The notes under the pieces are model-generated. The model was not told the DNA's origin. It did no database searches and saw nothing but the letters and a program-made list of their open reading frames with translations. A DNA stretch of 64,000 nucleotides. Origin: a virus. Positions 1 to 64,000 of this stretch are shown here, in pieces (within the stretch, counting starts at the first letter, position 1; the number at the start of each line of letters is the position of its first letter). The position numbers were made by a program, and so were the translations under genes. The DNA is taken from the IMG/VR virus record IMGVR_UViG_3300045988_159436, one strand, 5' to 3'.

Positions 1-2189
1 AAGAATTATTTAAAGGATTAAGCAAAAAAAGTTATGGAGACGAAAAAGCTGGCAAAAAAGGTAAAGGTGCTGGAAAAGAAGCAAGTAATGCTTACAAGTT
101 ATTAGATGCTGATTTGAAGAAAGCAAATGCTTCTTTTAAAGCTCAGTTAAAAGAAATAGAAGATGCCTTTAAAAATAATCAATTATCTACACAGGATTAT
201 ATAGAGGCATATTTAAAGAATAAACAAGGGCAGATAGATAAACAAATTGAAATATTAAAGGCTAAGATAGATATTGCGAAAAGTCTTGGTCAAGAAAATG
301 ATGTTGAGAAATTCTCTACAGAGTTGGAGAAGCTTGAAATAGATAGAGCGGAAGCATTAGCAGAAGCAAATAGAAAACTTGTAGATTCTTATAAGAAGTT
401 ACAAGATACATATGATTCGATTTCTAAATCTTATCATGGCTTATATGGAGCAACAGAAGCATCAACTACATTAGATATTATCAATGAATTAGGAGACTCC
501 TATACAAGAACTGTTGTAGAGCTTAAAACAGCACAAGAGAGATTAGCACAAGCAACACAAGAGAGTGATTCAAAACAGATAGAGTTATGGAATAATTGGG
601 TAGAAAAAGGAAAAGAAGCAGAGAAACAGATATTAGCAATAGCAAGAGCTAAAAGACAAGAATATGAAATCACACAAGCACAGGCACAAGTGGAAGCTGT
701 TCAACTGCAATCTATAAGAAGAGAGAACGAAATTAATCATCTTGTAGAGCAGAGTAGAATGGATAGTTTAACAGCAGAAGGAAGAATTTTTTATGAACGT
801 CAGCAATATGTTGATGATTATGTTAAAACTTATGCTAAATTAGTTGCTTTATATGAAACGGAAGCAGATTATGCCGCTAAAGCAGGAAGCTTAGAAAAAC
901 AAAATGAATGGGTAAAAAAAGCAGAAGATGCAAGAGCGGCAATGAAATCTATTGTTGAAGAAGTTCCACCATTTCAAAAGAAATTAAGAGAAGGTTTTTC
1001 AGATGGCTTGGCAGGAATGTTTGATGATTTAACAGAAGGAAAAAGCTGGAAAGAATCTTTTCAGAATTTCGCAAGCAATCTTTTAAAAGAATGGGCTTCT
1101 ATGTGGCATAAAAGATTAGCACAAGATATAACTAATAAATTGTTTGATGCGGTTCTTCCAAAAGGGGAAAAAGCATTAACAATAGATACAGAATTTGATG
1201 TACAAGTTAATGAGTATAAAGAAGAAATAAAAGCTCAAATGGAACAGGGCGTACAGGCAGTAACAGAAGGTTCTTTAAATATTAAAGGGCAATTTGATGC
1301 TTTGATTCCCACATTACAGCAATTTGGAGAAACTGTTCAAGTAGCAATGGCAAAGATGTCTTCTGGCTCTGGTCAAGAAGCTGGTTTAGGTGGAATCGCA
1401 ACTGGCGCAGGAGGGTTTTCCATAGGAGAATCAATGACTGGCGCAAATTATGGTGGGATGTCTTTAGAGAACGAAAGTTTAGTTGATAGCTTAAAAAACC
1501 AGTTTAATGGGTTAACACTTACTGCAAAAGATTTTGGTCAGTCAATGGGAACTTTAAATGGTTTATTGGCAAAAAATGCAGGAGCGCAAAAATTAGATAA
1601 TAAATTAACTATGCAAGCTGGATTGCAGGCACTCCCTAATATGTTAATGGGGTTAGCTATGGTTTCTGGTAACGAAGGTTTAATGAAATTTGCTATGGCA
1701 TTACAGGTAGTAATGGCAGTTATTCAAATGATAAATGCTATGAGTAGTGTGAGCGGATTTGCTACTGGTGGTTATGTTTCTGGCGCAGGAACAGGAACCA
1801 GTGATAGTATTCCTGCAATGTTATCAAATGGAGAATATGTTTTAACTGCAAAAACAGTGAAACGTCTTGGAGTAGATTATCTTGATAGATTAAATGAAGG
1901 TAAAGCACTCGCTCCTTCAATGGCTAAATTGCCTAAGTTTAAATTTGCAGAAGGAGGATTAGTAGAAGCATCTAAATCACAGGAAAATTTAAATCAAAAT
2001 CAAGTAACTAAAACGGAAGAAACAGGCGAGGGAATACAAATTACTTTTGCACCTGTATTTCAATCGCTAGACCCAGAGGCTAACATGAAAGCTTTTGACC
2101 AGCAATATCCTTTATTGGAGAAGCGAATAATAGATGCGATGAGAACTAAGCAAGTTATGAGACAGGCAGTGAAAGGAGCGGTAACTTAA
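1..2189 (+). CDS. tail tape measure protein (5' partial; frame open from window start)
   Basis: Reading frame is open from nt 3 with no stop. Long coiled-coil/Ala-Gln-rich protein with Gly-rich and hydrophobic segments, sitting immediately upstream of the tail-tip genes. Confidence 0.75.
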   Translation, partial: ELFKGLSKKSYGDEKAGKKGKGAGKEASNAYKLLDADLKKANASFKAQLKEIEDAFKNNQLSTQDYIEAYLKNKQGQIDKQIEILKAKIDIAKSLGQENDVEKFSTELEKLEIDRAEALAEANRKLVDSYKKLQDTYDSISKSYHGLYGATEASTTLDIINELGDSYTRTVVELKTAQERLAQATQESDSKQIELWNNWVEKGKEAEKQILAIARAKRQEYEITQAQAQVEAVQLQSIRRENEINHLVEQSRMDSLTAEGRIFYERQQYVDDYVKTYAKLVALYETEADYAAKAGSLEKQNEWVKKAEDARAAMKSIVEEVPPFQKKLREGFSDGLAGMFDDLTEGKSWKESFQNFASNLLKEWASMWHKRLAQDITNKLFDAVLPKGEKALTIDTEFDVQVNEYKEEIKAQMEQGVQAVTEGSLNIKGQFDALIPTLQQFGETVQVAMAKMSSGSGQEAGLGGIATGAGGFSIGESMTGANYGGMSLENESLVDSLKNQFNGLTLTAKDFGQSMGTLNGLLAKNAGAQKLDNKLTMQAGLQALPNMLMGLAMVSGNEGLMKFAMALQVVMAVIQMINAMSSVSGFATGGYVSGAGTGTSDSIPAMLSNGEYVLTAKTVKRLGVDYLDRLNEGKALAPSMAKLPKFKFAEGGLVEASKSQENLNQNQVTKTEETGEGIQITFAPVFQSLDPEANMKAFDQQYPLLEKRIIDAMRTKQVMRQAVKGAVT

Positions 2190-2617
2190 TGTATAATTTA
2201 GATATAAGTACAAATGAAGATTATTATGATTATCTTATAAATGAGCAAGTTACTGGAATAGCCGCTTTAAAAGTTTATAGTTATACATTATCTTATAATA
2301 CTTTAATTGATGAAAAATTTACAGGGAATGAACAGCGTAGAGATGTATGGTCACAGCCCAGAAGAACTTGGACATTGGAATTTCAAAAATCACCAGAATT
2401 AGGGCGTAAATTAGAGGATTTTTTTAAGGCACATTTGGGAAGAAGAACAGCTTTTAGATTTAAATGGGTAAAAGAGAATTCTGATGGTGAAGATATGGGC
2501 GGCGATGATGAATGGTATTATGTAAGATTCAATACTGATACTTATAGCACAGATATAGATTATCTTGGGTATAGACACACTACTTTAGAAATAATTGAGG
2601 TGAGAAACAATCAATGA
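2189..2617 (+). CDS. minor tail protein (lambda gpM-like, assigned by position only)
   Basis: TAATG stop/start overlap with the tape-measure gene; first of four consecutive tip genes. No diagnostic motif. Confidence 0.3.
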   Translation: MYNLDISTNEDYYDYLINEQVTGIAALKVYSYTLSYNTLIDEKFTGNEQRRDVWSQPRRTWTLEFQKSPELGRKLEDFFKAHLGRRTAFRFKWVKENSDGEDMGGDDEWYYVRFNTDTYSTDIDYLGYRHTTLEIIEVRNNQ

Positions 2618-3228
2618 GTATAGGAATACCAGAACAGATTGAACGTTATCTTGCAGACCCAGAAATAACAACAAGATTATTAGTTGTTATAGAGTATAGT
2701 GATGAAAATATTTATAGATTTATAGTGGATGAAAGTGTAGATGAAGTAATAATAAATGGAGAAACATATTTAAGTGCCGCTATTACAAGAAGTGATAGAG
2801 AAGAAAATTCTGATATGTCAATCGAAACCTTAACACTGACAATGTCTAATCATTGGCAAGGATGGGCGGCAATTTTAGCTAATCAAGGAAATAATTTTAT
2901 AAATAAACCTTGTAAAATTTACGAATGGATGCCAGAATTTCCAGAAGAAAAGCCTATATTAATTTATGATGGTGTTCTAGACAATATTAATATGACAGCC
3001 AGCACTTTTGAAGTTAAAGTAGTTAGAAGTATGGGTGATTATCAGCAAGAAAGTCCTAATATGACTTTTGACCCTAATTGCCAGTTTCAATTTAAAGATG
3101 AAAGATGTCGATATGTTGGAGAGTATTTTGAATGCGGCAAAACTTTAGCGGATTGTATGAATAGGCATAATGAAGAGCGTTTTGGGGGACATCCTTCTGT
3201 TCCAAGAGAAACGGTAATTCGGAGCTAG
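2614..3228 (+). CDS. minor tail protein L-like with C-terminal 4-Cys (putative Fe-S) motif
   Basis: C-terminal C-x9-C-x8-C-x6-C pattern (CQFQFKDERCRYVGEYFECGKTLADC), as in lambda gpL. Position between the M- and K-like genes. Confidence 0.5.
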   Translation: MSIGIPEQIERYLADPEITTRLLVVIEYSDENIYRFIVDESVDEVIINGETYLSAAITRSDREENSDMSIETLTLTMSNHWQGWAAILANQGNNFINKPCKIYEWMPEFPEEKPILIYDGVLDNINMTASTFEVKVVRSMGDYQQESPNMTFDPNCQFQFKDERCRYVGEYFECGKTLADCMNRHNEERFGGHPSVPRETVIRS

Positions 3229-3236
3229 GAGATATT

Positions 3237-3602
3237 ATGATTCCAAAAGAAGAAGCATATAAATTTGTAGGAAAATCTTTTGTTCAATTCACAGATGATA
3301 ATAAGGCGTGGGGGTGTCTTGCGCCTTATTATTTAATACATCCAGAATTTAAAGATTTTTTTACATTAGAGGATACTAAAGAGTTTTTAAAATTAGCAAA
3401 AGAACGTTTTCAAGAAATAAAATTAGAAGATATTAAATATGGTGATTTTATAGCCATTTTAATGCCTTTAGGTCTATGGCATATAATGGTTTATATAGAC
3501 GATGGAAAATATATTCATTGTACAAAAGATACTGGTGTTGTAGTTGAGAAACTAACACCAGCATATAAAGCTAGGATAAAGGGGGTATTTAGATGGGCGT
3601 AG
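3237..3602 (+). CDS. tail assembly protein K-like, NlpC/P60-fold
   Basis: Cys...His...His spacing (WGCLAP ... WHIMVYIDDGKYIHC) typical of the NlpC/P60 C-terminal half; RBS gagatattATG. Confidence 0.45.
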   Translation: MIPKEEAYKFVGKSFVQFTDDNKAWGCLAPYYLIHPEFKDFFTLEDTKEFLKLAKERFQEIKLEDIKYGDFIAILMPLGLWHIMVYIDDGKYIHCTKDTGVVVEKLTPAYKARIKGVFRWA

Positions 3603-6571
3603 TTGGAGCTGTACTTGGATTTGTTTTTTCTGTAGCATCTTATGTAGTTAGTAGACGTGAAATGAAAAAAATGAAAAAGACTGCTAAAAGAACCTATTCT
3701 GATACGATGGCTACTGAAACATCTAATACAATGCCTATTCCTATTATATATGGGACAGTAAAAAATGCAGGAAATTTAATTTATTCTAAATTATGGGATA
3801 ATAACCAAAGAGTAGCAAAACTTATAGTATTTTGTGATGGTAAAATAAAAGGAATAAGAGATATAAAATTAGATGATATAAATATAAATAGTTCAGATTT
3901 TGAAGGTGTAAGTTATAATACTTATATTGGAGATGGTGAGCAACTAATTGATAGCAGGGTAGATGGTGTAAATAATTCCCAAAGAGCACAAAAAGTAGGT
4001 GGACTGAAATATGATGCTTATTTAGCCTTAGAAGCTAAAGCAAATGATAAATTATCGGGCAATTTTAATGTTACAGCAATGATAGATGGTAAGATAGTAA
4101 AGTGCTATACATCAGAAACTGACTATTCAGAAAAATGGACTAATAATCCTGCTTGGTGTGTGCTAGATTTTTTAACTTGCTATAATGGTGTAGGTCTTAG
4201 TATGGATGAGATTGATTTACCAAGTTTTATAGAGGCGGCAAGTTTTTATGACGAGAAAGACTATACATTAAATATATGTTTAGATGAAACTCAGTCAAGA
4301 CTTGATTGGGTATCTACTATGTTAAATTGTTGTCGTTCAAGCTTAGTCTATAAAAATGGAAAATACTCTTTATTTGTTGAAAAGAAAGATGAAGTAGTAC
4401 AAAGCTTTGACCCTGATTCTATAAATAATTTGGAGATTTGGTGGTCTCCTATGGAAGACATTCCAGATAGGATTTATGTTCAATATATAGACCCAGAAAA
4501 TGAATGGGTGAAGGTTAACGCACAAGCAGAGGCAGTTAGTCCTTTGAGAAAACAGCCTAGAATAGAAACTTATGAATTATATGGTGTCACTAATTTTGAC
4601 CAAGCTAGCAGATTGGCATGGTTTTATTTAAATCAAGCAATAACTTGTAAAATGTACGTAAGATTTAGTACAGATAGACGAGCTTTGAATAGAACAGTTG
4701 GAGATGTTATCAGTTTAACTGATTATATAACAGAGTTTCAAAATAAGCAGTTTAGAATTATAAAAATCACAGATAAACAAGATGGTGGAATAGAGCTTAC
4801 TTGTAGAGAGTATAATCCAAGTATTTATAGTGAAGAAAAAGGAGCAACAGAACCTGTAATAAATGATTCTACTTTAGCAGACCCTACAGAACCTCCACCA
4901 GCAGTTGTTTATTTAGATAATGAACAAGAATACTATGTACTTCCTGATAAAACTGTTGTTTCAAGAATTTTTATTAAATATACATATCCAAGTTATTTTT
5001 ATTCAAGAGGTGTGAGAGTTTGGTATAGATTGCAGGGGGATGAAACTTGGTCATTTGGTGGAATATTTGATGACGGTTCTAATATTGCTGTAATCGAAAA
5101 TATGGAAATTTTAAAAACTTATGAATTCAAATTAGTACATGAAAATAGATATAATAAATTTTCAAATCCAACATATACGCCTTTAATTTTTATAACAGGA
5201 AATAATATAGCACCAGATATGCCACAAGATTTTGTTGGTTATGAAGCAGTAGGTGGGTTTAATTTAAGTTGGTCAGCAAATAAAGAAAGAGATATAGACC
5301 ATTATGAATTATATTCTGGGGTTGTTTCAGAAAGCACTAAGATAGCAGATGTTACTGGAACAAGTTATTTTTACTCAACAGGTATGGGAGAATATAGATT
5401 CTTATTAATAGCTGTTGATACTATGGGAAATATGTCTGTTCCTGCAAAATTGGATTTACAAATTGCTAGACCTGCTAATGTTACAGGTTTTGATTGTGTA
5501 CAAAATGAGCGTAATATAGAGTTTAGATGGAATAAAGTAAAAGGTGCTACTTATTATATAATAAGAGAGGGCTCTAGTTGGGAATATGGTAATTTTATAG
5601 GAAGTAGTGCTGGTCAAACATTTACATTGCCTTTTGCACAGGCAACACAAGTAGATTTTTGGATGAAAGCTTATACAGAATATGGTGTTCCTTGTGAGTT
5701 TGCTTCTTATTGTACTGTAAGAATAGCTTCTATTCCTAATAGAAATATGATTTATACTTATGATGCTGTAGAAGATGAGTGGAAAGGTATAAAATCATTT
5801 GGGCATATAAATGCTGGAGGATTTCAATTAGATGATAATAATTTAAGTGCAGAATATATTTATGAGATAGAGTTAGACCAAGAATACTGTTCAAGAAATT
5901 GGATAGAAAAAGTTATAAAACCTTTTAATCCAGAGAAGGAACAAAAATGGAAAGATTTAAAATTTACTTGGAATTCTGAAACAGCTAAACAAACAACTTG
6001 GATGCCAGTTGGTACAGATTTTACTTTTAATAGTTCTACAGAGATTGCTGTATATTTAGGAGAAAAAGATTCTACATCAGTAGATTATTGGACATTAGAT
6101 GAAACGCTTTTAAGCAATAAAGGAATTAAACCTAATCCTGATTATGGTATTGCTACTTATGGAATGGCGAGATTTCATAAAGGGTTATTAATGGATGGAA
6201 ATAGTATGGTAAAATGGCAGGATATAAATATACCAAAAATATTTTCTCTTTCTGTTAATGTAAAAATTCCTATTGATTCTGATTATTCATATGCTATTTT
6301 AACTTTAAAAAACTCTAAGACTGGGGATTGGATGCTTTTAAGCTATAGTAGTGATGGGGATAATTTTGTGTTAACTACTGATACTGGATTAGAAATATCG
6401 GCAGGAGACTTTTCATTTCCAAATGATAATTTAACTTTTATTTTATCACAAGGAGATGGGTATTTAAATTTGATAGTGTATAGTTCTGTATTTTCTTTAT
6501 TTAAAAATAATAAAATAGCGTATACAGATTATAAAACTTATGATAGTATTGCTTTATACAGCGATATTTAA
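3593..6571 (+). CDS. host-specificity / central tail fibre protein (lambda J-like)
   Basis: Motif NNPAWCVLDFLTCYNGVG matches lambda J (NNMAWCLWDMLTHPRYG). FN3-like repeats (YELYSG, FRWNKVKGATYY); N-terminal hydrophobic segment; 992 aa. Confidence 0.75.
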   Translation: MGVVGAVLGFVFSVASYVVSRREMKKMKKTAKRTYSDTMATETSNTMPIPIIYGTVKNAGNLIYSKLWDNNQRVAKLIVFCDGKIKGIRDIKLDDININSSDFEGVSYNTYIGDGEQLIDSRVDGVNNSQRAQKVGGLKYDAYLALEAKANDKLSGNFNVTAMIDGKIVKCYTSETDYSEKWTNNPAWCVLDFLTCYNGVGLSMDEIDLPSFIEAASFYDEKDYTLNICLDETQSRLDWVSTMLNCCRSSLVYKNGKYSLFVEKKDEVVQSFDPDSINNLEIWWSPMEDIPDRIYVQYIDPENEWVKVNAQAEAVSPLRKQPRIETYELYGVTNFDQASRLAWFYLNQAITCKMYVRFSTDRRALNRTVGDVISLTDYITEFQNKQFRIIKITDKQDGGIELTCREYNPSIYSEEKGATEPVINDSTLADPTEPPPAVVYLDNEQEYYVLPDKTVVSRIFIKYTYPSYFYSRGVRVWYRLQGDETWSFGGIFDDGSNIAVIENMEILKTYEFKLVHENRYNKFSNPTYTPLIFITGNNIAPDMPQDFVGYEAVGGFNLSWSANKERDIDHYELYSGVVSESTKIADVTGTSYFYSTGMGEYRFLLIAVDTMGNMSVPAKLDLQIARPANVTGFDCVQNERNIEFRWNKVKGATYYIIREGSSWEYGNFIGSSAGQTFTLPFAQATQVDFWMKAYTEYGVPCEFASYCTVRIASIPNRNMIYTYDAVEDEWKGIKSFGHINAGGFQLDDNNLSAEYIYEIELDQEYCSRNWIEKVIKPFNPEKEQKWKDLKFTWNSETAKQTTWMPVGTDFTFNSSTEIAVYLGEKDSTSVDYWTLDETLLSNKGIKPNPDYGIATYGMARFHKGLLMDGNSMVKWQDINIPKIFSLSVNVKIPIDSDYSYAILTLKNSKTGDWMLLSYSSDGDNFVLTTDTGLEISAGDFSFPNDNLTFILSQGDGYLNLIVYSSVFSLFKNNKIAYTDYKTYDSIALYSDI

Positions 6572-6583
6572 GGAGGAAAATTA

Positions 6584-7042
6584 ATGTTTAATGAAAATAT
6601 AGCTTTAGATTGTTCAATGGTTGGGGAGTTGTTTGATAAAGATGGAAATTTAAAGCAGTTAGTGGAAAAGCATAATATGATTTTGAATGCTGGATTTGAT
6701 TTTATTTGTGATTGTATTGGAAAATCTTCTGGTAGACCTACAAATTTAACACATATTGCTGTAGGGACAGGTAGCGCTAGCACACTAGCTACAGATTTAG
6801 GGTTAAAACAAGAGTGTGTAAGAAGCACAGCAACTTATACGCATACTAAAGGCACAAAATTTTTCACTATGGTAGCTACTTTTGCCCCTGGGGTTGGAAC
6901 AGGTTCTTTGACTGAAACTGGGTTATGTAATGCTTCTTCTGGAGGGGTTACAATGGATAGAGTTGTTTTTCCAGTAGTAAATAAAGAAGCAACAGATACT
7001 TTTAAAGTGACATTCCAATTTAAATTAGCAGAAAAGGCATAA
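6584..7042 (+). CDS. hypothetical tail-associated protein
   Basis: RBS aaggagga; follows the J-like gene. No recognisable motif. Confidence 0.3.
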   Translation: MFNENIALDCSMVGELFDKDGNLKQLVEKHNMILNAGFDFICDCIGKSSGRPTNLTHIAVGTGSASTLATDLGLKQECVRSTATYTHTKGTKFFTMVATFAPGVGTGSLTETGLCNASSGGVTMDRVVFPVVNKEATDTFKVTFQFKLAEKA

Positions 7043-7046
7043 ATAA

Positions 7047-8114
7047 ATGCCAACAGTAGAGATTTATACAGATGAGCCTAGACAAGCCAGAATAAATGAG
7101 ATTCCTTTAAAAATTAATACAATACATAAAAAAATCAAGGATTTTAGATTACAGGATAAGGGCGTAAGAATTGCTTATGATTTAGAGCTTAATGATACAG
7201 TATCTCGACAAGTTTCTTTTGAAAGAAGTTTTAAAGAAGAATTAGAAATAGAAGATAAGATTACTAAATTTTTTGAGAAAAAAACAGTATATAATTTAGA
7301 GACAGAAGAAATAGCAGAAAAGTTTACAGAAAAATTCTTTGAAAGCAGGATAGAAATTCAGGAATCTTTGAATAAAATATACGAATTAAATTTAGTAGAA
7401 GAATTAGAAATAGAAGATAAGATTACTAAATTTTTTGAGAAAAAAACAGTATATAATTTAGAGACAGAAGAAATAGCAGAAAAGTTTACAGAAAAATTCT
7501 TTGAAAGCAGGATAGAAATTCAGGAATCTTTGAATAAAATATACGAATTAAATTTAGTAGAAGAATTAGAAATAGAAGAATTAAAAGCTAAAGAATTGAG
7601 TAAGACATTTGAAGTATTTGTAGAATTAATAGAGATTTATTTAAGACATGCTGGAACTGTATTAAGTGATTTAACTCTTTATAATGTTGCTTTAAATGAA
7701 ACAAATTTTGACCAAGCAATAACTCCTGCTGGATATGATAGATTTAAAACAATGTTAACTGGGGATTATATTTACCAAAAAGCTTTATTTAGGTTTATTT
7801 TATCCGCTACAACTACAAGCGGTGAAAGACCAAATACAAGGGAGTATATGCATAAAGTAGATGTTCCTGATACCTTTGAGACAGGAACAATAGAATTTGA
7901 GACTAATTGGAATCCTGCTACATATGAATTTAGTAGAGAATTTCACATTGTGCCAGAAGTTACCTATACTATTATTAGAGTTGAAAATATGGAAGAATTA
8001 AATCAAGCAGTAGTTTTACCAATAGAAGTTACAACTAAACATATAATCGCACAATTAAAAGTTGGCAGTAAATATGTTAATGGTGCCGTTTCATTTTCTG
8101 CTAGAGGATATTAA
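7047..8114 (+). CDS. hypothetical acidic coiled-coil protein containing a perfect 54-aa tandem duplication
   Basis: ORF with E/K-rich repeats; structural-module context. Confidence 0.4.
   Translation: MPTVEIYTDEPRQARINEIPLKINTIHKKIKDFRLQDKGVRIAYDLELNDTVSRQVSFERSFKEELEIEDKITKFFEKKTVYNLETEEIAEKFTEKFFESRIEIQESLNKIYELNLVEELEIEDKITKFFEKKTVYNLETEEIAEKFTEKFFESRIEIQESLNKIYELNLVEELEIEELKAKELSKTFEVFVELIEIYLRHAGTVLSDLTLYNVALNETNFDQAITPAGYDRFKTMLTGDYIYQKALFRFILSATTTSGERPNTREYMHKVDVPDTFETGTIEFETNWNPATYEFSREFHIVPEVTYTIIRVENMEELNQAVVLPIEVTTKHIIAQLKVGSKYVNGAVSFSARGY
7236..7579 (+). repeat. perfect 162-bp in-frame tandem duplication (2 copies plus a 20-bp partial third)
   Basis: Copy 1 at 7236-7397 and copy 2 at 7398-7559 are identical (gaagaattagaaatagaagataagattactaaa...). 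Protein-level repeat ELEIEDKITKFFEKKTVYNLETEEIAEKFTEKFFESRIEIQESLNKIYELNLVE x2. Confidence 0.9.
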
Positions 8115-8125
8115 GGAGGGATAAT

Positions 8126-8734
8126 ATGCAAAAATTAGTTACGATTGAAGAGGCTTGGACGTTAGCAAATTCATTAGGTTATATAAATGATAATTTTAGA
8201 AGTTTATTAACAAATAATGCTGGAACAGCATTTCCTTCTACAGAGTTAGAGTTAGGGATGTCTTGTTTTCGAACTGACCAGTTAAAAATGTATAATTTAG
8301 TAAATGTAGAAAGAGAGATTTGGGTTTTAACAATGGATTTAACTCAAACATATGTTACTAAAGAATATGTAGATAATATTAAAATACCATTGAGTAGGGT
8401 TACGGATTTAATTGATTCTGTTACAAATAAAATTAAAGATAATTTAATTAATTCTGGATTAGATAATGGACAAGTAGTTGTGGTTGGGGATGGAAACAAA
8501 ATTGCTACTTCTTTAATTGATACTGGAACTGCATCTGGACAAATTCCAATAATCAATAAAAATAATAAAGTTGAAATGGGATTAATTGATACAGGAACAA
8601 CAGCAGGAAAAATTCCTATGCTTCAAGCCGAAGGTAAATTGCCTGCATCTACATTGCCTAACAATTTAGCAACTTTTAATGATGCAGGAGAATTAGTATT
8701 TCCAAATAAAAATAGAATATTTGTAGGTAGTTAA
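8126..8734 (+). CDS. tail fibre protein, N-terminal anchor-domain paralogue
   Basis: N-terminus (LLTNNAGTAFPSTELELGM.CFRTD) shares a motif with the ORFs at 10039 and 17638 (NAGTVFPTENLVIGMKFFDT). RBS aaggaggg. Confidence 0.45.
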   Translation: MQKLVTIEEAWTLANSLGYINDNFRSLLTNNAGTAFPSTELELGMSCFRTDQLKMYNLVNVEREIWVLTMDLTQTYVTKEYVDNIKIPLSRVTDLIDSVTNKIKDNLINSGLDNGQVVVVGDGNKIATSLIDTGTASGQIPIINKNNKVEMGLIDTGTTAGKIPMLQAEGKLPASTLPNNLATFNDAGELVFPNKNRIFVGS

Positions 8735-8735
8735 T

Positions 8736-10028
8736 ATGTCTAATGTAGATAGCAAGAATAAATTAAAAATGGTTATAGGGGGCGTTAAATATGGACTCCC
8801 TCTTTACGATAGTTATAATGATTTTTATAATAAAAAGTATGCAACAATTTTATTGTCAAATGGAGATATCAGGTATATTGGATTGACACCAGATAGGTCA
8901 GATTTGACGGTTAATGCAGGATGTTATTTATCAGATAAAAAGCATTATTTTCTTATAAGAGAAATAACTTCTAATTCAATTAATGCAGGAGGAAGTTTTT
9001 GGCAATATATTGCAAATAGTCAAACATTTCAATACCAGAAAATTATTTCTACAATGGCTTATGCCCCTGAAAGCGGAATTTATAGAGTTGTTTTTAAAAT
9101 AAAATGGTCTGGAAGTTATAATGATTATCATAATTATAGATACAATAGTTTCTATAGATTCACTGTAAAACAAGGCGATAAAGTTCTAGCAGATACTGGT
9201 GAACATAGTTTAGCAGAAAGTATTTTTTATCCTTATTCTACTGGGAATGCCTCACAATCTTCACAGGCAAGTGTTGCTAAATGGATGACATTAGGGGAAC
9301 AGAGATTGTATTTAAAAGCTGGAAGTAATGCTTTTGATTTATGGTTAGGAATGCGTTTTGATAATAATAAACATGCCGCCGCATATGTTTCTCCTTTTCA
9401 AGTAGAAGCAACATATTTAAATTCTAATCAATTAGATGCTTTTTATGATGATGGTATATTTAAATGCCCAGATAATGTTGATAAAATAAATGTTATAATG
9501 GCGGGTGGCGGTGGCGGTGGCGGCGCCTTAGTTCGTGTAAAGTATAAAAGTTATTCTGAACATTCAACTAATGTTTCATATTCTTATGGTTCTAATGATG
9601 GAAGTGATGGTCAATTTATAAATCGAGAAATTGCAGTTACTCCAAATGCTTCGTATCCTGTTTTTATCGGAAAAGGTGGAGCCGCTAGTACCGATAATTT
9701 AAAAATAGAACTTGGAGAATATACTTTTTCCACTCCTGGGAATTATGCCGCAGGAGATGGAAAAGATGGAACAGCTACTACTGCCTTTGGGCTTACTGCT
9801 AATGGAGGTAAAGGTGGTTATGGAGGACTTTTAACCATTTATGATTCTCACCGCACAAGAGAATTTATAAAAAGACCCCCAACAACTACAGAAAGTGCTA
9901 ATGGAGGTAAAGGTGGTTCTTTAGTTACTCAATCATGGGGTGGAATATTTGACAGATATACAGGAGACATGAAAAATGCTTCAAATGGAGGCAATGGATA
10001 TGTAAAGATAGAGTATTCAAAAAATTGA
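8736..10028 (+). CDS. hypothetical Gly-rich tail protein
   Basis: Contains a poly-Gly run encoded by (GGTGGC)n at 9501-9527 and Gly-rich C-terminal motifs (NGGKGG). Confidence 0.35.
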   Translation: MSNVDSKNKLKMVIGGVKYGLPLYDSYNDFYNKKYATILLSNGDIRYIGLTPDRSDLTVNAGCYLSDKKHYFLIREITSNSINAGGSFWQYIANSQTFQYQKIISTMAYAPESGIYRVVFKIKWSGSYNDYHNYRYNSFYRFTVKQGDKVLADTGEHSLAESIFYPYSTGNASQSSQASVAKWMTLGEQRLYLKAGSNAFDLWLGMRFDNNKHAAAYVSPFQVEATYLNSNQLDAFYDDGIFKCPDNVDKINVIMAGGGGGGGALVRVKYKSYSEHSTNVSYSYGSNDGSDGQFINREIAVTPNASYPVFIGKGGAASTDNLKIELGEYTFSTPGNYAAGDGKDGTATTAFGLTANGGKGGYGGLLTIYDSHRTREFIKRPPTTTESANGGKGGSLVTQSWGGIFDRYTGDMKNASNGGNGYVKIEYSKN

Positions 10029-10038
10029 GGTGATATAG

Positions 10039-10467
10039 TTGGCATACCAAAAATTTACTGGTGAAGAATTTATTGATACAGAATTAACACCAAAATTAAA
10101 TGATAATTTTGATGCTGTACGTTCTGGGAATGCAGGAACAGTTTTCCCAACAGAAAATTTAGTAATTGGAATGAAATTTTTTGATACAAGTTCAAATAAA
10201 GAATATACTTTAGTTAATTTAAATCCTATAGAATGGAAAAAATTAGGTGGAACAGTAATAAGAAGAACGTTTACTTTAGCAGATTGGGTAAAGAGCGGGA
10301 ATAATTATATTTATAATCTTGGAGATGGACAGTATTCGGTAACTGGGGTAGGAGCGCAAAGTGGGAGCTCTTATAAGAGTGTGTTGATAGATGTTACTAA
10401 TAATAACTTAGTTTCCATATCTGTTTTTAGTGGATACGTAGATTATACAGAATATAATGAAGAGTAG
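10039..10467 (+). CDS. tail fibre N-terminal domain protein (paralogue of the 8126 and 17638 N-termini)
   Basis: MAYQKFTGEEFIDTELTPKLNDNF..NAGTVFPTENLVIGM is near-identical in pattern to the start of the 17638 ORF (MAYEAFTGEEYIDTDLVAKLNQNY). Confidence 0.45.
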   Translation: MAYQKFTGEEFIDTELTPKLNDNFDAVRSGNAGTVFPTENLVIGMKFFDTSSNKEYTLVNLNPIEWKKLGGTVIRRTFTLADWVKSGNNYIYNLGDGQYSVTGVGAQSGSSYKSVLIDVTNNNLVSISVFSGYVDYTEYNEE

Positions 10468-10479
10468 GAGTGATAATTT

Positions 10480-12294
10480 TTGGAACATATAACTAAACAA
10501 GAAGATGTAACAGTAACTAGAATAGTAAGCTCTTTAAATACTTTAGATGATGAAAATATGGTGGTAGTGTCCACTACAGAGCCAGAGAAGAAAAAAGATG
10601 GATTAATATGGGTTAATCCAAATCAAGAAGAAGCGGAAAAATTGGTTTATGTAGGACATACAGTTGGTGACATTTATCCCATTAGTTATACAGAGTTAGA
10701 TTCAGGTCAGTTAATATTAAATGGTCAGTTAATAAGCAGAGAAATATATGGTGTGTTATGGGATTGGTTGCAAAAACACCCTAGTTTAATAAAAACAGAA
10801 GTAGAGTGGAATGCATATTTAGCATCAACAAATAATGTATGTTGCCCATATTTTAGTATGGGAACTACTGAAACTAATTTTAGATTGCCTAAATATAGTG
10901 GAGTATTTATTAGAGCTGATTCTGATATAACTAAAATTAATCAATTTAGTGAAGATACACAAAGAAATATTCTTGGACAATTTACAACTTTTCGTACAAG
11001 TTGGGATGATGGTACTGGAGAATTACTTTTTGGAGTGAGTGGAGCTTTTGCAAAAGTAGAAACTGGTAATAATATGGACAGTATTCATCAAGATGGCTCA
11101 GACAGACAACAGCAAACTATAAATTTCGACGCTTCACGTTCAGTAGGCGCAGAGCATACTGGCGAAGAAGTAAAACCTAAATCAATAAATCAAATATGGG
11201 TTATTCAAGCTGTAGGAACTATTACTAATCAAACAAGTATTGATGTAAGTGCTATTCAAGAAGAAGTGCAACAATTAATGGATTTTGGGAATTATCAAGT
11301 AGCTTGCATTAAGGATAAATCCAATTATTTTTCAAGAGATAGTTTATTTACTTCAAACAAAACGTCTATTGTTATTCCTAAGAATATGCGGATAAATATA
11401 AATGGAGAGGCTTATATAAGCACACGTAATGTCACTCTTAATACTTCAACATTAGGTGAAAATCTAGCGGGTAAAGATGTTTATATTTATGCCTTAGCAG
11501 GTTCTGGAACAGAGCCAGATTTTGTATTATCTTTAAATAGTACAGTTCCTACAGGATATACAGCAGAAAATAGCCGTAAAATAGGTGGTTTTCATTGTTT
11601 ATGTAAAGATGTTGGGATTATAGAAGGGCATGCTTTATCTGGATATGTTGCAGGGGATATCTTACCAGCAACAAGATGGGATTTAGAACACCGCCCAAAA
11701 GGAAATCCAGAAGGATTTGCTTATGAAGAATTAACGGATTGTTGGATTGCGATTTATCTGCCAAGTTGGGACGGAACTAAATTAGTCAGTGTTTATAATG
11801 GAGTTATTGCTGATGGAAGCTCTGCTAAAAAATGGCATGGAGAAGCTTTTTATGAGCAATTTGTAAAACAAGGAATGCGTTTAGTTTGGCGGCACGAATT
11901 TCAAATGGGAGCAAAAGGTTCTAATGAACAAACAAATATTCAAGGTTCATCTGACCCTAATACTACAGGTGGGCATGTAGATACGGCTGGAAGAAGAATG
12001 ATTAGTAATATAGGATTAGAAGATTGTTGTGGTGTATTATGGCAATTTTCAATGGATTTAGGCTTTGCTGGCGGGTCTGGTTGGACAAATTCTACTTATA
12101 ACTCTAATGTAGACGATAGAAGTTATGGACGAACATATGGAACGCTTTATCGCTTGCTGTTGGGTTCTAGCTGGAATGTTGGCTCGTATTGCGGTTCTCG
12201 TTCGGCTAATTGCAATGATTCTTCGGCTTATGTGTCTGTCCACAACTCTTCTCGTAGTGCGTCTGAGCCGAGAATTGAAAATTTGAGAAACTAA
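10480..12294 (+). CDS. DGR target protein (receptor-binding-type protein with C-terminal variable region)
   Basis: The last ~50 codons are the VR copy of the downstream TR. C-terminus is rich in Gly/Ser/Asn/Tyr/Trp, as expected for a CLec/FGE-type variable domain, and ends 9 codons after the VR. Confidence 0.8.
   Translation: MEHITKQEDVTVTRIVSSLNTLDDENMVVVSTTEPEKKKDGLIWVNPNQEEAEKLVYVGHTVGDIYPISYTELDSGQLILNGQLISREIYGVLWDWLQKHPSLIKTEVEWNAYLASTNNVCCPYFSMGTTETNFRLPKYSGVFIRADSDITKINQFSEDTQRNILGQFTTFRTSWDDGTGELLFGVSGAFAKVETGNNMDSIHQDGSDRQQQTINFDASRSVGAEHTGEEVKPKSINQIWVIQAVGTITNQTSIDVSAIQEEVQQLMDFGNYQVACIKDKSNYFSRDSLFTSNKTSIVIPKNMRININGEAYISTRNVTLNTSTLGENLAGKDVYIYALAGSGTEPDFVLSLNSTVPTGYTAENSRKIGGFHCLCKDVGIIEGHALSGYVAGDILPATRWDLEHRPKGNPEGFAYEELTDCWIAIYLPSWDGTKLVSVYNGVIADGSSAKKWHGEAFYEQFVKQGMRLVWRHEFQMGAKGSNEQTNIQGSSDPNTTGGHVDTAGRRMISNIGLEDCCGVLWQFSMDLGFAGGSGWTNSTYNSNVDDRSYGRTYGTLYRLLLGSSWNVGSYCGSRSANCNDSSAYVSVHNSSRSASEPRIENLRN
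12154..12266 (+). repeat. DGR variable repeat (VR)
   Basis: 113 bp aligns to TR (12442-12554) with 16 mismatches, every one at a TR adenine. The flanks diverge immediately outside the repeat. Confidence 0.85.
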
Positions 12295-12329
12295 GAAACC
12301 GAGAAAAAGTTTGGATAGTTGGACAGAGA

Positions 12330-12349
12330 GGTCTAGAAACCGAGAGACC
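12330..12349 (+). other. hairpin downstream of VR (ggtct-N10-agacc), candidate homing-associated structure
   Basis: 5-bp stem with 10-nt loop, next to gaaaccgaga direct repeats; about 60 bp after VR. Confidence 0.25.
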
Positions 12350-12366
12350 GAGACTAAAATTTTTAG

Positions 12367-12395
12367 TTGTGAGAAAATAAAGAAGATTATATAAT
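12367..12395 (+). promoter_or_regulatory. candidate promoter for the TR-RT transcript (TTGTGA-17-TATAAT)
   Basis: ttgtga at 12367-72, 17-bp spacer, tataat at 12390-95. Confidence 0.3.
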
Positions 12396-12441
12396 AATAT
12401 TATATAAGGGCATATATGATACTTAGATTGGCAAGATTTTT

Positions 12442-12554
12442 TTGCTGTTGAGTTCTAACTGGAATAATGGCACGAATTGCAGTTCTCGTTCAGCTAATTG
12501 CAATGATTCATCAGCTAATGTGAATGTCAACAACTCTTCTCGTAGTACGTCTGA
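12442..12554 (+). repeat. DGR template repeat (TR), non-coding
   Basis: Cognate of VR. Adenines sit mainly in AAT/AAC-type positions of the VR frame. Separated from the RT start by a ~150-nt spacer. Confidence 0.85.
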
Positions 12555-12705
12555 TACGTGGGTGATTTTAAAGCAGGTGCGGCTTACCCTCGGCTGATTA
12601 TATATGCCTCACTGAAAAGTGAAATACAAAACAGGGAGAAATAGGGGCTAGTAAAGTAATTGAACGTCCTTATTTCTAAATTTTATTAAATTAAAAGGAT
12701 AATTA

Positions 12706-13722
12706 ATGAAAAGAAAAGGAAATTTATGGACTAAAATAATAGACAAAAGCAATTTATATTTGGCTTTTGAGAAAGCTAAAAGACATAAAAGTTGGCAAAG
12801 AAAGGTTAAAATTATAGAAGCAAATTTAGATTATTATATTGAAAAGTTACAAAATGATTTGATAACAGGTCAATATAAAACTGCTGAATATAAGTTAAAA
12901 ACAATTTATGAGCCAAAGAAAAGAGATATTTATATTTTGCCATTTTATCCAGATAGGATAGTTCATCACGCTATTATGAATGTTTTAGAGCCTATATGGG
13001 ATAATAGATTTATTTATAATAGTTATGCTTGTCGAAAAAATAAAGGTCAACATAAAGGCAGTATAAAATGTATGGAATACACTAGAAAGTTTAAATATTG
13101 TTTGAAATGTGATATAAGTAAATTTTATCCTTCTATTAATCACAGGCTTCTAAAGAAAGTGATACGTAAAAAAATAAAATGTAAAAAGACTTTAAATTTA
13201 TTAGATGAGATAATTGATAGTGTTGATACGCCTGTAAATGTTCCTATAGGAAATTATTTAAGTCAGTGGTTTGGAAACTTATATTTAAATGAGTTAGATG
13301 TTTTTCTAAAGCAAGAGAATTGTGTAAAAAATTATTTAAGATATTGCGATGATTTTTTATTATTTTCTGATGATAAAACATATTTAAATAAAATGGCTAA
13401 AATAATAAATGAATATGTAGTTAATATTTTAGAATTAAAACTTAGCAAATGTGTTTTGTTTCCAACAGCACAAGGAGTTGATTTTTTAGGATATAGACAT
13501 TTCCATGCTGGTTATGTTTTGGTAAGAAAATCAACAGCTAAAAGAATGAAGCGTAGGATTAAAAGATTAAAATATGAATTATTAAAGAATAAAATAAGTC
13601 AAGATAAGGCTTTATCTGTTGTAGCAAGTTTATCTGGGGGGTTAAGATGGGCTAATAGTTACAATTTAAAAATGTCTTTAGAGCTAGAATTATTAAAAAA
13701 GGAATTAGGAGGAAACTCTTAG
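12706..13722 (+). CDS. DGR-type reverse transcriptase
   Basis: RT motifs including YCDDFLLF (YxDD) and the DGR-specific motif-4 IGNYLSQWFGNLYLNELD (I/LGxxxSQ); RBS aaaggataattaATG. Confidence 0.9.
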   Translation: MKRKGNLWTKIIDKSNLYLAFEKAKRHKSWQRKVKIIEANLDYYIEKLQNDLITGQYKTAEYKLKTIYEPKKRDIYILPFYPDRIVHHAIMNVLEPIWDNRFIYNSYACRKNKGQHKGSIKCMEYTRKFKYCLKCDISKFYPSINHRLLKKVIRKKIKCKKTLNLLDEIIDSVDTPVNVPIGNYLSQWFGNLYLNELDVFLKQENCVKNYLRYCDDFLLFSDDKTYLNKMAKIINEYVVNILELKLSKCVLFPTAQGVDFLGYRHFHAGYVLVRKSTAKRMKRRIKRLKYELLKNKISQDKALSVVASLSGGLRWANSYNLKMSLELELLKKELGGNS

Positions 13723-14001
13723 GTGGACAAGTTCAGTAGTTTTGCAGAAGAAAGATTAGTTGGAGATAAGGTTAGTGTTTCTGACATTTTAAATAAAGAA
13801 ATAACAGTTTTATCTTATAAAATAATGAAAAGTAAAATAGAAGATGATAATTATGCTCAAATTCAAATTGAAATAAATGGTGAAAAGAAAGTTGTATTTA
13901 CAAGTTCTAAAGTTTTAAAAGACCAATTAGAAACTTATAAAGACCATATTCCTTTTATTGCAACAATAATTAAAACAAGAAAATATTTTTCTTTTAGTTA
14001 A
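13723..14001 (+). CDS. hypothetical protein (possible DGR accessory; not Avd-like)
   Basis: Immediately follows the RT stop (TAGGTG start). 92 aa, beta-rich, not basic or helical like Avd. Confidence 0.3.
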   Translation: MDKFSSFAEERLVGDKVSVSDILNKEITVLSYKIMKSKIEDDNYAQIQIEINGEKKVVFTSSKVLKDQLETYKDHIPFIATIIKTRKYFSFS

Positions 14002-14013
14002 GGGGGAAATGTA

Positions 14014-14301
14014 ATGATAGGCTATCCAAAACATTTAAATACAAAAGCAGATTATGAATATGTAAAAAGTAATTTTCCAAAGGAAATGTGGGAAAATGAT
14101 TTTCGTGTTTTATTGGAGACCGCACATGATTGGTTTTTTATTAGAGAATTAGAAAAAGGAGAGGTTCCTGTATTATTAGAAAATCAAAAGATAGAAAAAA
14201 CGGAAGAAAAAGATTGTTTATTTGAATATAAATATGATGAAAATTGCACATTAAATAGATTAGGATTTACAATAGAAGAAATTGAAGAATATTTAAAATA
14301 A
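14014..14301 (+). CDS. hypothetical protein
   Basis: RBS aagggggaaatgtaATG. Confidence 0.35.
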   Translation: MIGYPKHLNTKADYEYVKSNFPKEMWENDFRVLLETAHDWFFIRELEKGEVPVLLENQKIEKTEEKDCLFEYKYDENCTLNRLGFTIEEIEEYLK

Positions 14302-14304
14302 TAG

Positions 14305-14333
14305 TTGACAATTTTTACATAATATGGTATAAT
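14305..14333 (+). promoter_or_regulatory. sigma-A promoter (TTGACA-17-TGgTATAAT)
   Basis: -35 at 14305-10, 17-bp spacer, extended -10 at 14325-33. Confidence 0.6.
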
Positions 14334-14397
14334 ATTTATAGTGTTCAGATAACAGCTATGACTGTTAAGTTATTACTTAAAATTTAATAAGTAATGC

Positions 14398-14426
14398 TTG
14401 ACAGTCTTTTTATTTTATGTTATAAT
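14398..14426 (+). promoter_or_regulatory. second tandem sigma-A promoter (TTGACA-17-TATAAT)
   Basis: -35 at 14398-403, -10 at 14421-26. Confidence 0.5.
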
Positions 14427-14447
14427 AGTATTGAGGTGGAGGAAATA

Positions 14448-14645
14448 TTGAAAGATTTTGAGAAACGTTTAAGTAAACAAAATTTTATGTTAATTAAAGT
14501 AAATGAATATTATTTTATTAGAAAAAGCAGAGCGTTTAAAAATAGTTATATGGTATTAGATTCAAAAGGGTATTTGATAGATTGTTTACAAGAAAAAATA
14601 GTTCGGCAAGTTTTTTTAGGCATAGATTTGGGGGAATGGGAATGA
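14448..14645 (+). CDS. small EWE-terminus family protein (1)
   Basis: TTG start with RBS ggaggaaata; ends ...LGEWE-TGA inside GAATGGGAATGA, which contains the next gene's ATG. ORF-track start 14394 lies upstream of the promoter -10. Confidence 0.45.
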   Translation: MKDFEKRLSKQNFMLIKVNEYYFIRKSRAFKNSYMVLDSKGYLIDCLQEKIVRQVFLGIDLGEWE

Positions 14646-14857
14646 TTAAAAAACCTAATAATAATTGTAAATTATGCAAGTGTCTTCATAACTATAGCTA
14701 TTTTAAAAAAGGTGAGTATTATTGGGCTGAATTAGGAGAACGTTTTTTTGCTGGTGCAGTTGTAGTATATTTTGGGAAGGACAGACATAATATGTGCTCT
14801 GTGGTTTTTTCCGACTTTTTCATTAAATTTCGATGGGAGGATTCACAATGGGAATGA
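14636..14857 (+). CDS. small EWE-terminus family protein (2)
   Basis: ATG embedded in GAATGGGAATGA; ends ...DSQWE-TGA. ORF-track start 14582 is internal to the previous gene. Confidence 0.45.
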   Translation: MGMIKKPNNNCKLCKCLHNYSYFKKGEYYWAELGERFFAGAVVVYFGKDRHNMCSVVFSDFFIKFRWEDSQWE

Positions 14858-15054
14858 GGATAACAGTAACTCCAAAAAGACAACTTATACATTATAATTT
14901 AAATGAGCAATATATAGCAGTGCCTGTATTTAGTGTGTATGGAAGTATGGAATATAATATTTATAATAAAAAAGGCAATCTTTTAAATTCTTGGGTATCC
15001 CAAGAGTCATTATTTAATTTTTTTAAAAAGGTAGTAGATAAAGAATGGGAATAA
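14848..15054 (+). CDS. small EWE-terminus family protein (3)
   Basis: ATGGGAATGAGG start overlaps the previous stop (alternative ATG at 14833); ends ...DKEWE-TAA. Confidence 0.45.
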   Translation: MGMRITVTPKRQLIHYNLNEQYIAVPVFSVYGSMEYNIYNKKGNLLNSWVSQESLFNFFKKVVDKEWE

Positions 15055-15254
15055 AGTTAGTAAAGGCAAAAGATAATTCGGCTCATTTTAGTCGTGGAGA
15101 GTTGTATAAAGTAACCCCATATAAAACTATGTATGGAGAAACAAAATATACTATTTATACTGAGAATGGGTGGTTTATAAAAAGTTTTGTAACAGAAGGG
15201 GAATTACTTTATTTTTTTGATGTAGTTAATAATTATAATTTTGGATGGGAATAA
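15045..15254 (+). CDS. small EWE-terminus family protein (4)
   Basis: Start ATGGGAATAAAG overlaps the previous EWE stop; ends ...NFGWE-TAA. Confidence 0.45.
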   Translation: MGIKLVKAKDNSAHFSRGELYKVTPYKTMYGETKYTIYTENGWFIKSFVTEGELLYFFDVVNNYNFGWE

Positions 15255-15269
15255 AAGGAGGAAATAAAA

Positions 15270-15647
15270 ATGGAACCAATTATTAGTCCGTGGGTATTTT
15301 ATTTTATTGATAAGTTAGATGAGGTGTCTGGATTGCCTTTATCAATTTTTGCTTTTGGAATGTTAACAAATTTTATATTAGTTATGGTTACTGAAACATC
15401 AGAAGAGTTTAAAAGGTGGTTTTTTCCAAAAGCGTGGTTAGCACTTTTTTTGCTATCAGTTATGTTTGTTTTTTTAGTTCCTACAAAAGAAACGGCATAC
15501 AAAATGATTATAGCAAATTATGTAACGCCTAACAGTATTTCTATAGTAAAAGAAGCCACAGAAGATAACATTGCTTCTTTAATAGATAAAATAGCAGTTG
15601 CTTCACAGGCATTATCAGGAAGGGAGAAAGAATCAAAATCCAAATGA
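15270..15647 (+). CDS. small membrane protein (paralogue of the 61102 ORF)
   Basis: RBS aaggaggaaat; two hydrophobic segments; shares ISPW..Y and PTKET..KM motifs with 61102-61404. Confidence 0.45.
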   Translation: MEPIISPWVFYFIDKLDEVSGLPLSIFAFGMLTNFILVMVTETSEEFKRWFFPKAWLALFLLSVMFVFLVPTKETAYKMIIANYVTPNSISIVKEATEDNIASLIDKIAVASQALSGREKESKSK

Positions 15648-15844
15648 AACAGATAGAAAAAGTAAAGAAATTATATAAACCAAAATTTGAAATAGTAAGA
15701 GCAGAGAAAGTAAAAGATAATTATATATTATTCTTAGATGATAAAAATATTATATTAGAAGAAGATGCTTTTAAATCATTATTTGAGCTTTATAGTGCTT
15801 TAGTTTCTTACTATGATGTAAGAAAGGATGAAACAAATGATTGA
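15644..15844 (+). CDS. hypothetical protein
   Basis: ATGA overlap with the previous gene. Confidence 0.35.
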   Translation: MKQIEKVKKLYKPKFEIVRAEKVKDNYILFLDDKNIILEEDAFKSLFELYSALVSYYDVRKDETND

Positions 15845-15898
15845 ATTATTCAATAGGGATTGTTTTGAAGTAGCAAAACGTAGAATAGAGGAAATAAA

Positions 15899-16432
15899 AT
15901 GATTATACGCAAAGATGATTATTTTAAAGTTCGTACTTTTTTTAAGTATGATGGTAATTCCTTTTTTAAAGGAGATTTATTACGAATAGTAAATAGTTGG
16001 TCAGATGAGGAAGCGGACTTTTGTAGTGAGTATTTTGAGTTATTTTTAAAGAAAAACAATTTAATGTTTAATCAAAAGTTTCAGGTTTTGGATTATGATG
16101 GAAAATATGCTGTTGGTAATGGGGCAAAATTTTGGATAGCAGATAATAAACTTCATTGTGATAATCCAGAGATGAATACTCGGCTTATTATGTTAGAACT
16201 ATTTGCTGGTAATTGTAGTGTAAAACAATTTCCTTATTATCCCACAAATGGTGATGTATATTTTTATGTCTATATGGACGGAAGCAATAATCAGGGAGTT
16301 GTATCTAAGGGAGTATTTTATGGTAATTTAGTAGACCAGCTTTTGCGAAGTTTAGGAAAATGTTATAGAACTAGAAACGAAGCAGAAGAGCATTTAAAAG
16401 AGGATGTTAATTTTTTATTAAAAGGAAGATGA
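15899..16432 (+). CDS. hypothetical protein
   Basis: RBS ggaaataaaATG. Confidence 0.4.
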   Translation: MIIRKDDYFKVRTFFKYDGNSFFKGDLLRIVNSWSDEEADFCSEYFELFLKKNNLMFNQKFQVLDYDGKYAVGNGAKFWIADNKLHCDNPEMNTRLIMLELFAGNCSVKQFPYYPTNGDVYFYVYMDGSNNQGVVSKGVFYGNLVDQLLRSLGKCYRTRNEAEEHLKEDVNFLLKGR

Positions 16433-16436
16433 AAAA

Positions 16437-16688
16437 ATGGAAACTAAATTATTAATTATTTTAGAAAGTTTAGAAAACAAAGGGGATATAAATTCTGAAA
16501 TAGATTTATCTGAAACAGGTTATACTCCAAAAGTTATTAAAGAAGCATTACAGTCTTTAGGTTATAAAATGGTTAGTGGTTCTTGGGATTGTTACGATTT
16601 TTCAGAGGAATATGAGAAAGAGGGGGCATCAAATGTGGTGCTATCTTTTAATGCAGAAACTTTTAAATTCACAATAATGGGGGTATAA
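16437..16688 (+). CDS. hypothetical protein
   Basis: RBS gaaaaaATG overlapping the previous stop. Confidence 0.35.
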   Translation: METKLLIILESLENKGDINSEIDLSETGYTPKVIKEALQSLGYKMVSGSWDCYDFSEEYEKEGASNVVLSFNAETFKFTIMGV

Positions 16689-16714
16689 AAATAACACTAG
16701 AAGATATTGCAGTA

Positions 16715-17011
16715 ATGAGCGCAAAAGTTCCGCAAGAATTGTTAATTTCTTATATACAAAATGTGTCTTTAATTTATCTTATAGCGATTTTTGTTGGCAT
16801 CCTTTTCTTGGTATCTGTTATCCTTTTTCTGGCATATTGGTTAAAGAATGGGTTAGAAACGTTAGATGAGGGGACATTAACTATTATCGCACTTTTTTTA
16901 GTAAGCACTTCTCTTTTTACTATTGGAGCTTCTTTTCAGGCTTTTGAAAGTTTTATTTTTTATTTTAATTGCTATTTTAATCCATTAGTTATGATATTAC
17001 AGGCGGTGTAA
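16715..17011 (+). CDS. small membrane protein
   Basis: Three hydrophobic segments. Confidence 0.35.
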   Translation: MSAKVPQELLISYIQNVSLIYLIAIFVGILFLVSVILFLAYWLKNGLETLDEGTLTIIALFLVSTSLFTIGASFQAFESFIFYFNCYFNPLVMILQAV

Positions 17012-17016
17012 AAATA

Positions 17017-17223
17017 ATGTATAAAGTTTGGGTAGTAATAAGTGGAAAAAAATACTGGATAAAAAGTGCTGATTTTTTCCAAATTAGTGGAACGCAAATT
17101 GAAAACTCTGATGATGTAAAAATTTATCTTACTAAGGAAGATGCAGAAGAGGCATTAAAGCAGGTTCGTATAGATATGAGAGGGACAGCTACAGATTCAG
17201 GAATATTAGAAATTATGAAGTAA
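17017..17223 (+). CDS. hypothetical small protein (YKVW..SGKKYW family)
   Basis: Paralogue of the next ORF (MYKVWVVISGKKYWIK vs MAYKVWITARGKKYWV). Confidence 0.4.
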   Translation: MYKVWVVISGKKYWIKSADFFQISGTQIENSDDVKIYLTKEDAEEALKQVRIDMRGTATDSGILEIMK

Positions 17224-17235
17224 GAGGTTATAAAA

Positions 17236-17508
17236 ATGGCATATAAAGTTTGGATAACAGCACGTGGGAAGAAATATTGGGTAACAAAATTTGTAAACAT
17301 TGCAGGAGTTCTTGAAATTCATTTTACACAAGATATAACAGATAATGTAGCTATATATCCCAGTAAGGATATAGCAAGACGAGCATTAATAGCTACTTTA
17401 AATCATATACCAGAAGCTGTAGAAGGAGGAATGTTGGAAATTCCTGCAAAAATAATTAAAAAAAAAAGGTTGACAAAAATCCGAAAGTATGCTATAATAG
17501 ACATATAA
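17236..17508 (+). CDS. hypothetical small protein (paralogue of 17017)
   Basis: RBS gaggttataaaaATG; A10 tract near the 3' end. Confidence 0.4.
   Translation: MAYKVWITARGKKYWVTKFVNIAGVLEIHFTQDITDNVAIYPSKDIARRALIATLNHIPEAVEGGMLEIPAKIIKKKRLTKIRKYAIIDI
17470..17498 (+). promoter_or_regulatory. sigma-A promoter (TTGACA-17-TGcTATAAT)
   Basis: -35 at 17470-75, -10 at 17493-98. Confidence 0.5.
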
Positions 17509-17526
17509 ATAAAGAGTAAAAACAAT

Positions 17527-17556
17527 GGGGAAGCTCTGAAAGGGCTTCCTTTTTAG
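17527..17556 (+). terminator. rho-independent terminator (ggaagc...gcttcc + T5)
   Basis: GC stem followed by a T-run, about 30 nt downstream of the predicted transcription start. Confidence 0.55.
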
Positions 17557-17637
17557 CATATTGAATGGAGGGTTGAAATGGTAGAGAATAAAATGCCATT
17601 ATATTTCAATGCTGGGGAATTGGGCGGGGTGAGATGA

Positions 17638-19515
17638 ATGGCTTATGAAGCTTTCACTGGTGAAGAGTATATAGATACAGATTTAGTAGCGAAACTAAAT
17701 CAAAATTATGATGCTTGCGGAAAACTGGCAAGTAAAAACACATGGTCAGCAGATAATGACTTTACAGCAGGTTTGACAGTAAACAAAACTCCTACAGTAA
17801 ATACTGATGTATCGAATAAAAAATATGTAGATGATAGTATAGCTAACGGAGATGTAAATTCGGCTAAATATTTAAACATAACGAATTTTATCCCTTCAAA
17901 TAGCGATTTTAATGATTACAAAACTCCTGGAAAATATCAAGTACAAAGCTATACAGTAGCAAGCACAATGGCAAATATCCCCACTAGCTATAATGATGCA
18001 ACGCCAAGGAGCGGTGTATTAAGTGTATTGATTGGATTTAATGCCCTTAGAACAAGTTTAGTCCAGATTTATCGAACTTATGGGAGTAGTTATGTAGTTT
18101 CAAGAACGTATCAACGCTGTTTTTACCATGAAAATAGTCGTTGGACTGCATGGCGAGAAATTGCTTGTACTGATGAAGTAGGCTTATTAAATCAAGCAAA
18201 TACCTATACAGCATTAAATATTTTCAGGGCAAATATTGGCGTATCTAACGGAACTGCGGCAGGTAGCAGTGGTACTGTAAGTTTTGGTGTTTCTCCGACA
18301 GGTGAAACAGTACAAGCAAGAATTGGAACAGATAATTTAGGTGGATTATTTTATTACGCAAGCACAAATCAACCTCATGTATTTAGAGTTGGAACGAATA
18401 ATAATGTGTTTGTCATACGTGACGATAATACAAAAGTAACTTTTTCTAGCAATAATAAGTCCTTTGCAACGGTCACACATGATGGTGTTGCAAAATGGTT
18501 AGGTAATGCTAATACAGCAACAAAGTTACAAACCGCACGCACAATAAATGGAGTATCTTTTGATGGCACAGCAAACATTACAATAGCTGACTCTACAAAG
18601 CTCCCTATTGCTGGTGGAACAATGACAGGTAATTTAACACTTAAAGGCAATCCAACAGCAGATTTGATGGCGGCTACAAAAAAATATGTAGATGATAGTG
18701 TTGCAAGTGCAACAGCTGGTTTACTGAGTTCTAACAATATTTGGACTGGCAGTAATACATATAATAGGGATATTCATATAACAAATGGTTCGTCCGCTGG
18801 TTCGAGTGGTACGTTATATTTAGGTGTTAAACCTGCGAATGAAACAGTACAAGCAAGAATTGGAACAGATAATTTAGGTGGATTATTTTATTACGCAAGC
18901 ACAAATCAACCTCATGTATTTAGAGTTGGAACGAATAATAATGTGTTTGTCATACGTGACGATAATACAAAAGTAACTTTTTCTAGCAATAATAAGTCCT
19001 TTGCAACGGTCACACATGATGGTGTTGCAAAATGGTTAGGTAATTCTGCCACAGCAACAAAACTAGCAACTGCAAGGACTATCACAGCAAATCTTGCAAG
19101 TAGCACTGCTGGTAGCTTTGACGGCTCGGCAAATATAACAGTCGGAGTTACTGGTACTTTACCAATCGCAAATGGTGGAACAGGTTTAACTTCTGCTCCT
19201 TCTATGTTAGTAAACCTTGCTAGTACAACAGCCACATCTCCGTTACAGGCATCTCCACGTCCAGGTGTGACAGGGACTTTACCGATAGCAAACGGCGGCA
19301 CTGGACAGACAACAGCGGCAGGAGTAAGAAATGCTTTAGGGCTGGGAAACACGACAGGAGCAGTTCCTATAGCAAATGGAGGAACAGGTGCAACAACAGC
19401 CGCCGCCGCAAGGACTGCATTAGGATGTGCACCTGCATATACCTATAGTACAACTGATTTAACCGCTGGAAGCTCTAAATTAACCACAGGCACACTTTAT
19501 ATTGTGTATGAATAA
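17638..19515 (+). CDS. tail fibre protein with internal 205-bp duplication and PIANGGTG C-terminal repeats
   Basis: N-terminal domain paralogous to 10039; repeated (G)TLPIANGGTG motifs; RBS ggggtgagATGaATG. Confidence 0.6.
   Translation: MAYEAFTGEEYIDTDLVAKLNQNYDACGKLASKNTWSADNDFTAGLTVNKTPTVNTDVSNKKYVDDSIANGDVNSAKYLNITNFIPSNSDFNDYKTPGKYQVQSYTVASTMANIPTSYNDATPRSGVLSVLIGFNALRTSLVQIYRTYGSSYVVSRTYQRCFYHENSRWTAWREIACTDEVGLLNQANTYTALNIFRANIGVSNGTAAGSSGTVSFGVSPTGETVQARIGTDNLGGLFYYASTNQPHVFRVGTNNNVFVIRDDNTKVTFSSNNKSFATVTHDGVAKWLGNANTATKLQTARTINGVSFDGTANITIADSTKLPIAGGTMTGNLTLKGNPTADLMAATKKYVDDSVASATAGLLSSNNIWTGSNTYNRDIHITNGSSAGSSGTLYLGVKPANETVQARIGTDNLGGLFYYASTNQPHVFRVGTNNNVFVIRDDNTKVTFSSNNKSFATVTHDGVAKWLGNSATATKLATARTITANLASSTAGSFDGSANITVGVTGTLPIANGGTGLTSAPSMLVNLASTTATSPLQASPRPGVTGTLPIANGGTGQTTAAGVRNALGLGNTTGAVPIANGGTGATTAAAARTALGCAPAYTYSTTDLTAGSSKLTTGTLYIVYE
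18303..18507 (+). repeat. 205-bp perfect intragenic direct repeat, copy A
   Basis: Identical to 18840-19044 (offset 537 bp, in frame). Confidence 0.85.
18840..19044 (+). repeat. 205-bp perfect intragenic direct repeat, copy B
   Basis: Identical to 18303-18507. Confidence 0.85.
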
Positions 19516-19527
19516 AGAGGTGCGAAA

Positions 19528-20139
19528 ATGGCAAAAAGCATTTATATAGGTGTAGATGGTAAAGCAAGAAAAGCAAAGAATATATACATTGGAGTAGACG
19601 GCAAGGCAAGAAAAGTCAAAAAAATGTATATAGGAGTAAATGGCGTAGCAAGATTATGTTACACGTCCGAAGTAACAGTAACGGTCACAATCGTACAATC
19701 AGCAAATCAAACAATAACAGTAATTTGCAATGGCAATTCATATACATCAACATTCACAGCAGAAGCAGGGTCAACTTATACGGCAAGTATATCAGCAAGT
19801 ACAGGTTATAATGCAGGCACATTAAGCAGTACAAGTGGAACATTGACAGATAATATCACTATTAGTGCAACAGCCGCTACCTTGAAAACCTATACTTATA
19901 CGATTAATCAGCCTACAGGTGGAACGATTACTGTTACAGTTGATGGAGTTGCATATACATCAACCTTTACTGTTCAGCATGGCAAAACTGCAAGCAATTT
20001 GTGTACGCCGAATAGTGGATACACCTTTAAGACATTTACATTGTCAGGAAGCTATCAAACTGCAAGCGCAAATACATTAGCAATAAATGGCGATGCTGAA
20101 ATTGGAGCTGTATTAGAAAAGGAGGACGAAGATGTTTAA
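19528..20139 (+). CDS. hypothetical fibre-associated protein with 3 x IYIGVDGKARK repeats and duplicated Ig-like segments
   Basis: RBS aagaggtgcgaaaATG; 33-bp-period N-terminal repeats. Confidence 0.4.
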   Translation: MAKSIYIGVDGKARKAKNIYIGVDGKARKVKKMYIGVNGVARLCYTSEVTVTVTIVQSANQTITVICNGNSYTSTFTAEAGSTYTASISASTGYNAGTLSSTSGTLTDNITISATAATLKTYTYTINQPTGGTITVTVDGVAYTSTFTVQHGKTASNLCTPNSGYTFKTFTLSGSYQTASANTLAINGDAEIGAVLEKEDEDV

Positions 20140-20407
20140 TTGGTTGATAAAATTATTAGGCGGGAAAACAAAATCGGAATATGAAGATATGCAAAAAGAA
20201 CTAAATGAAAAATGTGCTAAATTATCAAACACATTAGACAGTTATGCGAATCTTGATTTTGTTGCAAGTGGTGAATATTCTTTTAGTGTAAAAGCAAATT
20301 CACCTTATAGTATTTTAGTTAAAAAAGGTCAAAATCTTATAATCACTGGTTATAACAAAGATGGAGAGCTTTTAGAAAAAATTGATGTAAATAAGGAGGA
20401 CGAATAA
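20132..20407 (+). CDS. hypothetical protein
   Basis: RBS aaggaggacgaagATGtttaat. The same initiation region recurs at 20393-20417. Confidence 0.4.
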   Translation: MFNWLIKLLGGKTKSEYEDMQKELNEKCAKLSNTLDSYANLDFVASGEYSFSVKANSPYSILVKKGQNLIITGYNKDGELLEKIDVNKEDE

Positions 20408-20427
20408 AATGTTTAATAAATTAATTA

Positions 20428-20436
20428 GGGGGGGGG
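20428..20436 (+). repeat. homopolymeric G9 tract
   Basis: Nine consecutive G between an ATG-initiated 12-codon leader (20409) and the 20452 ORF; a G8 variant would fuse the two. Confidence 0.8.
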
Positions 20437-20451
20437 CAGGCAGATAAAGAA

Positions 20452-20943
20452 TTGTCTGTCAGCCGTCTTCCAAAATTACAATTACACGCACTAACTGATA
20501 ATCCTATGAATATTACAGTCACAGGGAATATTACGGTTAGTGCGACACTAGAAAATAGTGGACAAATAGGTTTAACGGTCGGTCAATATACTTATGGCGG
20601 AAATCATTGGCAGTACGGTTATAGTAGCGCAGACTATGCATCAGATCAAGTATATGGCAGTCTAAGTCCTGATACGTTCTATGGAATTAAAATAACTTCA
20701 TTAATCGCAGGATTAATAGTTGATCCTAGTAGTCAGCAGCCTTTGCTACATATACTATTGATATCTTTTGCTAATAGTTTAAGTCAGAGTTCGATAAAAG
20801 TGACAATTAATAATAAGACTTATACGCTTAGTGCCCCTAATGGAAGCGCCTATTATTATGTAAATTTACCTGATAATGATACATCATTAGTGATGTGGTT
20901 ACAATCACAGGTAGGTAAGACCATAACTGTAAACCTAGAGTAG
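20452..20943 (+). CDS. ALTDNPM-box protein paralogue (start uncertain, possibly phase-variable)
   Basis: Contains LTDNPMNITVTGNITVSATLE, homologous to the 20993 and 21434 N-termini. No RBS of its own. Confidence 0.4.
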   Translation: MSVSRLPKLQLHALTDNPMNITVTGNITVSATLENSGQIGLTVGQYTYGGNHWQYGYSSADYASDQVYGSLSPDTFYGIKITSLIAGLIVDPSSQQPLLHILLISFANSLSQSSIKVTINNKTYTLSAPNGSAYYYVNLPDNDTSLVMWLQSQVGKTITVNLE

Positions 20944-20992
20944 CATTATTTTCAATATGTAATATTCCTCTGTGAGAAATCGGAGGAAAAAG

Positions 20993-21412
20993 ATGGCTTT
21001 GACAGACAATCCTATGAGTTTAGTGGTTACAGGCAATGTAACAGTTGGGGCAACATTAGAAGCAAGTGTACCGACTACTGAAACAAGATTGTTGAGTACT
21101 ATGGATGTGAATACAACGGTTACTATTACAGTGCCTGCGGGTGTAAAAGTATTAAAAGTATCAGGTGCTGTAGACCATGAACACGAAGGTGAAGTAGCTT
21201 TAGATGTATATTCAGTAAATAGCAAAAAATATTGGTTATCTGTATATAATTACGGATATGCTAGTGATATTTGGTATGTAGGAGTTACACCCAATAAAAG
21301 TTATACATTAAAGTTATCAACTGATAGCGAAACTGGCACTGAATCTGGAAGTGTAACTATTAGTTATTCACAATCAATTAACAATCAAACGCCTAAAGTA
21401 ACCGATTACTAA
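20993..21412 (+). CDS. ALTDNPM-box protein paralogue
   Basis: RBS cggaggaaaaagATG; MALTDNPMSLVVTGNVTVGATLEAS; ends KVTDY. Confidence 0.45.
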   Translation: MALTDNPMSLVVTGNVTVGATLEASVPTTETRLLSTMDVNTTVTITVPAGVKVLKVSGAVDHEHEGEVALDVYSVNSKKYWLSVYNYGYASDIWYVGVTPNKSYTLKLSTDSETGTESGSVTISYSQSINNQTPKVTDY

Positions 21413-21433
21413 ACTCAAAATCTGCCGTATATT

Positions 21434-21847
21434 ATGGCTTTAACTGATAATCCAATGTCAATTATCGTGACAGGCAATGTCACCATAGGAGCTAGCTTAG
21501 AGGCTAGTATTCCTAGTGGGGAAGTTACTTTAGCACATGGCAGTACCTTTACAGTTCCCGCAGGAATAACAGTATTAAGAGCTTCATTTAATCAATCTGG
21601 ATATTTAAGTTTGATTACGTATGTAGGTGTAACACCCAATAAATCCTATAAATTGTATTCTAATTGGACTGAATATAATTATGGAGAAGGTGAAGAATAC
21701 TTGTTGTATAATGCTAACAATAATAAATCTTGGATTGATTATACTATAGGCAATTTAGATGTTGATACTGGTTACACTGAGCTGAATTTTAAACTCGAAT
21801 GGTCGCCTACTATCAATTCACACGCAGTAGAAGTTACAGACTATTAA
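21434..21847 (+). CDS. ALTDNPM-box protein with a 27-aa constant N-terminus followed by a switchable C-terminal cassette
   Basis: MALTDNPMSIIVTGNVTIGASLEASIP, then the C-terminal part; ends VEVTDY. The 36-bp inverted repeat lies within codons 16-27. Confidence 0.45.
   Translation: MALTDNPMSIIVTGNVTIGASLEASIPSGEVTLAHGSTFTVPAGITVLRASFNQSGYLSLITYVGVTPNKSYKLYSNWTEYNYGEGEEYLLYNANNNKSWIDYTIGNLDVDTGYTELNFKLEWSPTINSHAVEVTDY
21480..21515 (+). repeat. 36-bp perfect inverted repeat, left copy (candidate inversion crossover site)
   Basis: tcaccataggagctagcttagaggctagtattccta; the exact reverse complement is at 22149-22184. Confidence 0.85.
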
Positions 21848-22148
21848 TAATCAGTAATATTAGGAGATTTCGCATTAATAGTTGGAGACCAAGATATCAA
21901 AATTCTAGCTCTATCATCCCTAGCACTTATCCAATATTTACTAGAGCTAGAATAATAGCAATAATAAAAATCATTGCTACCAACCACGACTGTTAACGTA
22001 TATGTTTTTCCACCAGTTACTCCTACATAATTAGGAGATTTTTCCCCCACATCCTGAACTTCAACAACTTTTATATTAGTGGGTATAGTCACACTCCATT
22101 TATTTGTAGAGCCCGGCGATGAATATGTAGGAGATTGTACACTTCCTG
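21844..22148 (-). other. promoterless alternative C-terminal cassette on the minus strand (ends ...NITDY)
   Basis: Minus-strand frame encodes TGSVQSPTYSSPG...SWSPTINAKSPNITDY, paralogous to the + strand C-termini, and begins exactly at the inverted repeat. No start codon or RBS of its own inside the segment. Confidence 0.45.
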
Positions 22149-22184
22149 TAGGAATACTAGCCTCTAAGCTAGCTCCTATGGTGA
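22149..22184 (-). repeat. 36-bp perfect inverted repeat, right copy
   Basis: Reverse complement of 21480-21515. Confidence 0.85.
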
Positions 22185-22298
22185 GGGGATTTAAGAAAGG
22201 AATTGTAGATGGTAAAAATACTAATAATGGTACTATTTTTCTTGTTCCCCACATTAGCGGATGCTCATGTTGTAATGGGTGGTGATAGGGGAGAAACA

Positions 22299-22796
22299 AT
22301 GAAGAATATAAAAATAGTAGAAAATTATTTTAAAAATAATTTTAATTTAACTTTACATAGAGATGTTGCTGTTATTAATGTTGGTTCAGTAAAAGAATAT
22401 GCGGATTTGTTAAAATACTTTAAAATAAATAATGCAGAAGAAATAGCTCAAAAAAGTGGAGCGGTAACATCTCGAAATTCTGTAATAGTTATAAATACTG
22501 CTGGAACAGATAAGAGTGATAGATTGTTTCTTTTAGCGCATGAAATGACACATCAATATCAGTTCCAGCAGAAGGGAAAAGCGGCTACAGAAGATATGGC
22601 AATGCTTGAAGGATTTGCTGATTTAATAGCCAATGACATAAGTGGAGCTTACATATCTATTGAAAATTATGGAATAAAGCGGGAAGATTTAAAGAGTTAT
22701 TCAGATTTCAACGAAGCACAAAAACAGTATGGAAATAAGGTATATGAACAGGCAAGATATTATGCAAGAAAAGAGAAGTTTTTAGATTATTACTAA
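22299..22796 (+). CDS. HExxH zinc-metallopeptidase-like protein (alternative start 22209 would add a signal-peptide-like N-terminus)
   Basis: LLAHEMTHQYQ plus a downstream EGFAD (gluzincin-like third ligand). RBS ggggagaaacaATG at 22299. The upstream in-frame extension MVKILIMVLFFLFPTLADA resembles a signal peptide. Confidence 0.4.
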   Translation: MKNIKIVENYFKNNFNLTLHRDVAVINVGSVKEYADLLKYFKINNAEEIAQKSGAVTSRNSVIVINTAGTDKSDRLFLLAHEMTHQYQFQQKGKAATEDMAMLEGFADLIANDISGAYISIENYGIKREDLKSYSDFNEAQKQYGNKVYEQARYYARKEKFLDYY

Positions 22797-22859
22797 GGAG
22801 CGTATAAAATGACTCATAGTGTGGGGAAAGTTGATAAAAAATAAGGAGGATGCTTTATC

Positions 22860-23075
22860 TTGAAAATTGTAGATAAGTTTTATATTCGGTGTGTTAGTTA
22901 TTTTGCACAAGAAGAGTGTGAAGAGTTGTGTTTACAGTTATTTCAATTAAGTGATGAAGTTCTTGCCTTATCAAATGAAGTAAACATAATGCTATTTGAT
23001 TGTTTTGATTTAAAGAAAGTATACTTAAATCAACGAGCATTAAATTGTTTAAGGAAAGCGGAAATTTGTCCGTAA
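22860..23075 (+). CDS. hypothetical protein
   Basis: RBS aaggaggatgctttatcTTG. Confidence 0.3.
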   Translation: MKIVDKFYIRCVSYFAQEECEELCLQLFQLSDEVLALSNEVNIMLFDCFDLKKVYLNQRALNCLRKAEICP

Positions 23076-23428
23076 GAAATGAGGTTAATATGAAGGAATA
23101 TCTATATAAGATATTTAAATTAGTTTTTAAAAATCGTTATGATAAAGATGTATTAAAACTAAAAGATGAAATTTATGAATTACGCAAAGAAAAGGTAGAA
23201 AAAGTTAGAGAATGTGAACAAGTTAGACGTGAATTAATGGGAGTTAAAAAAAGAATGTCAGCTTTAGATAATTCTAGATTAGAAGATGAAGTAAAGGTAA
23301 ATGAATTAATAGCCCATTTAAAAGAATGTGAAGAACAAATAGAAGAATTAAATGAAAAAGTAAAGAATCTTCAAAGTAAAAATAAAGGCTTAACAACACA
23401 GATAAAAAACATGAAAGAAGGAAAATAA
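23045..23428 (+). CDS. coiled-coil protein (probable true start at Met16, about 23090)
   Basis: Heptad-rich, charged sequence. Confidence 0.35.
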   Translation: MFKESGNLSVRNEVNMKEYLYKIFKLVFKNRYDKDVLKLKDEIYELRKEKVEKVRECEQVRRELMGVKKRMSALDNSRLEDEVKVNELIAHLKECEEQIEELNEKVKNLQSKNKGLTTQIKNMKEGK

Positions 23429-23531
23429 TATGGGACTCTACACAAAACTAAAGAATGCGGCAAATAATTTCATAGAGGTTATGTGTAGAGGTTTGGAACG
23501 TCTACACTATCTGTAAGAACGGAGGGGTGTA

Positions 23532-23843
23532 GTGAATAGGGATTTTGAGACAGAATTAAGAGAAGATTTAGCAGTAATAAAAACAAAGCAACAAAGCAAC
23601 TCAGAAAGTCTTGGAGTGTTCTTAGAAAAAACACAAACACAAGAAGTAGAATTAAAGACAGTAGAAAATAATATAAAGACAATTTTCAAAAGATTAGATG
23701 AAATGAGAGCAGAAGCAAAGGAAAATAAAGTAGAGCTAAATAAAGTTATAGATGATAAGTGTTCTGATATTTTTAGATTAGCAACATTTTTATCAGGAAT
23801 AATAAGTATGTTTATAAGCATACTTGCACTTATTTTAAAGTAA
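23532..23843 (+). CDS. XhlA-like lysis-associated membrane protein
   Basis: N-terminal coiled coil plus a single C-terminal TM (LATFLSGIISMFISILALILK), directly upstream of the holin and endolysin. Confidence 0.45.
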   Translation: MNRDFETELREDLAVIKTKQQSNSESLGVFLEKTQTQEVELKTVENNIKTIFKRLDEMRAEAKENKVELNKVIDDKCSDIFRLATFLSGIISMFISILALILK

Positions 23844-23855
23844 TGGGGTTTTATA

Positions 23856-24197
23856 ATGTTTGAGAAGCTAAAGAATATTATCAAATCAAAAATTCTTGTA
23901 AAGCCTAGAATTGCTGGTGGGAGTTTAAAGCTTCTCTATATAATGATTGCATTAATAATAACAACTGTTTTAGCTTATATATTTGCTTGGGCATACCAAG
24001 CGATATTTAAAGGCGTAATAGCATTACCTGATTTATTAGCCTTAACGAAAGTTTTATTCTCCCCAGAAGCAATCGCCGCTATATTCTTTTATGGGGCATC
24101 CATAATAGATAAAGACGGAGATGGAGAGAGCGACAAATTAGAAAAAGAAGCACAGAAGGAAGATAAAAAAGAAGGTGGATGTAATGTACGAAAGTAA
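23856..24197 (+). CDS. holin (2 TM, charged C-terminal tail)
   Basis: Two hydrophobic helices, a KE/D-rich C-terminus, and an overlap with the endolysin start. Confidence 0.5.
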   Translation: MFEKLKNIIKSKILVKPRIAGGSLKLLYIMIALIITTVLAYIFAWAYQAIFKGVIALPDLLALTKVLFSPEAIAAIFFYGASIIDKDGDGESDKLEKEAQKEDKKEGGCNVRK

Positions 24198-24636
24198 ACA
24201 TTGGAGCGTAACAGAATGGGATTGTTGGCGCAGAAACAGTAATGAATATGCGTGGGACAATGAAAATGGGAAGTTATGCACGAATAATGAAAAAACAGCA
24301 AATTTATTTAAAATATTAGATATGCTGAGAGATTGGAATTTTAATTGGGTAGTAAATACTACAGTTTATCACTCTGAGTATGGAACAGATTTCAAATCTG
24401 GTTATAGAACTGTAGACGATGGCGTTAATGCGGCGTGTGGTGGAGCATTAGGAAGTTATCACACGAAAGGATGTGCCGCAGATATTCATATCGCTGGTCA
24501 AGATGATACTGATACTGCTTTAGCAGACACCGTTTTAGCGGCGGCAAAAGCGTGGGGATTAGAAGACCAGTTAGGAATAGGTTATTATGGTGATTGGATT
24601 CATATAGATACCAGAGGAGTAACTTCGAGATGGTAA
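24175..24636 (+). CDS. endolysin, peptidase M15 (L-Ala-D-Glu / VanY-like zinc peptidase)
   Basis: SYHTKGCAADIHI (SxHxxGxAxD) and GDWIHIDTRG (His/Asp zinc ligands). Confidence 0.7.
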   Translation: MDVMYESKHWSVTEWDCWRRNSNEYAWDNENGKLCTNNEKTANLFKILDMLRDWNFNWVVNTTVYHSEYGTDFKSGYRTVDDGVNAACGGALGSYHTKGCAADIHIAGQDDTDTALADTVLAAAKAWGLEDQLGIGYYGDWIHIDTRGVTSRW

Positions 24637-24674
24637 TAGGAGGAACTGCAAGAATAGTCTTGTAGGAAAGAAAT

Positions 24675-24989
24675 ATGGTTAGTACAATTACAGTAGATAA
24701 TTTTAAGTGTAAATGTTGTGGGGCAACGCCTAAAGTGAGTAAACGGCTGTTGAAAATATTGAATGATATACAGACAAACGTTGGCTCTGAATTAACAATA
24801 TTATCACCTACTTGTAAAGACCAAGAATTTAAAAAGTTATTAAAAGCTTGTGTCATTTTAGTTCCTAAACTTTATACTGTTGATGATTTAGCGGACTTAG
24901 CGATACTGTATAACGCAGATGGTATAAGAAGGTTATATAAATATAAAGCAGTATATGTAGATGTTTTAGGAAATAAAATGGATTATTAA
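24675..24989 (+). CDS. hypothetical protein
   Basis: RBS ggaaagaaatATG. Confidence 0.35.
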   Translation: MVSTITVDNFKCKCCGATPKVSKRLLKILNDIQTNVGSELTILSPTCKDQEFKKLLKACVILVPKLYTVDDLADLAILYNADGIRRLYKYKAVYVDVLGNKMDY

Positions 24990-24990
24990 T

Positions 24991-25016
24991 CCCTTACTAA
25001 GTAAGGGATTTTTTTT
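24991..25016 (+). terminator. rho-independent terminator (cccttac-taa-gtaaggg + T8)
   Basis: Perfect 7-bp GC-containing stem followed by a T8 run. Confidence 0.7.
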
Positions 25017-25017
25017 A

Positions 25018-25046
25018 TTGACAAAATTAAAAAAGTATGGTATAAT
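25018..25046 (+). promoter_or_regulatory. sigma-A promoter (TTGACA-17-TGgTATAAT)
   Basis: -35 at 25018-23, -10 at 25041-46. Confidence 0.6.
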
Positions 25047-25067
25047 AGATTTAACGAGGTGATAGTA

Positions 25068-25322
25068 ATGGAAATGTTGGCATTGAAAAGTGGCGTAGAT
25101 TATCGAACGTTTAGGTTTATATTTGGAACTGACAAACTTTCTTATAAAGCTTCTCATAATCTTTGGAAAAAGCTTTCTACTGGTGTATCAAAAAAGCATT
25201 TAAACTTAGAATCAGTTGAAGGTGTACTAATTTATAATTTTGAATACTCTAATGGAAAGTATTGTTATTTTCCTGAGTTTTGGTTTGAAGAAGTTAGGTA
25301 TTCTGATATTGAATGGGAGTAA
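25068..25322 (+). CDS. small EWE-terminus family protein (5)
   Basis: RBS gaggtgatagtaATG; ends ...SDIEWE-TAA. Confidence 0.45.
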   Translation: MEMLALKSGVDYRTFRFIFGTDKLSYKASHNLWKKLSTGVSKKHLNLESVEGVLIYNFEYSNGKYCYFPEFWFEEVRYSDIEWE

Positions 25323-25325
25323 AAA

Positions 25326-25568
25326 ATGGTAAAATTAAAGGAAGGATTAAGGCATGCTGAGTGGCTTTGGTTTATGCACAATTCAATACAGTTTAGAAAT
25401 GCTTGTTATGTAGATGCTAATATATTATGGAATATGTTAAAAGATGGGGTTTCAGAAGATGCCTTAAAAATCAGAGATGATAGTACAGGTTATAAAGAAA
25501 TCTGTTATAAAGAAGTTAAATATGCCTTACCTATAAAGTGGTGTTTGCCAATTTTTGAATGGGAATAA
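25326..25568 (+). CDS. small EWE-terminus family protein (6)
   Basis: Ends ...PIFEWE-TAA, immediately followed by a promoter. Confidence 0.45.
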   Translation: MVKLKEGLRHAEWLWFMHNSIQFRNACYVDANILWNMLKDGVSEDALKIRDDSTGYKEICYKEVKYALPIKWCLPIFEWE

Positions 25569-25575
25569 AAAACAC

Positions 25576-25604
25576 TTGACAAAAGGAAAAAAGTGTGGTA
25601 TAAT
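25576..25604 (+). promoter_or_regulatory. sigma-A promoter (TTGACA-17-TGgTATAAT)
   Basis: -35 at 25576-81, -10 at 25599-604. Confidence 0.6.
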
Positions 25605-25629
25605 AGTATAAAAGATAGGAGATGGTTTA

Positions 25630-25947
25630 ATGAGTTTATTAGTGGATATGTACGAATTAAAAACAGAGGAATATATTAAGACGAGAAAACAAACAGCAGA
25701 AGTTATTGAGACTTTAAGAGCATTAAGGGATACAAATACAAATCCTTTATATCGTAAAGCAATGAATGAGGCTATTAGGGAAATTAAGCAAATTGGATTT
25801 GCAAGAAAAGGTAAAATTACAAACTGTTTGGGAAAACTTTTTGAAGAGGAATCCGCAGAATATAGACGTAAACTTAGCGATATTGAAACTGAGGACTCTA
25901 TACGTACATTAGAGTCTATTTCTTGTAGACATTTTCAGGGTTTTTGA
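25630..25947 (+). CDS. hypothetical protein
   Basis: RBS aggagatggtttaATG. Confidence 0.4.
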   Translation: MSLLVDMYELKTEEYIKTRKQTAEVIETLRALRDTNTNPLYRKAMNEAIREIKQIGFARKGKITNCLGKLFEEESAEYRRKLSDIETEDSIRTLESISCRHFQGF

Positions 25948-25956
25948 TTAATAAAA

Positions 25957-27447
25957 ATGGCTATTAAAGTTTTTATAAGTAACTCTCAATTATTAAAAAA
26001 CTTAACAGATATAGAAAAAGAACGAATAAAAAAAGATTTAACTTTTAAAAATCCTGAATATGAAAGTATTCTTAAATTCTCTAGATGGGGTAGCACTAAA
26101 GTTCCAGAATTTCTTTATTATTATAAAGAAGTAGGGGATAGCTTAGAAGTTCCTAGAGGATATAAGATACCTTTTAATTATGAAGTAGTAGAAGATACCT
26201 CAATTAGTTTTAATAATATAGAATATCCATCAGTACAAATCCAGCCTAGAAAAGTACAACAGGTAGCAATAGAGCATTTCACTGATAATACTGGAACACT
26301 TGTTATAAATACAGGGTTAGGTAAGTCAATAATTGGTTTGATGCTGGCAGGAAAGCTAAAAGAAAGGGTATTAATTATAGTTAATAAAGACGATTTAATA
26401 GATGGTTGGCAAAAAGATGCTCTGTTGTGCTATGGGGAAATAGAAATAGGTTTAGTAAAAGGCAAGGTTTTCAATATAGGAAAACAAATTACTTTAACTA
26501 CGATACAGACTCTTTCTAGGCTAGGTGACGAAAAGCTTGATAAATTAAAAGAAAGTATATCAATGTTAATTTGTGATGAATGTCATAGGTGTTCTGCTAA
26601 GATATACAGTGTTCTGAATGGCTTTCCTGCCAGATATCGTTTAGGGTTAACAGCAACTAAAATGAGAAATGATGGATTAGCAGATGTATTAGATTTAATT
26701 TGTGGGCATACATTGTATGAATACAAAGGAGAATTTGAAACTTCTGATATTATAGATACAAAAGACATTTTTGTAATAAAGAGAGAGAGTCAGTTGAAAT
26801 GGAATCCAGTGATTGATTATTACTGGACGAAAAGCGGAGCAAAAGTAAAAGCATTAGTATATAAAGATAAAGTATTTGCGCCACATACGCCAGAATGGAA
26901 AGCTTTAATAACACAGTTATTAAGTACAAAAGAAGTTGATAGTTTACCTGTTAATTTACAGGAAGCTTATAAAACTGTATCAGAAGATTTAACATTTAAC
27001 AGATTAGTTGTTGAAGATATTATAAAAGAATATAATTCAGGAAAATCTTGTATAGTGTTTTGTAAAGAGAAAGAGCATATAAATTTATTGTATGATATGT
27101 TGGTAGATATATGTCCAAGAATACAAAAATACTATGGAGATATGAAAGAAACAAAAGCAGAAATAAAAGAAAAAGCAGAAACAAAAGAAGCATTAATTAC
27201 ATTAGCTACTATTTCTATTAGTTGTGAAGGAACTAACGTAAAATCATGGGAGAGAGGATTTCTTGTATCTACAGTGGCAAACAAGAAAGATTTAATACAG
27301 ATTTTAGGAAGGTTACGAAGAACTAAAGATGGTAAGACTAATGTATTTTTTTATGATTACAGACATCCTTTTATGGCAATTTTTAATAAGCATGGAGTAA
27401 AGAGGGATAAGTGGTATAGAGAAATAGGAATTACAAAAATTATTTAA
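25957..27447 (+). CDS. SF2 DNA helicase (DEAD/DEAH-box, phage replication-associated)
   Basis: Walker A GLGKS, DECH box, TAT-like motif III, C-terminal helicase motifs. Confidence 0.6.
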   Translation: MAIKVFISNSQLLKNLTDIEKERIKKDLTFKNPEYESILKFSRWGSTKVPEFLYYYKEVGDSLEVPRGYKIPFNYEVVEDTSISFNNIEYPSVQIQPRKVQQVAIEHFTDNTGTLVINTGLGKSIIGLMLAGKLKERVLIIVNKDDLIDGWQKDALLCYGEIEIGLVKGKVFNIGKQITLTTIQTLSRLGDEKLDKLKESISMLICDECHRCSAKIYSVLNGFPARYRLGLTATKMRNDGLADVLDLICGHTLYEYKGEFETSDIIDTKDIFVIKRESQLKWNPVIDYYWTKSGAKVKALVYKDKVFAPHTPEWKALITQLLSTKEVDSLPVNLQEAYKTVSEDLTFNRLVVEDIIKEYNSGKSCIVFCKEKEHINLLYDMLVDICPRIQKYYGDMKETKAEIKEKAETKEALITLATISISCEGTNVKSWERGFLVSTVANKKDLIQILGRLRRTKDGKTNVFFYDYRHPFMAIFNKHGVKRDKWYREIGITKII

Positions 27448-27453
27448 AAATGC

Positions 27454-27482
27454 TTGACAAAATTAAAAAAGTATGATATAAT
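27454..27482 (+). promoter_or_regulatory. sigma-A promoter (TTGACA-17-TGaTATAAT)
   Basis: -35 at 27454-59, -10 at 27477-82. Confidence 0.6.
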
Positions 27483-27497
27483 GTTAAGACTTAAAGA

Positions 27498-27980
27498 ATG
27501 GATGATAAAATGGTTGAATGTAAAATTATAGACTTTTCAGAAGCAGAGATAGATGATTCACGTTTCAAAGAATTAGCTATGCAGTATGATATGTATAGAA
27601 AGACAAAGCTTGAAGCGGAAAAAAGAGTGAAAGAATTAAAAGAACAGCTAGATGCTTATGTAGAGTCTAATGGCAAAAGTGATTTAAATGGTAATAAGTA
27701 TTTACCTTTTTTAGATAATAAATATCTAAAAAGAGAGGTAAGAAAAAGCTATGATGTAATACCTTATATGGCTGAAAGTATTTTGAGAGACTATGGTGTT
27801 TTAGATAAAGTTTTAAAGTATGAAGCTTATTATGATATGGAAGTATTGGAACATCTTATCGCAGATGGAGTAATACCATTAGAGGTAGCAGAGAAAATGT
27901 TTAAAGAAAAATTAAGTTATTCAACTAAAATAGTAGATTTAAAGGATGTGAGCGAGGATGCCGAGAAAGAGGAAAGCTAA
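27498..27980 (+). CDS. hypothetical protein
   Basis: ORF downstream of a promoter. Confidence 0.4.
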   Translation: MDDKMVECKIIDFSEAEIDDSRFKELAMQYDMYRKTKLEAEKRVKELKEQLDAYVESNGKSDLNGNKYLPFLDNKYLKREVRKSYDVIPYMAESILRDYGVLDKVLKYEAYYDMEVLEHLIADGVIPLEVAEKMFKEKLSYSTKIVDLKDVSEDAEKEES

Positions 27981-28341
27981 AAGAGGCAGACCCGCAGGGC
28001 AAATATTACAGGGAAAATTATTTAAAATAAATGGCAAGATACTACGATTATATACAAGAGCAAAATTAATAGAAGCTTTTAAATTGGCTGGTATTCCTAG
28101 AGGTTCATTAACTTTACGTAATTGGGAAAATACAGGTATTTTACCTCCTGCCCTAGTGAGAGTAAATAATATTTGTTATTACACACAGGAACAAATAAAT
28201 GCTATTGTTAGAGTAGCTTTAGAGTGTGGAGTTAGGAGAGGTTTTCCTATTGAAAAGACTGGATTTTCTGAACGAGTAAAAATTGCTTTACAAAAAGTAA
28301 ATGAAAGATTGTTTATGCCAGATAAAGAAATGGAGGAATAA
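27958..28341 (+). CDS. DNA-binding protein (basic N-terminus, MerR/excisionase-like HTH)
   Basis: N-terminal MPRKRKAKRGRP, then LAGIPRGSLTLRNWENTGILP. Confidence 0.35.
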   Translation: MPRKRKAKRGRPAGQILQGKLFKINGKILRLYTRAKLIEAFKLAGIPRGSLTLRNWENTGILPPALVRVNNICYYTQEQINAIVRVALECGVRRGFPIEKTGFSERVKIALQKVNERLFMPDKEMEE

Positions 28342-28342
28342 A

Positions 28343-28546
28343 ATGGAAACAATAAAAGTAGGTTTATCAAAAGGTGTAACATTGAATTTAGGTAATTATG
28401 AAAGTGCAAAATTTGATTGTTGGATGGAAGCAGAAGTATTAGAAAAAGAAAGAGATACAACATTAGATTTGTTTTCAGAACTTATTGATAATCGTTTAGA
28501 ACAAGAAGCAAAGGAACTAGAACGTTCCATAGCAAAACGTAAATGA
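28343..28546 (+). CDS. hypothetical protein
   Basis: RBS aaatggaggaataaaATG; ORF-track start 28301 is probably spurious. Confidence 0.35.
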   Translation: METIKVGLSKGVTLNLGNYESAKFDCWMEAEVLEKERDTTLDLFSELIDNRLEQEAKELERSIAKRK

Positions 28547-28986
28547 TAGTAACAAAAGCACAGGCAAAGAAGTTATTTGGTGGAGCAATAGTAACTTCTG
28601 ATAAAAGTGGAATTGTAAAATCAACAGAAGATTATAGTAAGTTCAAATCTAATGATTGGATAAAATATTTTTCAGATAAAGCAAAAGAACATGATGTAAA
28701 GTATCAAGTAGTTAAATATAAAGATACCTCTGTAATTAAATCATTAATGGCTACATATCCAAGTGATGAAATAAAAAAGATAATTGATTTCCTTTGGGAT
28801 TCTGATTACCGTTTTAAAGCAGGTGGCAGGGAAAAAACCTTTATGGAATATGGCATTTATTTAATGTCAAATGCTTGGTTGAGCAGTTATTATAATTTAG
28901 CAATAGCTTATACAGGAGAGAGTTTAACTCCTAAGCGGGGTTGGAAAGAGGAATCTGAGAATGGTGGGATAGAAATTGACATCTGA
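28543..28986 (+). CDS. hypothetical protein
   Basis: ATGA overlap with the previous gene. Confidence 0.4.
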   Translation: MIVTKAQAKKLFGGAIVTSDKSGIVKSTEDYSKFKSNDWIKYFSDKAKEHDVKYQVVKYKDTSVIKSLMATYPSDEIKKIIDFLWDSDYRFKAGGREKTFMEYGIYLMSNAWLSSYYNLAIAYTGESLTPKRGWKEESENGGIEIDI

Positions 28987-29602
28987 TTTACCAACAAGAG
29001 AAGGGAAAATGCGTGAATATATAAGCAAAGAGTCTTTATATTTAATGGGAATACCTAGTGGCTATCAGGGTAAGTTTTTATCTGACTATCATTTTGCAGA
29101 GCCTAAATTAAAGAGTATTATACAAGGCTATGTAACTAATCCTAGAGATATGTTAAATGATTGTGTTAATCTATTATTTAGGGGGCAAAATGGAGCGGGG
29201 AAAAGTTTCTTAGCTTCCATTATTTTACAAGAATTGTATATTCGTTACTATTCTGGTTATTTAGTTACTTTTAATGAAATTATAAGAAAAACATATAGCC
29301 AACAAGATGTAAGTTCTGTTTATGATTCAGAATTTTTAGTAATAGATGAATTAGGTGCGGAAGTTGATACAGCAAAAGGAGCAGAAAAAGCTTTATTAGA
29401 AAACATATTAAAGATAAGGGATACAAAAGGATTACCAACAATAATTTGCACTAATTTAAAGCAGGAAGAATTAACTAAAAGATATGGATATACTATTGAC
29501 AGTATGCTAAATCTTTTCATTCAGGTTACTTTTACTACTAATGATGGTAGGAGAGAAGCTTTTAGAAATAAAGATGCCATAAAGAAATTACGACAGGGGT
29601 GA
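28976..29602 (+). CDS. DnaC/IstB-like AAA+ helicase loader
   Basis: Walker A GQNGAGKSFLA and Walker B FLVIDELG. Confidence 0.55.
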   Translation: MTSDLPTREGKMREYISKESLYLMGIPSGYQGKFLSDYHFAEPKLKSIIQGYVTNPRDMLNDCVNLLFRGQNGAGKSFLASIILQELYIRYYSGYLVTFNEIIRKTYSQQDVSSVYDSEFLVIDELGAEVDTAKGAEKALLENILKIRDTKGLPTIICTNLKQEELTKRYGYTIDSMLNLFIQVTFTTNDGRREAFRNKDAIKKLRQG

Positions 29603-29763
29603 TAAAGTGGATTTAGATAACGTAAAGAGTGACCACTGCATTAATTGTAACTCTGTAGAAGTATTTGCATATGTGGAATACGACCATTTGCCATTGTGCA
29701 GAAATTGTTATAAGTTATATGATAAGGGTGAAATTAATGCGGGACAGTTAAGGGAGAAAAGAC

Positions 29764-30174
29764 GTGAAAAGAGGGCAACTAACTAATCAATCTCTTCCAA
29801 TTATCGCCTTTAACTTAGAGAGTTGTTTTTTTAACAATAAAACAACGTTTGTTAATGAATTATTTAAAGATAAATATGAAATTTTGGGGATGCAGTATAA
29901 CCCTCAACATTTAGATACTGTTATGAAGATTTGGAAAAGCGGAAAATACTCAATTCATTTAGTGACTTATAAAGACCCAGATGAATGGAAAGAGCTTGAA
30001 GGATTTTTATTTGAAAAGTATTTATATTTTAACAATCTAGAATTTATTGAGGGCTTTAAGGAATTGAAGAGATTTTGTGAATTAAAGTATCTTTATTATG
30101 TAGACGATGGAGATAGATTATTTTTACCTAAGAACGCTGTTTCAATGCAAGAGTTTTTAGGGGTGATGAAATGA
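29764..30174 (+). CDS. hypothetical protein
   Basis: ORF with GTG start. Confidence 0.35.
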   Translation: MKRGQLTNQSLPIIAFNLESCFFNNKTTFVNELFKDKYEILGMQYNPQHLDTVMKIWKSGKYSIHLVTYKDPDEWKELEGFLFEKYLYFNNLEFIEGFKELKRFCELKYLYYVDDGDRLFLPKNAVSMQEFLGVMK

Positions 30175-31418
30175 GCGTAGATTCTAATTTTATTTTAAAA
30201 TTATTAGAAACTAAGGATTGGAAAACAGTAGCGGAGAAAAGAATATCTGCCAAGTTTTTCAACCCAGCTTATAAGAGAGTGTTTAATTATATTTCAGACT
30301 TTAAAATCAAATATGGTGATATCCCTAGTGCAGAGTCATTAAAAGCAAGATTTCCAGAGCTTGACTTTACTGGAAGGGTAGCAGAGCCATTTGAATTTTA
30401 TTGTGATGAATTAAGAAATAAAGTTAAGCATAATTTATTAAGGGACACAATACTTTCTGTGCAAACAGATATAAACTCATTGAATACAGAAGAAGCAGTT
30501 AAGAAGTTACAGAAACTAATACAAAATATTGATTCTGAAATTGTTCTTAACGATACCTGTAAAATAGGTGAAAGAACAGAAGAGCGTTTTGAGCAGTACA
30601 AAGAGCGGCAAAAAACAGGTGGCATTTCTGGGATGCCTATAGGTTTATTGCCGATAGATAAACAGATAGGTGGGGTTAAAGAATTAGACCTTATAACTTT
30701 CTTAGGATACACAGGAACTGGTAAAACGTGGCTCTTGTGCATTATTGCTGTAGCAATGGCAAAAATGGGATATAAGGTTTTGTTTTTAACTAAAGAAATG
30801 TTGCCAGCTCAATTAATAGACAGAATTGATGCAGTATGGTCAGGGATAAGCTACTCTCGTATTAAAGATGGTCAGTTATCGCCACAAGAAGAAGAGAAGT
30901 ATTATAAGTATCTTTTAGAAGAAGCACCAAAATATAAAGATAAGTTAATTGTTGAATTAGTCGAGGGCGGTGTAATATCTTGTGGAAGTTCCATTGATTT
31001 ACATAAGCCAGATGTCTGTTTAATTGATGGTGGTTATTTAATGGCTGATGATTCTGAGGATGATGACTGGCGGGGAATTTTAGAAGTATGGAGAGGATTT
31101 AAAGCATTAGCTCGAAACAGAAAAGTCCCAATTCTTTGCACCTCACAGTTAAAGGGAGAGACTGCGACATTAAGTAATATTTCTTATGTCAAAGCCTTAG
31201 CCCAAGAAGCGGATGCTGTTTATGGTTTAGAGCAAGATAAAACAGATAAGGCGGAGAAAGAGATAAAAATAGTAACTTTAAAAGTGCGTGATGGCGAATG
31301 GAAACCACCTTTTAAAATGAGTTGGGATTTTACTGAAATGAAACATGATTTATTATATGTGGAAGAAGAAAAGAAAAGGACACCAATAGCGGTAAAACAA
31401 ATACAAAGGATTGAGTAG
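30171..31418 (+). CDS. DnaB-like replicative helicase
   Basis: Walker A GYTGTGKTW, RecA-like C-terminal domain (ILCTSQL), N-terminal DnaB-like helical domain. Confidence 0.6.
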   Translation: MSVDSNFILKLLETKDWKTVAEKRISAKFFNPAYKRVFNYISDFKIKYGDIPSAESLKARFPELDFTGRVAEPFEFYCDELRNKVKHNLLRDTILSVQTDINSLNTEEAVKKLQKLIQNIDSEIVLNDTCKIGERTEERFEQYKERQKTGGISGMPIGLLPIDKQIGGVKELDLITFLGYTGTGKTWLLCIIAVAMAKMGYKVLFLTKEMLPAQLIDRIDAVWSGISYSRIKDGQLSPQEEEKYYKYLLEEAPKYKDKLIVELVEGGVISCGSSIDLHKPDVCLIDGGYLMADDSEDDDWRGILEVWRGFKALARNRKVPILCTSQLKGETATLSNISYVKALAQEADAVYGLEQDKTDKAEKEIKIVTLKVRDGEWKPPFKMSWDFTEMKHDLLYVEEEKKRTPIAVKQIQRIE

Positions 31419-32391
31419 TATGAGAATAGAAGAACTTTTAACTGTATGCGAAGCATTAAATATAAAGAATATCAAAGTAGTAGGTAATGATATTATGGCA
31501 TCTTGTTGTTTTCATCAAGATACAAGACCTTCTTTCGGTTTAAACGCTGAAAAAGAATGTTATCATTGTTTTGGCTGTGGTGAGAGCGGAACAATAATTG
31601 GCTTAATAGCAAAATGTTTAAACATCTCATATGCCGAAGCTAGGTTAAAGCTTGATGAAATAATTGGAGAACAGGCGCAGAAAGTTGAAGAAGTTCCTTT
31701 ACGAGAATACGAAGAAGTTCCAGAGCAAGAGGAAAGATTTGTTTTATCTAATTCTTCATTGGGGGCGTTTCACAGCGGGCAAGTATTCCATAAATACTTT
31801 ATTGAAAGAGGATTTAGCCCAGAAGACCAACAAAGGTTTTTATTTGGCTGGGATTCGCAAAAGAAAAGAATTACTATTCCTGTATTTTGGGAAGATGGGC
31901 AATTATGTGGGTTTATAGGTAGAGCAGTGCTTAATGATAAAACACAAGAATATGCGAATATTTATGGTAAAGCCCCTAAATATTATGTATATGATAATTT
32001 CCCACGTTCAGGAATTTTGTTTCCTTTGAATTTGTTTAGACCTATCAATGATACTGTCATTTTAGTAGAAGGAGTATTAGATGCTCTATGGCTACAAAAA
32101 CATGGTTACGCAAATGCTTTAGCCATATTAACTTGTAGTATCTCAGACGCTCAAATTTCACTTCTGAGGAGTTTTAATATTAAAAAGGTAATATTAGCCT
32201 TAGACGGAGATAAAGCTGGTCAGAACGGCTGTAAACGCATATACGACCTATGTAAGAATGAGTTTGTGTTTAGTATTGTGAATTACCCAGAAAATTGTAA
32301 AGATGTTCAAGACATGAATAAAGAACAGTTAGATTATATGTTTACTAATTTAGAGATGTATCCAAGATTAAAATTAAGAAAAATAGAATAG
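31411..32391 (+). CDS. DnaG-type DNA primase
   Basis: CHC2 zinc finger (CCFHQD...CYHCFGCGESG) and Toprim motifs (EGVLDALW, ALDGDKAG). Confidence 0.7.
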   Translation: MSSMRIEELLTVCEALNIKNIKVVGNDIMASCCFHQDTRPSFGLNAEKECYHCFGCGESGTIIGLIAKCLNISYAEARLKLDEIIGEQAQKVEEVPLREYEEVPEQEERFVLSNSSLGAFHSGQVFHKYFIERGFSPEDQQRFLFGWDSQKKRITIPVFWEDGQLCGFIGRAVLNDKTQEYANIYGKAPKYYVYDNFPRSGILFPLNLFRPINDTVILVEGVLDALWLQKHGYANALAILTCSISDAQISLLRSFNIKKVILALDGDKAGQNGCKRIYDLCKNEFVFSIVNYPENCKDVQDMNKEQLDYMFTNLEMYPRLKLRKIE

Positions 32392-32400
32392 GAGAAAAGA

Positions 32401-33132
32401 ATGGTAGCTTCAATTTTTAAAAGAGGATTTCAGGCAAGGGCAGAAGTAGAAAAGACCACTAAAAAAGGTGGGTATATTAAAGATTATTTTTTAACAGCGA
32501 GGGATAATCCTGATGCGCCAGTTAGATTTTTAACTGATGAACCTATCAGTTTTTGGAGTCACAATGTTCAAGAAGGTGGCAGATACAATAACTATGCTTG
32601 CACTTGTGAACCAGATTGTCCATTGTGTCAGGCGGGAGCACCTAGAAGCTTCAAATCAGCTTATTTAGTAGTAGATGGCAGACAAGGTAGCTATATCAGC
32701 AAAAAAACAGGGGAAAAAGTGGAGTTTGATAAAGCGGTGGCTGTCCTTTTAAGGGGTAACGATTGCGGCATTATTGAGCGTAATAGACAGCGTTATGGGC
32801 TGTTAGATGCGCCTTATTACGCAACACGTATGGGACAGAAACCAAGTATTTCTTATTTGTTTGACAAAGCAGGAGCAGAGATTTTTGAGAAATATCCATA
32901 TTTGGATAAAGATATTTTTGCTATTGGAGAGTTAAACGAAGCGGCGAAAGAAAAGATTCAGGAATTACTGCCTGATAAATATAGAGGGCTTGATTATTAT
33001 GAAATCATTGAAAAGAAATTCCCATTTTATGGTGTTGAAGACACTTCTTTCGATACTGCAACAGTTTTGGAAGAGCCAGAGCCTATTCGTCCAGCAGGAT
33101 TTAGCAGAGTTCTGATAAGGGAAGTGGATTAA
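32401..33132 (+). CDS. possible gp32-like single-strand DNA-binding protein
   Basis: N-terminal IFKRGF...KTTKK resembles the gp32 basic LAST motif; His...C-x-C...C-x2-C cluster (HNVQEGGRYNNYACTCEPDCPLC) resembles the gp32 zinc site. Confidence 0.3.
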   Translation: MVASIFKRGFQARAEVEKTTKKGGYIKDYFLTARDNPDAPVRFLTDEPISFWSHNVQEGGRYNNYACTCEPDCPLCQAGAPRSFKSAYLVVDGRQGSYISKKTGEKVEFDKAVAVLLRGNDCGIIERNRQRYGLLDAPYYATRMGQKPSISYLFDKAGAEIFEKYPYLDKDIFAIGELNEAAKEKIQELLPDKYRGLDYYEIIEKKFPFYGVEDTSFDTATVLEEPEPIRPAGFSRVLIREVD

Positions 33133-33533
33133 TGGCTAAATGGTCTCAAAAAGCATTAGATTCTTGTATGAAGTATTGGCAGAAAATTTTAGGACTTAGT
33201 CATTGGGATATAGTTATTACATATGCAAATAATAGGGATATTGAATATTTATTGGGCTACCCAGCATTAGCAAGTATTTCTTCTAGCCCTTCTATGGAGA
33301 GGGCAATAATTCGGATAAACAGTAATCCTGAGCTTGACGAAGATGCTATTATAAATGGCAGTGATGATGTTGAGTGGAGTATACTTCACGAATTATTGCA
33401 TCTTTATTACCTAGATTTATATATAAATAAAGAAGATAAAGCACAAACAGAATTGATAGAAAAAATTATCAATAAGACTTGTAAAGCATTATTGACTACA
33501 GGAAGGTTTAGAAATGGGCGCAATAGCAGATAG
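33132..33533 (+). CDS. hypothetical protein containing an HELLH motif
   Basis: ATGG overlap with the previous gene; ILHELLHLYY. Confidence 0.35.
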   Translation: MAKWSQKALDSCMKYWQKILGLSHWDIVITYANNRDIEYLLGYPALASISSSPSMERAIIRINSNPELDEDAIINGSDDVEWSILHELLHLYYLDLYINKEDKAQTELIEKIINKTCKALLTTGRFRNGRNSR

Positions 33534-33804
33534 ACAAACTTTAATTAATAAAATAGCAGAGCAAAATAATATTACTTCAACAGAGGCAAATAATATTATT
33601 AAGATGTTTTGTAAAGGCGTAGAAGGAGTTTTAGAAGAATATGCTGGATTAGTTTTGCCTAGATATTTTTCTTTAGTATCTAGACAACAAGATATAAAAA
33701 CTTCTTATAACATTCATACTAAGACTTTTCAAGATAGAAAACCTTTTAACAGGTTTGTTTTCAAGCCAAGTAAAAAATGGAAGAAGTTAATTAATAAGGA
33801 GTGA
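33514..33804 (+). CDS. hypothetical protein
   Basis: ORF overlapping the previous gene end. Confidence 0.35.
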   Translation: MGAIADRQTLINKIAEQNNITSTEANNIIKMFCKGVEGVLEEYAGLVLPRYFSLVSRQQDIKTSYNIHTKTFQDRKPFNRFVFKPSKKWKKLINKE

Positions 33805-33808
33805 TTAT

Positions 33809-36800
33809 TTGTTTCATCAAAGATTCTTTAAATTAACTATTGTCAATAAAGAGAATGTTGATAGATTTTTTGAGGAATATGAACGAGCGAAACAAATTTT
33901 CTTTGACTTTGAAACTTCTGGATTAGATGTAAGATATAAGGGGAAAGATTATGCAGTAGGATTAACAGTAGCCTTTGAAGATAGTGTCAGTAAGGAAGTA
34001 TACTATATTCCTTTCAGACACTATTTTGAAGGTAGCTATATTGGTTGTGGGAGACTCGATTACCGTAAAAACACTGCGGTTTTTGATGATGCTAAAAATT
34101 TTCCTGATTTTTTACCAGAAAAGTTTTCAGGAGAATATTATAATATGGATATTGTTGATTTTATGGAACGATTGAAGCCTTTAATGGAAAATGGCGGGAA
34201 AGAGTATATAGCCCATCATATTTCATTTGACTTACATTTATTTGCAAATGAAGGTGTAGATATAGTAAAAGTGTTTGAAACAAATACTTTTACTGATACA
34301 CAAATAGCTGTACATACTTTAGATGAAGAACAAGAGAAGAATTTAGAAGCAGTAACTGAAACAATTTTCTCTGTAAAAAAATCTCATTTTAAAGATACTA
34401 TTATGACAGTTACTAAAGAGGAAAAGAAACTTTTGGGATTAGCTTCTAATAGTAATGCTAGTTTTCAACACGTTCAGATTCCAATAGGAGCACAATATTC
34501 AGCAGAAGATGTATATTTTATGAAAGAAATGTATGAGCCAATTCTTAATGCGTTAAGAGAAGATGGTGGTTACGAATATTTTAGAGAAGTACGAATGCCA
34601 TATATGAAAGTTTTGTGGAAAATGGAACGTAATGGAATCAAAGTTGACATAGAAAAACTTGAAGGTATGATAAAATTAGCAGAAGAAAAATTGGAAGAAT
34701 TAACATACAAAATATATGAAGTAGTAGGAGCTAAATTTAATATTAACAGTGGTCAACAGTTATTTGAGATATTATATGGTTTTAAAAAGAAATTAAAGGA
34801 TAAGAAAACAGGGGAATATAAAGAGTCTTTTAATGAAGATTTAGTAGCATTAAATTTTGGTTTTAAGCCTATCGCATGGACAGAGGGCGGGAAATCAAGA
34901 GATATGGTATTAAGAACACCAAAAACAGATAAAGATGCGCTAAAGAAATTATTAAGACAAACTCCTAAAAGAGAAGATGGGCATAAATTAATTAAACTTC
35001 TACAAGATTATTTTAAATTAACAAAATTGTATACAGCATTTATGCTGGGTATAAAAGAAAAAATATATTGTGATGGAAAAGTACATCCAAGCTTCAACCA
35101 AAATGGTTGTCTTGTAGCAAACACTTTAATTCCTACAGATAGGGGATTGTTCCGCATTCAGGATTTAGTAACAGATGCTTTAGTTGATGGTGAATTTGTT
35201 TCTAAAACCTATACGCTATTAAATCGAAATTTAGAACCTGAAAAGACTTCCCATATAGTTAAATATGAGAATAGGAATACTATAAAAATTCGTACTGCTT
35301 TAGGGGTTACTATCGAAGGAACTGAAAATCACCCAATAATATGTAATAAATATTCTTCAAAAGATTTATACCTTAATAGGAATAGTTGTCGTTTTAAAAA
35401 TTTATATAAGAAAAAGGATGCTCAAATTTTCAAGCGTTTAGATGAGATAAATACTGAAACTTATGTAGCAGTCCCTTATGGTTATAATTTTTTTGCTAAA
35501 GATTATCAGAAACTTGAATATGAATATGTTGCAATGCGTAGTGGATTTAAGCAAGTTAAATTACCAGAAATTTTAGATGAAGATGTGGCAGAGTTTATGG
35601 GGATGTATTATGCAGATGGGTGTTTATCAGACACAAATGGTACTTTTACTATTTGCTTTACTAATGGAGATTCCTGTGTAATAAATCGTATACAAGAATT
35701 GTCTTTAAGACTTTTTGGAATAAAAGCACATGTTCGTGACTGTCATCCTCATAGAAATTCTTTGGATATTAGAATTAGTGCTAAAAGACTTGCTAGTATT
35801 GAGAAAGCTTTTCAGCTTAAAAGAGGATGCACAAACAAAGTTATTCCTGATATTATTTTACAGTCCCCAAGAAGTGTTGTAATAGCTTTCATAAAAGGAA
35901 TGACATTAGATAGTTATTTTGTAGAAGAATCTAATAAAAAACAGCTAAGATTTACTGTTTCAAATGAGCAAAGTCTTTTTCAACTTCAAACATTGCTATT
36001 GAATTTAGGTATTATTGGTGGGGCAAGACATCTCAATACTTATACTGGAAATGTTTATATGCTAACATTAACTAATGGAGAATATTTAAAGTTTAGAGAT
36101 ATCGTAGGATTTGTTCAAAAGAAAAAGTATAAAGATTTTGAGTATCAAAGAATTTCTGGTCAATATTTAGTAGATGAAGGTAATTCATTAATTTGGGTAA
36201 AGGTTAAAGAAATAGATAAAGGAAGGGCAGATGTTTATGACTTTACTCTACCCGAAACACATAGTTTTATTTCAAATGGGTTTATTAGTCATAATACATC
36301 ATCATTTAGGCTAAGTTGTTCTGACCCGAACTAAACAGATGGTTCGCTAGGCAAGAAATTCCTAGAAAAATTAACTGCTCTAACTCGGTGAAACTCCACC
36401 AATAAAAGGACAACACCGAACTAAGTTAGTTAGCGATAACTAAAAAGTGTAACGACTAGAGAAAGTAGGCTATATTAGTCGAAATCTCCACGAATGGGCA
36501 GAGCCTAAACCGAAAGGCATGGCTAAGATATAGTCTGAACTCCGTACAATGGTAAAGACGGAGAAGCGGGGATAAAGAGCCCCGTGATAACATAATTGTT
36601 CAACAGCTTCCTAAGCCTTTAGAAGAGCCTAAAGATGGTGAAGATAGAAGTTACTATGATTTTTGGATACAATTTGAAATAAGAAGTTTAATGATAGCTG
36701 ACAATGAAGACGAAGTAATTGTTGCGGCAGATTATCATGCTCTGGAAAAGTTTTTAACAGCGCATTTTTCAAAAGACCCATTGTTGATTAAAATGCTAAA

Positions 36801-37968
36801 AGAGAAACTTGACCCACATGGAACAGTAGCAACAATTATTTTTCCAGAATTAGCAGATGCAGACCCAAATTCAATTAAGAAGTTAGCACCACATAAAAGA
36901 AATGTGGCTAAGACTGTAGGTTTCGCTCAAATCTAGGGTGAAGTAAAATCCCTCTCAAAACGGTGAAAGCCTAACAGGTTAATACCGTGCCGAACTCTGT
37001 GAAAACAGCGGTGTAGAGACTTATAATGTATCGGCTATGTTAAAACATAAATCAATCGAATACATTTAATGGGGGATAGGAGCAAGCTCCTAAAGGTATA
37101 GTCCGACACTCTTGGCAACAGGAGAAAACAGAATGGTAGATTATGGCGGTTCAAAAATAGCGGTAGCAAGAAATCTAGAGATAGATGAAAAGACCGCACA
37201 AGAATATATAGATAGATATTTTGAAGGTTTTGCAGGGTTAAGAAAATACGATAGAGATTTAATTCAATTTGCTAGAAAGAATGGTTATATAGAAACATTA
37301 TTTTCTGGGCATAAACGTCACTTGTGGGGGATAAATTCCCAAGATGGCAGAACACGTTCATATTATGAGCGGCTAGCAGTTAATTCAAAATCACAAGGGG
37401 CGGCGGCAGATTGCACAACATTAGCACAGATAGATGTGGATAATGATGTAGTATTAAAATCTATTGGTGCAAGACAAATACTTAATGTACACGATAAACT
37501 TTAGTCAAATAACTTGTCGTGTTTAAACTCTTCGATATGCTGGAACGCAAAAATACAGTATTACCAAAGAGTGACAATATACTGTATATCACGAAAGTGT
37601 GTAGCCAATCAGCAGGGAGGAAATGAGAGCATTTCACCCTCACAGACTAACAAAAGCATAGAATAGTAGGAACTGCACATTACTACTATTTGAGAAGTGA
37701 GTAGAGTACGGCTTTGTTGAGATACAAAGTGGGTTGACATCCTTAAATGGAAGCGGGGAGGCATAGTGCAGATGTATGATATAGTCGAGTGTGTTTTTAA
37801 GCATACGTTATGGAGATAGTCATGGTTTGTCCTAAAAAGTTTGCAGAATTATGCAAGCAGAGATTAACTTTTCATATGGAAAATTGTTTACCAAGCAGGG
37901 GTATAAATTTAACAATTCCATTAGAAGCCGTAGGAGATATAGGTAGAACTTATAGTGAAGCAAAATAA
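33809..37968 (+). CDS. family-A DNA polymerase (3'-5' exonuclease + polymerase) in 4 exons, with an in-frame intein in exon 1
   Basis: Exo I motif FFDFETSGLD; after the intein, SSFRLSCSDPN (RLSSSDPNLQNIP motif); exon 2 VAADYHALE (motif A) and KRNVAKTVGF (motif B); exon 3 ...SQGAAADC...NVHD (motif C); exon 4 ...EIVMVCPKK...HMENC...IPLEAVGDIGRTYSEAK matching Pol I C-termini. Exons approximately 33809-36332, 36668-36923, 37131-37495, 37813-37968. Confidence 0.8.
35108..36295 (+). mobile_element. intein (396 aa) with LAGLIDADG homing-endonuclease domain
   Basis: Begins with Cys (CLVANTLIP) directly after HPSFNQNG, ends ...FISHN followed by Thr. Internal FMGMYYADG and FIKGMTLDSY LAGLIDADG-type motifs. 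Confidence 0.75.
36333..36667 (+). mobile_element. group I intron 1 in the polymerase gene (no ORF; boundaries +/- 2 nt)
   Basis: Interrupts the DPN|LQ motif. Contains the S-like core aagatatagtctgaac and paired elements (cgctaggcaag...cctag); exon U before the 5' splice site. Confidence 0.6.
36924..37130 (+). mobile_element. group I intron 2 in the polymerase gene (small, no ORF; boundaries approximate)
   Basis: Interrupts motif B (TVGF | MVDYGGS); contains aaaggtatagtccgac core-like element. Confidence 0.5.
37496..37812 (+). mobile_element. group I intron 3 in the polymerase gene (no ORF)
   Basis: Exon ends VHD (...cacgaT), intron ends ...tatgG, downstream exon starts EIVM. Contains the gatatagtcgag S-like element. 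Confidence 0.65.
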
Positions 37969-37971
37969 TGC

Positions 37972-38000
37972 TTGACAAAAATAAGATTATGTGGTATAAT
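37972..38000 (+). promoter_or_regulatory. sigma-A promoter (TTGACA-17-TGgTATAAT), overlapping the polymerase stop
   Basis: -35 at 37972-77, -10 at 37995-38000. Confidence 0.6.
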
Positions 38001-38015
38001 AAGGAGGTAAAGAAT

Positions 38016-38390
38016 ATGACAATTAAAGTAGGTGGACAGATGGCAGATGATTTAGTTTACCGAGGAGATGCTTCTTCTTCTAAAACATCTTCTGGTGAAT
38101 ATGAAGAAGTTTTAAAACTTTTAGAAGCTCAGGTAGGAATGCTTGAAGACATAAATAATCGTTTACAAAAGTGTGTTGTTGGGGAGACCATTTCAGTTGA
38201 AAGTGTAGCCCCAGAAGGGTTAGTACCAAATGTTCTTGGTATACGTTTAAGTAGATTAGAGGATAAGTTAGAAGTTATTATTAGAGATTATTCTGATTGT
38301 GTTGATGTAATTGAAGAGAAATTAGGCAAGATGACATTACAGGGGGGATACTTTGCCAGATTTAAAGCAGTTAGTAAAGACTATAAATAA
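38016..38390 (+). CDS. hypothetical protein
   Basis: RBS aaggaggtaaagaatATG. ORF-track start 37968 lies upstream of the predicted transcription start. Confidence 0.4.
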   Translation: MTIKVGGQMADDLVYRGDASSSKTSSGEYEEVLKLLEAQVGMLEDINNRLQKCVVGETISVESVAPEGLVPNVLGIRLSRLEDKLEVIIRDYSDCVDVIEEKLGKMTLQGGYFARFKAVSKDYK

Positions 38391-39444
38391 AGCGCATGGT
38401 AAGAACGCTATACGTTTAGGGGCAACTATTAAAGAGCAGATGTCCTATAAGATTTCAACAGGTAGTGTGGCTTTAGATTATGTAATTGGTGGTGGAATAC
38501 CTTCTGGAAGATTAATAACTATTGCAGGAGCTTATTCTACTGGTAAATCATTATTAGCTTATAAGATGATTGCTAATGTTCAAAAAATGAAAAAGAAACT
38601 TGTTACAGTTGATGGCGAAGATATAGAAATTGTAGCAGAAGATGGTGATATTCCTTTAACTTGTGCTTTGATACAAACGGAACAAGGTAGTCTTACAAAA
38701 GAATGGGCAATAGAAAACGGCATAGATTTAGAGTCACTTTTATTTTGCCAACCTGATGGAATGGAAGAAGCTTTAGATATAGCTATAGCCTTGCAGAGAG
38801 CAGGAGTAGAATTGATTGTTATTGATTCTTATGCCGCTTTACTACCTACTAAAGTATTAACTTCTGACTTTGATGAAAGCTATCAAATGGGAATCAAGCC
38901 TAAAATGTTAGGTGAGTATCATGGTAAATTTCAGTTGTTTAATAATGCATTAGAGCGAGAAGGAAAACTTCCTTCTACGGTTGTTGCAATTAATCAGTTG
39001 AGAGAGAAAATTGGCGTGATGTATGGAAGTCCAGAGTATACAACAGGTGGTAGAAGCACTGGATTTACAAATACTTTAGAGATTAGATTACGTATGGGTG
39101 ATACTATTGCAGTAGGTAGTGGAGAAACAAAAAGAATTGTAGGTAAGACAATCAAATTTAGAATCGAGAAAAATAAAGCTGGCGTTCCTTATGGAACAGG
39201 TGAGTATGATATTTATACAGACACTTGTGATTATATTCAAAGAGGGGATATTGATAACGAAAAAGCATTAATTATGATTGCAGTATTGTTAGGAATAGTT
39301 GAGCGCAGAGGTGGCTGGTATTACTATAATGGTGAGCAGTTATCACAGGGGCAAGATAATTTAATTAAATTATTGCGTTCTAACAGAGCTTTATTTGAAG
39401 AGATAAGGGAAAAGGTGTTAACATCAGATGAGCATATACAATAG
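38353..39444 (+). CDS. recA: RecA-family recombinase
   Basis: GGIPSGRLITIAGAYSTGKS (Walker A) and AINQLREKIGVMYGSPEYTTGG match RecA core motifs. TTG start with RBS aggggggata. Confidence 0.8.
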   Translation: MPDLKQLVKTINKAHGKNAIRLGATIKEQMSYKISTGSVALDYVIGGGIPSGRLITIAGAYSTGKSLLAYKMIANVQKMKKKLVTVDGEDIEIVAEDGDIPLTCALIQTEQGSLTKEWAIENGIDLESLLFCQPDGMEEALDIAIALQRAGVELIVIDSYAALLPTKVLTSDFDESYQMGIKPKMLGEYHGKFQLFNNALEREGKLPSTVVAINQLREKIGVMYGSPEYTTGGRSTGFTNTLEIRLRMGDTIAVGSGETKRIVGKTIKFRIEKNKAGVPYGTGEYDIYTDTCDYIQRGDIDNEKALIMIAVLLGIVERRGGWYYYNGEQLSQGQDNLIKLLRSNRALFEEIREKVLTSDEHIQ

Positions 39445-39628
39445 AGGCTATAACTCTTTTTTATATGATATTCTGGTAAGGCGAGGGTATTATACAGCTT
39501 CTTGTCATAATTGTTGGTTTTATGACAGAGGCTGTATTAATACAGATGTTACAGAGTATGATTTAATTAAGGGTGAAGAAACATATTGTATCTTTTGGAA
39601 GCCACCACCAGTACAAGGGAATAGGTGA
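39428..39628 (+). CDS. small Cys-rich protein
   Basis: CHNC...C...C pattern. Confidence 0.3.
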   Translation: MSIYNRGYNSFLYDILVRRGYYTASCHNCWFYDRGCINTDVTEYDLIKGEETYCIFWKPPPVQGNR

Positions 39629-40161
39629 TAAAAAGCATGGTGAGAAAAGGAACAACAAAGTACAAAAGTAACAAACAAGAAAAAGATGTAGCAAAAATAT
39701 TAGGTGGAAAAACAGTAATGGCTAGTGGCTCTTTATGGCAAGCTAAGGGTGATGTAAGAACATCAAGATACTTAGTTGAGTGTAAGACTACTGATAAAGA
39801 TTTCTATAAGCTGGAACAAAAGATTTTAGCTAAAATTGCAAAGGAAGCTATAAAGGACGGACTAAGAAGCCCTCTATTAGTTTTTGATTGCAAGAATGAG
39901 AGATTTGTAGTCTTTAGAGTAAAGGACTGTTCGTTAAAAGCCTCTTTAATCTTTAAATTATTTAAAGTAAAGGTTATTGATACTTTAGTAAAAGGTAGAA
40001 GTATAGCTTTAGACTATAAAGAAGATTTAAAGAGTTTAAATAAAAATGAGAATGCTATAGGATTTAGTGTTCATAACTATAGATTAGTTCCTGAAACTTG
40101 GTTTTTAGTTTCAGAAGAAGTATTCTTAAAAAATGAAAGAGTATTATACGAGGTTATGTAA
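39625..40161 (+). CDS. putative PD-(D/E)xK nuclease
   Basis: GDV...YLVECKTT D..ExK-like motif. Confidence 0.3.
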   Translation: MIKSMVRKGTTKYKSNKQEKDVAKILGGKTVMASGSLWQAKGDVRTSRYLVECKTTDKDFYKLEQKILAKIAKEAIKDGLRSPLLVFDCKNERFVVFRVKDCSLKASLIFKLFKVKVIDTLVKGRSIALDYKEDLKSLNKNENAIGFSVHNYRLVPETWFLVSEEVFLKNERVLYEVM

Positions 40162-41027
40162 TGAAGCGGTTAAAAGTAAGAGGTTCAGCTACTAGCCTGT
40201 TTTCTATTATGAAGGGGTCAAATTGCCCTTTAACAACAGCAATAGACTCTTATTTATTAACTGAAAAAGATGATGAAGGAAGAAAACATGGCTTTAATAG
40301 TCCTAGTGGGATAAAAGATTGTGTAAGGTCTCTTTATTATGTTAGAAAGTCTTATGATTGCACAAATGTAATTAAGCCAAGAACAAAACGAGTGTTTCAT
40401 AATGGCAAAGATGTTCACACTAGGATACAGAATTGTTTAGTAAGGTCTGGGTTATTGTTGCAAGAAGAACCACCAGTATTTAATGTAGAGCTACAAATAT
40501 TAGGAAATGCAGATGGATTGGCTTTGATTAATGGACGTTTAGGTGTATTAGAAATAAAGTCAATTAATCATTGTGAATATGTAGGGTTAATAGAGCCAAA
40601 ACCAGAGCATATAAGACAGGCTTCAATTTATATGTATTGTTTTGAGACGATAAGGCAAGCAATGCAGAGCGAGGATTTTTGTGGAGAAGAACTTGCTAAT
40701 AAATATTACTTATCTTTAGATAAATCTTTAAAAGTAAAAGAGCGGAAGAGCAGGAAACAGGGATTTTTAAGAATGTTAGGTCTTATAGAAGACTACAAAG
40801 ACACTCCAATAGATAGTATTGATTTTTTGTACGAGAATAAAAACACACAAGAGATTAAAGAATTTATTGTTTATTGGGATGAAAATATCATGCAAGAGAT
40901 AAAAAATAAATACACATTTTTGAATGAGTGTGTAGCAAAAAACAAAATACCTGATAGACCAGAAGGTAGTACCAAAAGCGGTAGTTGTAAAAACTGTAAA
41001 TATAAAGGAGTGTGTTATAGTGAATAA
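40161..41027 (+). CDS. Cas4/RecB-family exonuclease with C-terminal Fe-S cysteines
   Basis: ADGLAL...LEIKS (D-ExK) and C-terminal SCKNCKYKGVCY cysteine cluster. Confidence 0.55.
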   Translation: MKRLKVRGSATSLFSIMKGSNCPLTTAIDSYLLTEKDDEGRKHGFNSPSGIKDCVRSLYYVRKSYDCTNVIKPRTKRVFHNGKDVHTRIQNCLVRSGLLLQEEPPVFNVELQILGNADGLALINGRLGVLEIKSINHCEYVGLIEPKPEHIRQASIYMYCFETIRQAMQSEDFCGEELANKYYLSLDKSLKVKERKSRKQGFLRMLGLIEDYKDTPIDSIDFLYENKNTQEIKEFIVYWDENIMQEIKNKYTFLNECVAKNKIPDRPEGSTKSGSCKNCKYKGVCYSE

Positions 41028-41259
41028 AATTCTTTCTAAGGTATTTTATGGATTAGGCATGTTATTAGGGGTAATAGTAATGTCTATTGTTTGTGTGGCT
41101 TTCAGTTTTTGTTTCTGTGTAGTGCCTTATTTAATATATACTTTTTTGCCAGTAACACTTAGTCCAGTTTTAATTTGGCTATTTGGCGCAATTTATTTAG
41201 TTACTGCTTTTTTATGCCTTTATAACTTTATGGTTCGGGGCAAAGCTTTTAACTTATGA
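41020..41259 (+). CDS. small membrane protein (2 TM)
   Basis: Two hydrophobic helices. Confidence 0.35.
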   Translation: MNKILSKVFYGLGMLLGVIVMSIVCVAFSFCFCVVPYLIYTFLPVTLSPVLIWLFGAIYLVTAFLCLYNFMVRGKAFNL

Positions 41260-41807
41260 AAGTATGGCAAATATTTAAAGAGTATGCTTGGATATTATGC
41301 ATTTTTTTAAGTGTAGCGTGTTTTTATTTTTATAACAAACCGCCAGAGATTATTTATAAATCAGCAGTAAATATTGATAATGGCGAATTAACAGTTGAGG
41401 ATATAAAACGTCCTCAAATTACATTAGATTCAAGTATTAAGGAACAAGCGAAAGTTCAAGTAATAGAAAAAAAAGATGAAACAGAAGCGGATTTAAATAT
41501 AAAAGATAATTATAAATTTAAAGCTAATATAAATGGTAAAGAGATTGAAATTGTTCCTGATACTAAAGAAAATTTTGAGTTTAAAAAAGATGCTGTTAAT
41601 ATAGATAGAGATATAGAGATAGAATATAAAATTAAGACAACAACATTACAGCCTAATTTTGGTTTAGGATTGGGAATTGATTTTAATGGGAATCCAGCAA
41701 TGAGTGCAAACGTGAAGCTTAAAAAAGCACCAGTATACTTTTGGGGAGCATCAAACTTCAAAGATTCGCATATGATAGGAGTAGGTATTTATGGTGACTT
41801 TAATTGA
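41256..41807 (+). CDS. hypothetical protein with N-terminal TM
   Basis: ATGA overlap with the previous gene. Confidence 0.4.
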   Translation: MKVWQIFKEYAWILCIFLSVACFYFYNKPPEIIYKSAVNIDNGELTVEDIKRPQITLDSSIKEQAKVQVIEKKDETEADLNIKDNYKFKANINGKEIEIVPDTKENFEFKKDAVNIDRDIEIEYKIKTTTLQPNFGLGLGIDFNGNPAMSANVKLKKAPVYFWGASNFKDSHMIGVGIYGDFN

Positions 41808-42273
41808 CAAGATTGAAAATCAACTTTCACAAGAAGGTGTACCCCCTTTCTCCAATGAGAATATTGAAAGAGACTATTTAAAATTGCCAAGATATTTAGA
41901 TGAGTTACCTGCCGCTGAAATAGGAAGGTATCTTCATGCTACAGTACAGCAAAGGGTATATGTAAGAACGCTTATATCTCAAACAAGAGCGTATTTAAGG
42001 GAAGCACAGAGTCAGTTAAATATGGAAAAAGCTTTAATTTATAAAAGTTTTCCAGTAAAAATGAGTCTTACAGAAAAAGAATTAAAACTTGCAGAATATC
42101 CTTCCGCTAAAGAGGCAATGGAAAGGGTGATATATTTGCAAGAAAGACTTGATTATTTAAAAGATGTATTAGATAGCTTAGAAGATTTAAAATTTAATAT
42201 TAGTAGAGAGTTGTCTAGACGTGGAGTAGACTTTACAGATGCCAACAGAAGTGCTAGGGTTGGTGTAGAGTGA
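41791..42273 (+). CDS. hypothetical protein
   Basis: ORF overlapping the previous gene end. Confidence 0.4.
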   Translation: MVTLIDKIENQLSQEGVPPFSNENIERDYLKLPRYLDELPAAEIGRYLHATVQQRVYVRTLISQTRAYLREAQSQLNMEKALIYKSFPVKMSLTEKELKLAEYPSAKEAMERVIYLQERLDYLKDVLDSLEDLKFNISRELSRRGVDFTDANRSARVGVE

Positions 42274-42800
42274 AGCAAGTAGATGTTCTTAAAGAACGGT
42301 TAGAACTTTTAAAAAGATATGAACCTGATTCGAAAGAAATAGTAGAGTTAGAAAATCGGATTAAATTAAGCAAAAAAGCTAAATCCAGTAGGAGAAAAGG
42401 GGCATCTTATGAATCAAAGGTAAGGAAGCTTTTGGGCGAAAGATTTCCTGATTTAGATTTTTCAAGAGTTCCTTCCAGTGGTGGATTTCAAAAATCCTCA
42501 GCCAATACTTTGTTAAGAGGGGACTTAGTTAATCTAAATGAAGATTATGATTTCAAATTACATTTAGAACTAAAAAATCAAAATAGATGGCAAGTTAATA
42601 CATGGTTTGAGCAAGCTGAAAGCGATTGTATTGAAGGTAAATTACCTATAGTTATTATGCATAGAACGCAGAAAAATGAAAATGGCAAGCGAATAGCAGA
42701 AGCAGATGATTTTGTATTTTTACGTTTAAAAGATTTTTTAGATATTTTAGATGATGGAAAAATAATCAAAAAATGTCTTGACAAAAAGACAAAAATGTGA
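42270..42800 (+). CDS. putative PD-(D/E)xK nuclease / resolvase-like
   Basis: GDLVNL...LHLELK motif. Confidence 0.3.
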   Translation: MKQVDVLKERLELLKRYEPDSKEIVELENRIKLSKKAKSSRRKGASYESKVRKLLGERFPDLDFSRVPSSGGFQKSSANTLLRGDLVNLNEDYDFKLHLELKNQNRWQVNTWFEQAESDCIEGKLPIVIMHRTQKNENGKRIAEADDFVFLRLKDFLDILDDGKIIKKCLDKKTKM

Positions 42801-42806
42801 TATAAT
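42778..42806 (+). promoter_or_regulatory. sigma-A promoter (TTGACA-17-TGaTATAAT)
   Basis: -35 at 42778-83, -10 at 42801-06. Confidence 0.6.
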
Positions 42807-42867
42807 AACATTTGTAATAATTTTAAAAAAGCCTATAAAGGGCTATAAAAGGAAAGAGGAAGATAGA

Positions 42868-43428
42868 ATGGAAAAAACAGCTTTATTTAAAGTTTCTTCA
42901 ACAAGTAATGCAAAAAGTGTAGCAGGCTCAATCAGCCACACATTGAAAGGTGACGGAGATACAGCACCAAAAGATGTAGTATTGCAAGCAATCGGAGCTA
43001 AAGGCTAATTGGCTCCCATCACAGTGATGTGATGAAAAATAGCGGGGAAGAAAACTGGAAAGCTGAGAAGCTAATCAGATTGGAAGGTTTAGTTTAAAAG
43101 CTAAACCACAAGCAGAGCATAGACAGTGAACCTCTTAGAGAATATAATCTGTCCACGAGTCCCCGCCGCTTATAACGAGGTTATTCGAGCGTTATAAGAT
43201 GAAAAGATATGCCGAACTAACAGGAAACGAACTGTTAGAAGTAGAGGATAAAAAGCCTTTACGATAACATAATTGAGTGCCATTAATCAAACATGTAAAG
43301 CTATTGCTATTTCAAGAGGGCATTTAGCTGTGGCAGGATACGATGTAGTTACTAGAATTGGATTTGACGTTGTTGAAATTGATGGTGAAGAACGTACAAT
43401 TTTGAAATTCTTCGTATCATTGAGATAA
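42868..43428 (+). CDS. spoVS: SpoVS homologue, split by an intervening sequence
   Basis: Exon 1 (42868 to about 43005) MEKTALFKVSSTSNAKSVAGSISHTL...VVLQAIGAKG and exon 2 (about 43276-43428) AINQTCKAIAISRGHLAVAGYDVVTRIGFDVVEIDGEERTILKF align along the full length of B. subtilis SpoVS (...SVAGALAGVL...IQAIGAGALNQAVKAVAIARG...IDGEERTAIKLIV). Confidence 0.65.
43007..43275 (+). mobile_element. probable group I intron in the spoVS-like gene (no ORF; boundaries approximate)
   Basis: A ~270-nt non-coding insert exactly between conserved SpoVS residues; contains agaatataatctgtcc core-like element. Confidence 0.45.
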
Positions 43429-43452
43429 CTCTGACTAGAGTATAACAGTCAT

Positions 43453-43480
43453 AGCCCACCTAAATGGTGGGCTTTTATTT
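43453..43480 (+). terminator. rho-independent terminator (agcccacc-taaa-ggtgggct + T-run)
   Basis: GC-rich stem followed by ttttatttt. Confidence 0.65.
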
Positions 43481-43494
43481 TAAGGAGGCATACT

Positions 43495-43878
43495 ATGAAC
43501 CAAGAACTCACATTAGCAGTTAGCAGTAGTTTTGAAGCCGCTCATCATTTAGTAAATCCAACAGCATTTAATGAAAAATGCCTTAAACTACATGGACATT
43601 CTTATAAGTATACTATCTTTTTAAAAGGAGAAGTACAAGATGGTGGTATGGTAGAAGATTTTGGAGCTATAAAGAGATATATTATAAATGAAATAACAAA
43701 GCTCTATGACCATTCAGATTTAAACAGATTTTTTTATAATCCTACCGCAGAAATGTTAGTTTTAGATATGGCATGGAGAGTAGAAGCCTTAATAGAGGAT
43801 AATAGTTTAAAAGTTAAACTGACCAAAATAGAATTAGCCGAAACGGATAATAATAGGGTAATATGGGAGTCACAGTAA
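43495..43878 (+). CDS. queD: 6-carboxy-5,6,7,8-tetrahydropterin synthase QueD
   Basis: CLKLHGHSY (CxxxHGH) plus the N-terminal EAAHHL motif. Confidence 0.7.
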   Translation: MNQELTLAVSSSFEAAHHLVNPTAFNEKCLKLHGHSYKYTIFLKGEVQDGGMVEDFGAIKRYIINEITKLYDHSDLNRFFYNPTAEMLVLDMAWRVEALIEDNSLKVKLTKIELAETDNNRVIWESQ

Positions 43879-44535
43879 ATGTATATTACAGAGATTTTTA
43901 GTAGTATTCAAGGTGAGGGGAAGTATACAGGCTATCCTACTACCTTTGTTAGATTATTTGGTTGCAATTTATTTGAGATGTCTCCTAGCTATGCTTGTAA
44001 GTATTGTGATGAGAAACATTCAATGACAGGCAAACGAATAAAGATGCATTTAGGATTGGTAATGGATAAGATAGGGGCATTAGGAAATAAATATGTTTGT
44101 ATTACAGGTGGAGAACCTTTAATGCAGGAAGAAACTATGCCTTTAGTTTATGAATTATTGTATAATGATTATATTGTTACAGTAGAAACAAATGGGACAA
44201 TTCCTATAGAGCATTGTGAATATGTAAGAAGTTATTCATATTGTATGGATGTTAAATTACCTAGTAGCAGAACAGTATTAGCACCAGATTTAAATTGTTA
44301 TAAGAATTTAGGAGAGCTAAAAGTAAATGATGAAGTTAAGTTTGTTATTTCTAATATCCATGATTATGAAGAAGCAAAACGGATTTTAAAGAAATATAAA
44401 ACTAAAGCAAGCCTTATTTTTTCTCCTGTGAATTGTGATTTAGAATTAGCAAGAGAAATAATGGGTTGGTTAATGAAAGATAAACTAAAAGCTAAATTAG
44501 GATTACAAATACATAAATTATTAGAAATTAAATAG
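43879..44535 (+). CDS. queE: 7-carboxy-7-deazaguanine synthase QueE (radical SAM)
   Basis: EIFSSIQGEGKYTGYPTTFVRLFGCN...C..CD N-terminal signature. Confidence 0.7.
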   Translation: MYITEIFSSIQGEGKYTGYPTTFVRLFGCNLFEMSPSYACKYCDEKHSMTGKRIKMHLGLVMDKIGALGNKYVCITGGEPLMQEETMPLVYELLYNDYIVTVETNGTIPIEHCEYVRSYSYCMDVKLPSSRTVLAPDLNCYKNLGELKVNDEVKFVISNIHDYEEAKRILKKYKTKASLIFSPVNCDLELAREIMGWLMKDKLKAKLGLQIHKLLEIK

Positions 44536-44545
44536 TAAAAATCTG

Positions 44546-44574
44546 TTGACAAATATGGATTTTTATGGTATAAT
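44546..44574 (+). promoter_or_regulatory. sigma-A promoter (TTGACA-17-TGgTATAAT)
   Basis: -35 at 44546-51, -10 at 44569-74. Confidence 0.6.
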
Positions 44575-44585
44575 GGGAGTATAGT

Positions 44586-46446
44586 ATGAAGATAGAAAAT
44601 GTTAGAATATATGGTTTGCCAGAGAGCTTAATAGCCTCTGGCTATCCTATGTTATCTACAGAATTAAATGAAGAGGAATTTTTAAAGGAAGTAGAAGCGA
44701 CAGAAAAAATAATTAAAAATAAATCTGGTAGTAATAAACATATAGAAAGAGGTATTAGATTAGGCAATTCTCCTTTAGGTAGCGGACATAATTGTGCTTT
44801 AAAGGGAATTACAGTACAATTTGATTTAACTTTGCCTCAGTATACATGGCAACAGTTACAAAGATATCACTATATTGATTTTATAAGCTCAATGGGCGTT
44901 TTAGGCAGTAATGCCTAAAATTATCAGACGGAGAACCTGTAAATGCAGGGTGTCAGAAATGGCTAACGGTTCAGAACTAGAGATAGTTTATGAGTAAGGG
45001 AAGCTAAACCTTTCGAGGCAAGCTAATACCGTGCTGTATAAATTTGAAAAGGAAATTATTATGGAAAAAATTGAAGATATGATTATTTTAGAGTATTTAC
45101 CACTTCAAAAAGTAAGAGTGAGATGCTCTATTTGTGGAAAAGAAAGAATAGTATCTTTAAGAAATTTAAGGAGAAAAGGCAATAGACATACTATAAATAC
45201 TTGTAAAGAATCTTTTGTTAATTTACTAATAGGAAAAGAGCTAGGCGATTATGTTGTTTCTGGTTCTGCTCCTAAAAATAAAATAGAATTAAGCTGTAAG
45301 ATATGTGGGCATAAAACGTCTTGTTATGAAAGTGGGCTAACCCCAAGATTCCATAATGGTAGCACTTGTAAAGAAGATTTTGCTAAAAGTTTTCTAGGAA
45401 AATCTACAGATGCTTTTAAGATAGTTGATTATTTTAAAAAGGGACAACAGTATCAATTAGTGTTAGAATGTTTATCCTGTGCAACACGAAGGAATATACC
45501 TATTAATAAAATAGATACATATTCTTTTTCTCATAAAGATTGTTTTTATTTTCTTCCTAATGATAACATAAAGAAAACTATAAGTTATCGTTGGGAGGGG
45601 ATAAATCAACGTGTTTTTAATCCTAACAATAATAACTATACGTATTATGGAGCAAGAGGTGTGCAGAATAAATTCAAAGATAAAGTTGATTTCTATTATC
45701 ATTTTTATCCCGAATTATCTAAAAATTCTTCTCTAACTATAGATAGAATAGATGTTAATGGGGATTATAGCAAAGAAAATACAAGACTAATTACAATAAA
45801 AGAACAGCAGTCTAATAAAAGAGAAACTCATTATTTTATAGCACAAGCTGGTGATAAATGCTATGTTTCTAATAACACTATGGAATTTGGAAAAAGATTT
45901 GGCATAAATGGTAGAAGCATAGGAAATTGTTTGAGAGGACAATCTAAAACTGCTGGTGGCTTTAAATTCAAAGAAATTACAAAAGAGCAATTTGAGAATT
46001 TATGTAGTGTAACGACTAAAGGGATAATTGTTATCCAAGAGGTTGTAGGTGAAATTCCTACGCTGTAGCACCGTCCCCCTGAAAAGGGTGAAGAGATAGT
46101 CTATTCCCTTCAAATACGCCGAAAGGCGGGGTATAAAGCAATGTCAAAAATGCATCGTATTACAATGCTTGATTTAGATAAACATTGTCCTTTAGTGGAT
46201 AATGAATTATTAAAAATTTCACAAAGATATGTAAATGCTTATAAAAAAGGTGAGATTGGCATAGATGCTTGTTTATCTAATATTCCTATGGGATTACAGA
46301 TGACAGCACGAATGACTACAAACTATTTACAACTATTATCTATTTATCATCAGAGAAATACCCATCGTTCAGATGAATGGAAAGAATTTTGTTCTTGGGT
46401 AAAAACACTGCCTATGTTTAAAGAGTTGTGTTTAAAAGGAGAATAA
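44586..46446 (+). CDS. ThyX-like (flavin-dependent thymidylate synthase family) gene split by a group I intron
   Basis: Exon 1 (44586 to about 44915) and exon 2 (about 46136-46446) together show the ThyX-like pattern ...LPQYTWQQLQR... / ...HRI...NELLKISQRY... / ...RNTHRSDEWKEF (compare APIFVARQWFRHR, ELSGRY, RADSHAQWEI). Exact splice junction not determined. Confidence 0.4.
44916..46135 (+). mobile_element. group I intron carrying a homing-endonuclease ORF
   Basis: 5' part ggttcagaactagag (R-like) and 3' part agagatagtctattc (S-like) flank the ORF; sits between two halves of one gene. Confidence 0.55.
45031..46068 (+). CDS. intron-encoded homing endonuclease (zinc-finger + HNH_3-like domain)
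   Basis: N-terminal CSICGKE/CKICGH zinc knuckles; C-terminal IDRIDVNGDYSKENTRLITIKEQQSN resembles the HNH_3 motif. Start may be Met11 (45061). Confidence 0.5.
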   Translation: MLYKFEKEIIMEKIEDMIILEYLPLQKVRVRCSICGKERIVSLRNLRRKGNRHTINTCKESFVNLLIGKELGDYVVSGSAPKNKIELSCKICGHKTSCYESGLTPRFHNGSTCKEDFAKSFLGKSTDAFKIVDYFKKGQQYQLVLECLSCATRRNIPINKIDTYSFSHKDCFYFLPNDNIKKTISYRWEGINQRVFNPNNNNYTYYGARGVQNKFKDKVDFYYHFYPELSKNSSLTIDRIDVNGDYSKENTRLITIKEQQSNKRETHYFIAQAGDKCYVSNNTMEFGKRFGINGRSIGNCLRGQSKTAGGFKFKEITKEQFENLCSVTTKGIIVIQEVVGEIPTL

Positions 46447-46450
46447 ATGT

Positions 46451-46870
46451 ATGGATTTAAACTCTGTTAATATAACAGCTACACAAGTAGCTAAAAATTA
46501 TTTTTCAGCTTATGTTGAAAATGGCTTTATTTATTCTTATAGTGTATATGGTGAAAGACAACAAGTTGGTGTTACAAATGATGCTTATACTGCTTTACAG
46601 AAGACAGCGCAAGAAGCTTTAGATAAAGCTGAAAAGTATTATCAACGATTAGTAGAGTTAGGAGATATAGTACCTCCTAAAACATCAGAAGAAACTATTG
46701 CAGAATTGATGTCTGTAGTTAGTGAATTACGTAATGAGATAAGAGAAATGAAGACAGTTCAACATAAGGGGGATTCAAATGAATCTATTAAGTATACTGA
46801 AAGCTCTGGGAATAAAAATTTCCCCACAAATAGAGGAAGCTATAGCAAAGGCACAGCAACTGGCAAATAA
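46451..46870 (+). CDS. hypothetical protein
   Basis: RBS aaaaggagaataaATG. Confidence 0.4.
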   Translation: MDLNSVNITATQVAKNYFSAYVENGFIYSYSVYGERQQVGVTNDAYTALQKTAQEALDKAEKYYQRLVELGDIVPPKTSEETIAELMSVVSELRNEIREMKTVQHKGDSNESIKYTESSGNKNFPTNRGSYSKGTATGK

Positions 46871-47129
46871 CTATGGCAATTCTAAAGAGGGCTTTATAAA
46901 AGCAGTTAATGAAAATGGTGGAACAGAATCTTTAACAAAAGCCTTAGCAACATTAGATAATCCAAATGTTGCTAGAGTTTTAACAGCGTTAGGGCACCCG
47001 CCAGAGTCTATAAAACAAGCAGTTAATAGTCTTGGAGCAATAGCTCCTACGCCACGACAAACTCCTAATAATCAAAATATTTCTAATGAGATTAGGTCTT
47101 TTGAAGAAAGGCTTAAAAGATTAAAGTAG
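46779..47129 (+). CDS. hypothetical protein (overlaps the previous ORF out of frame; start uncertain)
   Basis: ORF with helical repeats. Confidence 0.3.
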   Translation: MNLLSILKALGIKISPQIEEAIAKAQQLANNYGNSKEGFIKAVNENGGTESLTKALATLDNPNVARVLTALGHPPESIKQAVNSLGAIAPTPRQTPNNQNISNEIRSFEERLKRLK

Positions 47130-47166
47130 TAATGCTTTAGTTATATATTTTAAGGAGTGATTTTAA

Positions 47167-47664
47167 GTGGATGAAAAAATGAATTGGGGCTTTATCATTC
47201 TTATCTTCTTGTTCTTTATGATTTTTGGAGGATGGGGTAATGGTGGTCTGTTTGGTGGCAGAGGTGGAGAATGCGCTGGTTGTGGTGTAGTTTCTAATTG
47301 TCAAGTAGAAAAACAGCAAATCATTGATACAGCTAGAACTCAATACATGATTGAAAACACTGCAAAACAAACTCAAGAACAGGCAATGGCTTTAGCTAAT
47401 GCTCTTGGAACTAAAATTGATTTCTATGAATATCAAAATCTGCGTGACCAACTGGCACAAGAAAGAACTAAAAATGTGGTTCTGGAAAATCGTGTCTATA
47501 GTGATGCTAAATTTAATGCACTGGAAAGACAGAACGAAGCTATGTTTGGCGTATTAAAATCTGAAATTGCAGACTTGTCTTGCAATGTTCCGAAACGTCC
47601 TCCATACTATGCACAAGGTTTTGTAACTTGTGGTTCTCCAATTCCTAATGGATGTTGCAACTAA
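47167..47664 (+). CDS. membrane-anchored coiled-coil protein
   Basis: N-terminal TM (WGFIILIFLFFMIFGGWG), Gly-rich linker, coiled coil, C-terminal Cys pair. Confidence 0.4.
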   Translation: MDEKMNWGFIILIFLFFMIFGGWGNGGLFGGRGGECAGCGVVSNCQVEKQQIIDTARTQYMIENTAKQTQEQAMALANALGTKIDFYEYQNLRDQLAQERTKNVVLENRVYSDAKFNALERQNEAMFGVLKSEIADLSCNVPKRPPYYAQGFVTCGSPIPNGCCN

Positions 47665-47698
47665 TCTTTTGAAGTTCCGCTTATTTGCGTGATTGAGG

Positions 47699-47726
47699 GG
47701 TAGGCGGTATGCCTACCTCTCTTTTT
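47699..47726 (+). terminator. rho-independent terminator (ggtaggc-ggtat-gcctacc + tctcttttt)
   Basis: Perfect 7-bp stem followed by a T-run. Confidence 0.6.
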
Positions 47727-47746
47727 ATATTAAGGAGCGATTATTA

Positions 47747-48127
47747 ATGAATTGTAATTGTACAAATATTTTAGCCTCTACTTCTATTACATCAGAAGCT
47801 AATGATATTGATATCGTGGTTCCAAGCAGAACTATTTATAATGGTCAATGTGAGAAGTTATTAATACAACAGGCAATTCCTGTAAGTACAAATGGAAATG
47901 CAGTTCCTGTAAAATTAACTATTGGCGATGCTTCTGTTTTATTATTAGACCGTTGTGGAAACGCTGTTTTTTCTGACCAATTAAAATCAAGAAAAATCTA
48001 TGATATCAGATTTCACACAACAGCTTTAACAGCTACTATTCTGTGTTCTATTCCAAACTGTACTAGCGGAGTAAATACTGTATTTAATCCTGCAACACCT
48101 CCTTCTGAGCCTGTTCCAAGTAATTAA
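47747..48127 (+). CDS. hypothetical Cys-containing protein
   Basis: RBS aaggagcgattattaATG; ORF-track start 47693 lies inside the terminator. Confidence 0.4.
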   Translation: MNCNCTNILASTSITSEANDIDIVVPSRTIYNGQCEKLLIQQAIPVSTNGNAVPVKLTIGDASVLLLDRCGNAVFSDQLKSRKIYDIRFHTTALTATILCSIPNCTSGVNTVFNPATPPSEPVPSN

Positions 48128-48145
48128 TAGACAGGAGGATTAGCT

Positions 48146-48376
48146 ATGAAACTAGATTTAGTGTCCTTAATGTTAGGTTTTGGTGTTGGTTATCTAGCAT
48201 TGACAGAATCAGGTAGAAAACAGTTAATAAAAGTAAGCAATCAAGGTGGGGAATTAGTAAATAAGCTTACAGATAAGTATATAGGCGAGCCTATCAGTAA
48301 AGCATTAGGGGGAATAGAAAGTGTCACACATGAAGAAGTCGTTAATGCATCTGACGAAGAAGCAAAACTGGATTGA
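48146..48376 (+). CDS. small membrane protein
   Basis: RBS caggaggattagctATG; N-terminal TM. Confidence 0.4.
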   Translation: MKLDLVSLMLGFGVGYLALTESGRKQLIKVSNQGGELVNKLTDKYIGEPISKALGGIESVTHEEVVNASDEEAKLD

Positions 48377-48776
48377 TGATTTAGTTGAAATATTAAAATG
48401 TAGATTAAAATATCCTACAACAGATTTAAAAGAAGTTTATGAAGATATAGAAGAAGACATTTATTTATGTGTTAATGGCGAGCATTTTGATGAGGACTTA
48501 GCGAAACAAGCCGTTAGTGAGATGATAAATGCAGGTGGTACAACTGGCGAGAAATGGAGCAAGGAGCGTACTGATGAGGCTGCTAGGATTGTCGGCATCA
48601 CTGAAAACCTCTGGGATTTTTACTATGTTATTAATATGTACTACAGCGATTACAACACAGTTATCGGTGAAGATATTACAATGGCGGCGAAACTCTCTAA
48701 AGCGTTCATTGAGGATGTAGATGTTCCAGAAGGAAAGGCTTATAGATACTACAAATATGTAGTTAAAGATGAATAA
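48321..48776 (+). CDS. hypothetical protein
   Basis: ORF overlapping the previous gene end. Confidence 0.35.
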   Translation: MSHMKKSLMHLTKKQNWIDDLVEILKCRLKYPTTDLKEVYEDIEEDIYLCVNGEHFDEDLAKQAVSEMINAGGTTGEKWSKERTDEAARIVGITENLWDFYYVINMYYSDYNTVIGEDITMAAKLSKAFIEDVDVPEGKAYRYYKYVVKDE

Positions 48777-48987
48777 TAACAGAAATAATAATAGTCTTCT
48801 GGATACTTTAGGAGCTTTGGGTGATTTATTAGGCATATTAAACTACATAGAAAATTTACAACAAACTAAAAATGATGTTATAATGAAAGAACTAAGAAAG
48901 CAGGATAGTGTATATTTTAAGCAAATATTAGAGAATCAAGCAAGAATTGAAGAAAAGTTAGATAAGTTACTTGACAAGCAAGAGTAG
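48769..48987 (+). CDS. hypothetical protein
   Basis: ATGA overlap with the previous gene. Confidence 0.35.
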   Translation: MNNNRNNNSLLDTLGALGDLLGILNYIENLQQTKNDVIMKELRKQDSVYFKQILENQARIEEKLDKLLDKQE

Positions 48988-48999
48988 TTATGATATAAT
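48971..48999 (+). promoter_or_regulatory. sigma-A promoter (TTGACA-17-TGaTATAAT)
   Basis: -35 at 48971-76, -10 at 48994-99. Confidence 0.55.
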
Positions 49000-49030
49000 A
49001 GAGGTGTAGTCAAGGCTACGCCTCTATTTT
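49000..49030 (+). terminator. terminator hairpin whose 5' arm overlaps the promoter start region (agaggtgtag...ctacgcctct + T4)
   Basis: 10-bp stem (one G-U pair), 6-nt loop, then a T-run. Confidence 0.4.
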
Positions 49031-49049
49031 AATTATAAGGAAGATTAAA

Positions 49050-49313
49050 ATGCAGAAATTTAAATTGAGAAGTAACGACCTAGATACTTTATATAGTATC
49101 TTTAAACATAGTTCATTAACTCCCTTAGATATAAAGCAGTTAAGACAAAATAAATTTTTCTATACTTATACGCCACGAAGAGCAATGGAAAGAAATGAAA
49201 GAGTTTTTGTTAGAGTGGCAGATACTTTTGACTGTCCAATATTGTTTAATATGGCAGGTAGAAACTTTCTATATTTTTTTAAGGAAGTTAATGATAGGGA
49301 TGAGTGGGAATGA
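49050..49313 (+). CDS. small EWE-terminus family protein (7)
   Basis: Ends ...DRDEWE-TGA; RBS aaggaagattaaaATG. Confidence 0.45.
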   Translation: MQKFKLRSNDLDTLYSIFKHSSLTPLDIKQLRQNKFFYTYTPRRAMERNERVFVRVADTFDCPILFNMAGRNFLYFFKEVNDRDEWE

Positions 49314-49369
49314 TAAAAAATAAAATTAGCAAAGAATTTAAGGAATTTTATGGATGGGAGTAATAAAAC

Positions 49370-49858
49370 ATGAAAATTATAGCAGTAGATTTTGATGGAA
49401 CATTATGTGAAAATAAGTATCCAGAAATAGGTGAGCCTGTTACTGGGTATTATCGAGGGTGGAAAGGTGATAAATATTTTTCTTGTCGTTTTAATTTTAT
49501 TAAGCTTTTAATAGCTTTGCAAGAAATGGGAAATAAAATAATTCTTTTTACTTGCAGAGGTGGTGAACAATTAGAAGAAGCTGTAAGTTGGTGCAATAAC
49601 CTATTTGGATTAAAATTTGATGCAGTTAATAATGATGTAGAAGAAACTTTACAAAGGTATGCTCCGACTCTTGAATTAAGAAATCAATTATCTGCTACAA
49701 GAAAGATTTATGCAGATGTTTATATAGATGACAGAAATTTAAATGCAGATGAATATTTAGAGAAGAATTTAATTTTATTAGATGCAAAATCTTTATATGA
49801 TATGGGGATAACAGAAAATGCTACAGAATTTTTAATTGAAAGGGTGTTGAATAAATGA
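49370..49858 (+). CDS. HAD-superfamily phosphatase / nucleotidase-like
   Basis: Motif I VDFDGTLC at the N-terminus. Confidence 0.5.
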   Translation: MKIIAVDFDGTLCENKYPEIGEPVTGYYRGWKGDKYFSCRFNFIKLLIALQEMGNKIILFTCRGGEQLEEAVSWCNNLFGLKFDAVNNDVEETLQRYAPTLELRNQLSATRKIYADVYIDDRNLNADEYLEKNLILLDAKSLYDMGITENATEFLIERVLNK

Positions 49859-50217
49859 GAAAAATAGTTGTGGCTGGTACAAGAGAATTTAATGATTATA
49901 GATTATTATGTGATGTTTTAGATTTTCATATAAATGGTGAACAAGTAATTATAATTAGTGGTAATGCTAAAGGAGCAGATTCAATGGGAGAGGTTTATGC
50001 TTCTTCTCATAATTTGAAATGTGTAAAATTTCCCCCTGATTATGAAACTTATCCCTCTAAAGTAGCTCCATTAAAAAGGAACGAGGAAATGGCAAAGGAA
50101 GCTACAGAAGGAATTATATTTTGGGATGGTGTTTCAAGAGGTACTTGGAATATGATTCAGCAATTAAGAAAATATAAGAAAAAAGTAACTATTATTAACT
50201 ATAGGAAGTTGGCATAA
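49855..50217 (+). CDS. SLOG / DprA-like Rossmann-fold protein (DUF2493-like)
   Basis: GNAKGADSMGE (GxxxGAD) motif in a ~120-aa protein. Confidence 0.4.
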   Translation: MRKIVVAGTREFNDYRLLCDVLDFHINGEQVIIISGNAKGADSMGEVYASSHNLKCVKFPPDYETYPSKVAPLKRNEEMAKEATEGIIFWDGVSRGTWNMIQQLRKYKKKVTIINYRKLA

Positions 50218-50218
50218 A

Positions 50219-50827
50219 ATGGATAATTGCGAATTTTATTTATTATATAGCGGTGGGTATGATAGCACTGTGTTGCTTTATGATTTTATTGATAAATTAC
50301 CTAATAAATTGACGGTAATACATATTGTTACTCAGTATAATCAAGAAGAAACAAAAGCGGCAAGAAAAATAATTGAATTAGTAAAAGATAAAATTCTTAA
50401 CTATATTGAATTAGAAATGCCTGTTTACAAAACAGAAATAGAATACATTCCTTATAGAAATGCTCAATTTATATTAAGAGCACTTTCAACCTTGACAATT
50501 AAAGCAAGATGTGCTATAATATTATTAGGGTTGATAAAGGTAGAGGAACCTTTCCCTGATTGCACACAATATTGGTTAAAAACAATGGAGAAATTAGTTC
50601 AAGTAGAAAATCCTCATATTGGATTAGAGGCACCTTATATCAATAATACTAAAGATGAAATTTATACCGTAGGATGCAAGTTTAAGGTTCCTTTAAGAAA
50701 TACTTTTAGTTGTAACTTTCCTGTAGATGGTGCAGAATGCGGGGAATGTGGAAACTGTAAATGGAAAGCAAAACATAAATATCCTAATTATTTTAGAGTT
50801 ATAGAAGGAGGTAAAAACAATGTTTAA
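50219..50827 (+). CDS. queC: 7-cyano-7-deazaguanine synthase QueC
   Basis: PP-loop YSGGYDST; C-terminal zinc cysteines CNFPVDGAECGECGNCKWK. Confidence 0.7.
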   Translation: MDNCEFYLLYSGGYDSTVLLYDFIDKLPNKLTVIHIVTQYNQEETKAARKIIELVKDKILNYIELEMPVYKTEIEYIPYRNAQFILRALSTLTIKARCAIILLGLIKVEEPFPDCTQYWLKTMEKLVQVENPHIGLEAPYINNTKDEIYTVGCKFKVPLRNTFSCNFPVDGAECGECGNCKWKAKHKYPNYFRVIEGGKNNV

Positions 50828-51020
50828 AATTATTAATGGTAAGGGAACAGGTTCTAACACGCAAAAGAGTGCAGTGAATACCTCCCCACAAGTAAAGATT
50901 ACTAGCCCAGCAACAAGAAGAAGTTTATCTTGGCTTAGAAGGGTGCAAACAAGTTTAACTCCAAGAACAAAAAAAGCTTTGGATTGGTTAGAAGCCAATA
51001 GTGTTAGATTACCTAAATAA
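50820..51020 (+). CDS. hypothetical basic protein
   Basis: ORF overlapping the previous gene end. Confidence 0.3.
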   Translation: MFKIINGKGTGSNTQKSAVNTSPQVKITSPATRRSLSWLRRVQTSLTPRTKKALDWLEANSVRLPK

Positions 51021-51035
51021 TAGGAGAATTAGTTA

Positions 51036-52877
51036 ATGAAAAATGGATATACGTTATTTCTTTCTGGCGTTGAACCAGAAGAAAATTTCTATACTGCAAT
51101 AGACGTTACTTCTAGTCTATTGCAGTCTTATTGGTATATAAAGCGGCGTGGAAAAGATAAAATTGTAGAACGTTTTGATAAAGTTAAGAAGAACTCTTTG
51201 TTAATTGATAGTGGAGCACATACCTTTCTCACTTTAGCAGAATATCAAGATAAGACAGTAGATTATTGGGAAGAGTATATAAAAGGGTATATAGCTTTTG
51301 TAAGAAAACATAGAGAAAAAGTATTTGCTTGTGTTGAAATGGATATAGATACTTTAGTAGGAACAGAACAAGTAAATAAATGGAGAGAAGAATACTTTCA
51401 TTCTTTAGAGGAAGAGGGCATTCCTGTTATTTATGTTTATCATGCAGAAAAAGGATTGGAAGAGTGGGAAAGAATGTGTAAAGCATATCCCTATGTAGGA
51501 TTCTCTTATAATGAATTTGAAGATGCTATTTTAATTGATAAATTATTTGAAATAGCAATGGAATATAAAACTAAAGTACATGGTTTTGCAGTATCGGGGT
51601 ATAGGGAATTATTAAAACATGAGTATTATACAAGTGACAGTACAAGCTGGATTACAGGAGCTCAATATGGAGAATTAAACTATTTTGAAGGTGGAAAATT
51701 AAAGCGGTTAACAAAAGAGAAATGGAAAAATGAATATTATGCAAAAATACTTGATTTATGCACAAGTAAAAAGTTACTAGAAGCAGAGGCTCCTTATGAA
51801 TTAATGCGTATTAGTGCTTTAAGCTATAAGAAATTAGAAGAGCATGTAAATGATATATTTAGAGGTAAAAGATATTGGGTTGGAAGAAAGGAAGTGTCTA
51901 AAGTAGCGAGTAAGGAAAATTTACCGCCAGTAGAATGGTTTTCAACTGATATGGAAGATTGGCAAGAATGGGCACAGAAATTAAATATAGATACTAACCT
52001 TCCTGATGAAGCAGGTAAATCATTAGTTGTTGCCTGTTACAATTTTGTGACAGATAATCCTATTATAAATGAGTATCCTCTTGAAGAGTTAATTGATTTA
52101 TGTGGGCTTTTTGGTGATAAGAAGTCAAATACTCTTACCAAGTGCCGAAAAGCCCTTAAAGAGCACTTTACAGCTCTCTTAAAGGGCAGTATGGATTTAT
52201 CCACTTTGACAGAAGAAGAAGTAGAAGAGAAAAAAAATGTAGCTCCAAAAGAGCGGGAAGAGTATGTTCAAGAAAAAGAGTATGTAGAATGTACTGTTAG
52301 CAAGGAAGAGTGTCAAGGTTTATTAAAAGGATTATTAACTTCTGGTGTGACAGATGAAGCAGAGAAAGCTTTAATTGAACAGGGAATAGAGCCTATTTAT
52401 GATGAGAATGGAAATATTAAAGCAGGTATTAAACGAATAAAGAAAAGAAAATCTTTAAGTTCAAGTGTGATGCCAGAGTTAAGTTGCAATATTTGTACTA
52501 AAGCACGGAGATGTCCTTTATATGAAGAAGGAATGCTTTGTGCTTATAATAAAATGTTTAAGCAATTTGATACAAGAAATCCCGAAGATGTAGTAGATGC
52601 TATGAGCAGTATTGCAAATTTAAGTTTAGAAAGATTATCAAGGGCTGTAACATTTGAAAAGTTAGATGGTGGCTTAAATACTAAAGAAGTAACAGAGACA
52701 ATGGCAGAAGCATGGAAATATCTTGAAAAGATACAAGAAATTCAAACAAAGAGTGATAAAGTTATAGCAGAGCGTAGAGTTGTAACTTCTTCTAATGGCG
52801 ATGTAGAAGTAAGAGAAAGTGTAACAGGAAATCCGCAAGGTTTATTGTCTGAGATTCTAAAAACAAAAAAAAGTTGA
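51036..52877 (+). CDS. tRNA-guanine-transglycosylase-fold protein, candidate DpdA-like 7-deazaguanine DNA transglycosylase, with extra C-terminal domain
   Basis: LLIDSGAHTFL resembles the TGT catalytic DSGGFQ box; co-located with queC/D/E; C-terminal Cys cluster (CNICTKARRCP...C). Tentative. Confidence 0.35.
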   Translation: MKNGYTLFLSGVEPEENFYTAIDVTSSLLQSYWYIKRRGKDKIVERFDKVKKNSLLIDSGAHTFLTLAEYQDKTVDYWEEYIKGYIAFVRKHREKVFACVEMDIDTLVGTEQVNKWREEYFHSLEEEGIPVIYVYHAEKGLEEWERMCKAYPYVGFSYNEFEDAILIDKLFEIAMEYKTKVHGFAVSGYRELLKHEYYTSDSTSWITGAQYGELNYFEGGKLKRLTKEKWKNEYYAKILDLCTSKKLLEAEAPYELMRISALSYKKLEEHVNDIFRGKRYWVGRKEVSKVASKENLPPVEWFSTDMEDWQEWAQKLNIDTNLPDEAGKSLVVACYNFVTDNPIINEYPLEELIDLCGLFGDKKSNTLTKCRKALKEHFTALLKGSMDLSTLTEEEVEEKKNVAPKEREEYVQEKEYVECTVSKEECQGLLKGLLTSGVTDEAEKALIEQGIEPIYDENGNIKAGIKRIKKRKSLSSSVMPELSCNICTKARRCPLYEEGMLCAYNKMFKQFDTRNPEDVVDAMSSIANLSLERLSRAVTFEKLDGGLNTKEVTETMAEAWKYLEKIQEIQTKSDKVIAERRVVTSSNGDVEVRESVTGNPQGLLSEILKTKKS

Positions 52878-52902
52878 CAATAATCCCTTAATATGGTATA
52901 AT
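52874..52902 (+). promoter_or_regulatory. sigma-A promoter (TTGACA-17-TGgTATAAT)
   Basis: -35 at 52874-79, -10 at 52897-902. Confidence 0.6.
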
Positions 52903-52927
52903 AAAACTATATTAAGGGATTTTTTTT
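52884..52927 (+). terminator. terminator hairpin enclosing the promoter -10 (tcccttaatat...atattaaggga + T8)
   Basis: 11-bp perfect stem whose loop contains tggtataat, followed by a T8 run. Confidence 0.55.
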
Positions 52928-52942
52928 AAGAGGTGGCAATAA

Positions 52943-53260
52943 ATGAAGATAATTAGTTATGGAAAAAGATTTAGATTATTAGAAAAAGGGTATATTGGAG
53001 ACAGGTTGTTTTCTAAAGGGTCAATATTTATGGCTACAGGATTAATTAGTTTTAAGGGTAATAATCTGTTCCGTGTTTATAATCCTGATGGCAGTTTAAA
53101 ACAAAATTTGCATACTGGTAATGGACATGTAAATTTTTCTTTAAGTTTATCTCCTATATCAAAAGATGAGCTTTTAGCATCAGAAGAATGTTATTGGTTT
53201 TTAAATGATAGAGAATTAAGAATTTATTTTAAAGAAATTGTCTATGAGGAATGGGAGTAA
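52943..53260 (+). CDS. small EWE-terminus family protein (8)
   Basis: RBS aagaggtggcaataaATG; ends ...YEEWE-TAA inside GAATGGGAGTAA. Confidence 0.45.
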   Translation: MKIISYGKRFRLLEKGYIGDRLFSKGSIFMATGLISFKGNNLFRVYNPDGSLKQNLHTGNGHVNFSLSLSPISKDELLASEECYWFLNDRELRIYFKEIVYEEWE

Positions 53261-53574
53261 GAGTTATGAAAAAATACAAAGAAACTTTTATAACAAAAAG
53301 TCAGTTTTCTGATGGATTAAGGACTTTTCCTAAAGGAACAATATTTGAAAGCACAGGAGTTTTTTGTGGCAGTGAAACACTTTTTTGTGTTTACTATCCC
53401 GATGGCTCTCCTTATACTTGTTTACATGATGGCAATAGTGCTCAAATAATGCTTTTTAATAGTACACCTATAACATTAGCTGAAATTCGAGCACAAGGTG
53501 ATTGTCATTGGTGGGTTAAAGATTCTGATATTAATGAATATTTTATACCAAAATCATCTTTAGAATGGGAGTGA
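53251..53574 (+). CDS. small EWE-terminus family protein (9; paralogue of 8)
   Basis: Start ATGGGAGTAAGAG overlaps the previous stop; ends ...SLEWE-TGA. Shares KG(S/T)IF..TG...........F.VY.PDGS with the previous protein. Confidence 0.45.
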   Translation: MGVRVMKKYKETFITKSQFSDGLRTFPKGTIFESTGVFCGSETLFCVYYPDGSPYTCLHDGNSAQIMLFNSTPITLAEIRAQGDCHWWVKDSDINEYFIPKSSLEWE

Positions 53575-53843
53575 AAAAATTGAGCATAACACTAGGAGAG
53601 TATTTTATAGTTACTAGTCCTTTCAAACATGATGGTAATGTATTTCACAGAGGTGATTTATTGCGGGTAATTAAAATATATGATAGTTGGTCTAAAGTTT
53701 TAGTTTCCAACAAATCTTGGATAACAACTAAAGCAGGGCATACAGACACAGAAAATCAATATAGTTTTGGTAGGGGAACAAATTGGAATATTGATATAGA
53801 GTATTTATTTGAAAATTGTGTTTGCAGGTCAGAATGGGAGTAG
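53565..53843 (+). CDS. small EWE-terminus family protein (10)
   Basis: Start ATGGGAGTGAAA overlaps the previous stop; ends ...RSEWE-TAG. Confidence 0.45.
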   Translation: MGVKKLSITLGEYFIVTSPFKHDGNVFHRGDLLRVIKIYDSWSKVLVSNKSWITTKAGHTDTENQYSFGRGTNWNIDIEYLFENCVCRSEWE

Positions 53844-54205
53844 TGGAGATAAGATATAAAGCAGGAGATGTAGTAAAAATTGACAAAACAAGATTTGTTA
53901 TAGAAAGAGTTACTAAAAAAGGCTATATTTTATTTCCTCATATAGGATTTTTCGTAAAGGATTGCCAAATAAATAAAAAAATTAAAGTGAAGAAATCTTA
54001 TGAATTAGGAGATAAATTTAAATGTCTATGTGACTTTAGTTCAGGGACTTCTGTGGCGAAAAAAGACAAACATTATATTTGTACACAGAAATTTTCAGAT
54101 GGCACATATATGCTTACAAGAATAAAAAATAAAGAAGAGAAATTAAGAGTGAATACAAATCAGATTCATGCTTATTTTAGACATTATTTTGGAGGTTGGG
54201 AATAG
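53834..54205 (+). CDS. small EWE-terminus family protein (11)
   Basis: Start ATGGGAGTAGTG overlaps the previous stop; ends ...FGGWE-TAG. Confidence 0.45.
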   Translation: MGVVEIRYKAGDVVKIDKTRFVIERVTKKGYILFPHIGFFVKDCQINKKIKVKKSYELGDKFKCLCDFSSGTSVAKKDKHYICTQKFSDGTYMLTRIKNKEEKLRVNTNQIHAYFRHYFGGWE

Positions 54206-54408
54206 TGCCAATAGGAACAAGAGTAAGAATAAGAGAAGATTTAAAAACTACAGAAACTTATGGTGGTGTAAGAGTTATAGAAGATATGCTAGTTTATGCA
54301 GGTAAAGAAACAACAATAATTTGGCATGAAGCTAATGTATATCATATACTTTTAGATGATGGTTTTTACTATTGGACAGATGGAATGTTTATTAGTGAAT
54401 GGGAATAA
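54204..54408 (+). CDS. small EWE-terminus family protein (12; YYWTDGMF paralogue)
   Basis: GTG start 8 nt after ggagg (alternative TTG at 54196); ends ...GMFISEWE-TAA. Confidence 0.45.
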
Positions 54409-54415
54409 AAAAGTC

Positions 54416-54444
54416 TTGACAAAATAAAATAGTTGTGGTATAAT
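54416..54444 (+). promoter_or_regulatory. sigma-A promoter (TTGACA-17-TGgTATAAT); 37-nt identical copy at 55270
   Basis: -35 at 54416-21, -10 at 54439-44. Confidence 0.6.
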
Positions 54445-54477
54445 AAGTGCATAAGATATTGAAAGAGAGGTTATAAC

Positions 54478-55269
54478 ATGTGTATTATAATTTATAAACC
54501 AGCAAAAGCTACACTAAAAAAAGAAACATTAAAAACAGCATTTGAAAACAATCCTGATGGTGCAGGATTTATGTACCAATCTGATTTACTTGAAGCTCCT
54601 AAAATGCAAAAGGGATTTTTTGATTTTGATAAATTTTATGAGGCATATGAGAAAGTGGCTGAAAGTGATAAAGGTTATAATATTGCTGTTCATTTTAGAA
54701 TTGCAACGCATGGAGCTGTTAATAGTTTAAACTGTCATCCTTTTATTGTTAAAGAAAGTGTTGAAAAAACTATTAGCGAAAAAGGACAGTATAGTTCTTT
54801 ATTTATGCAAAATGGTGTTATTAAAAGTATTTCTGTAAATAAGAAAGATAAATATAGTGATACTTGTAATTTCACCTATAAAATTATGTCTAAAATTAAA
54901 ACATTAACAAGCATGAAGATAAAAGATATTCTGGAAACTATTGAATCTCCAAGTAGATTTTGTTTAATGCAAGAAGGGCGAAAACCTTTATTGATTGGTA
55001 GTTTCAAAAAAGATGGTGGAGTAAGTTTTAGTAATGAATCCTATAAAGAAATAAAAACTGCTATTTCTTATCCTACTACTTTTGAAACTTATTTACTTGC
55101 ATTCGAAGATTGCGATGCAAAAGATATTAGAGATATTGAAACAGAACTTAAAGATGACCAATGTGGAATTATTGATGCTTATAATGTAGGAGATGTAACT
55201 TTCTTTGAAACGAACTATCTCCCTATTAGAGAAAAGATTGCAGGTAAAGAATTTCGATGTTATCGTTGA
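54478..55269 (+). CDS. class-II (Ntn) glutamine amidotransferase-like protein, YafJ-type
   Basis: N-terminal Met-Cys (MCIIIY), NPDGAGFMY, VHFRIATHG, NCHPF; parallels the YafJ motifs MCELLG, HKDGWGIAF, AHIRQANRG, NTHPF. Confidence 0.6.
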   Translation: MCIIIYKPAKATLKKETLKTAFENNPDGAGFMYQSDLLEAPKMQKGFFDFDKFYEAYEKVAESDKGYNIAVHFRIATHGAVNSLNCHPFIVKESVEKTISEKGQYSSLFMQNGVIKSISVNKKDKYSDTCNFTYKIMSKIKTLTSMKIKDILETIESPSRFCLMQEGRKPLLIGSFKKDGGVSFSNESYKEIKTAISYPTTFETYLLAFEDCDAKDIRDIETELKDDQCGIIDAYNVGDVTFFETNYLPIREKIAGKEFRCYR

Positions 55270-55275
55270 AAAGTC

Positions 55276-55304
55276 TTGACAAAATAAAATAGTTGTGGTA
55301 TAAT
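55276..55304 (+). promoter_or_regulatory. sigma-A promoter (duplicate of the 54416 promoter)
   Basis: aaaagtcttgacaaaataaaatagttgtggtataata is identical to 54410-54446. Confidence 0.6.
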
Positions 55305-55336
55305 ATAAATACACTAAAAATAAAGGAGATAATAGT

Positions 55337-55729
55337 ATGAATTTTCGCATTAACGATGTAGTAACATTAAAACAAGGATTGACAGGTGAAAAAGAAAAGT
55401 ATAGCGGCAAGACTTTAATGATTCGAGCTATTTCCGAAGGGCATTACATTATGAAAGTACCTAATAAAACTGCACCAAAAGATAATCGTGAACTTATGGA
55501 TGTAAGTTTTAATGATGCTGATATTCAATTAAATCCTTTAGAAGTAAAGGTAGAAACTGAATCTGATGGAATTATTGATATTATGGCTAAAAATTCAAAA
55601 GATGAATGGATTGCAATTTTACGGTTACAGGATGGAGAATTATTGCGTAAAAAAGATTTAGCAAAACAAGGTTTTTCTGGCTTGAAGTTAGACTTTAAAG
55701 GAAGACTTCGGTTAGTAACCAGTTATTAA
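55337..55729 (+). CDS. hypothetical protein
   Basis: RBS aaggagataatagtATG. Confidence 0.4.
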   Translation: MNFRINDVVTLKQGLTGEKEKYSGKTLMIRAISEGHYIMKVPNKTAPKDNRELMDVSFNDADIQLNPLEVKVETESDGIIDIMAKNSKDEWIAILRLQDGELLRKKDLAKQGFSGLKLDFKGRLRLVTSY

Positions 55730-56037
55730 TGTTACCTGAATATATAAGTGCTGAAAATGGAATAAAGTATGTGCCTTTTACTGGCAATATTTTATTCCTT
55801 AAAAGTATATTATATGAACACAATAATTTTCCAATAAGATTACTTTTAGAAGAAGAACAATTATCCGCTTTTATCATTGTTTATGTAACAGCAAAGAACT
55901 TAATTTGTGTGGATACAAGTTCAGAAGGTAAATTGTTTGAAAGTATTTTAAAAATACCTGTTAGCACTTTAAAAGAGCGTGTGTTTGAGGGAATAAATTA
56001 TGAAATTTACATTAAACAAACTGCTTTAGGAGAGTAG
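55729..56037 (+). CDS. hypothetical protein
   Basis: TAATG overlap with the previous gene. Confidence 0.35.
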   Translation: MLPEYISAENGIKYVPFTGNILFLKSILYEHNNFPIRLLLEEEQLSAFIIVYVTAKNLICVDTSSEGKLFESILKIPVSTLKERVFEGINYEIYIKQTALGE

Positions 56038-56040
56038 CCA

Positions 56041-56376
56041 ATGAAAAGATATCACATAGCAGTAAAATTTGATAAAGAAAAGATAGCAAATATAGATTTC
56101 TGTAAATTACATTTAATATTTACTAAACATTTTAAACAAAGAGCATGTTTAAAAAGGATTCCTAAGCCTTATAAAGCTCTGTTAAAAAGGGGTAAGATTT
56201 TTGAGTATCATACAGATGATAATGAAAATTTGCTTAAATTTGTCATACGTTGTAAATACAACGAAAATTGTGATGTTTGTTATGTGTTAACTCCTACTGG
56301 CAGGGTTATTACTGGTTGGTGGCAAGATACAAATGATAGTCATTCAACATTAAAAATAAATTTATATGAAAGGTGA
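56041..56376 (+). CDS. hypothetical protein
   Basis: ORF follows the previous stop by 3 nt. Confidence 0.35.
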   Translation: MKRYHIAVKFDKEKIANIDFCKLHLIFTKHFKQRACLKRIPKPYKALLKRGKIFEYHTDDNENLLKFVIRCKYNENCDVCYVLTPTGRVITGWWQDTNDSHSTLKINLYER

Positions 56377-56383
56377 TAAGAAT

Positions 56384-56917
56384 ATGAATAAGAAAACTGA
56401 TGAAATCAAAAAAAGTGGAGATGAAGATTTTCAAGCATTTGTAGACCTTTGTTCTGCTATTATGCTTGGTGAGGATAAGAGAGCAGAATCAGTAATGAGA
56501 AAAGCAGTAAAGAAAGCGACTAAAGAACTTGATAATATTGATATCCCTAAAGGTTATACTATTGATACTGAACGTTGGAAGCAATTTCCTCAATTAGAAT
56601 CAGGAATGCTGGTTTTTGTTTCAAATGGTTGCTGGGGCAAAATTTCTGAAGATTACGAAACTGGTCGTCTTTATTTTTATCGTAAAGGAGGAGCAATTTC
56701 TTTAGGTGAATTGCAAAAACAAACTGGAAAAGGTTTAGAAGAATTATTTATAGAAGTATACGTTCCTAAGAATCAGTTTGCAATTCATTCATACAATCCT
56801 GAGAATTTTAATTTGCATTATACTTGTTTGAAAAAGAAACCTGAAAAAGTGCGTATTTCTTTAGCAGAATTGTTGAAAAGAGCGGGGTTAGAAGGAAAGG
56901 AAGTTGAAATTCATTAA
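56384..56917 (+). CDS. hypothetical protein
   Basis: RBS aaaggtgataagaatATG. Confidence 0.4.
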   Translation: MNKKTDEIKKSGDEDFQAFVDLCSAIMLGEDKRAESVMRKAVKKATKELDNIDIPKGYTIDTERWKQFPQLESGMLVFVSNGCWGKISEDYETGRLYFYRKGGAISLGELQKQTGKGLEELFIEVYVPKNQFAIHSYNPENFNLHYTCLKKKPEKVRISLAELLKRAGLEGKEVEIH

Positions 56918-57141
56918 TGTTTGGATGTGCGGCTTGTTTAACGATTTTTTTATTCACTATTAACTTATTAGGCTATGTCTCTTTAAGTTATTGGATTATT
57001 TTCGCACCAGTTATTTTTGCCTTTGGCATTACAGCTCTTTTTGGACTATTTGCAGTAGGTATTATAGCGACAATGGATTATATTGTTACATCAGAAAGGT
57101 TTAAGGAATGGAAGGACTTACACAAACAAGAAAAGAATTAA
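56917..57141 (+). CDS. small membrane protein (2 TM)
   Basis: TAATG overlap with the previous gene; hydrophobic helices. Confidence 0.35.
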   Translation: MFGCAACLTIFLFTINLLGYVSLSYWIIFAPVIFAFGITALFGLFAVGIIATMDYIVTSERFKEWKDLHKQEKN

Positions 57142-57320
57142 TAGAATCTGCTATTAAGCTTCTTTTAGATTGCGATGATTATGAAGGTTTAAATTTTAAA
57201 GAATATGATACGACACAAGAAATAGTAGAAATTCCAAGTAAAGAATTTGAGCTTTTACACAAACTTTCCCGAATTGGAAGTTTGTTTGTACTTTCTATTT
57301 TAGAGAGTGAGCAAAAATAG
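57108..57320 (+). CDS. hypothetical protein
   Basis: ORF overlapping the previous gene end. Confidence 0.3.
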   Translation: MEGLTQTRKELIESAIKLLLDCDDYEGLNFKEYDTTQEIVEIPSKEFELLHKLSRIGSLFVLSILESEQK

Positions 57321-57321
57321 T

Positions 57322-57350
57322 TTGACAAAATCCCTTACATGTGATATAAT
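57322..57350 (+). promoter_or_regulatory. sigma-A promoter (TTGACA-17-TGaTATAAT)
   Basis: -35 at 57322-27, -10 at 57345-50. Confidence 0.6.
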
Positions 57351-57369
57351 GCATATGTAAGGGATTTTT
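57331..57369 (+). terminator. terminator hairpin enclosing the promoter -10 (tcccttacat...atgtaaggga + tttttac)
   Basis: 10-bp perfect stem whose loop contains gtgatataatgc, followed by a T-run. Confidence 0.55.
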
Positions 57370-57386
57370 ACTAAGGGGGCTTACAA

Positions 57387-57605
57387 ATGATGCCAATAGG
57401 AGCAGAAGTAAAAATAAGAAAAGATTTAAAATTAGGTGTACTTTATAAAAACAGAAATAATAAACGTGCTATGCATGCTTGTAGAGGCATGTTATTATTG
57501 GCAGGTAAAAAAGCGTTTATAACAAATAATGTTAATAATATTTACTCTATAGATAATAGTTTTTATTATTGGACAGATGGAATGTTTGAAACTGAATGGG
57601 AATAA
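57387..57605 (+). CDS. small EWE-terminus family protein (13; YYWTDGMF paralogue)
   Basis: RBS aagggggcttacaaATG; ends ...GMFETEWE-TAA. Confidence 0.45.
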   Translation: MMPIGAEVKIRKDLKLGVLYKNRNNKRAMHACRGMLLLAGKKAFITNNVNNIYSIDNSFYYWTDGMFETEWE

Positions 57606-57612
57606 AAAAGTC

Positions 57613-57641
57613 TTGACAAATTTAAAAGAAAATGATATAAT
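57613..57641 (+). promoter_or_regulatory. sigma-A promoter (TTGACA-17-TGaTATAAT)
   Basis: -35 at 57613-18, -10 at 57636-41. Confidence 0.6.
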
Positions 57642-57671
57642 ACATTTATCAAATCAAAAGGAGATGTAAAA

Positions 57672-58844
57672 ATGTTAAATTGCAAAATTTGTGGTAATGA
57701 AATTAGTGGAACTTATACAATTTATCAAAAAGACGGAGTAGAATATCCAGCACATATTGAATGCGTTGAAGAAAATAAGCAACATTGTGATGAGTGCAAT
57801 AAATTTTTTGATAGAGAAGATTTAAAAACTACAACATTAGGAAACCATTATTGCCCAGATTGTTTGTCTGAAAAAACTGTAGTTTGTGGAAAATGTGGTA
57901 AACACGTAGAAAATGCACCATTGAAAAGAGTAAATAGTGTATCTTATTGTCAAGAATGTTTTGAACAGAAATGGGTATATTGTGCAAAATGTGGTAAAAG
58001 GGTTTTAAGAAGTAGAGCAAAAAATTTAAATAATACACATTATTGCGCTTCATGTGCTAGTTCTGTTGTTAAGGTAGAAAATTATAGTTACAAACCTACC
58101 CCTATATTTTGTGGTGTAGATAGTTCTCGTTATTTTGGTATTGAAGTCGAAACTGAGGGCAGAGAAAATAATCTTTATGCGGAAGAAATTATTGGAGATT
58201 CAAAAATTTTCTATGCAAAACATGATGGCAGTTTAAATGACGGAATTGAATTTGTAAGTCATCCTTGCACTCTTAACTATTGGAGAGAGGAATCCAAGCT
58301 TGATGAATTTTGCAAAAGGGCGATTGGTTTAGGGTTTAATTCTCATAAAACTACTTCTTGTGGATTGCATGTTCATATTACTAAATCTACAGTAGAAAGG
58401 GAAGCTTTTGAAAAAGTGCTTCTGTTTTTGAGTAATAACTGGGATGATGTGGTGAAATTTACCCGCCGCAAAAGTTCCAGCATTAATAGATGGGCGGCTA
58501 ATAATTTAGGGGATGCGCCAATGATTAAAACTTGTACTCTTGCACAAAAAATGAAATTAGTAAAAGAGTATTCTTCTGGCAGTCGTTATGTAGCAGTAAA
58601 TGAAACATCTAAAACATATGAATTTCGTATTTTTAGGGGAACTTTAAAACCTGAAACTATTTTAGCTTGTATTGAGTTTTGCGATGCTCTTATCAATTTA
58701 TGTGCTAGTTTGCCTTTTGCAAACATTGAAACAGCTAATTTTAATACTTTAATGGAATTTGCAAAACCTAAAGGATGCTATAAAGAGCTTGTAGAATATT
58801 GGGAAACTCGAACAATGAAGAAAAAGGATGTTGTTCTTGGATAA
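57672..58844 (+). CDS. multi-zinc-ribbon protein fused to a putative amidoligase (GS-like COOH-NH2 ligase, Amidoligase_2-type)
   Basis: N-terminal six CxxC pairs; C-terminal GIEVETEG (E.E), DGIEFVSHP, CGLHVHI (HxH), YEFRIFRG (Arg), as in glutamine-synthetase-like amidoligases. Confidence 0.45.
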   Translation: MLNCKICGNEISGTYTIYQKDGVEYPAHIECVEENKQHCDECNKFFDREDLKTTTLGNHYCPDCLSEKTVVCGKCGKHVENAPLKRVNSVSYCQECFEQKWVYCAKCGKRVLRSRAKNLNNTHYCASCASSVVKVENYSYKPTPIFCGVDSSRYFGIEVETEGRENNLYAEEIIGDSKIFYAKHDGSLNDGIEFVSHPCTLNYWREESKLDEFCKRAIGLGFNSHKTTSCGLHVHITKSTVEREAFEKVLLFLSNNWDDVVKFTRRKSSSINRWAANNLGDAPMIKTCTLAQKMKLVKEYSSGSRYVAVNETSKTYEFRIFRGTLKPETILACIEFCDALINLCASLPFANIETANFNTLMEFAKPKGCYKELVEYWETRTMKKKDVVLG

Positions 58845-58880
58845 AAAACTTTTATAATTAAAGAAAGCAGAGTGATATAA

Positions 58881-59489
58881 ATGTGTATTGTAATTTACCA
58901 ACCTAAAGGAAAGCAAGTGCAAAAAGCAATTTTACAGAAAGCATTTGAAAACAATCCTGATGGTGCAGGATTTATGGTTCAAAAAGATAAAGAAGCACCA
59001 TATATGATGAAGGGATTTTTTGATTTTGATAAATTTTATAAATCATATCTTCCATTTTCTAAAGGGGATTATAACGTAGCAATTCATTTTAGAATTGCTA
59101 CACATGGAACAGTAAACAAAGATAACTGTCATCCATTTAAAATTTCTTCTGATATTGCTGATACTGTTTTATTTAATGGCAGGGCAGATTCGCTGATAAT
59201 GCATAATGGCATTATTAGTAGCATTATGACACCAAGAAATCTGCCATATAGTGATACAATGAATTTTATTGCAAAGATTTTATGTTGGATGAAAGACCTT
59301 AAATCTAAAGATTTGACAGAAGTATTAGAAAACCTCGAAAGTTATTCAAAGTTTTGTATAATGAGAAAAGGATTTGACCCCATTCTAGCGGGGCTTTTTA
59401 TTGAAGATAGAGGTATTTTTTATAGCAATTCAACTTATAAATATAGTTATGTTAATACTTTTCAAAATTGTAAAACTTATTTAAATTAA
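58881..59489 (+). CDS. class-II (Ntn) glutamine amidotransferase-like protein, YafJ-type (paralogue of 54478)
   Basis: MCIVIY, NPDGAGFMV, IHFRIATHG, NCHPF. Confidence 0.6.
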   Translation: MCIVIYQPKGKQVQKAILQKAFENNPDGAGFMVQKDKEAPYMMKGFFDFDKFYKSYLPFSKGDYNVAIHFRIATHGTVNKDNCHPFKISSDIADTVLFNGRADSLIMHNGIISSIMTPRNLPYSDTMNFIAKILCWMKDLKSKDLTEVLENLESYSKFCIMRKGFDPILAGLFIEDRGIFYSNSTYKYSYVNTFQNCKTYLN

Positions 59490-59500
59490 GGAGGGTAAAA

Positions 59501-59803
59501 ATGGAAACGAGAAATTATATAAGCGAAGAGCTTTTTCAAAAAATGAAAGAAGCTTTAACTAAAAATGATGATACATTTTGTGATTTTTCCAGTGATGTAA
59601 CTGTTATGTTAACTGTTCCAAAAACTTTAAGTAAATTTACAGTTTCCAAGAAAGTATTTCGTATTCGTATTAAAGATAATTGGTTTAGTGTAGATGCAAA
59701 AAGATTAAAAAGTCTCTCCTATGCGATACTAAATAAAAGATTAAATAGAACAATATTAGCGGCAGAAGATGCTCCTGATGAAATCATTGCTTTTTGCGAA
59801 TGA
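59501..59803 (+). CDS. hypothetical protein
   Basis: RBS aaggagggtaaaaATG. Confidence 0.4.
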   Translation: METRNYISEELFQKMKEALTKNDDTFCDFSSDVTVMLTVPKTLSKFTVSKKVFRIRIKDNWFSVDAKRLKSLSYAILNKRLNRTILAAEDAPDEIIAFCE

Positions 59804-60246
59804 AAACATTTAGAGGAATAATGGAAGTATCGTCACAAGTGTGCATAGGGGATATTTTTAATCCAAATCTTGTATTTGATACTTCCAAAGGTATTTATAA
59901 ATGTTATGTAGAAGAAGAAAATGCTGAAATTATAGCAATATATCTAATAAAAGAAGGATATAAAAATCCTGAAATAACAAATAACTATTCTATCATTCTT
60001 AGTCCTTCAACTTTTATTGGATTTTTTAACAACGACTACAGTACAAAAAAAGCACAAAATATTAAAGAAGCAAGTCAATATGAATTACCTAAAGAATATG
60101 TAATAGAAAACGCATTAAAAAATTCAATTATAAATTTGCCTATTGTAACTTTAAAATATTTTGTAGCCTGTTTAAAAACAAAAAATTATGTATTATATAG
60201 AGGCAAGCATGGATTTAAAATAGCGAAATTGGAGGAGTGCTTATGA
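59794..60246 (+). CDS. hypothetical protein
   Basis: ORF overlapping the previous gene end. Confidence 0.35.
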   Translation: MRMKTFRGIMEVSSQVCIGDIFNPNLVFDTSKGIYKCYVEEENAEIIAIYLIKEGYKNPEITNNYSIILSPSTFIGFFNNDYSTKKAQNIKEASQYELPKEYVIENALKNSIINLPIVTLKYFVACLKTKNYVLYRGKHGFKIAKLEECL

Positions 60247-60650
60247 TAGAAACTTATCAAAGCTCAAATGACATTAGTTTTGGAGATGTATTTAAATTTG
60301 TAAAAGATTGCTATTATAAAGGCATGAGAATTCCTAAAGGGACTTTAGCTACAGTAACTTTTTCTATACCTTATAAGGGTTATTGGACAGTAAAAGTAAA
60401 TGAAGTAATGGTTCAAGTCAGAGAAGATGATATAGTTTTCCATGCTTCTTTGAAGGATTGTTTAAAAGTAGGGACAGTAGTATCATTTTACAATATGGGT
60501 AAAAAAGTAAAAGGAGTAATTGAGAATTTAGAAAATACTAAAGAGGCTAAGATTATTACAGGACATAATTGTTATGTCGTTTTACCTCTTACAAGACTTT
60601 CTTTACTTCTACCAAGAACTAAAGATTGGTCTTACGTAAAAAAAGATTAA
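60237..60650 (+). CDS. hypothetical protein
   Basis: ORF overlapping the previous gene end. Confidence 0.35.
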   Translation: MLMIETYQSSNDISFGDVFKFVKDCYYKGMRIPKGTLATVTFSIPYKGYWTVKVNEVMVQVREDDIVFHASLKDCLKVGTVVSFYNMGKKVKGVIENLENTKEAKIITGHNCYVVLPLTRLSLLLPRTKDWSYVKKD

Positions 60651-60655
60651 TTATA

Positions 60656-60754
60656 CAGCAAATAAAGATTATTATTAAAGTATCTAATACACATTATAGA
60701 CGTGTATTTTAAAACTTAATAAATTTAATCTTTATTTGCTGTTTTTATTTTTAT
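60656..60754 (+). terminator. large hairpin (15-bp perfect stem cagcaaataaagatt / aatctttatttgctg, 56-nt loop) followed by a T-run
   Basis: Stem arms at 60656-70 and 60727-41; the loop holds a nested acac...gtgt hairpin; tttttatttttatt follows. Confidence 0.4.
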
Positions 60755-60822
60755 TAAAATGGAGCAGAAAATAACAAATGCACATTATTTTAAACATACC
60801 TTTCAGACGCATATATTTGACC

Positions 60823-60883
60823 TCTGAGGAGTTTTATAGAGTTTTAGGGAGGATTACTCTTGCGAAGAATAAAACTCCTCAGA
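60823..60883 (+). promoter_or_regulatory. second large hairpin (14-bp stem tctgaggagtttta / taaaactcctcaga, 33-nt loop containing agggagg)
   Basis: Perfect 14-bp inverted repeat in the AT-rich intergenic region upstream of the 60910 promoter. Confidence 0.35.
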
Positions 60884-60909
60884 AGTGAAATTTGAGCATT
60901 AAATTAAAA

Positions 60910-60938
60910 GTTGACAATAGAAATTGAGTATGGTATAA
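60910..60938 (+). promoter_or_regulatory. sigma-A promoter (TTGACA-17-TGgTATAAT)
   Basis: -35 at 60910-15, -10 at 60933-38. Confidence 0.6.
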
Positions 60939-60955
60939 TAAAGGCGAGGTGAAGA

Positions 60956-61114
60956 TATGGAAAAATTAACAAAAGTAATGAAAAATGGAAAGCTTTATAG
61001 AATTTTATTAAATGTTAGTGGTTATTGTATTATTCAAGATTTAGAAACAAATGCGATTGAATTTGCAGATGAAAAAGAATTGGATTTTAAAGAAGGAGTG
61101 AATGAAAATGATTA
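60956..61114 (+). CDS. small hypothetical protein (~52 aa)
   Basis: RBS aggcgaggtgaagatATG; below the ORF-track size cut-off; overlaps the next start. Confidence 0.3.
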
Positions 61115-61404
61115 GTCCGTGGACAATTTATTGGTTAGGAGTTTTAGAGTCTTTACAGAGCACTATTTTTATAATTTTAAGTGTATTTACTATAGTGCTT
61201 GTTATACATGGAATCAATGAACTTACAAAAAATTCAGAAGAAAGAAAGGACATCAACATATTAAAAAAAGGCATTATAATTTGGTTGGTTATGATATTTG
61301 TGATAAGCTTTATTCCATCAAAAGAGACAGTAAAGAAAATGTATTTGATTGATAATCCAACAAGTAAAATGACTCTTGAAGTATTGGAGACTGTAAAAGA
61401 ATGA
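61102..61404 (+). CDS. small membrane protein (paralogue of 15270)
   Basis: MISPWTIYW...SKETVKKMY parallels 15270 (IISPWVFYF...TKETAYKMI); two TM helices. Confidence 0.45.
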   Translation: MKMISPWTIYWLGVLESLQSTIFIILSVFTIVLVIHGINELTKNSEERKDINILKKGIIIWLVMIFVISFIPSKETVKKMYLIDNPTSKMTLEVLETVKE

Positions 61405-61419
61405 TATGGAGGCAAATAC

Positions 61420-61680
61420 ATGATAAAGTTTAAATATGAGAAAGCAACAGATATTTTACCTATCAATGGTATTTTAGCTTGCACTATTAATGGATTACTA
61501 GAGAAAGATTTATTTAAGAAGCTTATAGAGAAATCGTCATTAGAATATACAGAGCAGGAAGTAAATAAAAGTTATATTTACCGCATTAGTGTCACTACTT
61601 CTAAAGATTTAGAAAAGACATACTCTTTAGTTCATTCATTTGGGCTTTATTTAGGCGAATTTAATACTTTAAGGATGTGA
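61420..61680 (+). CDS. hypothetical protein
   Basis: RBS tatggaggcaaatacATG. Confidence 0.4.
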   Translation: MIKFKYEKATDILPINGILACTINGLLEKDLFKKLIEKSSLEYTEQEVNKSYIYRISVTTSKDLEKTYSLVHSFGLYLGEFNTLRM

Positions 61681-61686
61681 AATAAT

Positions 61687-61854
61687 TTGATAAAAGAATT
61701 TAAAGTAACAATTAAAAAAACAGTTGAATATACTACTTATTTAACTCTTAATCATTTACAAGATGCTTATGAAGAAGCCGAGCGGGAAATGGATAGATTA
61801 GATATTAGTGAATATGAAGAAGTAGATAGTGAAATAACAGTGGAGGAGCAATAA
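61687..61854 (+). CDS. small acidic hypothetical protein (~55 aa, TTG start)
   Basis: Uninterrupted frame between annotated genes; below the ORF-track cut-off. Confidence 0.25.
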   Translation: MIKEFKVTIKKTVEYTTYLTLNHLQDAYEEAEREMDRLDISEYEEVDSEITVEEQ

Positions 61855-61855
61855 A

Positions 61856-62038
61856 ATGTTGTGCTATAAAGATATGTCATTTTGTTCTGCTAGCTACAAA
61901 GAAGCAGAAAAACCTTGTATTTGCACTGAATGTTTTAGGCATTTAAGCAAAGTTCCTGAAAATTTGCCTGATTATATGCCAGTAGCTGTATCTGATTTCT
62001 CTAAAGAATGTGAGGAATACAAATATGCGAGAATTTAA
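61856..62038 (+). CDS. small Cys-rich protein
   Basis: C...C..C...C pattern. Confidence 0.3.
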   Translation: MLCYKDMSFCSASYKEAEKPCICTECFRHLSKVPENLPDYMPVAVSDFSKECEEYKYARI

Positions 62039-62288
62039 AATAGGAGACAGTGTTTTAATAAGAACAGATTTAGTAGTTGTATATGTTATAGAGATTTTAA
62101 AGTGTCATTTTTGCGGTAATATGGTAGAAAATGTTTTAACAAAATCTATATATAAAGTTGATAAAGAACGTGAAGATTTAATAAATTATATAAACTCATT
62201 AACAAAACATAAAATACCTTCTGAATTAAAATACAAACTTGAAAATGAGGGGAAGTATCTTTATGGACAATATAACTCTATTAAATGA
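62010..62288 (+). CDS. hypothetical protein (likely start at ATG 62025)
   Basis: RBS gaggaatacaaATATG. Confidence 0.35.
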   Translation: MRNTNMREFKIGDSVLIRTDLVVVYVIEILKCHFCGNMVENVLTKSIYKVDKEREDLINYINSLTKHKIPSELKYKLENEGKYLYGQYNSIK

Positions 62289-62637
62289 ATTTAGAAATCT
62301 TATAAAAGAAGTAAAGCAATTAGAAAGTATATATGAAGTGGAAATAAATGAAATGGACAAAGCCTTTGGTGATATAAGGCACTTTTGTGAGCTAGATTAC
62401 CCTGTAGAACGTAAGGGAAAAACGAAAGTAGTAAAACTTATCAAAGAGTGCAGTGATAGGCGTAGAAAAGCAAAAGACAATTTAGAAATATTGAAACCAC
62501 TTATAGCATATATTGATGCACACCCTAAATTTGTGCAAGATATAGGAGCGGTGGCAAATGAAATGAAAAATATAGAAAGAAAACAACAAGGCAGAATATA
62601 TAGACCGAGGGTATTAAAAGAATTATTTAGTGAGTGA
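62239..62637 (+). CDS. hypothetical protein
   Basis: ORF; alternative start at 62263. Confidence 0.35.
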   Translation: MKMRGSIFMDNITLLNEFRNLIKEVKQLESIYEVEINEMDKAFGDIRHFCELDYPVERKGKTKVVKLIKECSDRRRKAKDNLEILKPLIAYIDAHPKFVQDIGAVANEMKNIERKQQGRIYRPRVLKELFSE

Positions 62638-62643
62638 TAATAA

Positions 62644-63108
62644 ATGATAATATTAAAGAAAACAGAAAGAATAACAAAAGTTCCTATAATGCTTTCTCCA
62701 TCACAACAAAGAAAAAATGATATATTAGTTGATTTATTACATCGTGTATACTCTTCAATAATACAAAGCGTATCATTACAGCGGTTAAAGAAATCTGAAT
62801 TAGGAATAATAATGATGTCTTTAACATGGAGAGCGGCAGGGATAAGATATGTACAACTATCAACAAATTATGGAGCTTCTTTAGTAAAGAGAGAGCAAGC
62901 ATATAAAAGTATGTATAAAGTAGAAATAAATAGAGAATTAACGAGAGATTTATTTTATAGTTTCGTAGATTTTTTTATTTATGACTTATCTTCAAGTGAT
63001 TATAATAGAGTATTTAATAATTTTCTTTTTACAGGCGATTGGTTTGAAGATTTACATACTTATTTAGATTGTTATATTCGTTATATGAATTTAAAGGAAT
63101 GGGAGTAA
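62644..63108 (+). CDS. EWE-terminus family protein (14)
   Basis: Ends ...NLKEWE-TAA inside GAATGGGAGTAA, which supplies the next ATG. Confidence 0.45.
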   Translation: MIILKKTERITKVPIMLSPSQQRKNDILVDLLHRVYSSIIQSVSLQRLKKSELGIIMMSLTWRAAGIRYVQLSTNYGASLVKREQAYKSMYKVEINRELTRDLFYSFVDFFIYDLSSSDYNRVFNNFLFTGDWFEDLHTYLDCYIRYMNLKEWE

Positions 63109-63596
63109 GAAAAATGCAACTAACAAGATTAGATACTGAACATTTATTGAATCAATTAGAAGGAGAAACGAGAGAAGAACAGCTCGATAGGTTACAAATA
63201 GTATGTGACGTTTTAGAGAGGTTTACAGGGATAGGAGAGCATATGCCAGGGTTTTTATCTAATGATTTTATGGCTAAGGTAAAACTAGCATTTAGAAGAC
63301 CTTTAAAGAAAGGTGATTTAGTAATAGCTAGAAGACGGTTTCTAGGGGAAAATAATATTGCTCTATGTGAAGGGGCTGTATGTGAAGTTTTAGAGATATT
63401 AGAAGGGCGTAAATTAGCTGTAAGGAATATTCATACTAAAATGCCAATAGAAGCCCCAGAAGATTGTTTTAAGCTTTTAGGTGTAAAAGAGGAATGCTGG
63501 GCAGAAGAAGAAGAAGAGATAACAGTAAAATATGCTAAGGCATTTTCAGATTGGGGATTAATGGCAGAAATAGCGAGAGAAAAAAGAGGCGGCTAA
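63099..63596 (+). CDS. hypothetical protein (starts MGVRK at the EWE junction)
   Basis: ATGGGAGTAAGA start overlaps the previous stop; ORF-track start 63069 is internal to the previous gene. Confidence 0.4.
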   Translation: MGVRKMQLTRLDTEHLLNQLEGETREEQLDRLQIVCDVLERFTGIGEHMPGFLSNDFMAKVKLAFRRPLKKGDLVIARRRFLGENNIALCEGAVCEVLEILEGRKLAVRNIHTKMPIEAPEDCFKLLGVKEECWAEEEEEITVKYAKAFSDWGLMAEIAREKRGG

Positions 63597-63598
63597 AA

Positions 63599-63778
63599 AT
63601 GAGATATATGGAAATAGAAGATAAATATATAGACAGATTAACAAAAAAGATGAATGTGGCGGCAAAATATGGGTGGGAAGTAGTAACTACAATTTTCAAT
63701 GGAGAAGAGTATATAGCATTATTAAGAACAGAATCGAATAAGCCAGAAACATTTGATTTTAGACGTGAAAGAATTTAG
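63599..63778 (+). CDS. hypothetical small protein
   Basis: RBS gaggcggctaaaaATG. Confidence 0.35.
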   Translation: MRYMEIEDKYIDRLTKKMNVAAKYGWEVVTTIFNGEEYIALLRTESNKPETFDFRRERI

Positions 63779-63809
63779 AAAAAGGGCGGGAAAATAATAA
63801 ATAAAATAC

Positions 63810-63839
63810 TTGACAATAAGAATAATAAATGATATAATA
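63810..63839 (+). promoter_or_regulatory. sigma-A promoter (TTGACA-18-TGaTATAAT)
   Basis: -35 at 63810-15, -10 at 63834-39. Confidence 0.55.
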
Positions 63840-64000
63840 TAAGCAAGAGGTAAGGAAAAAGGAGCTGATATTATGAAAAAATCATATAAATAATGAGGGG
63901 AAAAACAGGGGCGGGAAAATAGAGCGGAAGAATAGATAAGAAATATATAACTAAGAATAGTATTGATATAGAATATATGTAGTTACAAAAGAATGAATAG

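Follow-up and report, generated by a model that had tools for sequence, protein, structure and literature searches.

A Trp-Glu dipeptide (WE) closes fourteen small genes in the 64,000-nucleotide stretch of viral DNA analyzed here (the window; IMG/VR record IMGVR_UViG_3300045988_159436), and in the corresponding gene families it stays invariant at the very end of proteins that otherwise turn over or are replaced. A nucleotide junction does not account for the signal. Sequence comparisons lead us to favor, with some reservation, the interpretation that selection maintains Trp-Glu-COOH at the protein level, as a C-terminal recognition motif with a common partner.

RESULTS

Fourteen genes in promoter-headed cassettes end in Trp-Glu

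In-frame TGG-GAR-stop, encoding Trp-Glu-stop, was found at 14 of 14 open reading frame (ORF) ends listed in the initial annotation, and every stop coordinate and the last four residues were as quoted there. Based on the internal WE dipeptide rate, only 0.07 WE-ended ORFs would be expected by chance, against 14 among ∼117 genes (P about 1e-25). Among ORFs of ≥40 amino acids (aa), 14 of 137 on the plus strand ended in WE, whereas none of the 122 minus-strand ORFs did. In the nonoverlapping gene set of the window the share was 13 of 116 (binomial P, 7e-26), we01 being missing from this set because it is overlapped by a longer ORF. TGGGAR followed by a stop occurred 17 times on the plus strand versus 3.2 times expected from composition, and 15 of these 17 sites were ORF ends, the fifteenth being a remnant absent from the earlier list. 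Out-of-frame occurrences numbered only two, which is chance level. With the start codons chosen here, which match the gene calls of an NCBI gut-metagenome contig, the proteins comprise 65 to 154 aa, in agreement with the earlier estimate of roughly 65 to 155 aa. Searches of Pfam and PHROGs returned no match save the unnamed phrog_7488 for the SH3-like domain of we12 and we13, consistent with the earlier statement that no described family covers these proteins.

Every WE gene lies in a cassette headed by a perfect sigma-A-type promoter. Such promoters (TTGACA-17-TGnTATAAT) precede six cassettes, at 14398, 25018, 48971, 52874, 57322, and 60911, as expected from the tandem runs behind strong early-type promoters described previously. 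All genes listed below are on the plus strand. The promoter at 14398 to 14426 is followed by we01 (14448 to 14645; 65 aa, ending in ...DLGEWE), which shares an ATGA start/stop overlap with we02 (14642 to 14857; 71 aa, ...EDSQWE), and then by the paralogues we03 (14848 to 15054; 68 aa, ...VDKEWE) and we04 (15045 to 15254; 69 aa, ...YNFGWE), downstream of which a separate AAGGAGG ribosome-binding site serves the next gene. The terminal TGGGAG of we05 (25068 to 25322; 84 aa, ...SDIEWE) is the ribosome-binding site of we06 (25326 to 25568; 80 aa, ...PIFEWE), the last gene of its cassette, with a promoter next at 25576. Downstream of the promoter at 48971, we07 (49050 to 49313; 87 aa, ...DRDEWE) is followed by the WE-gene remnant (49310 to 49363; 17 codons, MIKNKISKEFKEFYGWE*), whose full 85-aa gene is intact in three relatives (L009, L011, and L012) and whose TGGGAG is the ribosome-binding site for the gene at 49370. 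The promoter at 52874 lies upstream of we08 (52943 to 53260; 105 aa, ...VYEEWE); then come its paralogue we09 (53266 to 53574; 102 aa, ...SSLEWE), we10 (53580 to 53843; 87 aa, ...CRSEWE), we11 (53843 to 54205; 120 aa, ...YFGGWE), and we12 (54205 to 54408; 67 aa, ...FISEWE), which closes its cassette, with a promoter next at 54416. A one-gene cassette between promoters at 57322 and 57613 is formed by we13 (57390 to 57605; 71 aa, ...FETEWE), a paralogue of we12. Finally, we14 (62644 to 63108; 154 aa, ...NLKEWE), whose TGGGAG is the next gene's ribosome-binding site, showed no detectable relationship to the small WE families.

Two further plus-strand genes are related to WE genes. The product of 15899 to 16432 (177 aa) does not end in WE, but its residues 1 to 86 show 57% identity to a WE family of 90 aa that occurs in relatives and ends in ...CIPVNPEWE, and it is thus a fused or extended derivative. 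The ORF at 62010 to 62288 matches, in its first 26 residues, the relatives' ...EMFEDIEWE family and is the remnant of a WE gene missing from the window.

WE genes diversify rapidly while the ending is kept

Relatives of this uncultured low-GC gut phage contained 148 distinct WE-ended ORFs, which BLAST groups into 26 families, and about one gene in eight in this human-gut phage group encodes a WE-ended small early protein. Only nine members of these families lack WE, through truncation, frameshift, or, in two singletons, an E-to-K change. When the first 15 BLAST families were compared HMM to HMM, just one pair was linked, a second pair having only the last 20 residues in common, and the 154-aa and 162-aa families showed no relation to the small ones. 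Of the paralogue groups proposed earlier, 52943/53251 (we08 and we09; E, 1e-16) and 54204/57387 (we12 and we13; E, 4e-18) were recovered. The third, 14848/15045/49050, is not a single group: we03 and we04 are paralogues (E, 9e-10), but we07, at 49050, shares only the last ∼20 residues. No WE-ended gene was found in the more distant relative Bacillus phage BCD7 or among ∼750 genes of other phages with a similar DGR reverse transcriptase. Being confined to one narrow phage group, the motif could be a lineage quirk.

In a sublineage at 70% reverse-transcriptase identity (L095, L116, L140, and L146), the flanking core genes are 45 to 83% identical to those of the window, and the same genomic slots are occupied by nonhomologous small genes that keep the WE ending. 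In L140, 8 of 44 genes end in WE, including a homologue of we11 with 36.5% identity. WE genes had a mean dN of 0.073 and a median dN/dS of 0.54, with two dN/dS values above 1 (we08 versus L019, 1.11), while neighboring genes, at similar dS, had a dN of 0.016 and a dN/dS of 0.06. By median dN/dS, WE genes thus evolve ∼10 times faster than their neighbors. Throughout this fast evolution, W at position −2 and E at position −1 were kept, apart from the two E-to-K singletons.

The conserved tail extends upstream of the dipeptide

Of 26 subfamilies, all have Trp at position −2 and 20 have Glu at −3; Asp is frequent at −5. The last residue is always Glu, and the tails end in E/G/Q-W-E. The last structural element is separated from WE by a spacer of 3 to 6 mostly acidic residues, which differs even within one family (MF-ISE-WE, MF-DDV-WE, and ML-ENADDS-WE). 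A leave-one-family-out PSSM of positions −22 to −4 distinguished WE proteins from other C termini (P, 6e-10) and set these tails apart from windows inside the WE proteins themselves (P, 2e-9). The initial annotation had noted an aromatic residue 4 to 8 positions upstream of the end; aromatic residues are indeed enriched, but mostly at −9 to −14 and −20.

Two families that are mutually unrelated by BLAST and HMM (we10 and we12) were both modeled by AlphaFold as an SH3-like barrel with a short helix, which in we10 is C-terminal and followed by the tail. The we12 model (pLDDT, 88) consists of strands and a short helix and forms a small five-stranded beta-barrel; its best Foldseek matches were SH3 and L21e-type barrels, with weak E values of 0.04 to 0.4. 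The tails in the two models are coil of lower pLDDT (74 and 68). Both models were built on shallow alignments, so that the Trp could pack back on its own domain as the final hydrophobic residue of the C-terminal helix.

A profile of the we12/we13 domain retrieved 2,282 representatives with E ≤ 1e-3, of which 171 reached E ≤ 1e-10. The two proteins matched phrog_7488 (E, 7e-12 and 4e-8), and outside members of the domain family weakly matched SH3_15. By these matches, we12, we13, and the ...EMFEDIEWE family are true members of a phrog_7488/SH3_15-like family of tandem "KVGDKVRVRxDL...YWTDEMFE" domains, with an SH3-like fold. Outside this phage group, however, the family lacks the WE end, and many members are multirepeat proteins that often run on into linkers or further repeats. 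Among the best 150 of the 2,282 matches, just 1 of ∼146 outside-clade proteins was WE ended, and it came from the related sublineage.

DISCUSSION

Alternative explanations

All WE proteins might descend from one small domain (SH3-like barrel plus C-terminal helix), WE being its structural hallmark with no external reader. The Trp would complete the last helix's hydrophobic face on its own barrel or mediate oligomerization, and the Glu would cap the helix. The similar models of the otherwise unrelated we10 and we12 are what such descent predicts, as are the pattern common to the families at −22 to −4, an N-terminal first-strand motif (x-G-D/E-x-h-x-h) read from the sequences of many families, and several tails in which, by eye, the Trp is in helical register with preceding hydrophobic residues. 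However, outside homologues of the we12/we13 domain adopt the fold with no WE end and often extend into linkers or repeats, the spacer (3 to 6 residues) is not of fixed length even among members of one family, the modeled tail is coil of lower confidence, and the 154-aa and 162-aa families are unrelated to the small ones. Moreover, burial of the Trp would give the chain no reason to end precisely one residue further on, as it does in 148 sequences. We therefore judge this explanation unlikely; the earlier suggestion of a tag rather than a structural requirement fits better with the outside homologues, the variable spacer, and the coil tail.

As a special case of a tag, WE-COOH could be a C-terminal degron by which a host or phage protease or adaptor clears early effectors at a set time. 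Expression from predicted strong early-type promoters and the presence of the same tag on otherwise unrelated proteins agree with this, and ssrA and other C-degrons do work by terminal-residue recognition. Known bacterial C-degrons, however, have nonpolar ends such as LAA, which WE does not resemble, and no protease or adaptor was recognized among the ∼40 larger window proteins scanned. We consider a degron rather improbable. An ssrA-type/ClpXP degron in particular does not fit the endings, which are E/G/Q-W-E and not an LAA-type nonpolar tripeptide.

The initial annotation had also linked WE to a coencoded amidoligase. WE would then be a ligation or processing handle for Amidoligase_2 (57672 to 58844, directly after we13) and Ntn-type amidohydrolase-like proteins (58881 to 59489 and 54478 to 55269), its terminal Glu carboxylate being joined to an amine or lysine, with the Trp providing specificity. 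The model here is Pup, whose C-terminal GGE/GGQ is ligated by PafA, a glutamine-synthetase-like amidoligase that uses Glu as the substrate residue. Like Pup, WE proteins have an obligatory C-terminal Glu, and a carboxylate-amine ligase that falls broadly into the fold class of PafA is encoded nearby. The amidoligase is kept with an "MC..." partner in both WE-bearing sublineages, and BCD7 lacks both it and WE genes. Unlike Pup, a disordered modifier of ∼60 aa with Gly-Gly before Glu/Gln, WE proteins are many diverse folded domains, SH3-like or larger, with Trp before the Glu. In addition, the amidoligase-Ntn pair also occurs in phages in which no WE genes were found, namely MT839723.1 and, over 40 kb, Clostridioides phage AR1086-1 (0 of 76 genes WE ended), and the amidoligase could instead belong to a 7-deazaguanine DNA modification module. 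The proposed link was thus not supported, and a ligation handle seems quite improbable. A 7-deazaguanine DNA modification module lies in the same region as the amidoligase.

The last alternative places selection on the DNA: TGGGAR-stop would be a Shine-Dalgarno/translational-coupling element or a microhomology for cassette exchange, and WE a by-product. The last Glu codon is GAG in exactly the six families with a start codon 5 to 9 nt downstream of TGGGAG and GAA in the other 13 (genome-wide GAG share, 24.5%), where the next gene's start overlaps or has a ribosome-binding site apart from the motif, or where a promoter comes next. Besides these six families, certain downstream genes beginning within GA-ATG-GGA or at ATGA overlaps, and one whole-gene indel between relatives that is bounded by the motif, speak for such a role. 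However, GAA matches a Shine-Dalgarno sequence poorly, the distance to the next start is not fixed, the stop codon (TAA, TGA, or TAG) differs between orthologues, non-WE genes of the same arrays couple without the motif, out-of-frame copies are at chance level, and constraint extends to residues −22 to −4. WE is also kept at 25568, 54408, and 57605, where a promoter is next, at 15254, where AAGGAGG serves the gene that follows, and in the ...IEWE gene of relatives. A Shine-Dalgarno junction, that is, a purine-rich match at 5 to 9 nt that is dispensable without a next gene, was rejected. An origin of the termini purely in a shared nucleotide junction, which the initial annotation had named as the finding that would overturn its proposal, is therefore largely refuted already by the varied stops, the GAA codons, and the endings before promoters, and we give it hardly any credence.

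A proposed C-terminal recognition tag

This leads back to a C-terminal recognition tag. Against it, the shared 20-residue pattern may stem from shared ancestry within a single, very divergent superfamily rather than from a transferable tag, and two natural E-to-K variants exist. Comparable tails are known. The SSB C-terminal tip is an acidic tail ending in ...DDDIPF or ...DDDLPF, and the tails of T7 gp2.5 and gp4 are acidic and aromatic ended. These share with WE a short acidic stretch and an aromatic residue at the very C terminus (in WE tails, −3 Glu, Asp-rich −5, and −2 Trp); as proposed for WE, they are read with the free carboxylate, and one hub interface serves many partners. In those systems, however, one protein carries the tail and many read it, whereas ∼26 unrelated families carry WE; moreover, their last residue is hydrophobic and follows a long disordered linker, whereas WE tails have a last Glu and a spacer of 3 to 6 residues. 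Phage T4 gp43, gp33, and gp55 have common C-terminal sliding-clamp-binding tails, and thus, as proposed for WE, several unrelated phage proteins dock on one hub by a short C-terminal peptide; they differ in sequence, number (three proteins, versus dozens of hypervariable accessory genes), and hub (a known clamp, versus a putative one). Legionella Dot/Icm effectors carry a Glu-rich "E-block" C-terminal translocation signal and encapsulin cargo carries loading peptides, so that, as proposed for WE, a large, fast-evolving unrelated set is read by one machine through a short C-terminal signal. Those signals are degenerate and span 10 to 30 residues, whereas WE comprises two invariant residues that close the chain and is linked here to no secretion or packaging machine. 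By analogy only, since organisms and proteins are unrelated, two reports describe an acidic-flanked Trp at or near the C terminus docking in a hydrophobic pocket: the "EWE motif" of Arp2/3 nucleation-promoting factors and, in the MO25-binding protein STRAD-alpha, a C-terminal Trp-Glu-Phe (PMC11912402, PMC2686265).

Trp-Glu-COOH, placed after an aromatic amphipathic helix and a mostly acidic spacer of 3 to 6 residues, is common to a large, fast-diversifying set of small, probably early-expressed proteins, many of them predicted SH3-like beta-barrels, in one clade of human-gut phages with a low-GC host. We propose that the Trp side chain and the carboxylates of the last Glu dock into a single shared partner, a hub encoded by either host or phage, and one interface would thereby serve many different host-directed effectors in timed removal, localization, or loading. 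The WE-ended protein set of these human-gut phages has not been described before, and its ending has the look of an address tag that a whole arsenal of putatively host-directed proteins has in common.

Results

WE endings in the window and their genomic setting

All 14 small ORFs that the initial annotation had listed as ending in Trp-Glu (WE; we01 to we14 along the plus strand, from we01 at 14448-14645 to we14 at 62644-63108) were recovered: a stop codon finished at each end position, with TGG GAR directly before it in the same frame, and the 14 terminal tetrapeptides were likewise correct. Of the ORFs with 40 aa or more, 14 of 137 on the plus strand ended in WE, compared to 0 of 122 on the minus strand. 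In a nonoverlapping set of 116 genes, 13 WE termini were observed versus 0.07 expected from the internal WE dipeptide rate (binomial P = 7e-26), which ruled out chance or composition as their cause; this set held 13 rather than 14 WE genes because we01 overlaps a longer ORF and was left out. No near-variants (such as WD, WQ, or FE) were present at other gene ends in the window. One more WE end, the fifteenth, lay at 49310-49363: this ORF of 17 codons, whose last residues are FYGWE, is what remains of a WE gene of 85 aa that relatives carry intact.

The phage is uncultured, has 31.6% GC, carries all genes on one strand, and had no close match among isolated phages. Its nearest isolate was Bacillus phage BCD7 (helicase 44% identical; replication and 7-deazaguanine modules syntenic), and many close relatives were found in IMG/VR, ENA, and Logan, plus one NCBI gut-metagenome assembly. 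Sixteen rightward promoters of the form TTGACA-17-TGnTATAAT were located on the plus strand (14305, 14398, 17470, 25018, 25576, 27454, 44546, 48971, 50492, 52874, 54416, 55276, 57322, 57613, 60911, and 63810), all of which matched 12 of 12 positions of TTGACA-17-TATAAT plus the extended -10 TG. The set was unusually uniform, with the identical string GAATGGGAATAAAAAAGTCTTGACA upstream of several members. The cassettes holding WE genes were indeed promoter headed (14398, 25018, 48971, 52874, 57322, and 60911).

Several other modules were present. A complete diversity-generating retroelement (DGR; 10480-13722) comprised an Mtd-like target gene (10480-12294; PF21916), a variable repeat (12154-12266) and a template repeat (12442-12554) that were 87% identical with all mismatches at template adenines, and a reverse transcriptase gene (12706-13722). 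The 7-deazaguanine DNA-modification module (43495-44535 and 50219-52877), syntenic with that of BCD7, encoded QueD-like and QueE-like proteins, QueC, and a 613-aa DpdA/TGT-like protein. Between the WE remnant and QueC, 49855-50217 encoded a protein of 120 aa with a YAcAr/YspA-related SLOG domain (PF10686; E = 5e-15). The family-A DNA polymerase gene (33809-37968) carried a LAGLIDADG intein and was apparently split into ORFs 33809-36334, 36691-36936, 37112-37504, and 37810-37968, all four of which matched the single polymerase gene of BCD7.

Distribution of WE endings across the clade

Across all clade fragments collected, WE ended 148 distinct ORFs, which fell into 26 BLAST families. Just nine members of these families were without WE, and they were truncations, frameshifts, or two E-to-K singletons. 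HMM-HMM comparison (hhalign) of the first 15 BLAST families, from the window and loci L001 to L093, linked a single pair (we12/13 with a family ending in EMFEDIEWE), while a second pair had only the last 20 residues in common. BLAST and hhalign ruled out one detectable protein family for the WE genes, which may still share a remote ancestor. Since the families are nonhomologous, a tandem-repeat artifact was also ruled out for this clade.

In a distant sublineage (L095, L116, L140, and L146), which is syntenic with the window and has a 70% identical reverse transcriptase and 45 to 83% identical core proteins, the variable slots were occupied by different, nonhomologous small genes, which nevertheless ended in WE. 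This sublineage is the strongest evidence for how far the WE pattern extends. WE ended five of six consecutive genes in L095 and 8 of 44 genes in L140, where five of these lay in the slot of we07 (49050-49313 in the window) and a 77-aa gene ending in ENIGWE occupied the slot of we13 (57390-57605). Between orthologues, indels directly before WE left the dipeptide in place (NCVCRSEWE versus NCVPYRSEWE, and EDIEWE versus DDVWE).

No WE-ended genes were found in BCD7 or in 15 IMG/VR loci with DGR reverse transcriptases of 38 to 66% identity. In a metagenome control of 74 loci and about 750 genes, WE ended 0 of 58 genes at 66% reverse transcriptase identity and 0 of 695 at ≤52%. An IMG/VR scan for three TGGGARTRR at gene-length spacing revealed true WE arrays in this phage group only, with one exception; tandem repeats explained nearly all other matches in IMG/VR and bacterial genomes, including every one of the first 120 matches listed from 185,579 species genomes. 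The exception, L126 (IMGVR_UViG_3300026094_000087), is an unrelated viral contig of 50% GC with three consecutive small ORFs at 971-1863 ending in GDLWE, KDLWE, and EALWE, the first two being paralogues (40% identical) with an LEVGDVF first-strand motif. We found no homologues of these proteins outside L126 and no genes in common with the window; L126 may be another lineage that shares this habit, or merely a coincidence.

Sequence context and evolution of WE genes

The initial annotation had itself named a shared nucleotide junction as a possible sole source of the termini. This was checked and rejected, as the junctions were heterogeneous, comprising ATGA overlaps, starts inside GA-ATG-GGA, TAGTG overlaps, separate AAGGAGG ribosome-binding sites, and promoters. 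The stop codon after WE varied, even between orthologues, and out-of-frame TGGGAR-stop was seen just twice, about as often as expected by chance. The last Glu codon was GAG in precisely those six families in which a start codon follows 5 to 9 nt downstream and GGAG serves as the ribosome-binding site; the remaining thirteen families used GAA. Of all Glu codons in the genome, 24.5% are GAG. By our own count, the chance of this exact split is about 4e-5. Since GAG is used only where a start follows, ribosome-binding use represents a secondary adaptation of a preexisting WE.

A position-specific matrix covering residues -22 to -4 from the C terminus, built from the other families, scored the tail of a held-out family far above the C termini of non-WE genes (Mann-Whitney P = 6e-10); this tail also outscored windows taken from inside WE proteins (P = 2e-9). 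In the common pattern, the residue at -20 is hydrophobic or aromatic, positions -9 to -14 are F/Y-rich, -5 is Asp-rich, and 77% of subfamilies have Glu at -3.

Compared to the relative L019, six WE genes had a mean dN of 0.073, a dS of 0.13, and a median dN/dS of 0.54, with ratios of 1.11 for we08 (52943-53260) and 1.25 for we12 (54205-54408); for 21 neighboring genes, the values were 0.016, 0.11, and 0.06, respectively. WE paralogues recombined into mosaics, and WE genes were gained, lost, and truncated. In the we10 family (53580-53843 in the window), proteins P0182 to P0189 were mosaics of two paralogue types with swapped N-terminal halves and C-terminal tails, a pattern that indicates frequent recombination among WE paralogues. 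Such rates, mosaicism, and turnover are the signature of host-interaction or counterdefense genes. Against this fast-evolving background, the unchanging dipeptide at the very end of the chain is conspicuous.

Predicted folds and role of the WE terminus

These comparisons show selection on both the dipeptide and its terminal position. The best-supported reading is that WE is a C-terminal recognition motif that needs a free terminus and has one common partner as its reader. We infer both the single partner and the mechanism, by which the WE tail would dock onto it; the absent reader is the main uncertainty of this reading.

The model of we12/13 (pLDDT 88) was a small beta-barrel with SH3 and L21e-type barrels as best structural matches. 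Both belong to a domain family (KVGDKVRVRxDL...YWTDEMFE; 2,282 representatives, phrog_7488, weak SH3_15 match) that often forms tandem repeats. Among the best 150 of the 2,282, the WE ending was absent from members outside this phage group: of about 146 outside-clade proteins, one (P0160) was WE ended, and it belonged to the distant sublineage. The sequence of we10 is unrelated to we12/13, and no homologues were reached outside its own lineage; its model (pLDDT 74) also had an SH3-like barrel, after which came a helix and the tail. The 154-aa and 162-aa families had no detectable relation to the small families and ended similarly in an aromatic helix, a spacer, and WE. That all WE proteins form one hyperdivergent superfamily, to which such similar barrels and endings might be attributed, and that WE has a structural role solely within each molecule, seems unlikely. 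In the models of we10 and we12/13, the last residues were coil of lowered confidence, and the spacer from the last conserved structural element to WE measured 3 to 6 mostly acidic residues. A degron function of the WE terminus is rather improbable.

WE had also been proposed as a handle for co-encoded ligase-type enzymes. An Amidoligase_2 with a Cys-rich (multi-CxxC) N terminus, followed by an Ntn-type glutamine amidotransferase-like protein (MCIVIY...), is encoded nearby at 57672-59489, and a paralogous MCIIIY... protein at 54478-55269, after the we08-we12 cassette. When distant amidoligase loci were sought by alignment, the same clade alone was recovered. A tblastn search of isolated phages found amidoligases in phages without WE genes, and the ligase and MC... 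pair also occurred in MT839723.1. The proposed link was not supported: it is weakened because this separate, widespread two-gene module occurs without WE genes and could also serve the adjacent 7-deazaguanine DNA-modification pathway, and a handle function for these proteins is very unlikely. A nucleotide motif behind the endings is hardly credible, with a Shine-Dalgarno or junction motif as primary cause ruled out by the heterogeneous junctions, the varying stops, and the upstream -22 to -4 pattern.

Discussion

Beyond a recognition motif with a common reader, we tentatively consider it possible that the invariant Trp-Glu-COOH marks an arsenal of interchangeable arms-race effectors whose tag is read by a dedicated machine, in a phage-encoded "effector tagging" system. 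This machine could be a receptor for sorting or loading, a protease that sets the timing, or a ligase/hydrolase pair specific for Glu. If true, every protein bearing the tag would be handled alike, for which no counterpart has been described in viruses of bacteria.

As the initial annotation had supposed, no described family accounts for these proteins: Pfam and PHROGs were empty for both proteins and motif, except phrog_7488 for we12/13, and full-text literature searches found no description of a phage WE motif. WE would belong among C-terminal recognition peptides. Its logic is shared with the acidic/aromatic tails of SSB type, the clamp-binding tails common to several T4 proteins, the C-terminal signals of effectors, Pup with its terminal Glu, and the acidic-Trp docking peptides of eukaryotes, but WE differs from each of these in sequence, scale, and its many-carriers-to-one-reader direction.

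Overrepresented C-terminal dipeptides in phage proteomes can expose functional classes that homology searches miss, and the WE proteins are otherwise unannotatable orphans. Their tail offers a simple experimental handle on how phages manage rapidly diversifying host-directed proteins. If WE is a tag, sequence alone would define the full early accessory effector set of an uncultured gut-phage group, with 26 families so far, and the tag would point to one interaction hub, in host or phage, that can be discovered.

Follow-up and report, generated by a model that had tools for sequence, protein, structure and literature searches.

Organization of the locus

The window, by which we mean the whole 64,000-nt stretch of DNA analysed here, contains a tail module in which a tail fibre gene is followed by two paralogous small genes and then by a third gene of the same family (the switched gene, ORF at 21434). 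Codons 16-27 of the switched gene (...VTGNVTIGASLEASIP) form a 36-nt box that recurs in inverted orientation after a spacer of 633 nt (Table 1). The positions of the two copies, IRL and IRR, and their perfect match agree with the preliminary description, as do the location of the first copy within the ORF and that of the second at the head of a minus-strand frame with the terminus ...NITDY. Even with up to three mismatches allowed, IRL and IRR are the only copies of the box in the 64 kb, and none was found in 100 shuffles. Because the two copies lie in the same codon phase, inversion of the interval yields an in-frame fusion. The interval holds two cassettes, C1 and C2, which lie tail to tail with stop codons that overlap by 2 nt (GACTATTAATAATC). 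A third cassette allele, C3, is present in related genomes, and the ORFs of C1, C2 and C3 are all intact despite frequent silence. The constant 5' part of the gene precedes the box in every genome with a readable expressed slot, whichever cassette comes next. Each genome has one segment and two box copies, and the diversity of C1, C2 and C3 is found between genomes; the multi-segment permutation layout of a tyrosine-recombinase shufflon (Rci or Rin type) is thus not seen here.

The left flank of the switch consists of the paralogues of the switched gene. Those at 20452 and 20993 share its protein box and, as the preliminary description had it, not its nucleotide repeat: DNA identity is just 64-70% over a 70-nt repeat family that spans the protein box, and fusion and deletion variants occur among the paralogue boxes. 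The fibre gene contains a 205-nt perfect tandem duplication that is absent from most relatives and varies in copy number. The tail module also holds a DGR and a variable poly-G tract. The right flank falls into four unrelated types among related genomes; types RF2-RF4, found in other genomes, have at their start a rightward-facing promoter of the consensus form TTGACA-17-TATAAT. The ATG of the gene downstream of the segment is at 22299, and this gene gave a weak metallopeptidase-like match.

The switched gene lies within a long, late + strand operon. Scans for promoters and terminators gave results at chance level, with 18 promoter-like sites against 17.8 expected and none above chance for the 21434 gene, and the stretch upstream of its ATG has no Shine-Dalgarno sequence. 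The promoter and ribosome-binding site that had been assigned to the constant N-terminus are therefore not borne out.

The phage itself is an uncultured inhabitant of the human gut with a genome of ~95 kb, the circle being closed with loci from relatives. It has a long tape-measure gene and is probably a siphovirus that infects Firmicutes. It carries no integrase and a full set of replication and nucleotide-metabolism genes, on account of which it looks virulent; the repeat was absent from the GTDB representatives (185,579 species-representative genomes). Its DUF2460 tail protein occurs in 821 indexed blocks of a public assembly collection. Among GenBank phages, neither megablast nor blastn gave a match to the region and tblastn gave none to the cassette protein, and none of the distant protein-family relatives (L138-L160) has an inverted-repeat cassette.

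Table 1. Features of the switch, its tail module and candidate recombination genes, with coordinates in the window
Feature	Position	Strand	Remarks
Tail fibre gene, head of the switch-bearing module	17638..19515	+	PHROG tail-fibre families, best 1.5e-21
Paralogue 1, longer N-terminus	20409..20943	+	Frameshifted in the window by a 9-G tract at 20428-20436
Paralogue 2	20993..21412	+	Same N-terminal box and fold family, direct orientation; box diverged in DNA
Constant 5' part of switched gene, codons 1-15	21434..21479	+	MALTDNPMSIIVTGN + first base of V16
Left inverted repeat (IRL), crossover box	21480..21515	+	Encodes (V)TIGASLEASIP
Cassette C1, expressed in the window	21516..21847	+	SGEVTL...VEVTDY, then stop
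Cassette C2, silent in the window	21844..22148	-	TGSVQSP...NITDY, then stop
Right inverted repeat (IRR)	22149..22184	-	Exact reverse complement of IRL
Right flank type RF1, non-coding	22185..22298	.	Crossed by the minus-strand frame, with no RBS-preceded start codon
HU/IHF-like DNA-bending protein, possible accessory factor	33514..33804	+	PF00216 at 8.5e-9
Phage RecA, candidate strand-exchange enzyme	38353..39444	+	PF00154 at 2.8e-47, RecA_C
Holliday-junction resolvase, candidate for resolving the intermediate	39625..40161	+	phrog_2002 at 1e-19

Both orientations in natural genomes

We compared the window with related metagenomic genomes, 33 of which, all represented by consensus contigs, had both slots assignable. 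C1 was expressed and C2 silent in 9 of the 33, and the reverse arrangement, which the preliminary description had proposed to look for in related phages, occurred in 7. A further 16 paired an expressed C1 with a silent C3, and C3 was the expressed cassette in one; C1 occupied the silent slot in eight genomes. In L002, L003, L005, L014, L112, L119 and L133, C2 is fused in frame to the constant N-terminus and C1 is silent. These natural variants, whose inversion breakpoints coincide exactly with the repeat, show that the C-terminal cassette does invert and that the 27-codon N-terminus is joined to the alternative, as had been predicted for this locus. ORFs from the independent assemblies P0094, P0104 and P0114 likewise place C1 in the silent slot. 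The presence of both orientations in nature, with breakpoints at the repeats, is as expected of a programmed recoding inverton, and contigs that end exactly at the repeat (L118, L121 and L131) hint that the two orientations may coexist within one population.

Orientation could also differ among these genomes with no ongoing switching, either as old fixed strain variants left by a past duplication-inversion, the relic scenario of the preliminary description, or as assembly ambiguity at the 36-bp repeat. The evidence comes from consensus contigs rather than reads, a repeat below the assembler's k-mer could be threaded in either direction, and contigs L118, L121 and L131 end exactly at the repeat. 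Nevertheless, orientation is almost uncoupled from phylogeny: a tree of the segment from 15 genomes requires at least five independent flips of a possible maximum of six, and the closest pair of genomes in opposite orientation differs by 1 nt in 633, both of which contradict the relic scenario. Right-flank types RF1, RF2 and RF3 each occur with both orientations, so that several flank haplotypes carry both states. The inverted state is also present in L112 and L136, contigs with NODE-style names that suggest SPAdes. Typical final SPAdes k-mers exceed 36, and the inverted junctions in these two contigs would therefore be read-supported. Finally, the reading frame is perfectly preserved in the fusions, and each of the three cassettes has kept its ORF intact, although often silent. 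On the strength of this uncoupling from phylogeny, the flank haplotypes, the SPAdes-style contigs and the intact ORFs, we rejected assembly artefact as the source of the two arrangements, and we consider any account that lacks ongoing switching to be very improbable. We conclude that the locus is almost certainly a real and recurrently used inversion switch.

Predicted product of the switched gene

In the AF2 model of the protein, residues 1-27 are of low confidence and have no secondary structure, and residues 28-137 form a β-sandwich with a mean pLDDT of 90. The product is thus modelled as a 27-residue N-terminal tail plus a β-sandwich domain of ~110 residues, and the box is predicted to end where the disordered tail meets the confidently modelled domain. 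The cassette proteins had no sequence match in Pfam, PHROGs or the PDB, and a Foldseek search against the PDB returned nothing at E <= 0.001; matches in BFVD were to uncharacterised gut-phage proteins, along with weak matches to 'glycine-rich domain' proteins. The position of the gene, just downstream of the fibre gene and upstream of the lysis genes, supports a tail role. The swapped domain is most likely located at the tail tip, where it would bind to the surface of the host, and from gene position and fold we infer that the switch may serve fibre specificity, the role first suggested for it.

Recombinases and the crossover box

Scans with Pfam and PHROGs detected no serine, tyrosine, DDE or HUH recombinase in the window, in agreement with the preliminary description, and the wider search for an invertase that it had called for found none of these classes in the relatives' loci that cover the rest of the ~95-kb genome and close the circle. 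Beside the segment, where the neighbours are the paralogues and the weak metallopeptidase-like ORF, there was no serine recombinase (Resolvase or Recombinase domain), nor did the same scans match an adjacent tyrosine recombinase (Phage_integrase domain). The sites used by serine invertases of the gix/hix/cix type are 26 bp long with the core AAACC-NN-GGTTT (a consensus from hixL and gixL). The sole match to this core with one mismatch in the window is at 55663, against 2.3 expected by chance; no similar core lies near the segment, and the 36-bp box itself is without one. Nor is there an invertase gene that might contain a Fis-dependent recombinational enhancer, although the phage has an HU-like protein. 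The phage does encode RecA and a Holliday-junction resolvase, and PD-(D/E)XK nucleases are also found among its genes. This combination of general recombination genes with no detected site-specific recombinase is what a homologous-recombination flip-flop between inverted repeats would show.

The box is internally quasi-palindromic (TAGGAGCTAGC-TTAGAG-GCTAGTATTCCTA), with half-sites TAGGAGCTAGC and TAGGAATACTAGC flanking the asymmetric 6-bp centre TTAGAG; the 12-bp stem inside it has a z of -2.5 and was equalled in 2 of 200 shuffles. Among related genomes, 2 of 33 inner box sites segregate, versus 21-38% of cassette sites. Where genomes have a different right flank (CCACC or CCTCC), the outermost one to three bases of IRR vary, leaving a common core of 33-35 nt.

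Mechanism of inversion

Since neither the window nor the DNA of relatives that spans the remainder of the genome yielded a site-specific recombinase, homologous recombination appears to be the most likely mechanism. In the model that we tentatively favour, the box that closes the tail-coding part of the gene would cross over with its inverted copy 633 bp downstream and thereby flip the segment with its two promoterless, tail-to-tail C-terminal cassettes, so that the fixed N-terminus would come to be in frame with the other cassette. Strand exchange and resolution might be carried out by the phage RecA and Holliday-junction resolvase, or by those of the host. Selection together with gene conversion would hold the 36-bp identity perfect, and the directly repeated paralogues would be free to diverge in the DNA of the same protein box. 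Flipping would presumably change adsorption specificity. That recombination acts here on a selected 36-bp identity is plausible and we advance it with reserve, as we do the statement as a whole, namely that this is an active, reversible inversion switch driven by general homologous recombination.

Several observations are consistent with this model in addition to the RecA, resolvase and nuclease genes. The inner repeats are identical in every inverted genome, and all eight of the eight genomes with a SNP between their box copies are in the C1-expressed state. The variable tandem repeat of the fibre gene and the fusion and deletion variants among the paralogue boxes also fit, the former allowing homologous recombination in this phage and not discriminating between mechanisms. 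In database proteins, all 16 K variants of an E-to-K SNP (G21A) that might have mapped the crossover point were in expressed-type contexts, but with just four silent-slot proteins available the SNP does not locate it.

Other observations fit homologous recombination less well. For RecA-type recombination, 36 bp of identity is short, the more so at such a frequency of flips. The box is conserved between lineages whose cassettes have drifted to 87-89% identity at the protein level, and none of its 12 codons shows a synonymous change, although most of these loci were found through an exact match to the box and are biased toward its apparent conservation. Models that invoke homology alone demand that the two copies agree with each other and do not demand that their sequence remain unchanged over lineages. 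The quasi-palindromic box with its asymmetric 6-bp centre has the layout typical of tyrosine-recombinase core sites. Moreover, of the 17 genomes that carry C3, a single one expresses it despite the same repeat, so that either selection or something beyond repeat identity sets the balance.

The segment might instead be flipped by a site-specific recombinase supplied by the host in trans (a global tyrosine or serine invertase or an Xer-like enzyme), with the box as its core site and the phage carrying only the sites. The half-sites around TTAGAG, the sharp and conserved edges of the box and its low diversity would all be explained, as would a phage genome without a detected recombinase. Recurrent single-copy SNPs at the centre (G21A) and in an arm (C25T) are confined to C1-expressed genomes, which would fit the locking of mismatched sites. 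A precedent comes from Bifidobacterium prophages, in which a ~500-bp locus inverts with no flanking recombinase and an invertase acting in trans has been proposed (PMC6109161). However, the phage shows no integrase, none of the GTDB representatives contains a prophage copy of it, and for a phage that looks virulent, having to depend on an invertase of the host would be a fragile arrangement. The symmetry of the box is also only modestly significant and stems partly from its Ala-Ser codons (GCTAGC / GCTAGT). We therefore regard a host-supplied enzyme as rather unlikely. A 7-nt match, TTCCTAG, to the arm of B. subtilis dif was noted by eye; this resemblance to an Xer/dif-like site was judged to be chance.

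The same half-sites, sharp edges and SNP pattern could also be produced by a phage recombinase of an unrecognised family, encoded among the many ORFs without a Pfam or PHROG match (e.g. w56366, w41256, w15899, w8126, w27498 and w41791). Known phage fibre-inversion systems keep their invertase adjacent (Mu gin and P1 cin; Rin in PMC6109161), whereas here no uncharacterised ORF consistently adjoins the switch, given the four types of right flank and the paralogues on the left. Nor is there positive evidence for such a protein, and we consider this explanation quite improbable. Taken more broadly, an enzyme outside the recognised recombinase families that targets the box, whether encoded by phage or host, is improbable. 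Alternatively, the phage may have evolved a genuine programmed switch that depends purely on RecA and resolvase of its own, with 36 bp as a minimal homology.

Relation to known inversion systems

The preliminary description had equated the locus exactly with the Mu G and P1 C segments, and the logic is indeed the same: inverted repeats inside a tail-module gene, in the layout of a serine-invertase switch, join a constant N-terminal part to one of two opposed promoterless C-terminal cassettes, and both orientations occur in nature. The equation does not hold in detail. Neither a serine invertase, whether beside the segment or elsewhere in the genome, nor an AAACC-NN-GGTTT core was detected here, the segment is 633 bp long compared with about 3 kb for the G segment of Mu, and the constant part is just 27 codons. 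The cassettes invert alone, with overlapping stops and no chaperone gene. In addition, the phage probably infects a Gram-positive bacterium and is apparently virulent.

The locus also resembles the intragenic recoding invertons and gene-altering programmed inversions, in which intragenic inverted repeats alter the protein product. Surveys of both, the former in gut bacteria, reportedly took candidates from inverted repeats, confirmed them with sequencing reads and found mostly chromosomal loci with cell-encoded invertases; the present switch, in contrast, is on an apparently virulent phage genome.

Another similar system is the Rin shufflon of Bifidobacterium prophages, where an adjacent tyrosine invertase acts at 11-bp rix sites and inversion swaps C-terminal cassettes of a receptor-binding protein (PMC6109161). 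These too are gut phages, with Gram-positive hosts as is probable for ours, and the product of the switched gene may likewise bind receptors. The second bifidophage locus, which comprises ~500 bp with a small gene and the 3' end of its neighbour and uses an 8-bp site, resembles ours in lacking a flanking recombinase (PMC6109161). Both differ from the present locus in their 11-bp and 8-bp sites (PMC6109161), as against a 36-bp perfect repeat here, and in belonging to integrated prophages with host enzymes to hand, whereas our phage has no integrase or known prophage state. In Anabaena cyanophages, a region of ~30 kb bounded by long inverted repeats of 400-700 bp occurs as both isomers in a phylogeny-independent manner with no dedicated recombinase, and general recombination has been invoked (bioRxiv 10.64898/2026.02.14.705889). 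[quoted passage not shown]

Implications

It is textbook knowledge that phages change their host range through DNA inversions that swap the tips of tail fibres, and to our knowledge every well-characterised case keeps its own invertase beside the segment. The locus described here performs a precise in-frame exchange of domains without a recognisable invertase, in an apparently virulent and very abundant phage of the human gut. If general recombination on 36 bp suffices, phage recoding invertons may be far commoner than is apparent from searches based on invertases. Should an enzyme that acts in trans or a new one be responsible, the switch would represent a new phage-host dependency, and if that enzyme does belong to an unrecognised family, a very common gut phage would carry a new kind of programmed DNA-inversion system. 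Three diversification devices, the DGR, the poly-G tract and the inversion, are stacked in one tail module, which makes this phage a useful model of the way in which phages of the gut keep pace with variable host surfaces.

Architecture of the switched gene

The window has a GC content of about 31% and carries almost every gene on the + strand. The 36-nt sequence TCACCATAGGAGCTAGCTTAGAGGCTAGTATTCCTA and its exact reverse complement are the only two copies in the whole 64 kb, even with three mismatches allowed (0 in 100 shuffles), and lie 633 nt apart from arm to arm. One copy is placed within the switched ORF and the other begins a minus-strand frame encoding a paralogous domain. The codon phase of both copies is identical. 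The C-terminal cassettes (C1, expressed in the window, and C2, silent) meet tail to tail, their stop codons overlapping, so the segment consists of two coding cassettes and nothing else. The tandem paralogues share the N-terminal protein box with the switched gene at a DNA identity of only 64-70% (a 70-nt repeat family spanning the box). The preliminary description of an inverted repeat inside coding sequence with alternative C-termini, and of neighbouring paralogues that have the box without the nucleotide repeat, is thus upheld.

Positions of the switch and of other features in the window
Feature	Position	Strand	Remarks
Diversity-generating retroelement (DGR)	10480-13722		complete
DGR target gene	10480-12294		Mtd second domain (7e-20)
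DGR VR	12154-12266		3' end of target gene
DGR TR	12442-12554
DGR reverse transcriptase	12706-13722		RVT_1 (3e-17), YCDD motif
Tail fibre gene	17638-19515	+	625 aa; PHROG tail fibre (1.5e-21)
Fibre gene duplication	18303-18507, 18840-19044		205 nt, perfect direct repeat; 537-nt period
Paralogue 1	20409-20943 (ORF at 20452)	+
Poly-G tract of paralogue 1	20428-20436 (within 20409-20452)		3' of strong RBS and ATG at 20409
Paralogue 2	20993-21412	+
Switched ORF	21434 (start)	+	137 codons
Left repeat	21480-21515	+	TCACCATAGGAGCTAGCTTAGAGGCTAGTATTCCTA; codons 16-27 of switched ORF
ORF of silent cassette	21844-22299	-
Right repeat	22149-22184	-	exact reverse complement
Peptidase_M15 gene w24175	24175
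Family-A DNA polymerase	33809-37504		split across several ORFs
7-deazaguanine set	43495-44535, 50219-50827, 51036-52877
(E)WE-stop gene ends	14645, 14857, 15054, 25322, 25568, 49313, 53260, 53574, 53843, 54205, 54408, 57605, 63108

The switched protein had no sequence match in Pfam, PHROG or PDB and belongs to a small family (66 clusters at 50% identity) whose members are mostly 120-190 aa long and share the motifs VPTGS, FTVPxGV, YVGVTPGK and SWSPEINxHTPDVTDY. In a confident AlphaFold2 model (mean pLDDT 90.1), residues 1-27 are of low confidence and without secondary structure, and residues 28-137 form a compact β-sandwich; the end of the repeat is therefore the exact boundary between flexible tail and globular domain. 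Structural matches were weak, to uncharacterised gut-phage proteins and to 'glycine-rich domain' proteins, both in BFVD. The gene lies downstream of the tail fibre gene and upstream of w24175, whose product looks like an endolysin from its family match, and a putative role in host binding at the tail tip is the best interpretation of the swapped domain.

Natural inversion in related genomes

No GenBank phage matched the region. An exact search with the repeat retrieved 14 contigs from IMG/VR and 29 loci from metagenomes, almost all of which carry a human-gut label, and protein look-ups added three further lineages. Piecewise BLAST with base-level junctions showed the 633-nt segment flipped relative to both flanks in four loci (L002, L003, L005 and L014; 97-99% identity), with breakpoints at the exact repeat edges and a left junction that joins the constant N-terminus, the repeat and C2 in frame. 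Overall, C1 was expressed and C2 silent in nine genomes, and the opposite was found in seven; with a third cassette, C3 (684-nt segment), C1 was expressed in 16 genomes and C3 in one (L136). Three types of right flank (RF1, RF2 and RF3) each occurred with both orientations, and ORFs from other assemblies (P0094, P0104 and P0114) have C1 in the silent slot, preceded by read-through from the right flank. The proposed invertible cassette, and the inverted relatives that the preliminary description suggested looking for, therefore exist, and the inversion is real and better supported than could be known from the window.

An alternative is that the repeat is a relic of a past duplication-inversion. 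When orientation was mapped on a neighbour-joining tree built with the 633-nt segment of 15 genomes, at least five changes were required out of a possible maximum of six, and two loci of opposite orientation (L005, C2 expressed; L126, C1 expressed) differed by 1 nt in 633. Orientation thus bears essentially no relation to descent, and we reject the relic explanation. It is also unlikely that assembly artefacts created the two orientations, as the inverted state is present in two contigs (L112 and L136) whose NODE-style names suggest SPAdes; typical final k-mers of assembly exceed the 36-nt repeat length. That real switching is absent altogether we consider highly improbable. Three contigs (L118, L121 and L131) stop precisely where the segment meets the repeat, at its inner edge, which hints that orientations may be mixed within samples.

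Mechanism of inversion

We scanned all window ORFs of at least 70 aa (nested ORFs removed) with Pfam, and some with PHROGs. From relatives, genome size is about 95-97 kb; the third outside the window was covered by precomputed Pfam matches on relatives' loci upstream and downstream of the window, by the NrdD-terminase-portal arm (L034) and by a bridging 10 kb (L089), with overlap confirming closure of the circle. In agreement with the preliminary description for the window, and now across the remaining genome, no serine, tyrosine, DDE or HUH recombinase was found in these ORFs and loci, nor any gix/hix-type core near the segment. None of 185,579 representative genomes of bacteria and archaea contains the repeat, and the phage is accordingly not known to exist as a prophage. 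By terminase, the nearest cultured relative is Bacillus phage BCD7 (49% identity, 94 kb). The phage encodes RecA (2.8e-47), a Holliday-junction resolvase, PD-(D/E)XK nucleases, a DNA-repair exonuclease (family match), a ligase and an HU-like protein.

With no dedicated enzyme detected and a recombination set encoded by the phage itself, we tentatively favour homologous recombination, in which general recombination between the two identical 36-bp boxes would flip the segment. Other recombination products are the tandem duplication in the fibre gene, C1 proteins that carry the N-terminus of paralogue 1 in some genomes, and deletions at microhomologies. Most relatives have only one 205-nt fibre unit, so the duplication is either very recent or a copy-number polymorphism. 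Whereas the inverted pair is perfect, synonymous divergence separates the directly repeated boxes of the paralogues and would guard against deletion.

Alternatively, the box might be acted on by a recombinase supplied in trans by the host, which we regard as less likely, or by a phage enzyme of unknown kind, which seems improbable. Four features of the box speak for a sequence-specific enzyme acting in trans. It is quasi-palindromic, with two half-sites surrounding an asymmetric TTAGAG centre (z -2.5; equalled by 2/200 shuffles), and it is invariant across lineages in which protein identity of the cassettes has fallen to 87-89%. Segregating sites are 2/33 per slot in the box versus 21-38% in the adjacent cassette, a comparison biased by exact-match retrieval, and the only recurrent SNPs (G21A and C25T) are each single-copy and confined to C1-expressed genomes. 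All eight genomes with mismatched repeat copies are uninverted, as both homologous recombination and a sequence-specific enzyme predict, and the difference (0 of about 7 inverted versus 8 of about 23) is not significant (hypergeometric p roughly 0.08).

Other variation at the switch and in the genome

TR/VR mismatches of the DGR are all at template adenines, and the module is absent from some relatives (L015-L018). The poly-G tract of paralogue 1 has 9 G in the window and is out of frame (MFNKLIRGGAGR followed by a stop); the homologues P0034 and P0052 have 8 G and read through. Among 27 related genomes, tracts of 7, 8, 9, 10 and 11 G occur in 2, 11, 9, 2 and 3 genomes (14 in frame, 13 out). 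The tract is probably a slipped-strand phase-variation device like those of Campylobacter phages, although homopolymer sequencing error may contribute.

P0034, P0052 and eight similar database proteins run from the long paralogue 1 N-terminus (MFNKLIRGGQADKELSVSRLP...LHALTDNPM) straight into the repeat box and C1, so tandem paralogue number differs between genomes. The whole invertible segment is deleted in L115:5046-5190 and L116:2171-2315 (equivalent to window 21434-22184), where the N-terminus, TCACCA, the reverse-complement repeat and the right flank follow one another; the junction lies in a 5-nt TAGGA that the two repeat arms share, and a 30-codon stub remains. L135 has its right repeat joined, in inverted orientation, to internal sequence of paralogue 2, with the junction near GAATA. 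From these deletions and this joint, the third paralogue seems dispensable and the region rearrangement-prone. In L004, L005, L007, L010, L014 and others, a different right flank (from the equivalent of 22185) replaces the 115-nt spacer and metallopeptidase-like gene with a perfect downstream-facing TTGACA-17 nt-TATAAT promoter directly after the repeat, then an Amidase_2 endolysin module. The varying flanks place the switch at a mosaic boundary of tail and lysis modules.

Elsewhere, 13 of the 104 window ORFs end in (E)WE-stop (0.1 expected from amino-acid composition), with the DNA motif GARTGGGARTRA (twice GGTTGGGAATAG-like). Several of these motifs contain the ATG of the following gene, whose frame overlaps and whose product begins MGM... 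or MGV.... The motif looks like a repeated gene-junction module joining small genes, with a possible function in translational coupling or as a recombination linker. The coding sequence of the DNA polymerase is broken up by an intein that carries a LAGLIDADG endonuclease, and LAGLIDADG genes lie near capsid and NrdD genes in three relatives (L016, L017 and L034). The 7-deazaguanine set (PTPS/QueD-like, radical-SAM QueE-like, QueC and a 613-aa DpdA/TGT-like protein; phrog_887, 5e-55) suggests modification of the phage DNA. Further downstream are two amidoligase genes and several Ntn-amidotransferase-like paralogues.

Relation to known switches

The switch is classical in concept. It shares its logic with Mu G and P1 C, to which the preliminary description assigned it, but not their defining adjacent serine invertase and gix/cix site. 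Its single segment and the lack of a tyrosine recombinase set it apart from shufflons. Among orphan inversions in phages, the closest precedent is the second locus in Bifidobacterium prophages, where the site is 8 bp long and an invertase acting in trans was proposed (PMC6109161). Recombinase-free isomerisation in cyanophages involves repeats of 400-700 bp without recoding (bioRxiv 10.64898/2026.02.14.705889), in contrast to the 36-bp recoding repeat here. What is unusual is the failure to find an invertase in a gut phage that is abundant and apparently virulent, together with the precise domain-boundary design and the co-occurrence of the inversion with a DGR and a poly-G tract in one tail module.

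Follow-up and report, generated by a model that had tools for sequence, protein, structure and literature searches.

A phage family-A DNA polymerase gene in four exons, carrying an intein and three putative ORF-less group I introns

Pieces of a family-A DNA polymerase are scattered over four ORFs and the gaps between them in 4160 nt of the window, the 64,000-nt stretch of viral DNA analyzed here (IMG/VR record IMGVR_UViG_3300045988_159436). The source is an uncultured gut phage with a siphophage-like genome of ~100 kb. Are these pieces separate genes, or one gene broken up by inserted elements, and where exactly do such elements begin and end? The evidence supports one family-A DNA polymerase gene in four exons (Table 1), and we put at about 0.92 the probability that it is a single replicative polymerase gene into which four independent selfish elements have moved, all of them within conserved catalytic motifs.

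Table 1. Features of the polymerase gene (positions in the window)
Feature	Position	Strand	Description	Basis
Whole gene	33809-37968	+	four exons	
Exon 1 overall, intein included	33809-36332	+		
Exon 1, N-extein part	33809-35107	+	TTG start, 3'-5' exonuclease domain, N-terminal part of polymerase domain, ends ...KVHPSFNQNG	PF01612, PF00476
Intein	35108-36295	+	class-1 intein with LAGLIDADG homing-endonuclease domain, 396 aa	PF14890, PF14528, empty alleles
Exon 1, C-extein part	36296-36332	+	TSSFRLSCSDPN and first base (T, U-1) of Phe codon	
Intron 1	36333-36598	+	266 nt, predicted group I, ORF-less	RF00028, empty sites, covariation
Exon 2	36599-36927	+	(F)QQLP..., motif A (AADYHALE), first half of motif B (KRNVAKTVGFA)	PF00476
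Intron 2	36928-37135	+	208 nt, predicted group I, ORF-less	RF00028, empty sites, covariation
Exon 3	37136-37495	+	VDYGG (second half of motif B) to motif C ...NVHD	PF00476, 100 bits on ORF fragment
Intron 3	37496-37812	+	317 nt, predicted group I, ORF-less	RF00028, empty sites, covariation
Exon 4	37813-37968	+	EIVMVCP...IPLEAVGDIGRTYSEAK and stop	aligned to C-termini of BCD7 polymerase, Bst Pol I and 8 homologues

The first-pass annotation had proposed a polymerase gene in four pieces, and this was borne out when the pieces were joined. Without the introns the exons form a 3369-nt ORF, in frame, and 726 aa are left once all four elements are removed. The spliced, intein-free product matched PF00476 (DNA_pol_A) with 260 bits (cut-off 34.3; best stretch residues 371-723), compared with 38-100 bits for the separate fragments, and DNA_pol_A_exo1 with 35.4 bits (cut-off 23.6). 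Motifs A, B and C are present in it as AADYHALE (488-495), KRNVAKTVGFAVDYGG (545-560) and NVHDEIV (672-678). Alignment to the polymerase of Bacillus phage BCD7 (33% identity, E 3e-130), to Bst Pol I structures (E 2.5e-55) and to 8 uninterrupted metagenomic homologues was gap-free at all four junctions, where G433, T434, N445, G553-F554-A555, D557-Y558-G559-G560 and D675-E676 are invariant in the homologue alignment. The BCD7 enzyme, itself uninterrupted, is the nearest deposited polymerase, and no nucleotide similarity to any deposited phage was found. At the start of exon 1, M1/F2 is invariant across 9 homologues, and the intein-less allele P0002 is contiguous across the N-extein part. The 841-aa ORF 33809-36334 matched DNA_pol_A_exo1, DNA_pol_A, Intein_splicing and LAGLIDADG_3 (Pfam), while ORFs 36691-36936 and 37112-37504 each matched DNA_pol_A. 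As had been suggested, the listed ORFs are exons and not independent genes.

The boundaries of all four elements were set to the nucleotide by metagenomic relatives that have flanks 95-99% identical to the window and lack at least one element. Two relatives without intron 1 (L013 and L014) read ...GAACCGAACT/ACCAACAG across the site. Positions 36927 and 37136, on either side of intron 2, are adjacent in L013, L016 and L017, and positions 37495 and 37813, on either side of intron 3, in L018 and L023, with the same empty site in L015. Some of the junctions proposed before had to be moved. Intron 1 had been given as 335 nt and is 266 nt long, and the ATG of ORF 36691-36936 comes 92 nt after the start of exon 2; the intron is inserted after base 1 of a Phe codon, and the motif read earlier as DPN/LQ is DPN/FQQLP. 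Exon 3 had been started at 37112, with its ORF, and really starts at 37136. The estimate of ~207 nt for insert 2 came within one nucleotide of the length from the empty sites, and for intron 3 the 317 nt, the U(-1) (T37495) and the terminal G (G37812) were exact.

The intein had been described from a Cys1 after HPSFNQNG, a C-terminal HN followed by Thr and a LAGLIDADG motif, and a 396-aa element with all of these was found. Splicing blocks A, B, F and G could all be located and are intact. Its Cys1 (35108) directly follows ...HPSFNQNG, and its C-terminus, ...FISHN396, is followed by Thr (36296) as +1 residue. Between them lie block B with TENH at residues 72-75 (35321-35332), two LAGLIDADG motifs (35591-35620 and 35882-35914), block F (36233-36280) and block G (36281-36295). 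Both intein models scored above their cut-offs (PF14890, 51.7 bits against 35.8; PF14528, 46 bits against 22.5). In L002-L004 and L013-L019, with flanks ~98% identical to the window, the element is missing as an exact 1188-nt in-frame gap, and the NQNG/TSSFRLS junction has no gap in the homologue alignment. Related inteins with 39-48% identity occupy the same G/T site in 7 relatives. The endonuclease domain is kept with both motif acidic residues, and the intein may still home.

As to the three inserts, their sequences support their being group I-type introns: each is preceded by U(-1) and ends in G, its P1 helix contains a U.G pair, and it shows a group I core along with compensatory changes. 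The P1 helices, of 7-9 bp and kept in all relatives, pair 36327-36333 with 36340-36346 in intron 1 (U36332.G36341), 36920-36928 with 36936-36944 in intron 2 (U36927.G36937) and 37489-37497 with 37514-37522 in intron 3 (U37495.G37516); the terminal G is at 36598, 37135 and 37812, respectively. One P7-like element had been noticed in each insert, and these were recovered as 9-mers at 36527, 37095 and 37778, the 3' strand of P7 being GATATAGTC in introns 1 (36527-36535) and 3 (37778-37786) and GGTATAGTC in intron 2 (37095-37103). The motif [AG][AGT]TATAGTC occurs 4 times on both strands of the window, three of the four being in these inserts. Intron G+C is 38-41%, compared with 31.7% for the window.

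With the RF00028 gathering score of 50 bits, which is a curated cut-off and not a biological defining feature, none of the three introns was matched, nor were they found by a permissive scan of the whole window. However, a scan of 1.8 kb gave three full-length matches (model positions 1-253), with 40.5, 38.4 and 21.7 bits and E-values of 2e-8, 8e-8 and 8e-3 for introns 1, 2 and 3. The covariance check thus went both ways, all three scores being below the gathering score and all three matches being full-length. The first-pass annotation had held that scores below threshold for all inserts would speak against introns; this is too strict here, and the point is settled by independent comparative evidence. 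Low scores are common among small phage introns that have additional P7.1/P7.2-like helices. In each of the three introns a helical insertion of 30-60 nt separates the 5' strand of P7 from the 3' strand of P3 (Rfam puts it in insert states after ...GACUA), which is the place where IA2 introns, typical of phages, have P7.1/P7.2.

A ribozyme-type fold with covariation was observed in all three. RNAalifold, run unconstrained, gave P1 with the splice-site U.G, a long-range P3, P4-P6 and P9 in each, and the Rfam alignment places P3-P9 in them. In introns 1 and 3, 18 and 13 compensatory pairs were counted, against at most 3 and 2 in slid controls, the covariation here resting essentially on one divergent relative (L012/L027); intron 2 had 12, against at most 2. 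The tested structures had been derived from the very alignments used for these counts, and this gives them an advantage over the slid controls. In the helices of all three introns 99% of cells were paired (99.4% for intron 2). P7 and most of P4 never vary in the alignments and give no covariation information; the support for P7 in introns 1 and 3 comes only from the Rfam alignment and the conserved 9-mer GATATAGTC, while in intron 2 P7 was tested as a pseudoknot (GACU/AGUC) and was 100% paired and invariant.

The description of the introns as ORF-less held, their longest stop-free stretches being 28, 28 and 53 codons in introns 1, 2 and 3. Stop codons are in frame 0-2 codons past each 5' splice site (TAA at the splice site of intron 1, TAG two codons into introns 2 and 3). 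Given the ORF-bearing forms in relatives, the label is valid for the introns of this genome only. An 830-nt form of intron 1 in L009, L024, L025 and L033 has an ORF in the P8 loop; intron 2 carries an HNH endonuclease ORF, also in the P8 loop, in L023 and L031; and 890-895-nt forms of intron 3 with a LAGLIDADG_2 endonuclease ORF in the P6 loop are found in L012, L013, L024, L027 and L033. The intron 1 ORF is a 190-aa orphan with a GIY-YIG-like 'YIYVI...VYIGQS' N-terminus, without a Pfam or PHROG match and with one divergent homologue only among 1.84 billion representatives. ORFs in decay are also present among the relatives, namely a 68-aa remnant in L017 and a truncated HNH ORF in intron 2 of L029. 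Each of the four elements is present in some relatives and absent from others, and ~25 near-identical loci show many combinations of them, the arrangement of the window being found identically in independent assemblies from several samples (L005-L008, L010, L020-L022). Since siblings carry the same introns with ORFs, we take those without ORFs to be stripped-down or not-yet-invaded versions. One could go further and see the gene as an arena in which four unrelated selfish elements segregate almost independently in a single phage species, the ORF-less introns being maintained by endonucleases acting in trans from co-infecting siblings and the 190-aa ORF belonging to an unrecognised homing-endonuclease family; this wider picture is speculative and probably does not hold as a whole.

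For expression, we infer from sequence that the introns self-splice and that the intein undergoes protein splicing. The region would be transcribed into one pre-mRNA, in which each group I ribozyme would fold with a P1 made of the last 6-9 exon bases and an internal guide sequence, the U.G pair at the cleavage site, and a P3-P9 core around the P7 guanosine pocket. Each intron would then excise itself via two guanosine-initiated transesterifications to leave the 3369-nt ORF, and the intronic stops would halt ribosomes on unspliced RNA. Translation of the spliced ORF would give a 1122-aa precursor, and class-1 protein splicing (N-S acyl shift at Cys1, transesterification to Thr+1 and cyclisation of the terminal Asn) would remove the intein and ligate ...NQNG to TSSFRLS..., giving the 726-aa polymerase. 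The ORF-less introns may persist by vertical descent together with recombination or trans-homing in co-infection.

The elements could also be what they look like, with at least one of them not splicing-competent alone, either because it needs a maturase or host factor or because it is a dead relic. The allele would then give little or no active polymerase or rely on co-infecting helpers. Intron 3 has just 21.7 bits on RF00028, yet U-1, the terminal G, P1 and all exon catalytic motifs are intact, and the helices keep their pairing with compensatory changes. The three introns have lost or never had the endonuclease/maturase ORFs that siblings keep, and the population includes intermediates of decay (L017, L029); however, at least 8 independent contigs have the allele with all four elements, and its 841-aa exon 1 product stands for 229 member sequences, which would not be expected if the allele were lethal and the polymerase the only one found in the gene module. 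We therefore consider a non-competent element quite improbable.

Two other explanations have very little in their favor. In a fractured polymerase the four ORF pieces, which gene callers do list as separate genes of 841, 81, 123/130 and 48/52 aa, would be translated apart and joined non-covalently or by trans-splicing, the inserts being intergenic spacers. The true exon ends, however, lie inside codons and motifs (intron 1 after codon base 1), exon 2 begins 92 nt ahead of its first ATG, the called ORF of exon 4 starts at an ATG straddling the 3' end of intron 3, and the inserts, of which near-identical alleles show no trace, fold like group I ribozymes, all of which makes a split enzyme extremely unlikely. 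Just as hard to accept is that metagenomic mis-joins made the insertions: although the window and all relatives are metagenome assemblies, assemblies made independently, with different assemblers and from different samples (ENA, Logan, IMG/VR), show the identical arrangement, and the insertions are precise, structured, and in-frame or splice-consistent.

With the single interrupted gene as the preferred reading, the annotation of four 'genes' (841, 81, 130 and 52 aa) and three 'intergenic' gaps is corrected to one 726-aa replicative polymerase, and in every related metagenomic contig inspected gene callers split the polymerase identically. All three introns are missed at the RF00028 gathering threshold as well as by the permissive scan of the whole window, so virome surveys probably under-count small phage introns that have no ORF. 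The 95-99% identical genomes, with many element combinations and with ORF-bearing, ORF-decaying and ORF-less introns, offer natural material, in compact form, on the homing cycle of invasion, fixation, endonuclease decay and loss. With 37 nt from the end of the intein to intron 1, they could also serve for studying interference between closely spaced elements, and motif B (between GFA and VDYGG) is added as a candidate intron site in family-A polymerases. The current understanding of introns or inteins is unchanged by the findings on this gene.

Published examples already include phage polymerase genes interrupted by as many as three group I introns, and genes in which introns and inteins occur together. 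The orf142 gene of Staphylococcus phage Twort, which PMC11878797 mentions, reportedly has three group I introns; like the gene studied here it is a single phage gene with three small introns, but it encodes a tail tube protein and has no intein. Introns and an intein are said to occur together in the ribonucleotide reductase genes bnrdE/bnrdF of the Bacillus prophage SPbeta. They also occur together in essential replication genes of crAss-like Zeta/Delta phages (PMC7886860). The host genes (RNR, PolB, MCP, TerL) and phage lineages differ in these cases, and in the window both types are within ~2.7 kb of one family-A polymerase gene. Among solved structures, those closest to the intein are the LAGLIDADG inteins of archaeal V-ATPase subunit A (PDB 7qsu/7qss/7qst; PMC8966425), matched at E 1e-17 across the endonuclease domain and the C-terminal splicing block; they differ in extein and domain of life and are similar mainly in the endonuclease domain.

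In the T7-like phages PhiI/W31, gene 5 (DNA polymerase) contains a group IA2 intron with an HNH ORF, according to the account of Bonocora & Shub 2004 given in PMC3428280, and Escherichia phage HZP2 has the same element. Over its last ~37 nt (P7 3' strand, P9 and 3' end), intron 2 matches the 3' end of this HZP2-type intron with 89% identity, a likeness covering just 18% of intron 2. The HZP2-type intron splits motif C (VH/DE, site 881), 3 nt upstream of the intron 3 site of the window (VHD/E), whereas intron 2 is in motif B and ORF-less. The Bacillus phages SPO1, SP82 and Bastille also have self-splicing group I introns at conserved motifs of a family-A polymerase in phages of low-G+C hosts. 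In E. coli numbering, the introns of SPO1/SP82/Bastille/Pf-WMP3 are at site 674 and that of phiL7 at site 676 (PMC3428280), and intron 1, in the DPN(L/F)Q motif, is at the same hotspot as placed by motif alignment only. Bastillevirinae polymerase genes hold 'two or even three introns', and the introns of SPO1/SP82/Bastille and other Bastillevirinae have HNH, GIY-YIG or LAGLIDADG ORFs, or none (PMC11878797); in the window, by contrast, all three introns are ORF-less and an intein is present in addition.

The ORF listing for the 32.5-39.5 kb interval contained four same-strand ORFs lying in three different frames and separated by stretches stopped in all frames. By their profile positions, the DNA_pol_A segments in these ORFs are successive parts of a single domain. 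Junctions were initially set by hand from the group I rules (a U preceding the 5' site, a terminal G) and from Pol I motifs, which had to fit without gaps. Joined in silico, the exons gave 3369 nt in frame, coding for a precursor of 1122 aa, and 726 aa once the intein was taken out; this product scored 260 bits against PF00476 (best stretch, residues 371-723), in agreement with the first-pass annotation, which had taken the ORF fragments for parts of one polymerase gene. The product was gapless at all four junctions when aligned to the polymerase of Bacillus phage BCD7, to Bst Pol I and to eight metagenomic homologues that have no interruptions; in these eight, G433/T434, N445, GFA-DYGG and D675/E676 were invariant. 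The predicted joint of exons 1 and 2 reads ...GACCCGAACT/TTCAACAGCTT... and that of exons 3 and 4 ...GTACACGAT/GAGATAGTCAT.... Other junctions considered by hand for intron 1 (DPNYNIIVQQLP) and intron 2 (QI/YGG, AQI/MVDYGG and others) broke the U-1/terminal-G rules or introduced gaps, and those chosen were confirmed by empty-site alleles, which lack the element at that position.

Coordinates of the features (window positions unless a compared locus, L, is named)
Feature	Position	Strand	Length	Remarks
Exon 1	33809-36332	+		
Intein, inside exon 1	35108-36295	+	396 aa	
Intron 1	36333-36598	+	266 nt	RF00028 40.5 bits, E 2e-8
Exon 2	36599-36927	+		
Intron 2	36928-37135	+	208 nt	RF00028 38.4 bits, E 8e-8
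Exon 3	37136-37495	+		
Intron 3	37496-37812	+	317 nt	RF00028 21.7 bits, E 8e-3
Exon 4	37813-37968	+		
ORF	33809-36334	+	841 aa	Pfam DNA_pol_A_exo1, DNA_pol_A, Intein_splicing, LAGLIDADG_3
ORF	36691-36936	+	81 aa	Pfam DNA_pol_A profile positions 146-217
ORF	37112-37504	+	130 aa	Pfam DNA_pol_A profile positions 219-337
ORF	37810-37968	+	52 aa	ORF listing
Sibling intron 1 ORF	L009:8717-9289		190 aa	also L024, L025, L033
Intron 1 ORF remnant	L017:6529-6735		68 aa	internally deleted
DnaB gene	30171-31418		415 aa	intact
recA	38353-39444			uninterrupted
Tail-fibre ORF	17638-19515			
Direct repeat in tail-fibre ORF	18233-18532 / 18770-19069		300 nt	88% identity
GC-rich part of tail-fibre ORF	18976-19565			G+C 0.55
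Paralogous cassettes	20452-20943, 20972-21412			
Invertible segment	21480-22184			
Inverted repeat	21480-21515 / 22149-22184		36 nt	perfect
ORFs at invertible segment	21434-21847, 21844-22299	+, -		
Sigma-70-type promoters	17470-17509, 25018-25057, 25576-25615			75-100% alike
HNH endonuclease gene	45031-46068		345 aa	PHROG E 8e-20
DpdA homologue	51036-52877		613 aa	PHROG E 5e-55

A protein search uncovered a large clade of metagenomic phages, on contigs up to about 100 kb, with roughly 400 homologues. The polymerase products fall into separate length classes: about 750 aa where nothing interrupts the gene, 445 aa for an intein-less exon 1, 841 aa as in the window, 586 aa and 707 aa where the product stops at the sites of introns 2 and 3, respectively, and about 1060-1140 aa with the intein but no introns; a further class has 670-673 aa. 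About 30 loci were fetched and mapped by tblastn and blastn, and the four elements were found in many combinations among nearly identical genomes. For all four elements the empty sites join precisely at the hand-placed junctions: ...CCGAACT/ACCAACAG... for intron 1, ...GGTTTCGCT/GTAGATTATGG... for intron 2, ...GTACACGAT/GAGATAGTC... for intron 3, and ...AATGGA/ACATCATCA... for the intein (...CAAAATGGA/ACATCATCA... in the intein-less allele of L013). These exact joins in relatives rule out assembly artefacts, a split gene and decay into a pseudogene. The same alleles reduced intron 1 from the 335 nt at first assigned to its present length. The original observation was confirmed overall, with three coordinate corrections, and its interpretation as group I introns and a LAGLIDADG intein in one polymerase gene is supported.

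Combinations of the elements in genomes with 95-99% flanking-sequence identity to the window (introns in nt; +, present; -, absent)
Genomes	Intein	Intron 1	Intron 2	Intron 3
L013	-	-	-	890
L014	-	-	208	317
L015, L018	-	266	208	-
L016	-	266	-	317
L017	-	464	-	317
L019	-	266	208	317
L023	+	266	715	-
L024, L033	+	830	208	890
L025	+	830	208	317
L005-L008, L010, L020-L022, window	+	266	208	317

With Rfam, no intron was found in the whole 64-kb window, either at the gathering threshold or at E<=0.1, and a scan of 36200-38000 (1.8 kb) returned three full-length RF00028 matches. The loss on the full window is due to the filters of cmscan and not to the model, and further small introns could escape whole-window scans likewise. 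The alignments locate P3-P9 and the conserved J8/7-P7 sequence (A/G)ATATAGTC; three of the four occurrences of this motif in the window fall in these introns, bearing out the P7-like element reported for each insert. The fourth, at 22082, was considered as an extra intron in a 360-nt gap and rejected: the Rfam scan of 21300-22900 was empty, and the motif is part of a minus-strand ORF in an invertible segment.

The introns, each extended by 10 nt of upstream exon, were also aligned to their variants and folded by RNAalifold unconstrained; among the variants were those of the relatives L012 (82% identical) for introns 1 and 3 and L029-L031 (55% identical) for intron 2. All three introns gave a long-range P3, P4-P6, P9, a P1 in which the U at the splice site pairs with G, and an additional helix at the expected P7.1/P7.2 position, with the predicted helices 99% paired in pair counts. 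Compensatory pairs numbered 18, 12 and 13 in introns 1, 2 and 3, against 0-3 in controls with partners slid by 1-3 columns; these counts come from few sequences, mostly from one divergent lineage for introns 1 and 3, and from structures derived from the same alignments. The introns have sequence in common only in the core motifs and so represent three separate lineages. At 38-41%, they are richer in G+C than the window (31.7%), and introns 1 and 3 had no blastn match among 50,697 phage records. Every intron has an in-frame stop 0-2 codons beyond the 5' splice site, as is usual in phage introns. The Pf-WMP3 intron likewise starts UAA (PMC3428280).

The proposed 396-aa intein, with Cys1 and a terminal HN followed by Thr, was recovered together with a second LAGLIDADG-type motif. 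Block B is TENH (residues 72-75), block F VYDFTLPETHSFISNG and block G FISHN; an acidic residue is kept in each of the two motifs, EFMGMYYADG and IAFIKGMTLDS, and the splicing and LAGLIDADG Pfam families both exceed their cut-offs. The closest solved structures are archaeal V-ATPase LAGLIDADG inteins. Seven homologous polymerases (exteins 45-57% identical) carry inteins 39-48% identical at the same G/T site. From these intact, covarying and population-validated elements we infer three self-splicing events and one of protein splicing: the introns would self-splice from the transcript, and protein splicing would then remove the intein.

The introns had been described as ORF-less, which holds in the window (longest stop-free stretches 28, 28 and 53 codons in introns 1, 2 and 3), and siblings carry ORF-bearing forms. 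In siblings, the P8 loop of intron 1 holds an extra 574 nt coding for a 190-aa protein, whose stop codon is within the P7 sequence; the P8 loop of intron 2 codes for an HNH endonuclease (PHROG E 2.5e-12), and the P6 loop of intron 3 for a LAGLIDADG_2 endonuclease (Pfam E 4e-11). The 190-aa protein had no Pfam or PHROG match and found only itself in a word-index search; a full HMMER search of 1.84 billion representatives gave one 55%-identical homologue and fragments. Its AlphaFold2 single-sequence model was unusable (pLDDT 53). The N-terminus, ISYIYVIIYKDKSVYIGQS, is GIY-YIG-like by eye, and the protein may belong to a divergent or new homing-endonuclease family. Decay intermediates were seen in L017, with a remnant of this ORF, and in L029, where the HNH gene is reduced to its C-terminal half. 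The ORF-bearing, decaying and ORF-less forms are the classical homing-cycle picture, and the locus is a useful natural data set on homing dynamics.

In relatives, recA and the DnaB gene are interrupted as well. Seven relatives (L012, L013, L016, L017, L020, L022, L023) have a recA intron of 296-1075 nt at exactly 39030/39031 in window coordinates, so that in the window, which lacks it, the homing site of a fourth intron stands empty; part of this intron is 77-84% identical to a segment of window intron 3 (within 37644-37755). In the near-identical relatives L005 and L007 (1349-3611), pieces of DnaB of 189 aa and 217-220 aa flank an ORF of 256 aa that matches LAGLIDADG_3 weakly, probably an intein or an endonuclease-bearing intron.

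The polymerase gene is preceded by genes for DnaB, DnaG primase and an HU-like protein and followed by recA, the same replication module as in BCD7. Elsewhere the window codes for a tape-measure protein, a central tail fibre and further siphophage-like genes; no tRNAs were found within its 64 kb. In the tail-fibre-tip region, downstream of two further paralogous cassettes, the invertible segment is bounded by an inverted repeat inside coding sequence. Inversion of 21516-22148 in silico gave an intact alternative ORF in which the N-terminus (MALTDNPMSIIVTGNVTIGASLEASIP) is unchanged; what the segment switches is the C-terminus of a small protein. Nine IMG/VR relatives have the window's orientation and three the inverted one, L043 and L045 showing a clean inversion at ~98% identity. 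A host-range switch of a tail-fibre tip is the probable role of this segment; none of the window's genes was identified as an invertase. The C-terminal part of the tail-fibre ORF is GC-rich, with GTLPIANGGTG motifs recurring in it. The ORF also has an internal direct repeat, which was rejected as a DGR target because the mismatches are not adenine-specific and looks like an ordinary domain duplication. Three copies of a strong sigma-70-type promoter (TTGACAAAA-N-TATAAT) probably serve the phage as early or middle promoters. The HNH endonuclease gene is free-standing, and the queuine tRNA-ribosyltransferase/DpdA homologue, about 130 aa longer than the matched profile span, may point to 7-deazaguanine DNA modification.

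The whole locus had no megablast match among 50,697 phage records, and relatives were absent from 185,579 bacterial or archaeal genomes in a host search. The closest deposited relative of the polymerase is that of BCD7 (33% identity), which has no interruption. Inteins in bacterial DNA polymerase I are already recorded (PMC4760082), and family-A polymerase introns are known at sites 674 (SPO1, SP82, Bastille, Pf-WMP3), 676 (phiL7) and 881 (PhiI, W31) in E. coli numbering (PMC3428280). Intron 1 appears to lie in the same DPN-L/F-Q hotspot, at about 675/676, and intron 2 in motif B (O-helix), between GFA and VDYGG, as judged from the motifs. By motif alignment, intron 3 (VHD/E) is 3 nt downstream of the T7-like phage site, verified as VH/DE in Escherichia phage HZP2. 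The last ~37 nt of intron 2 (37097-37133) match the 3' end of the HZP2-type intron (NC_048164.1 19635-19671) at 89% identity. The latter is a group I intron that carries HNH and interrupts the DNA polymerase gene (gene 5) of T7-like phages, HZP2 as well as Yersinia WX1/WX2, Klebsiella mtp4 and several Salmonella phages. It is unannotated, and the final polymerase exon is missing from the annotation of these records. The four-element polymerase is a good annotation catch that would not surprise specialists; its architecture is of an already-known kind, in a fresh instance from a phage lineage without a close deposited relative.
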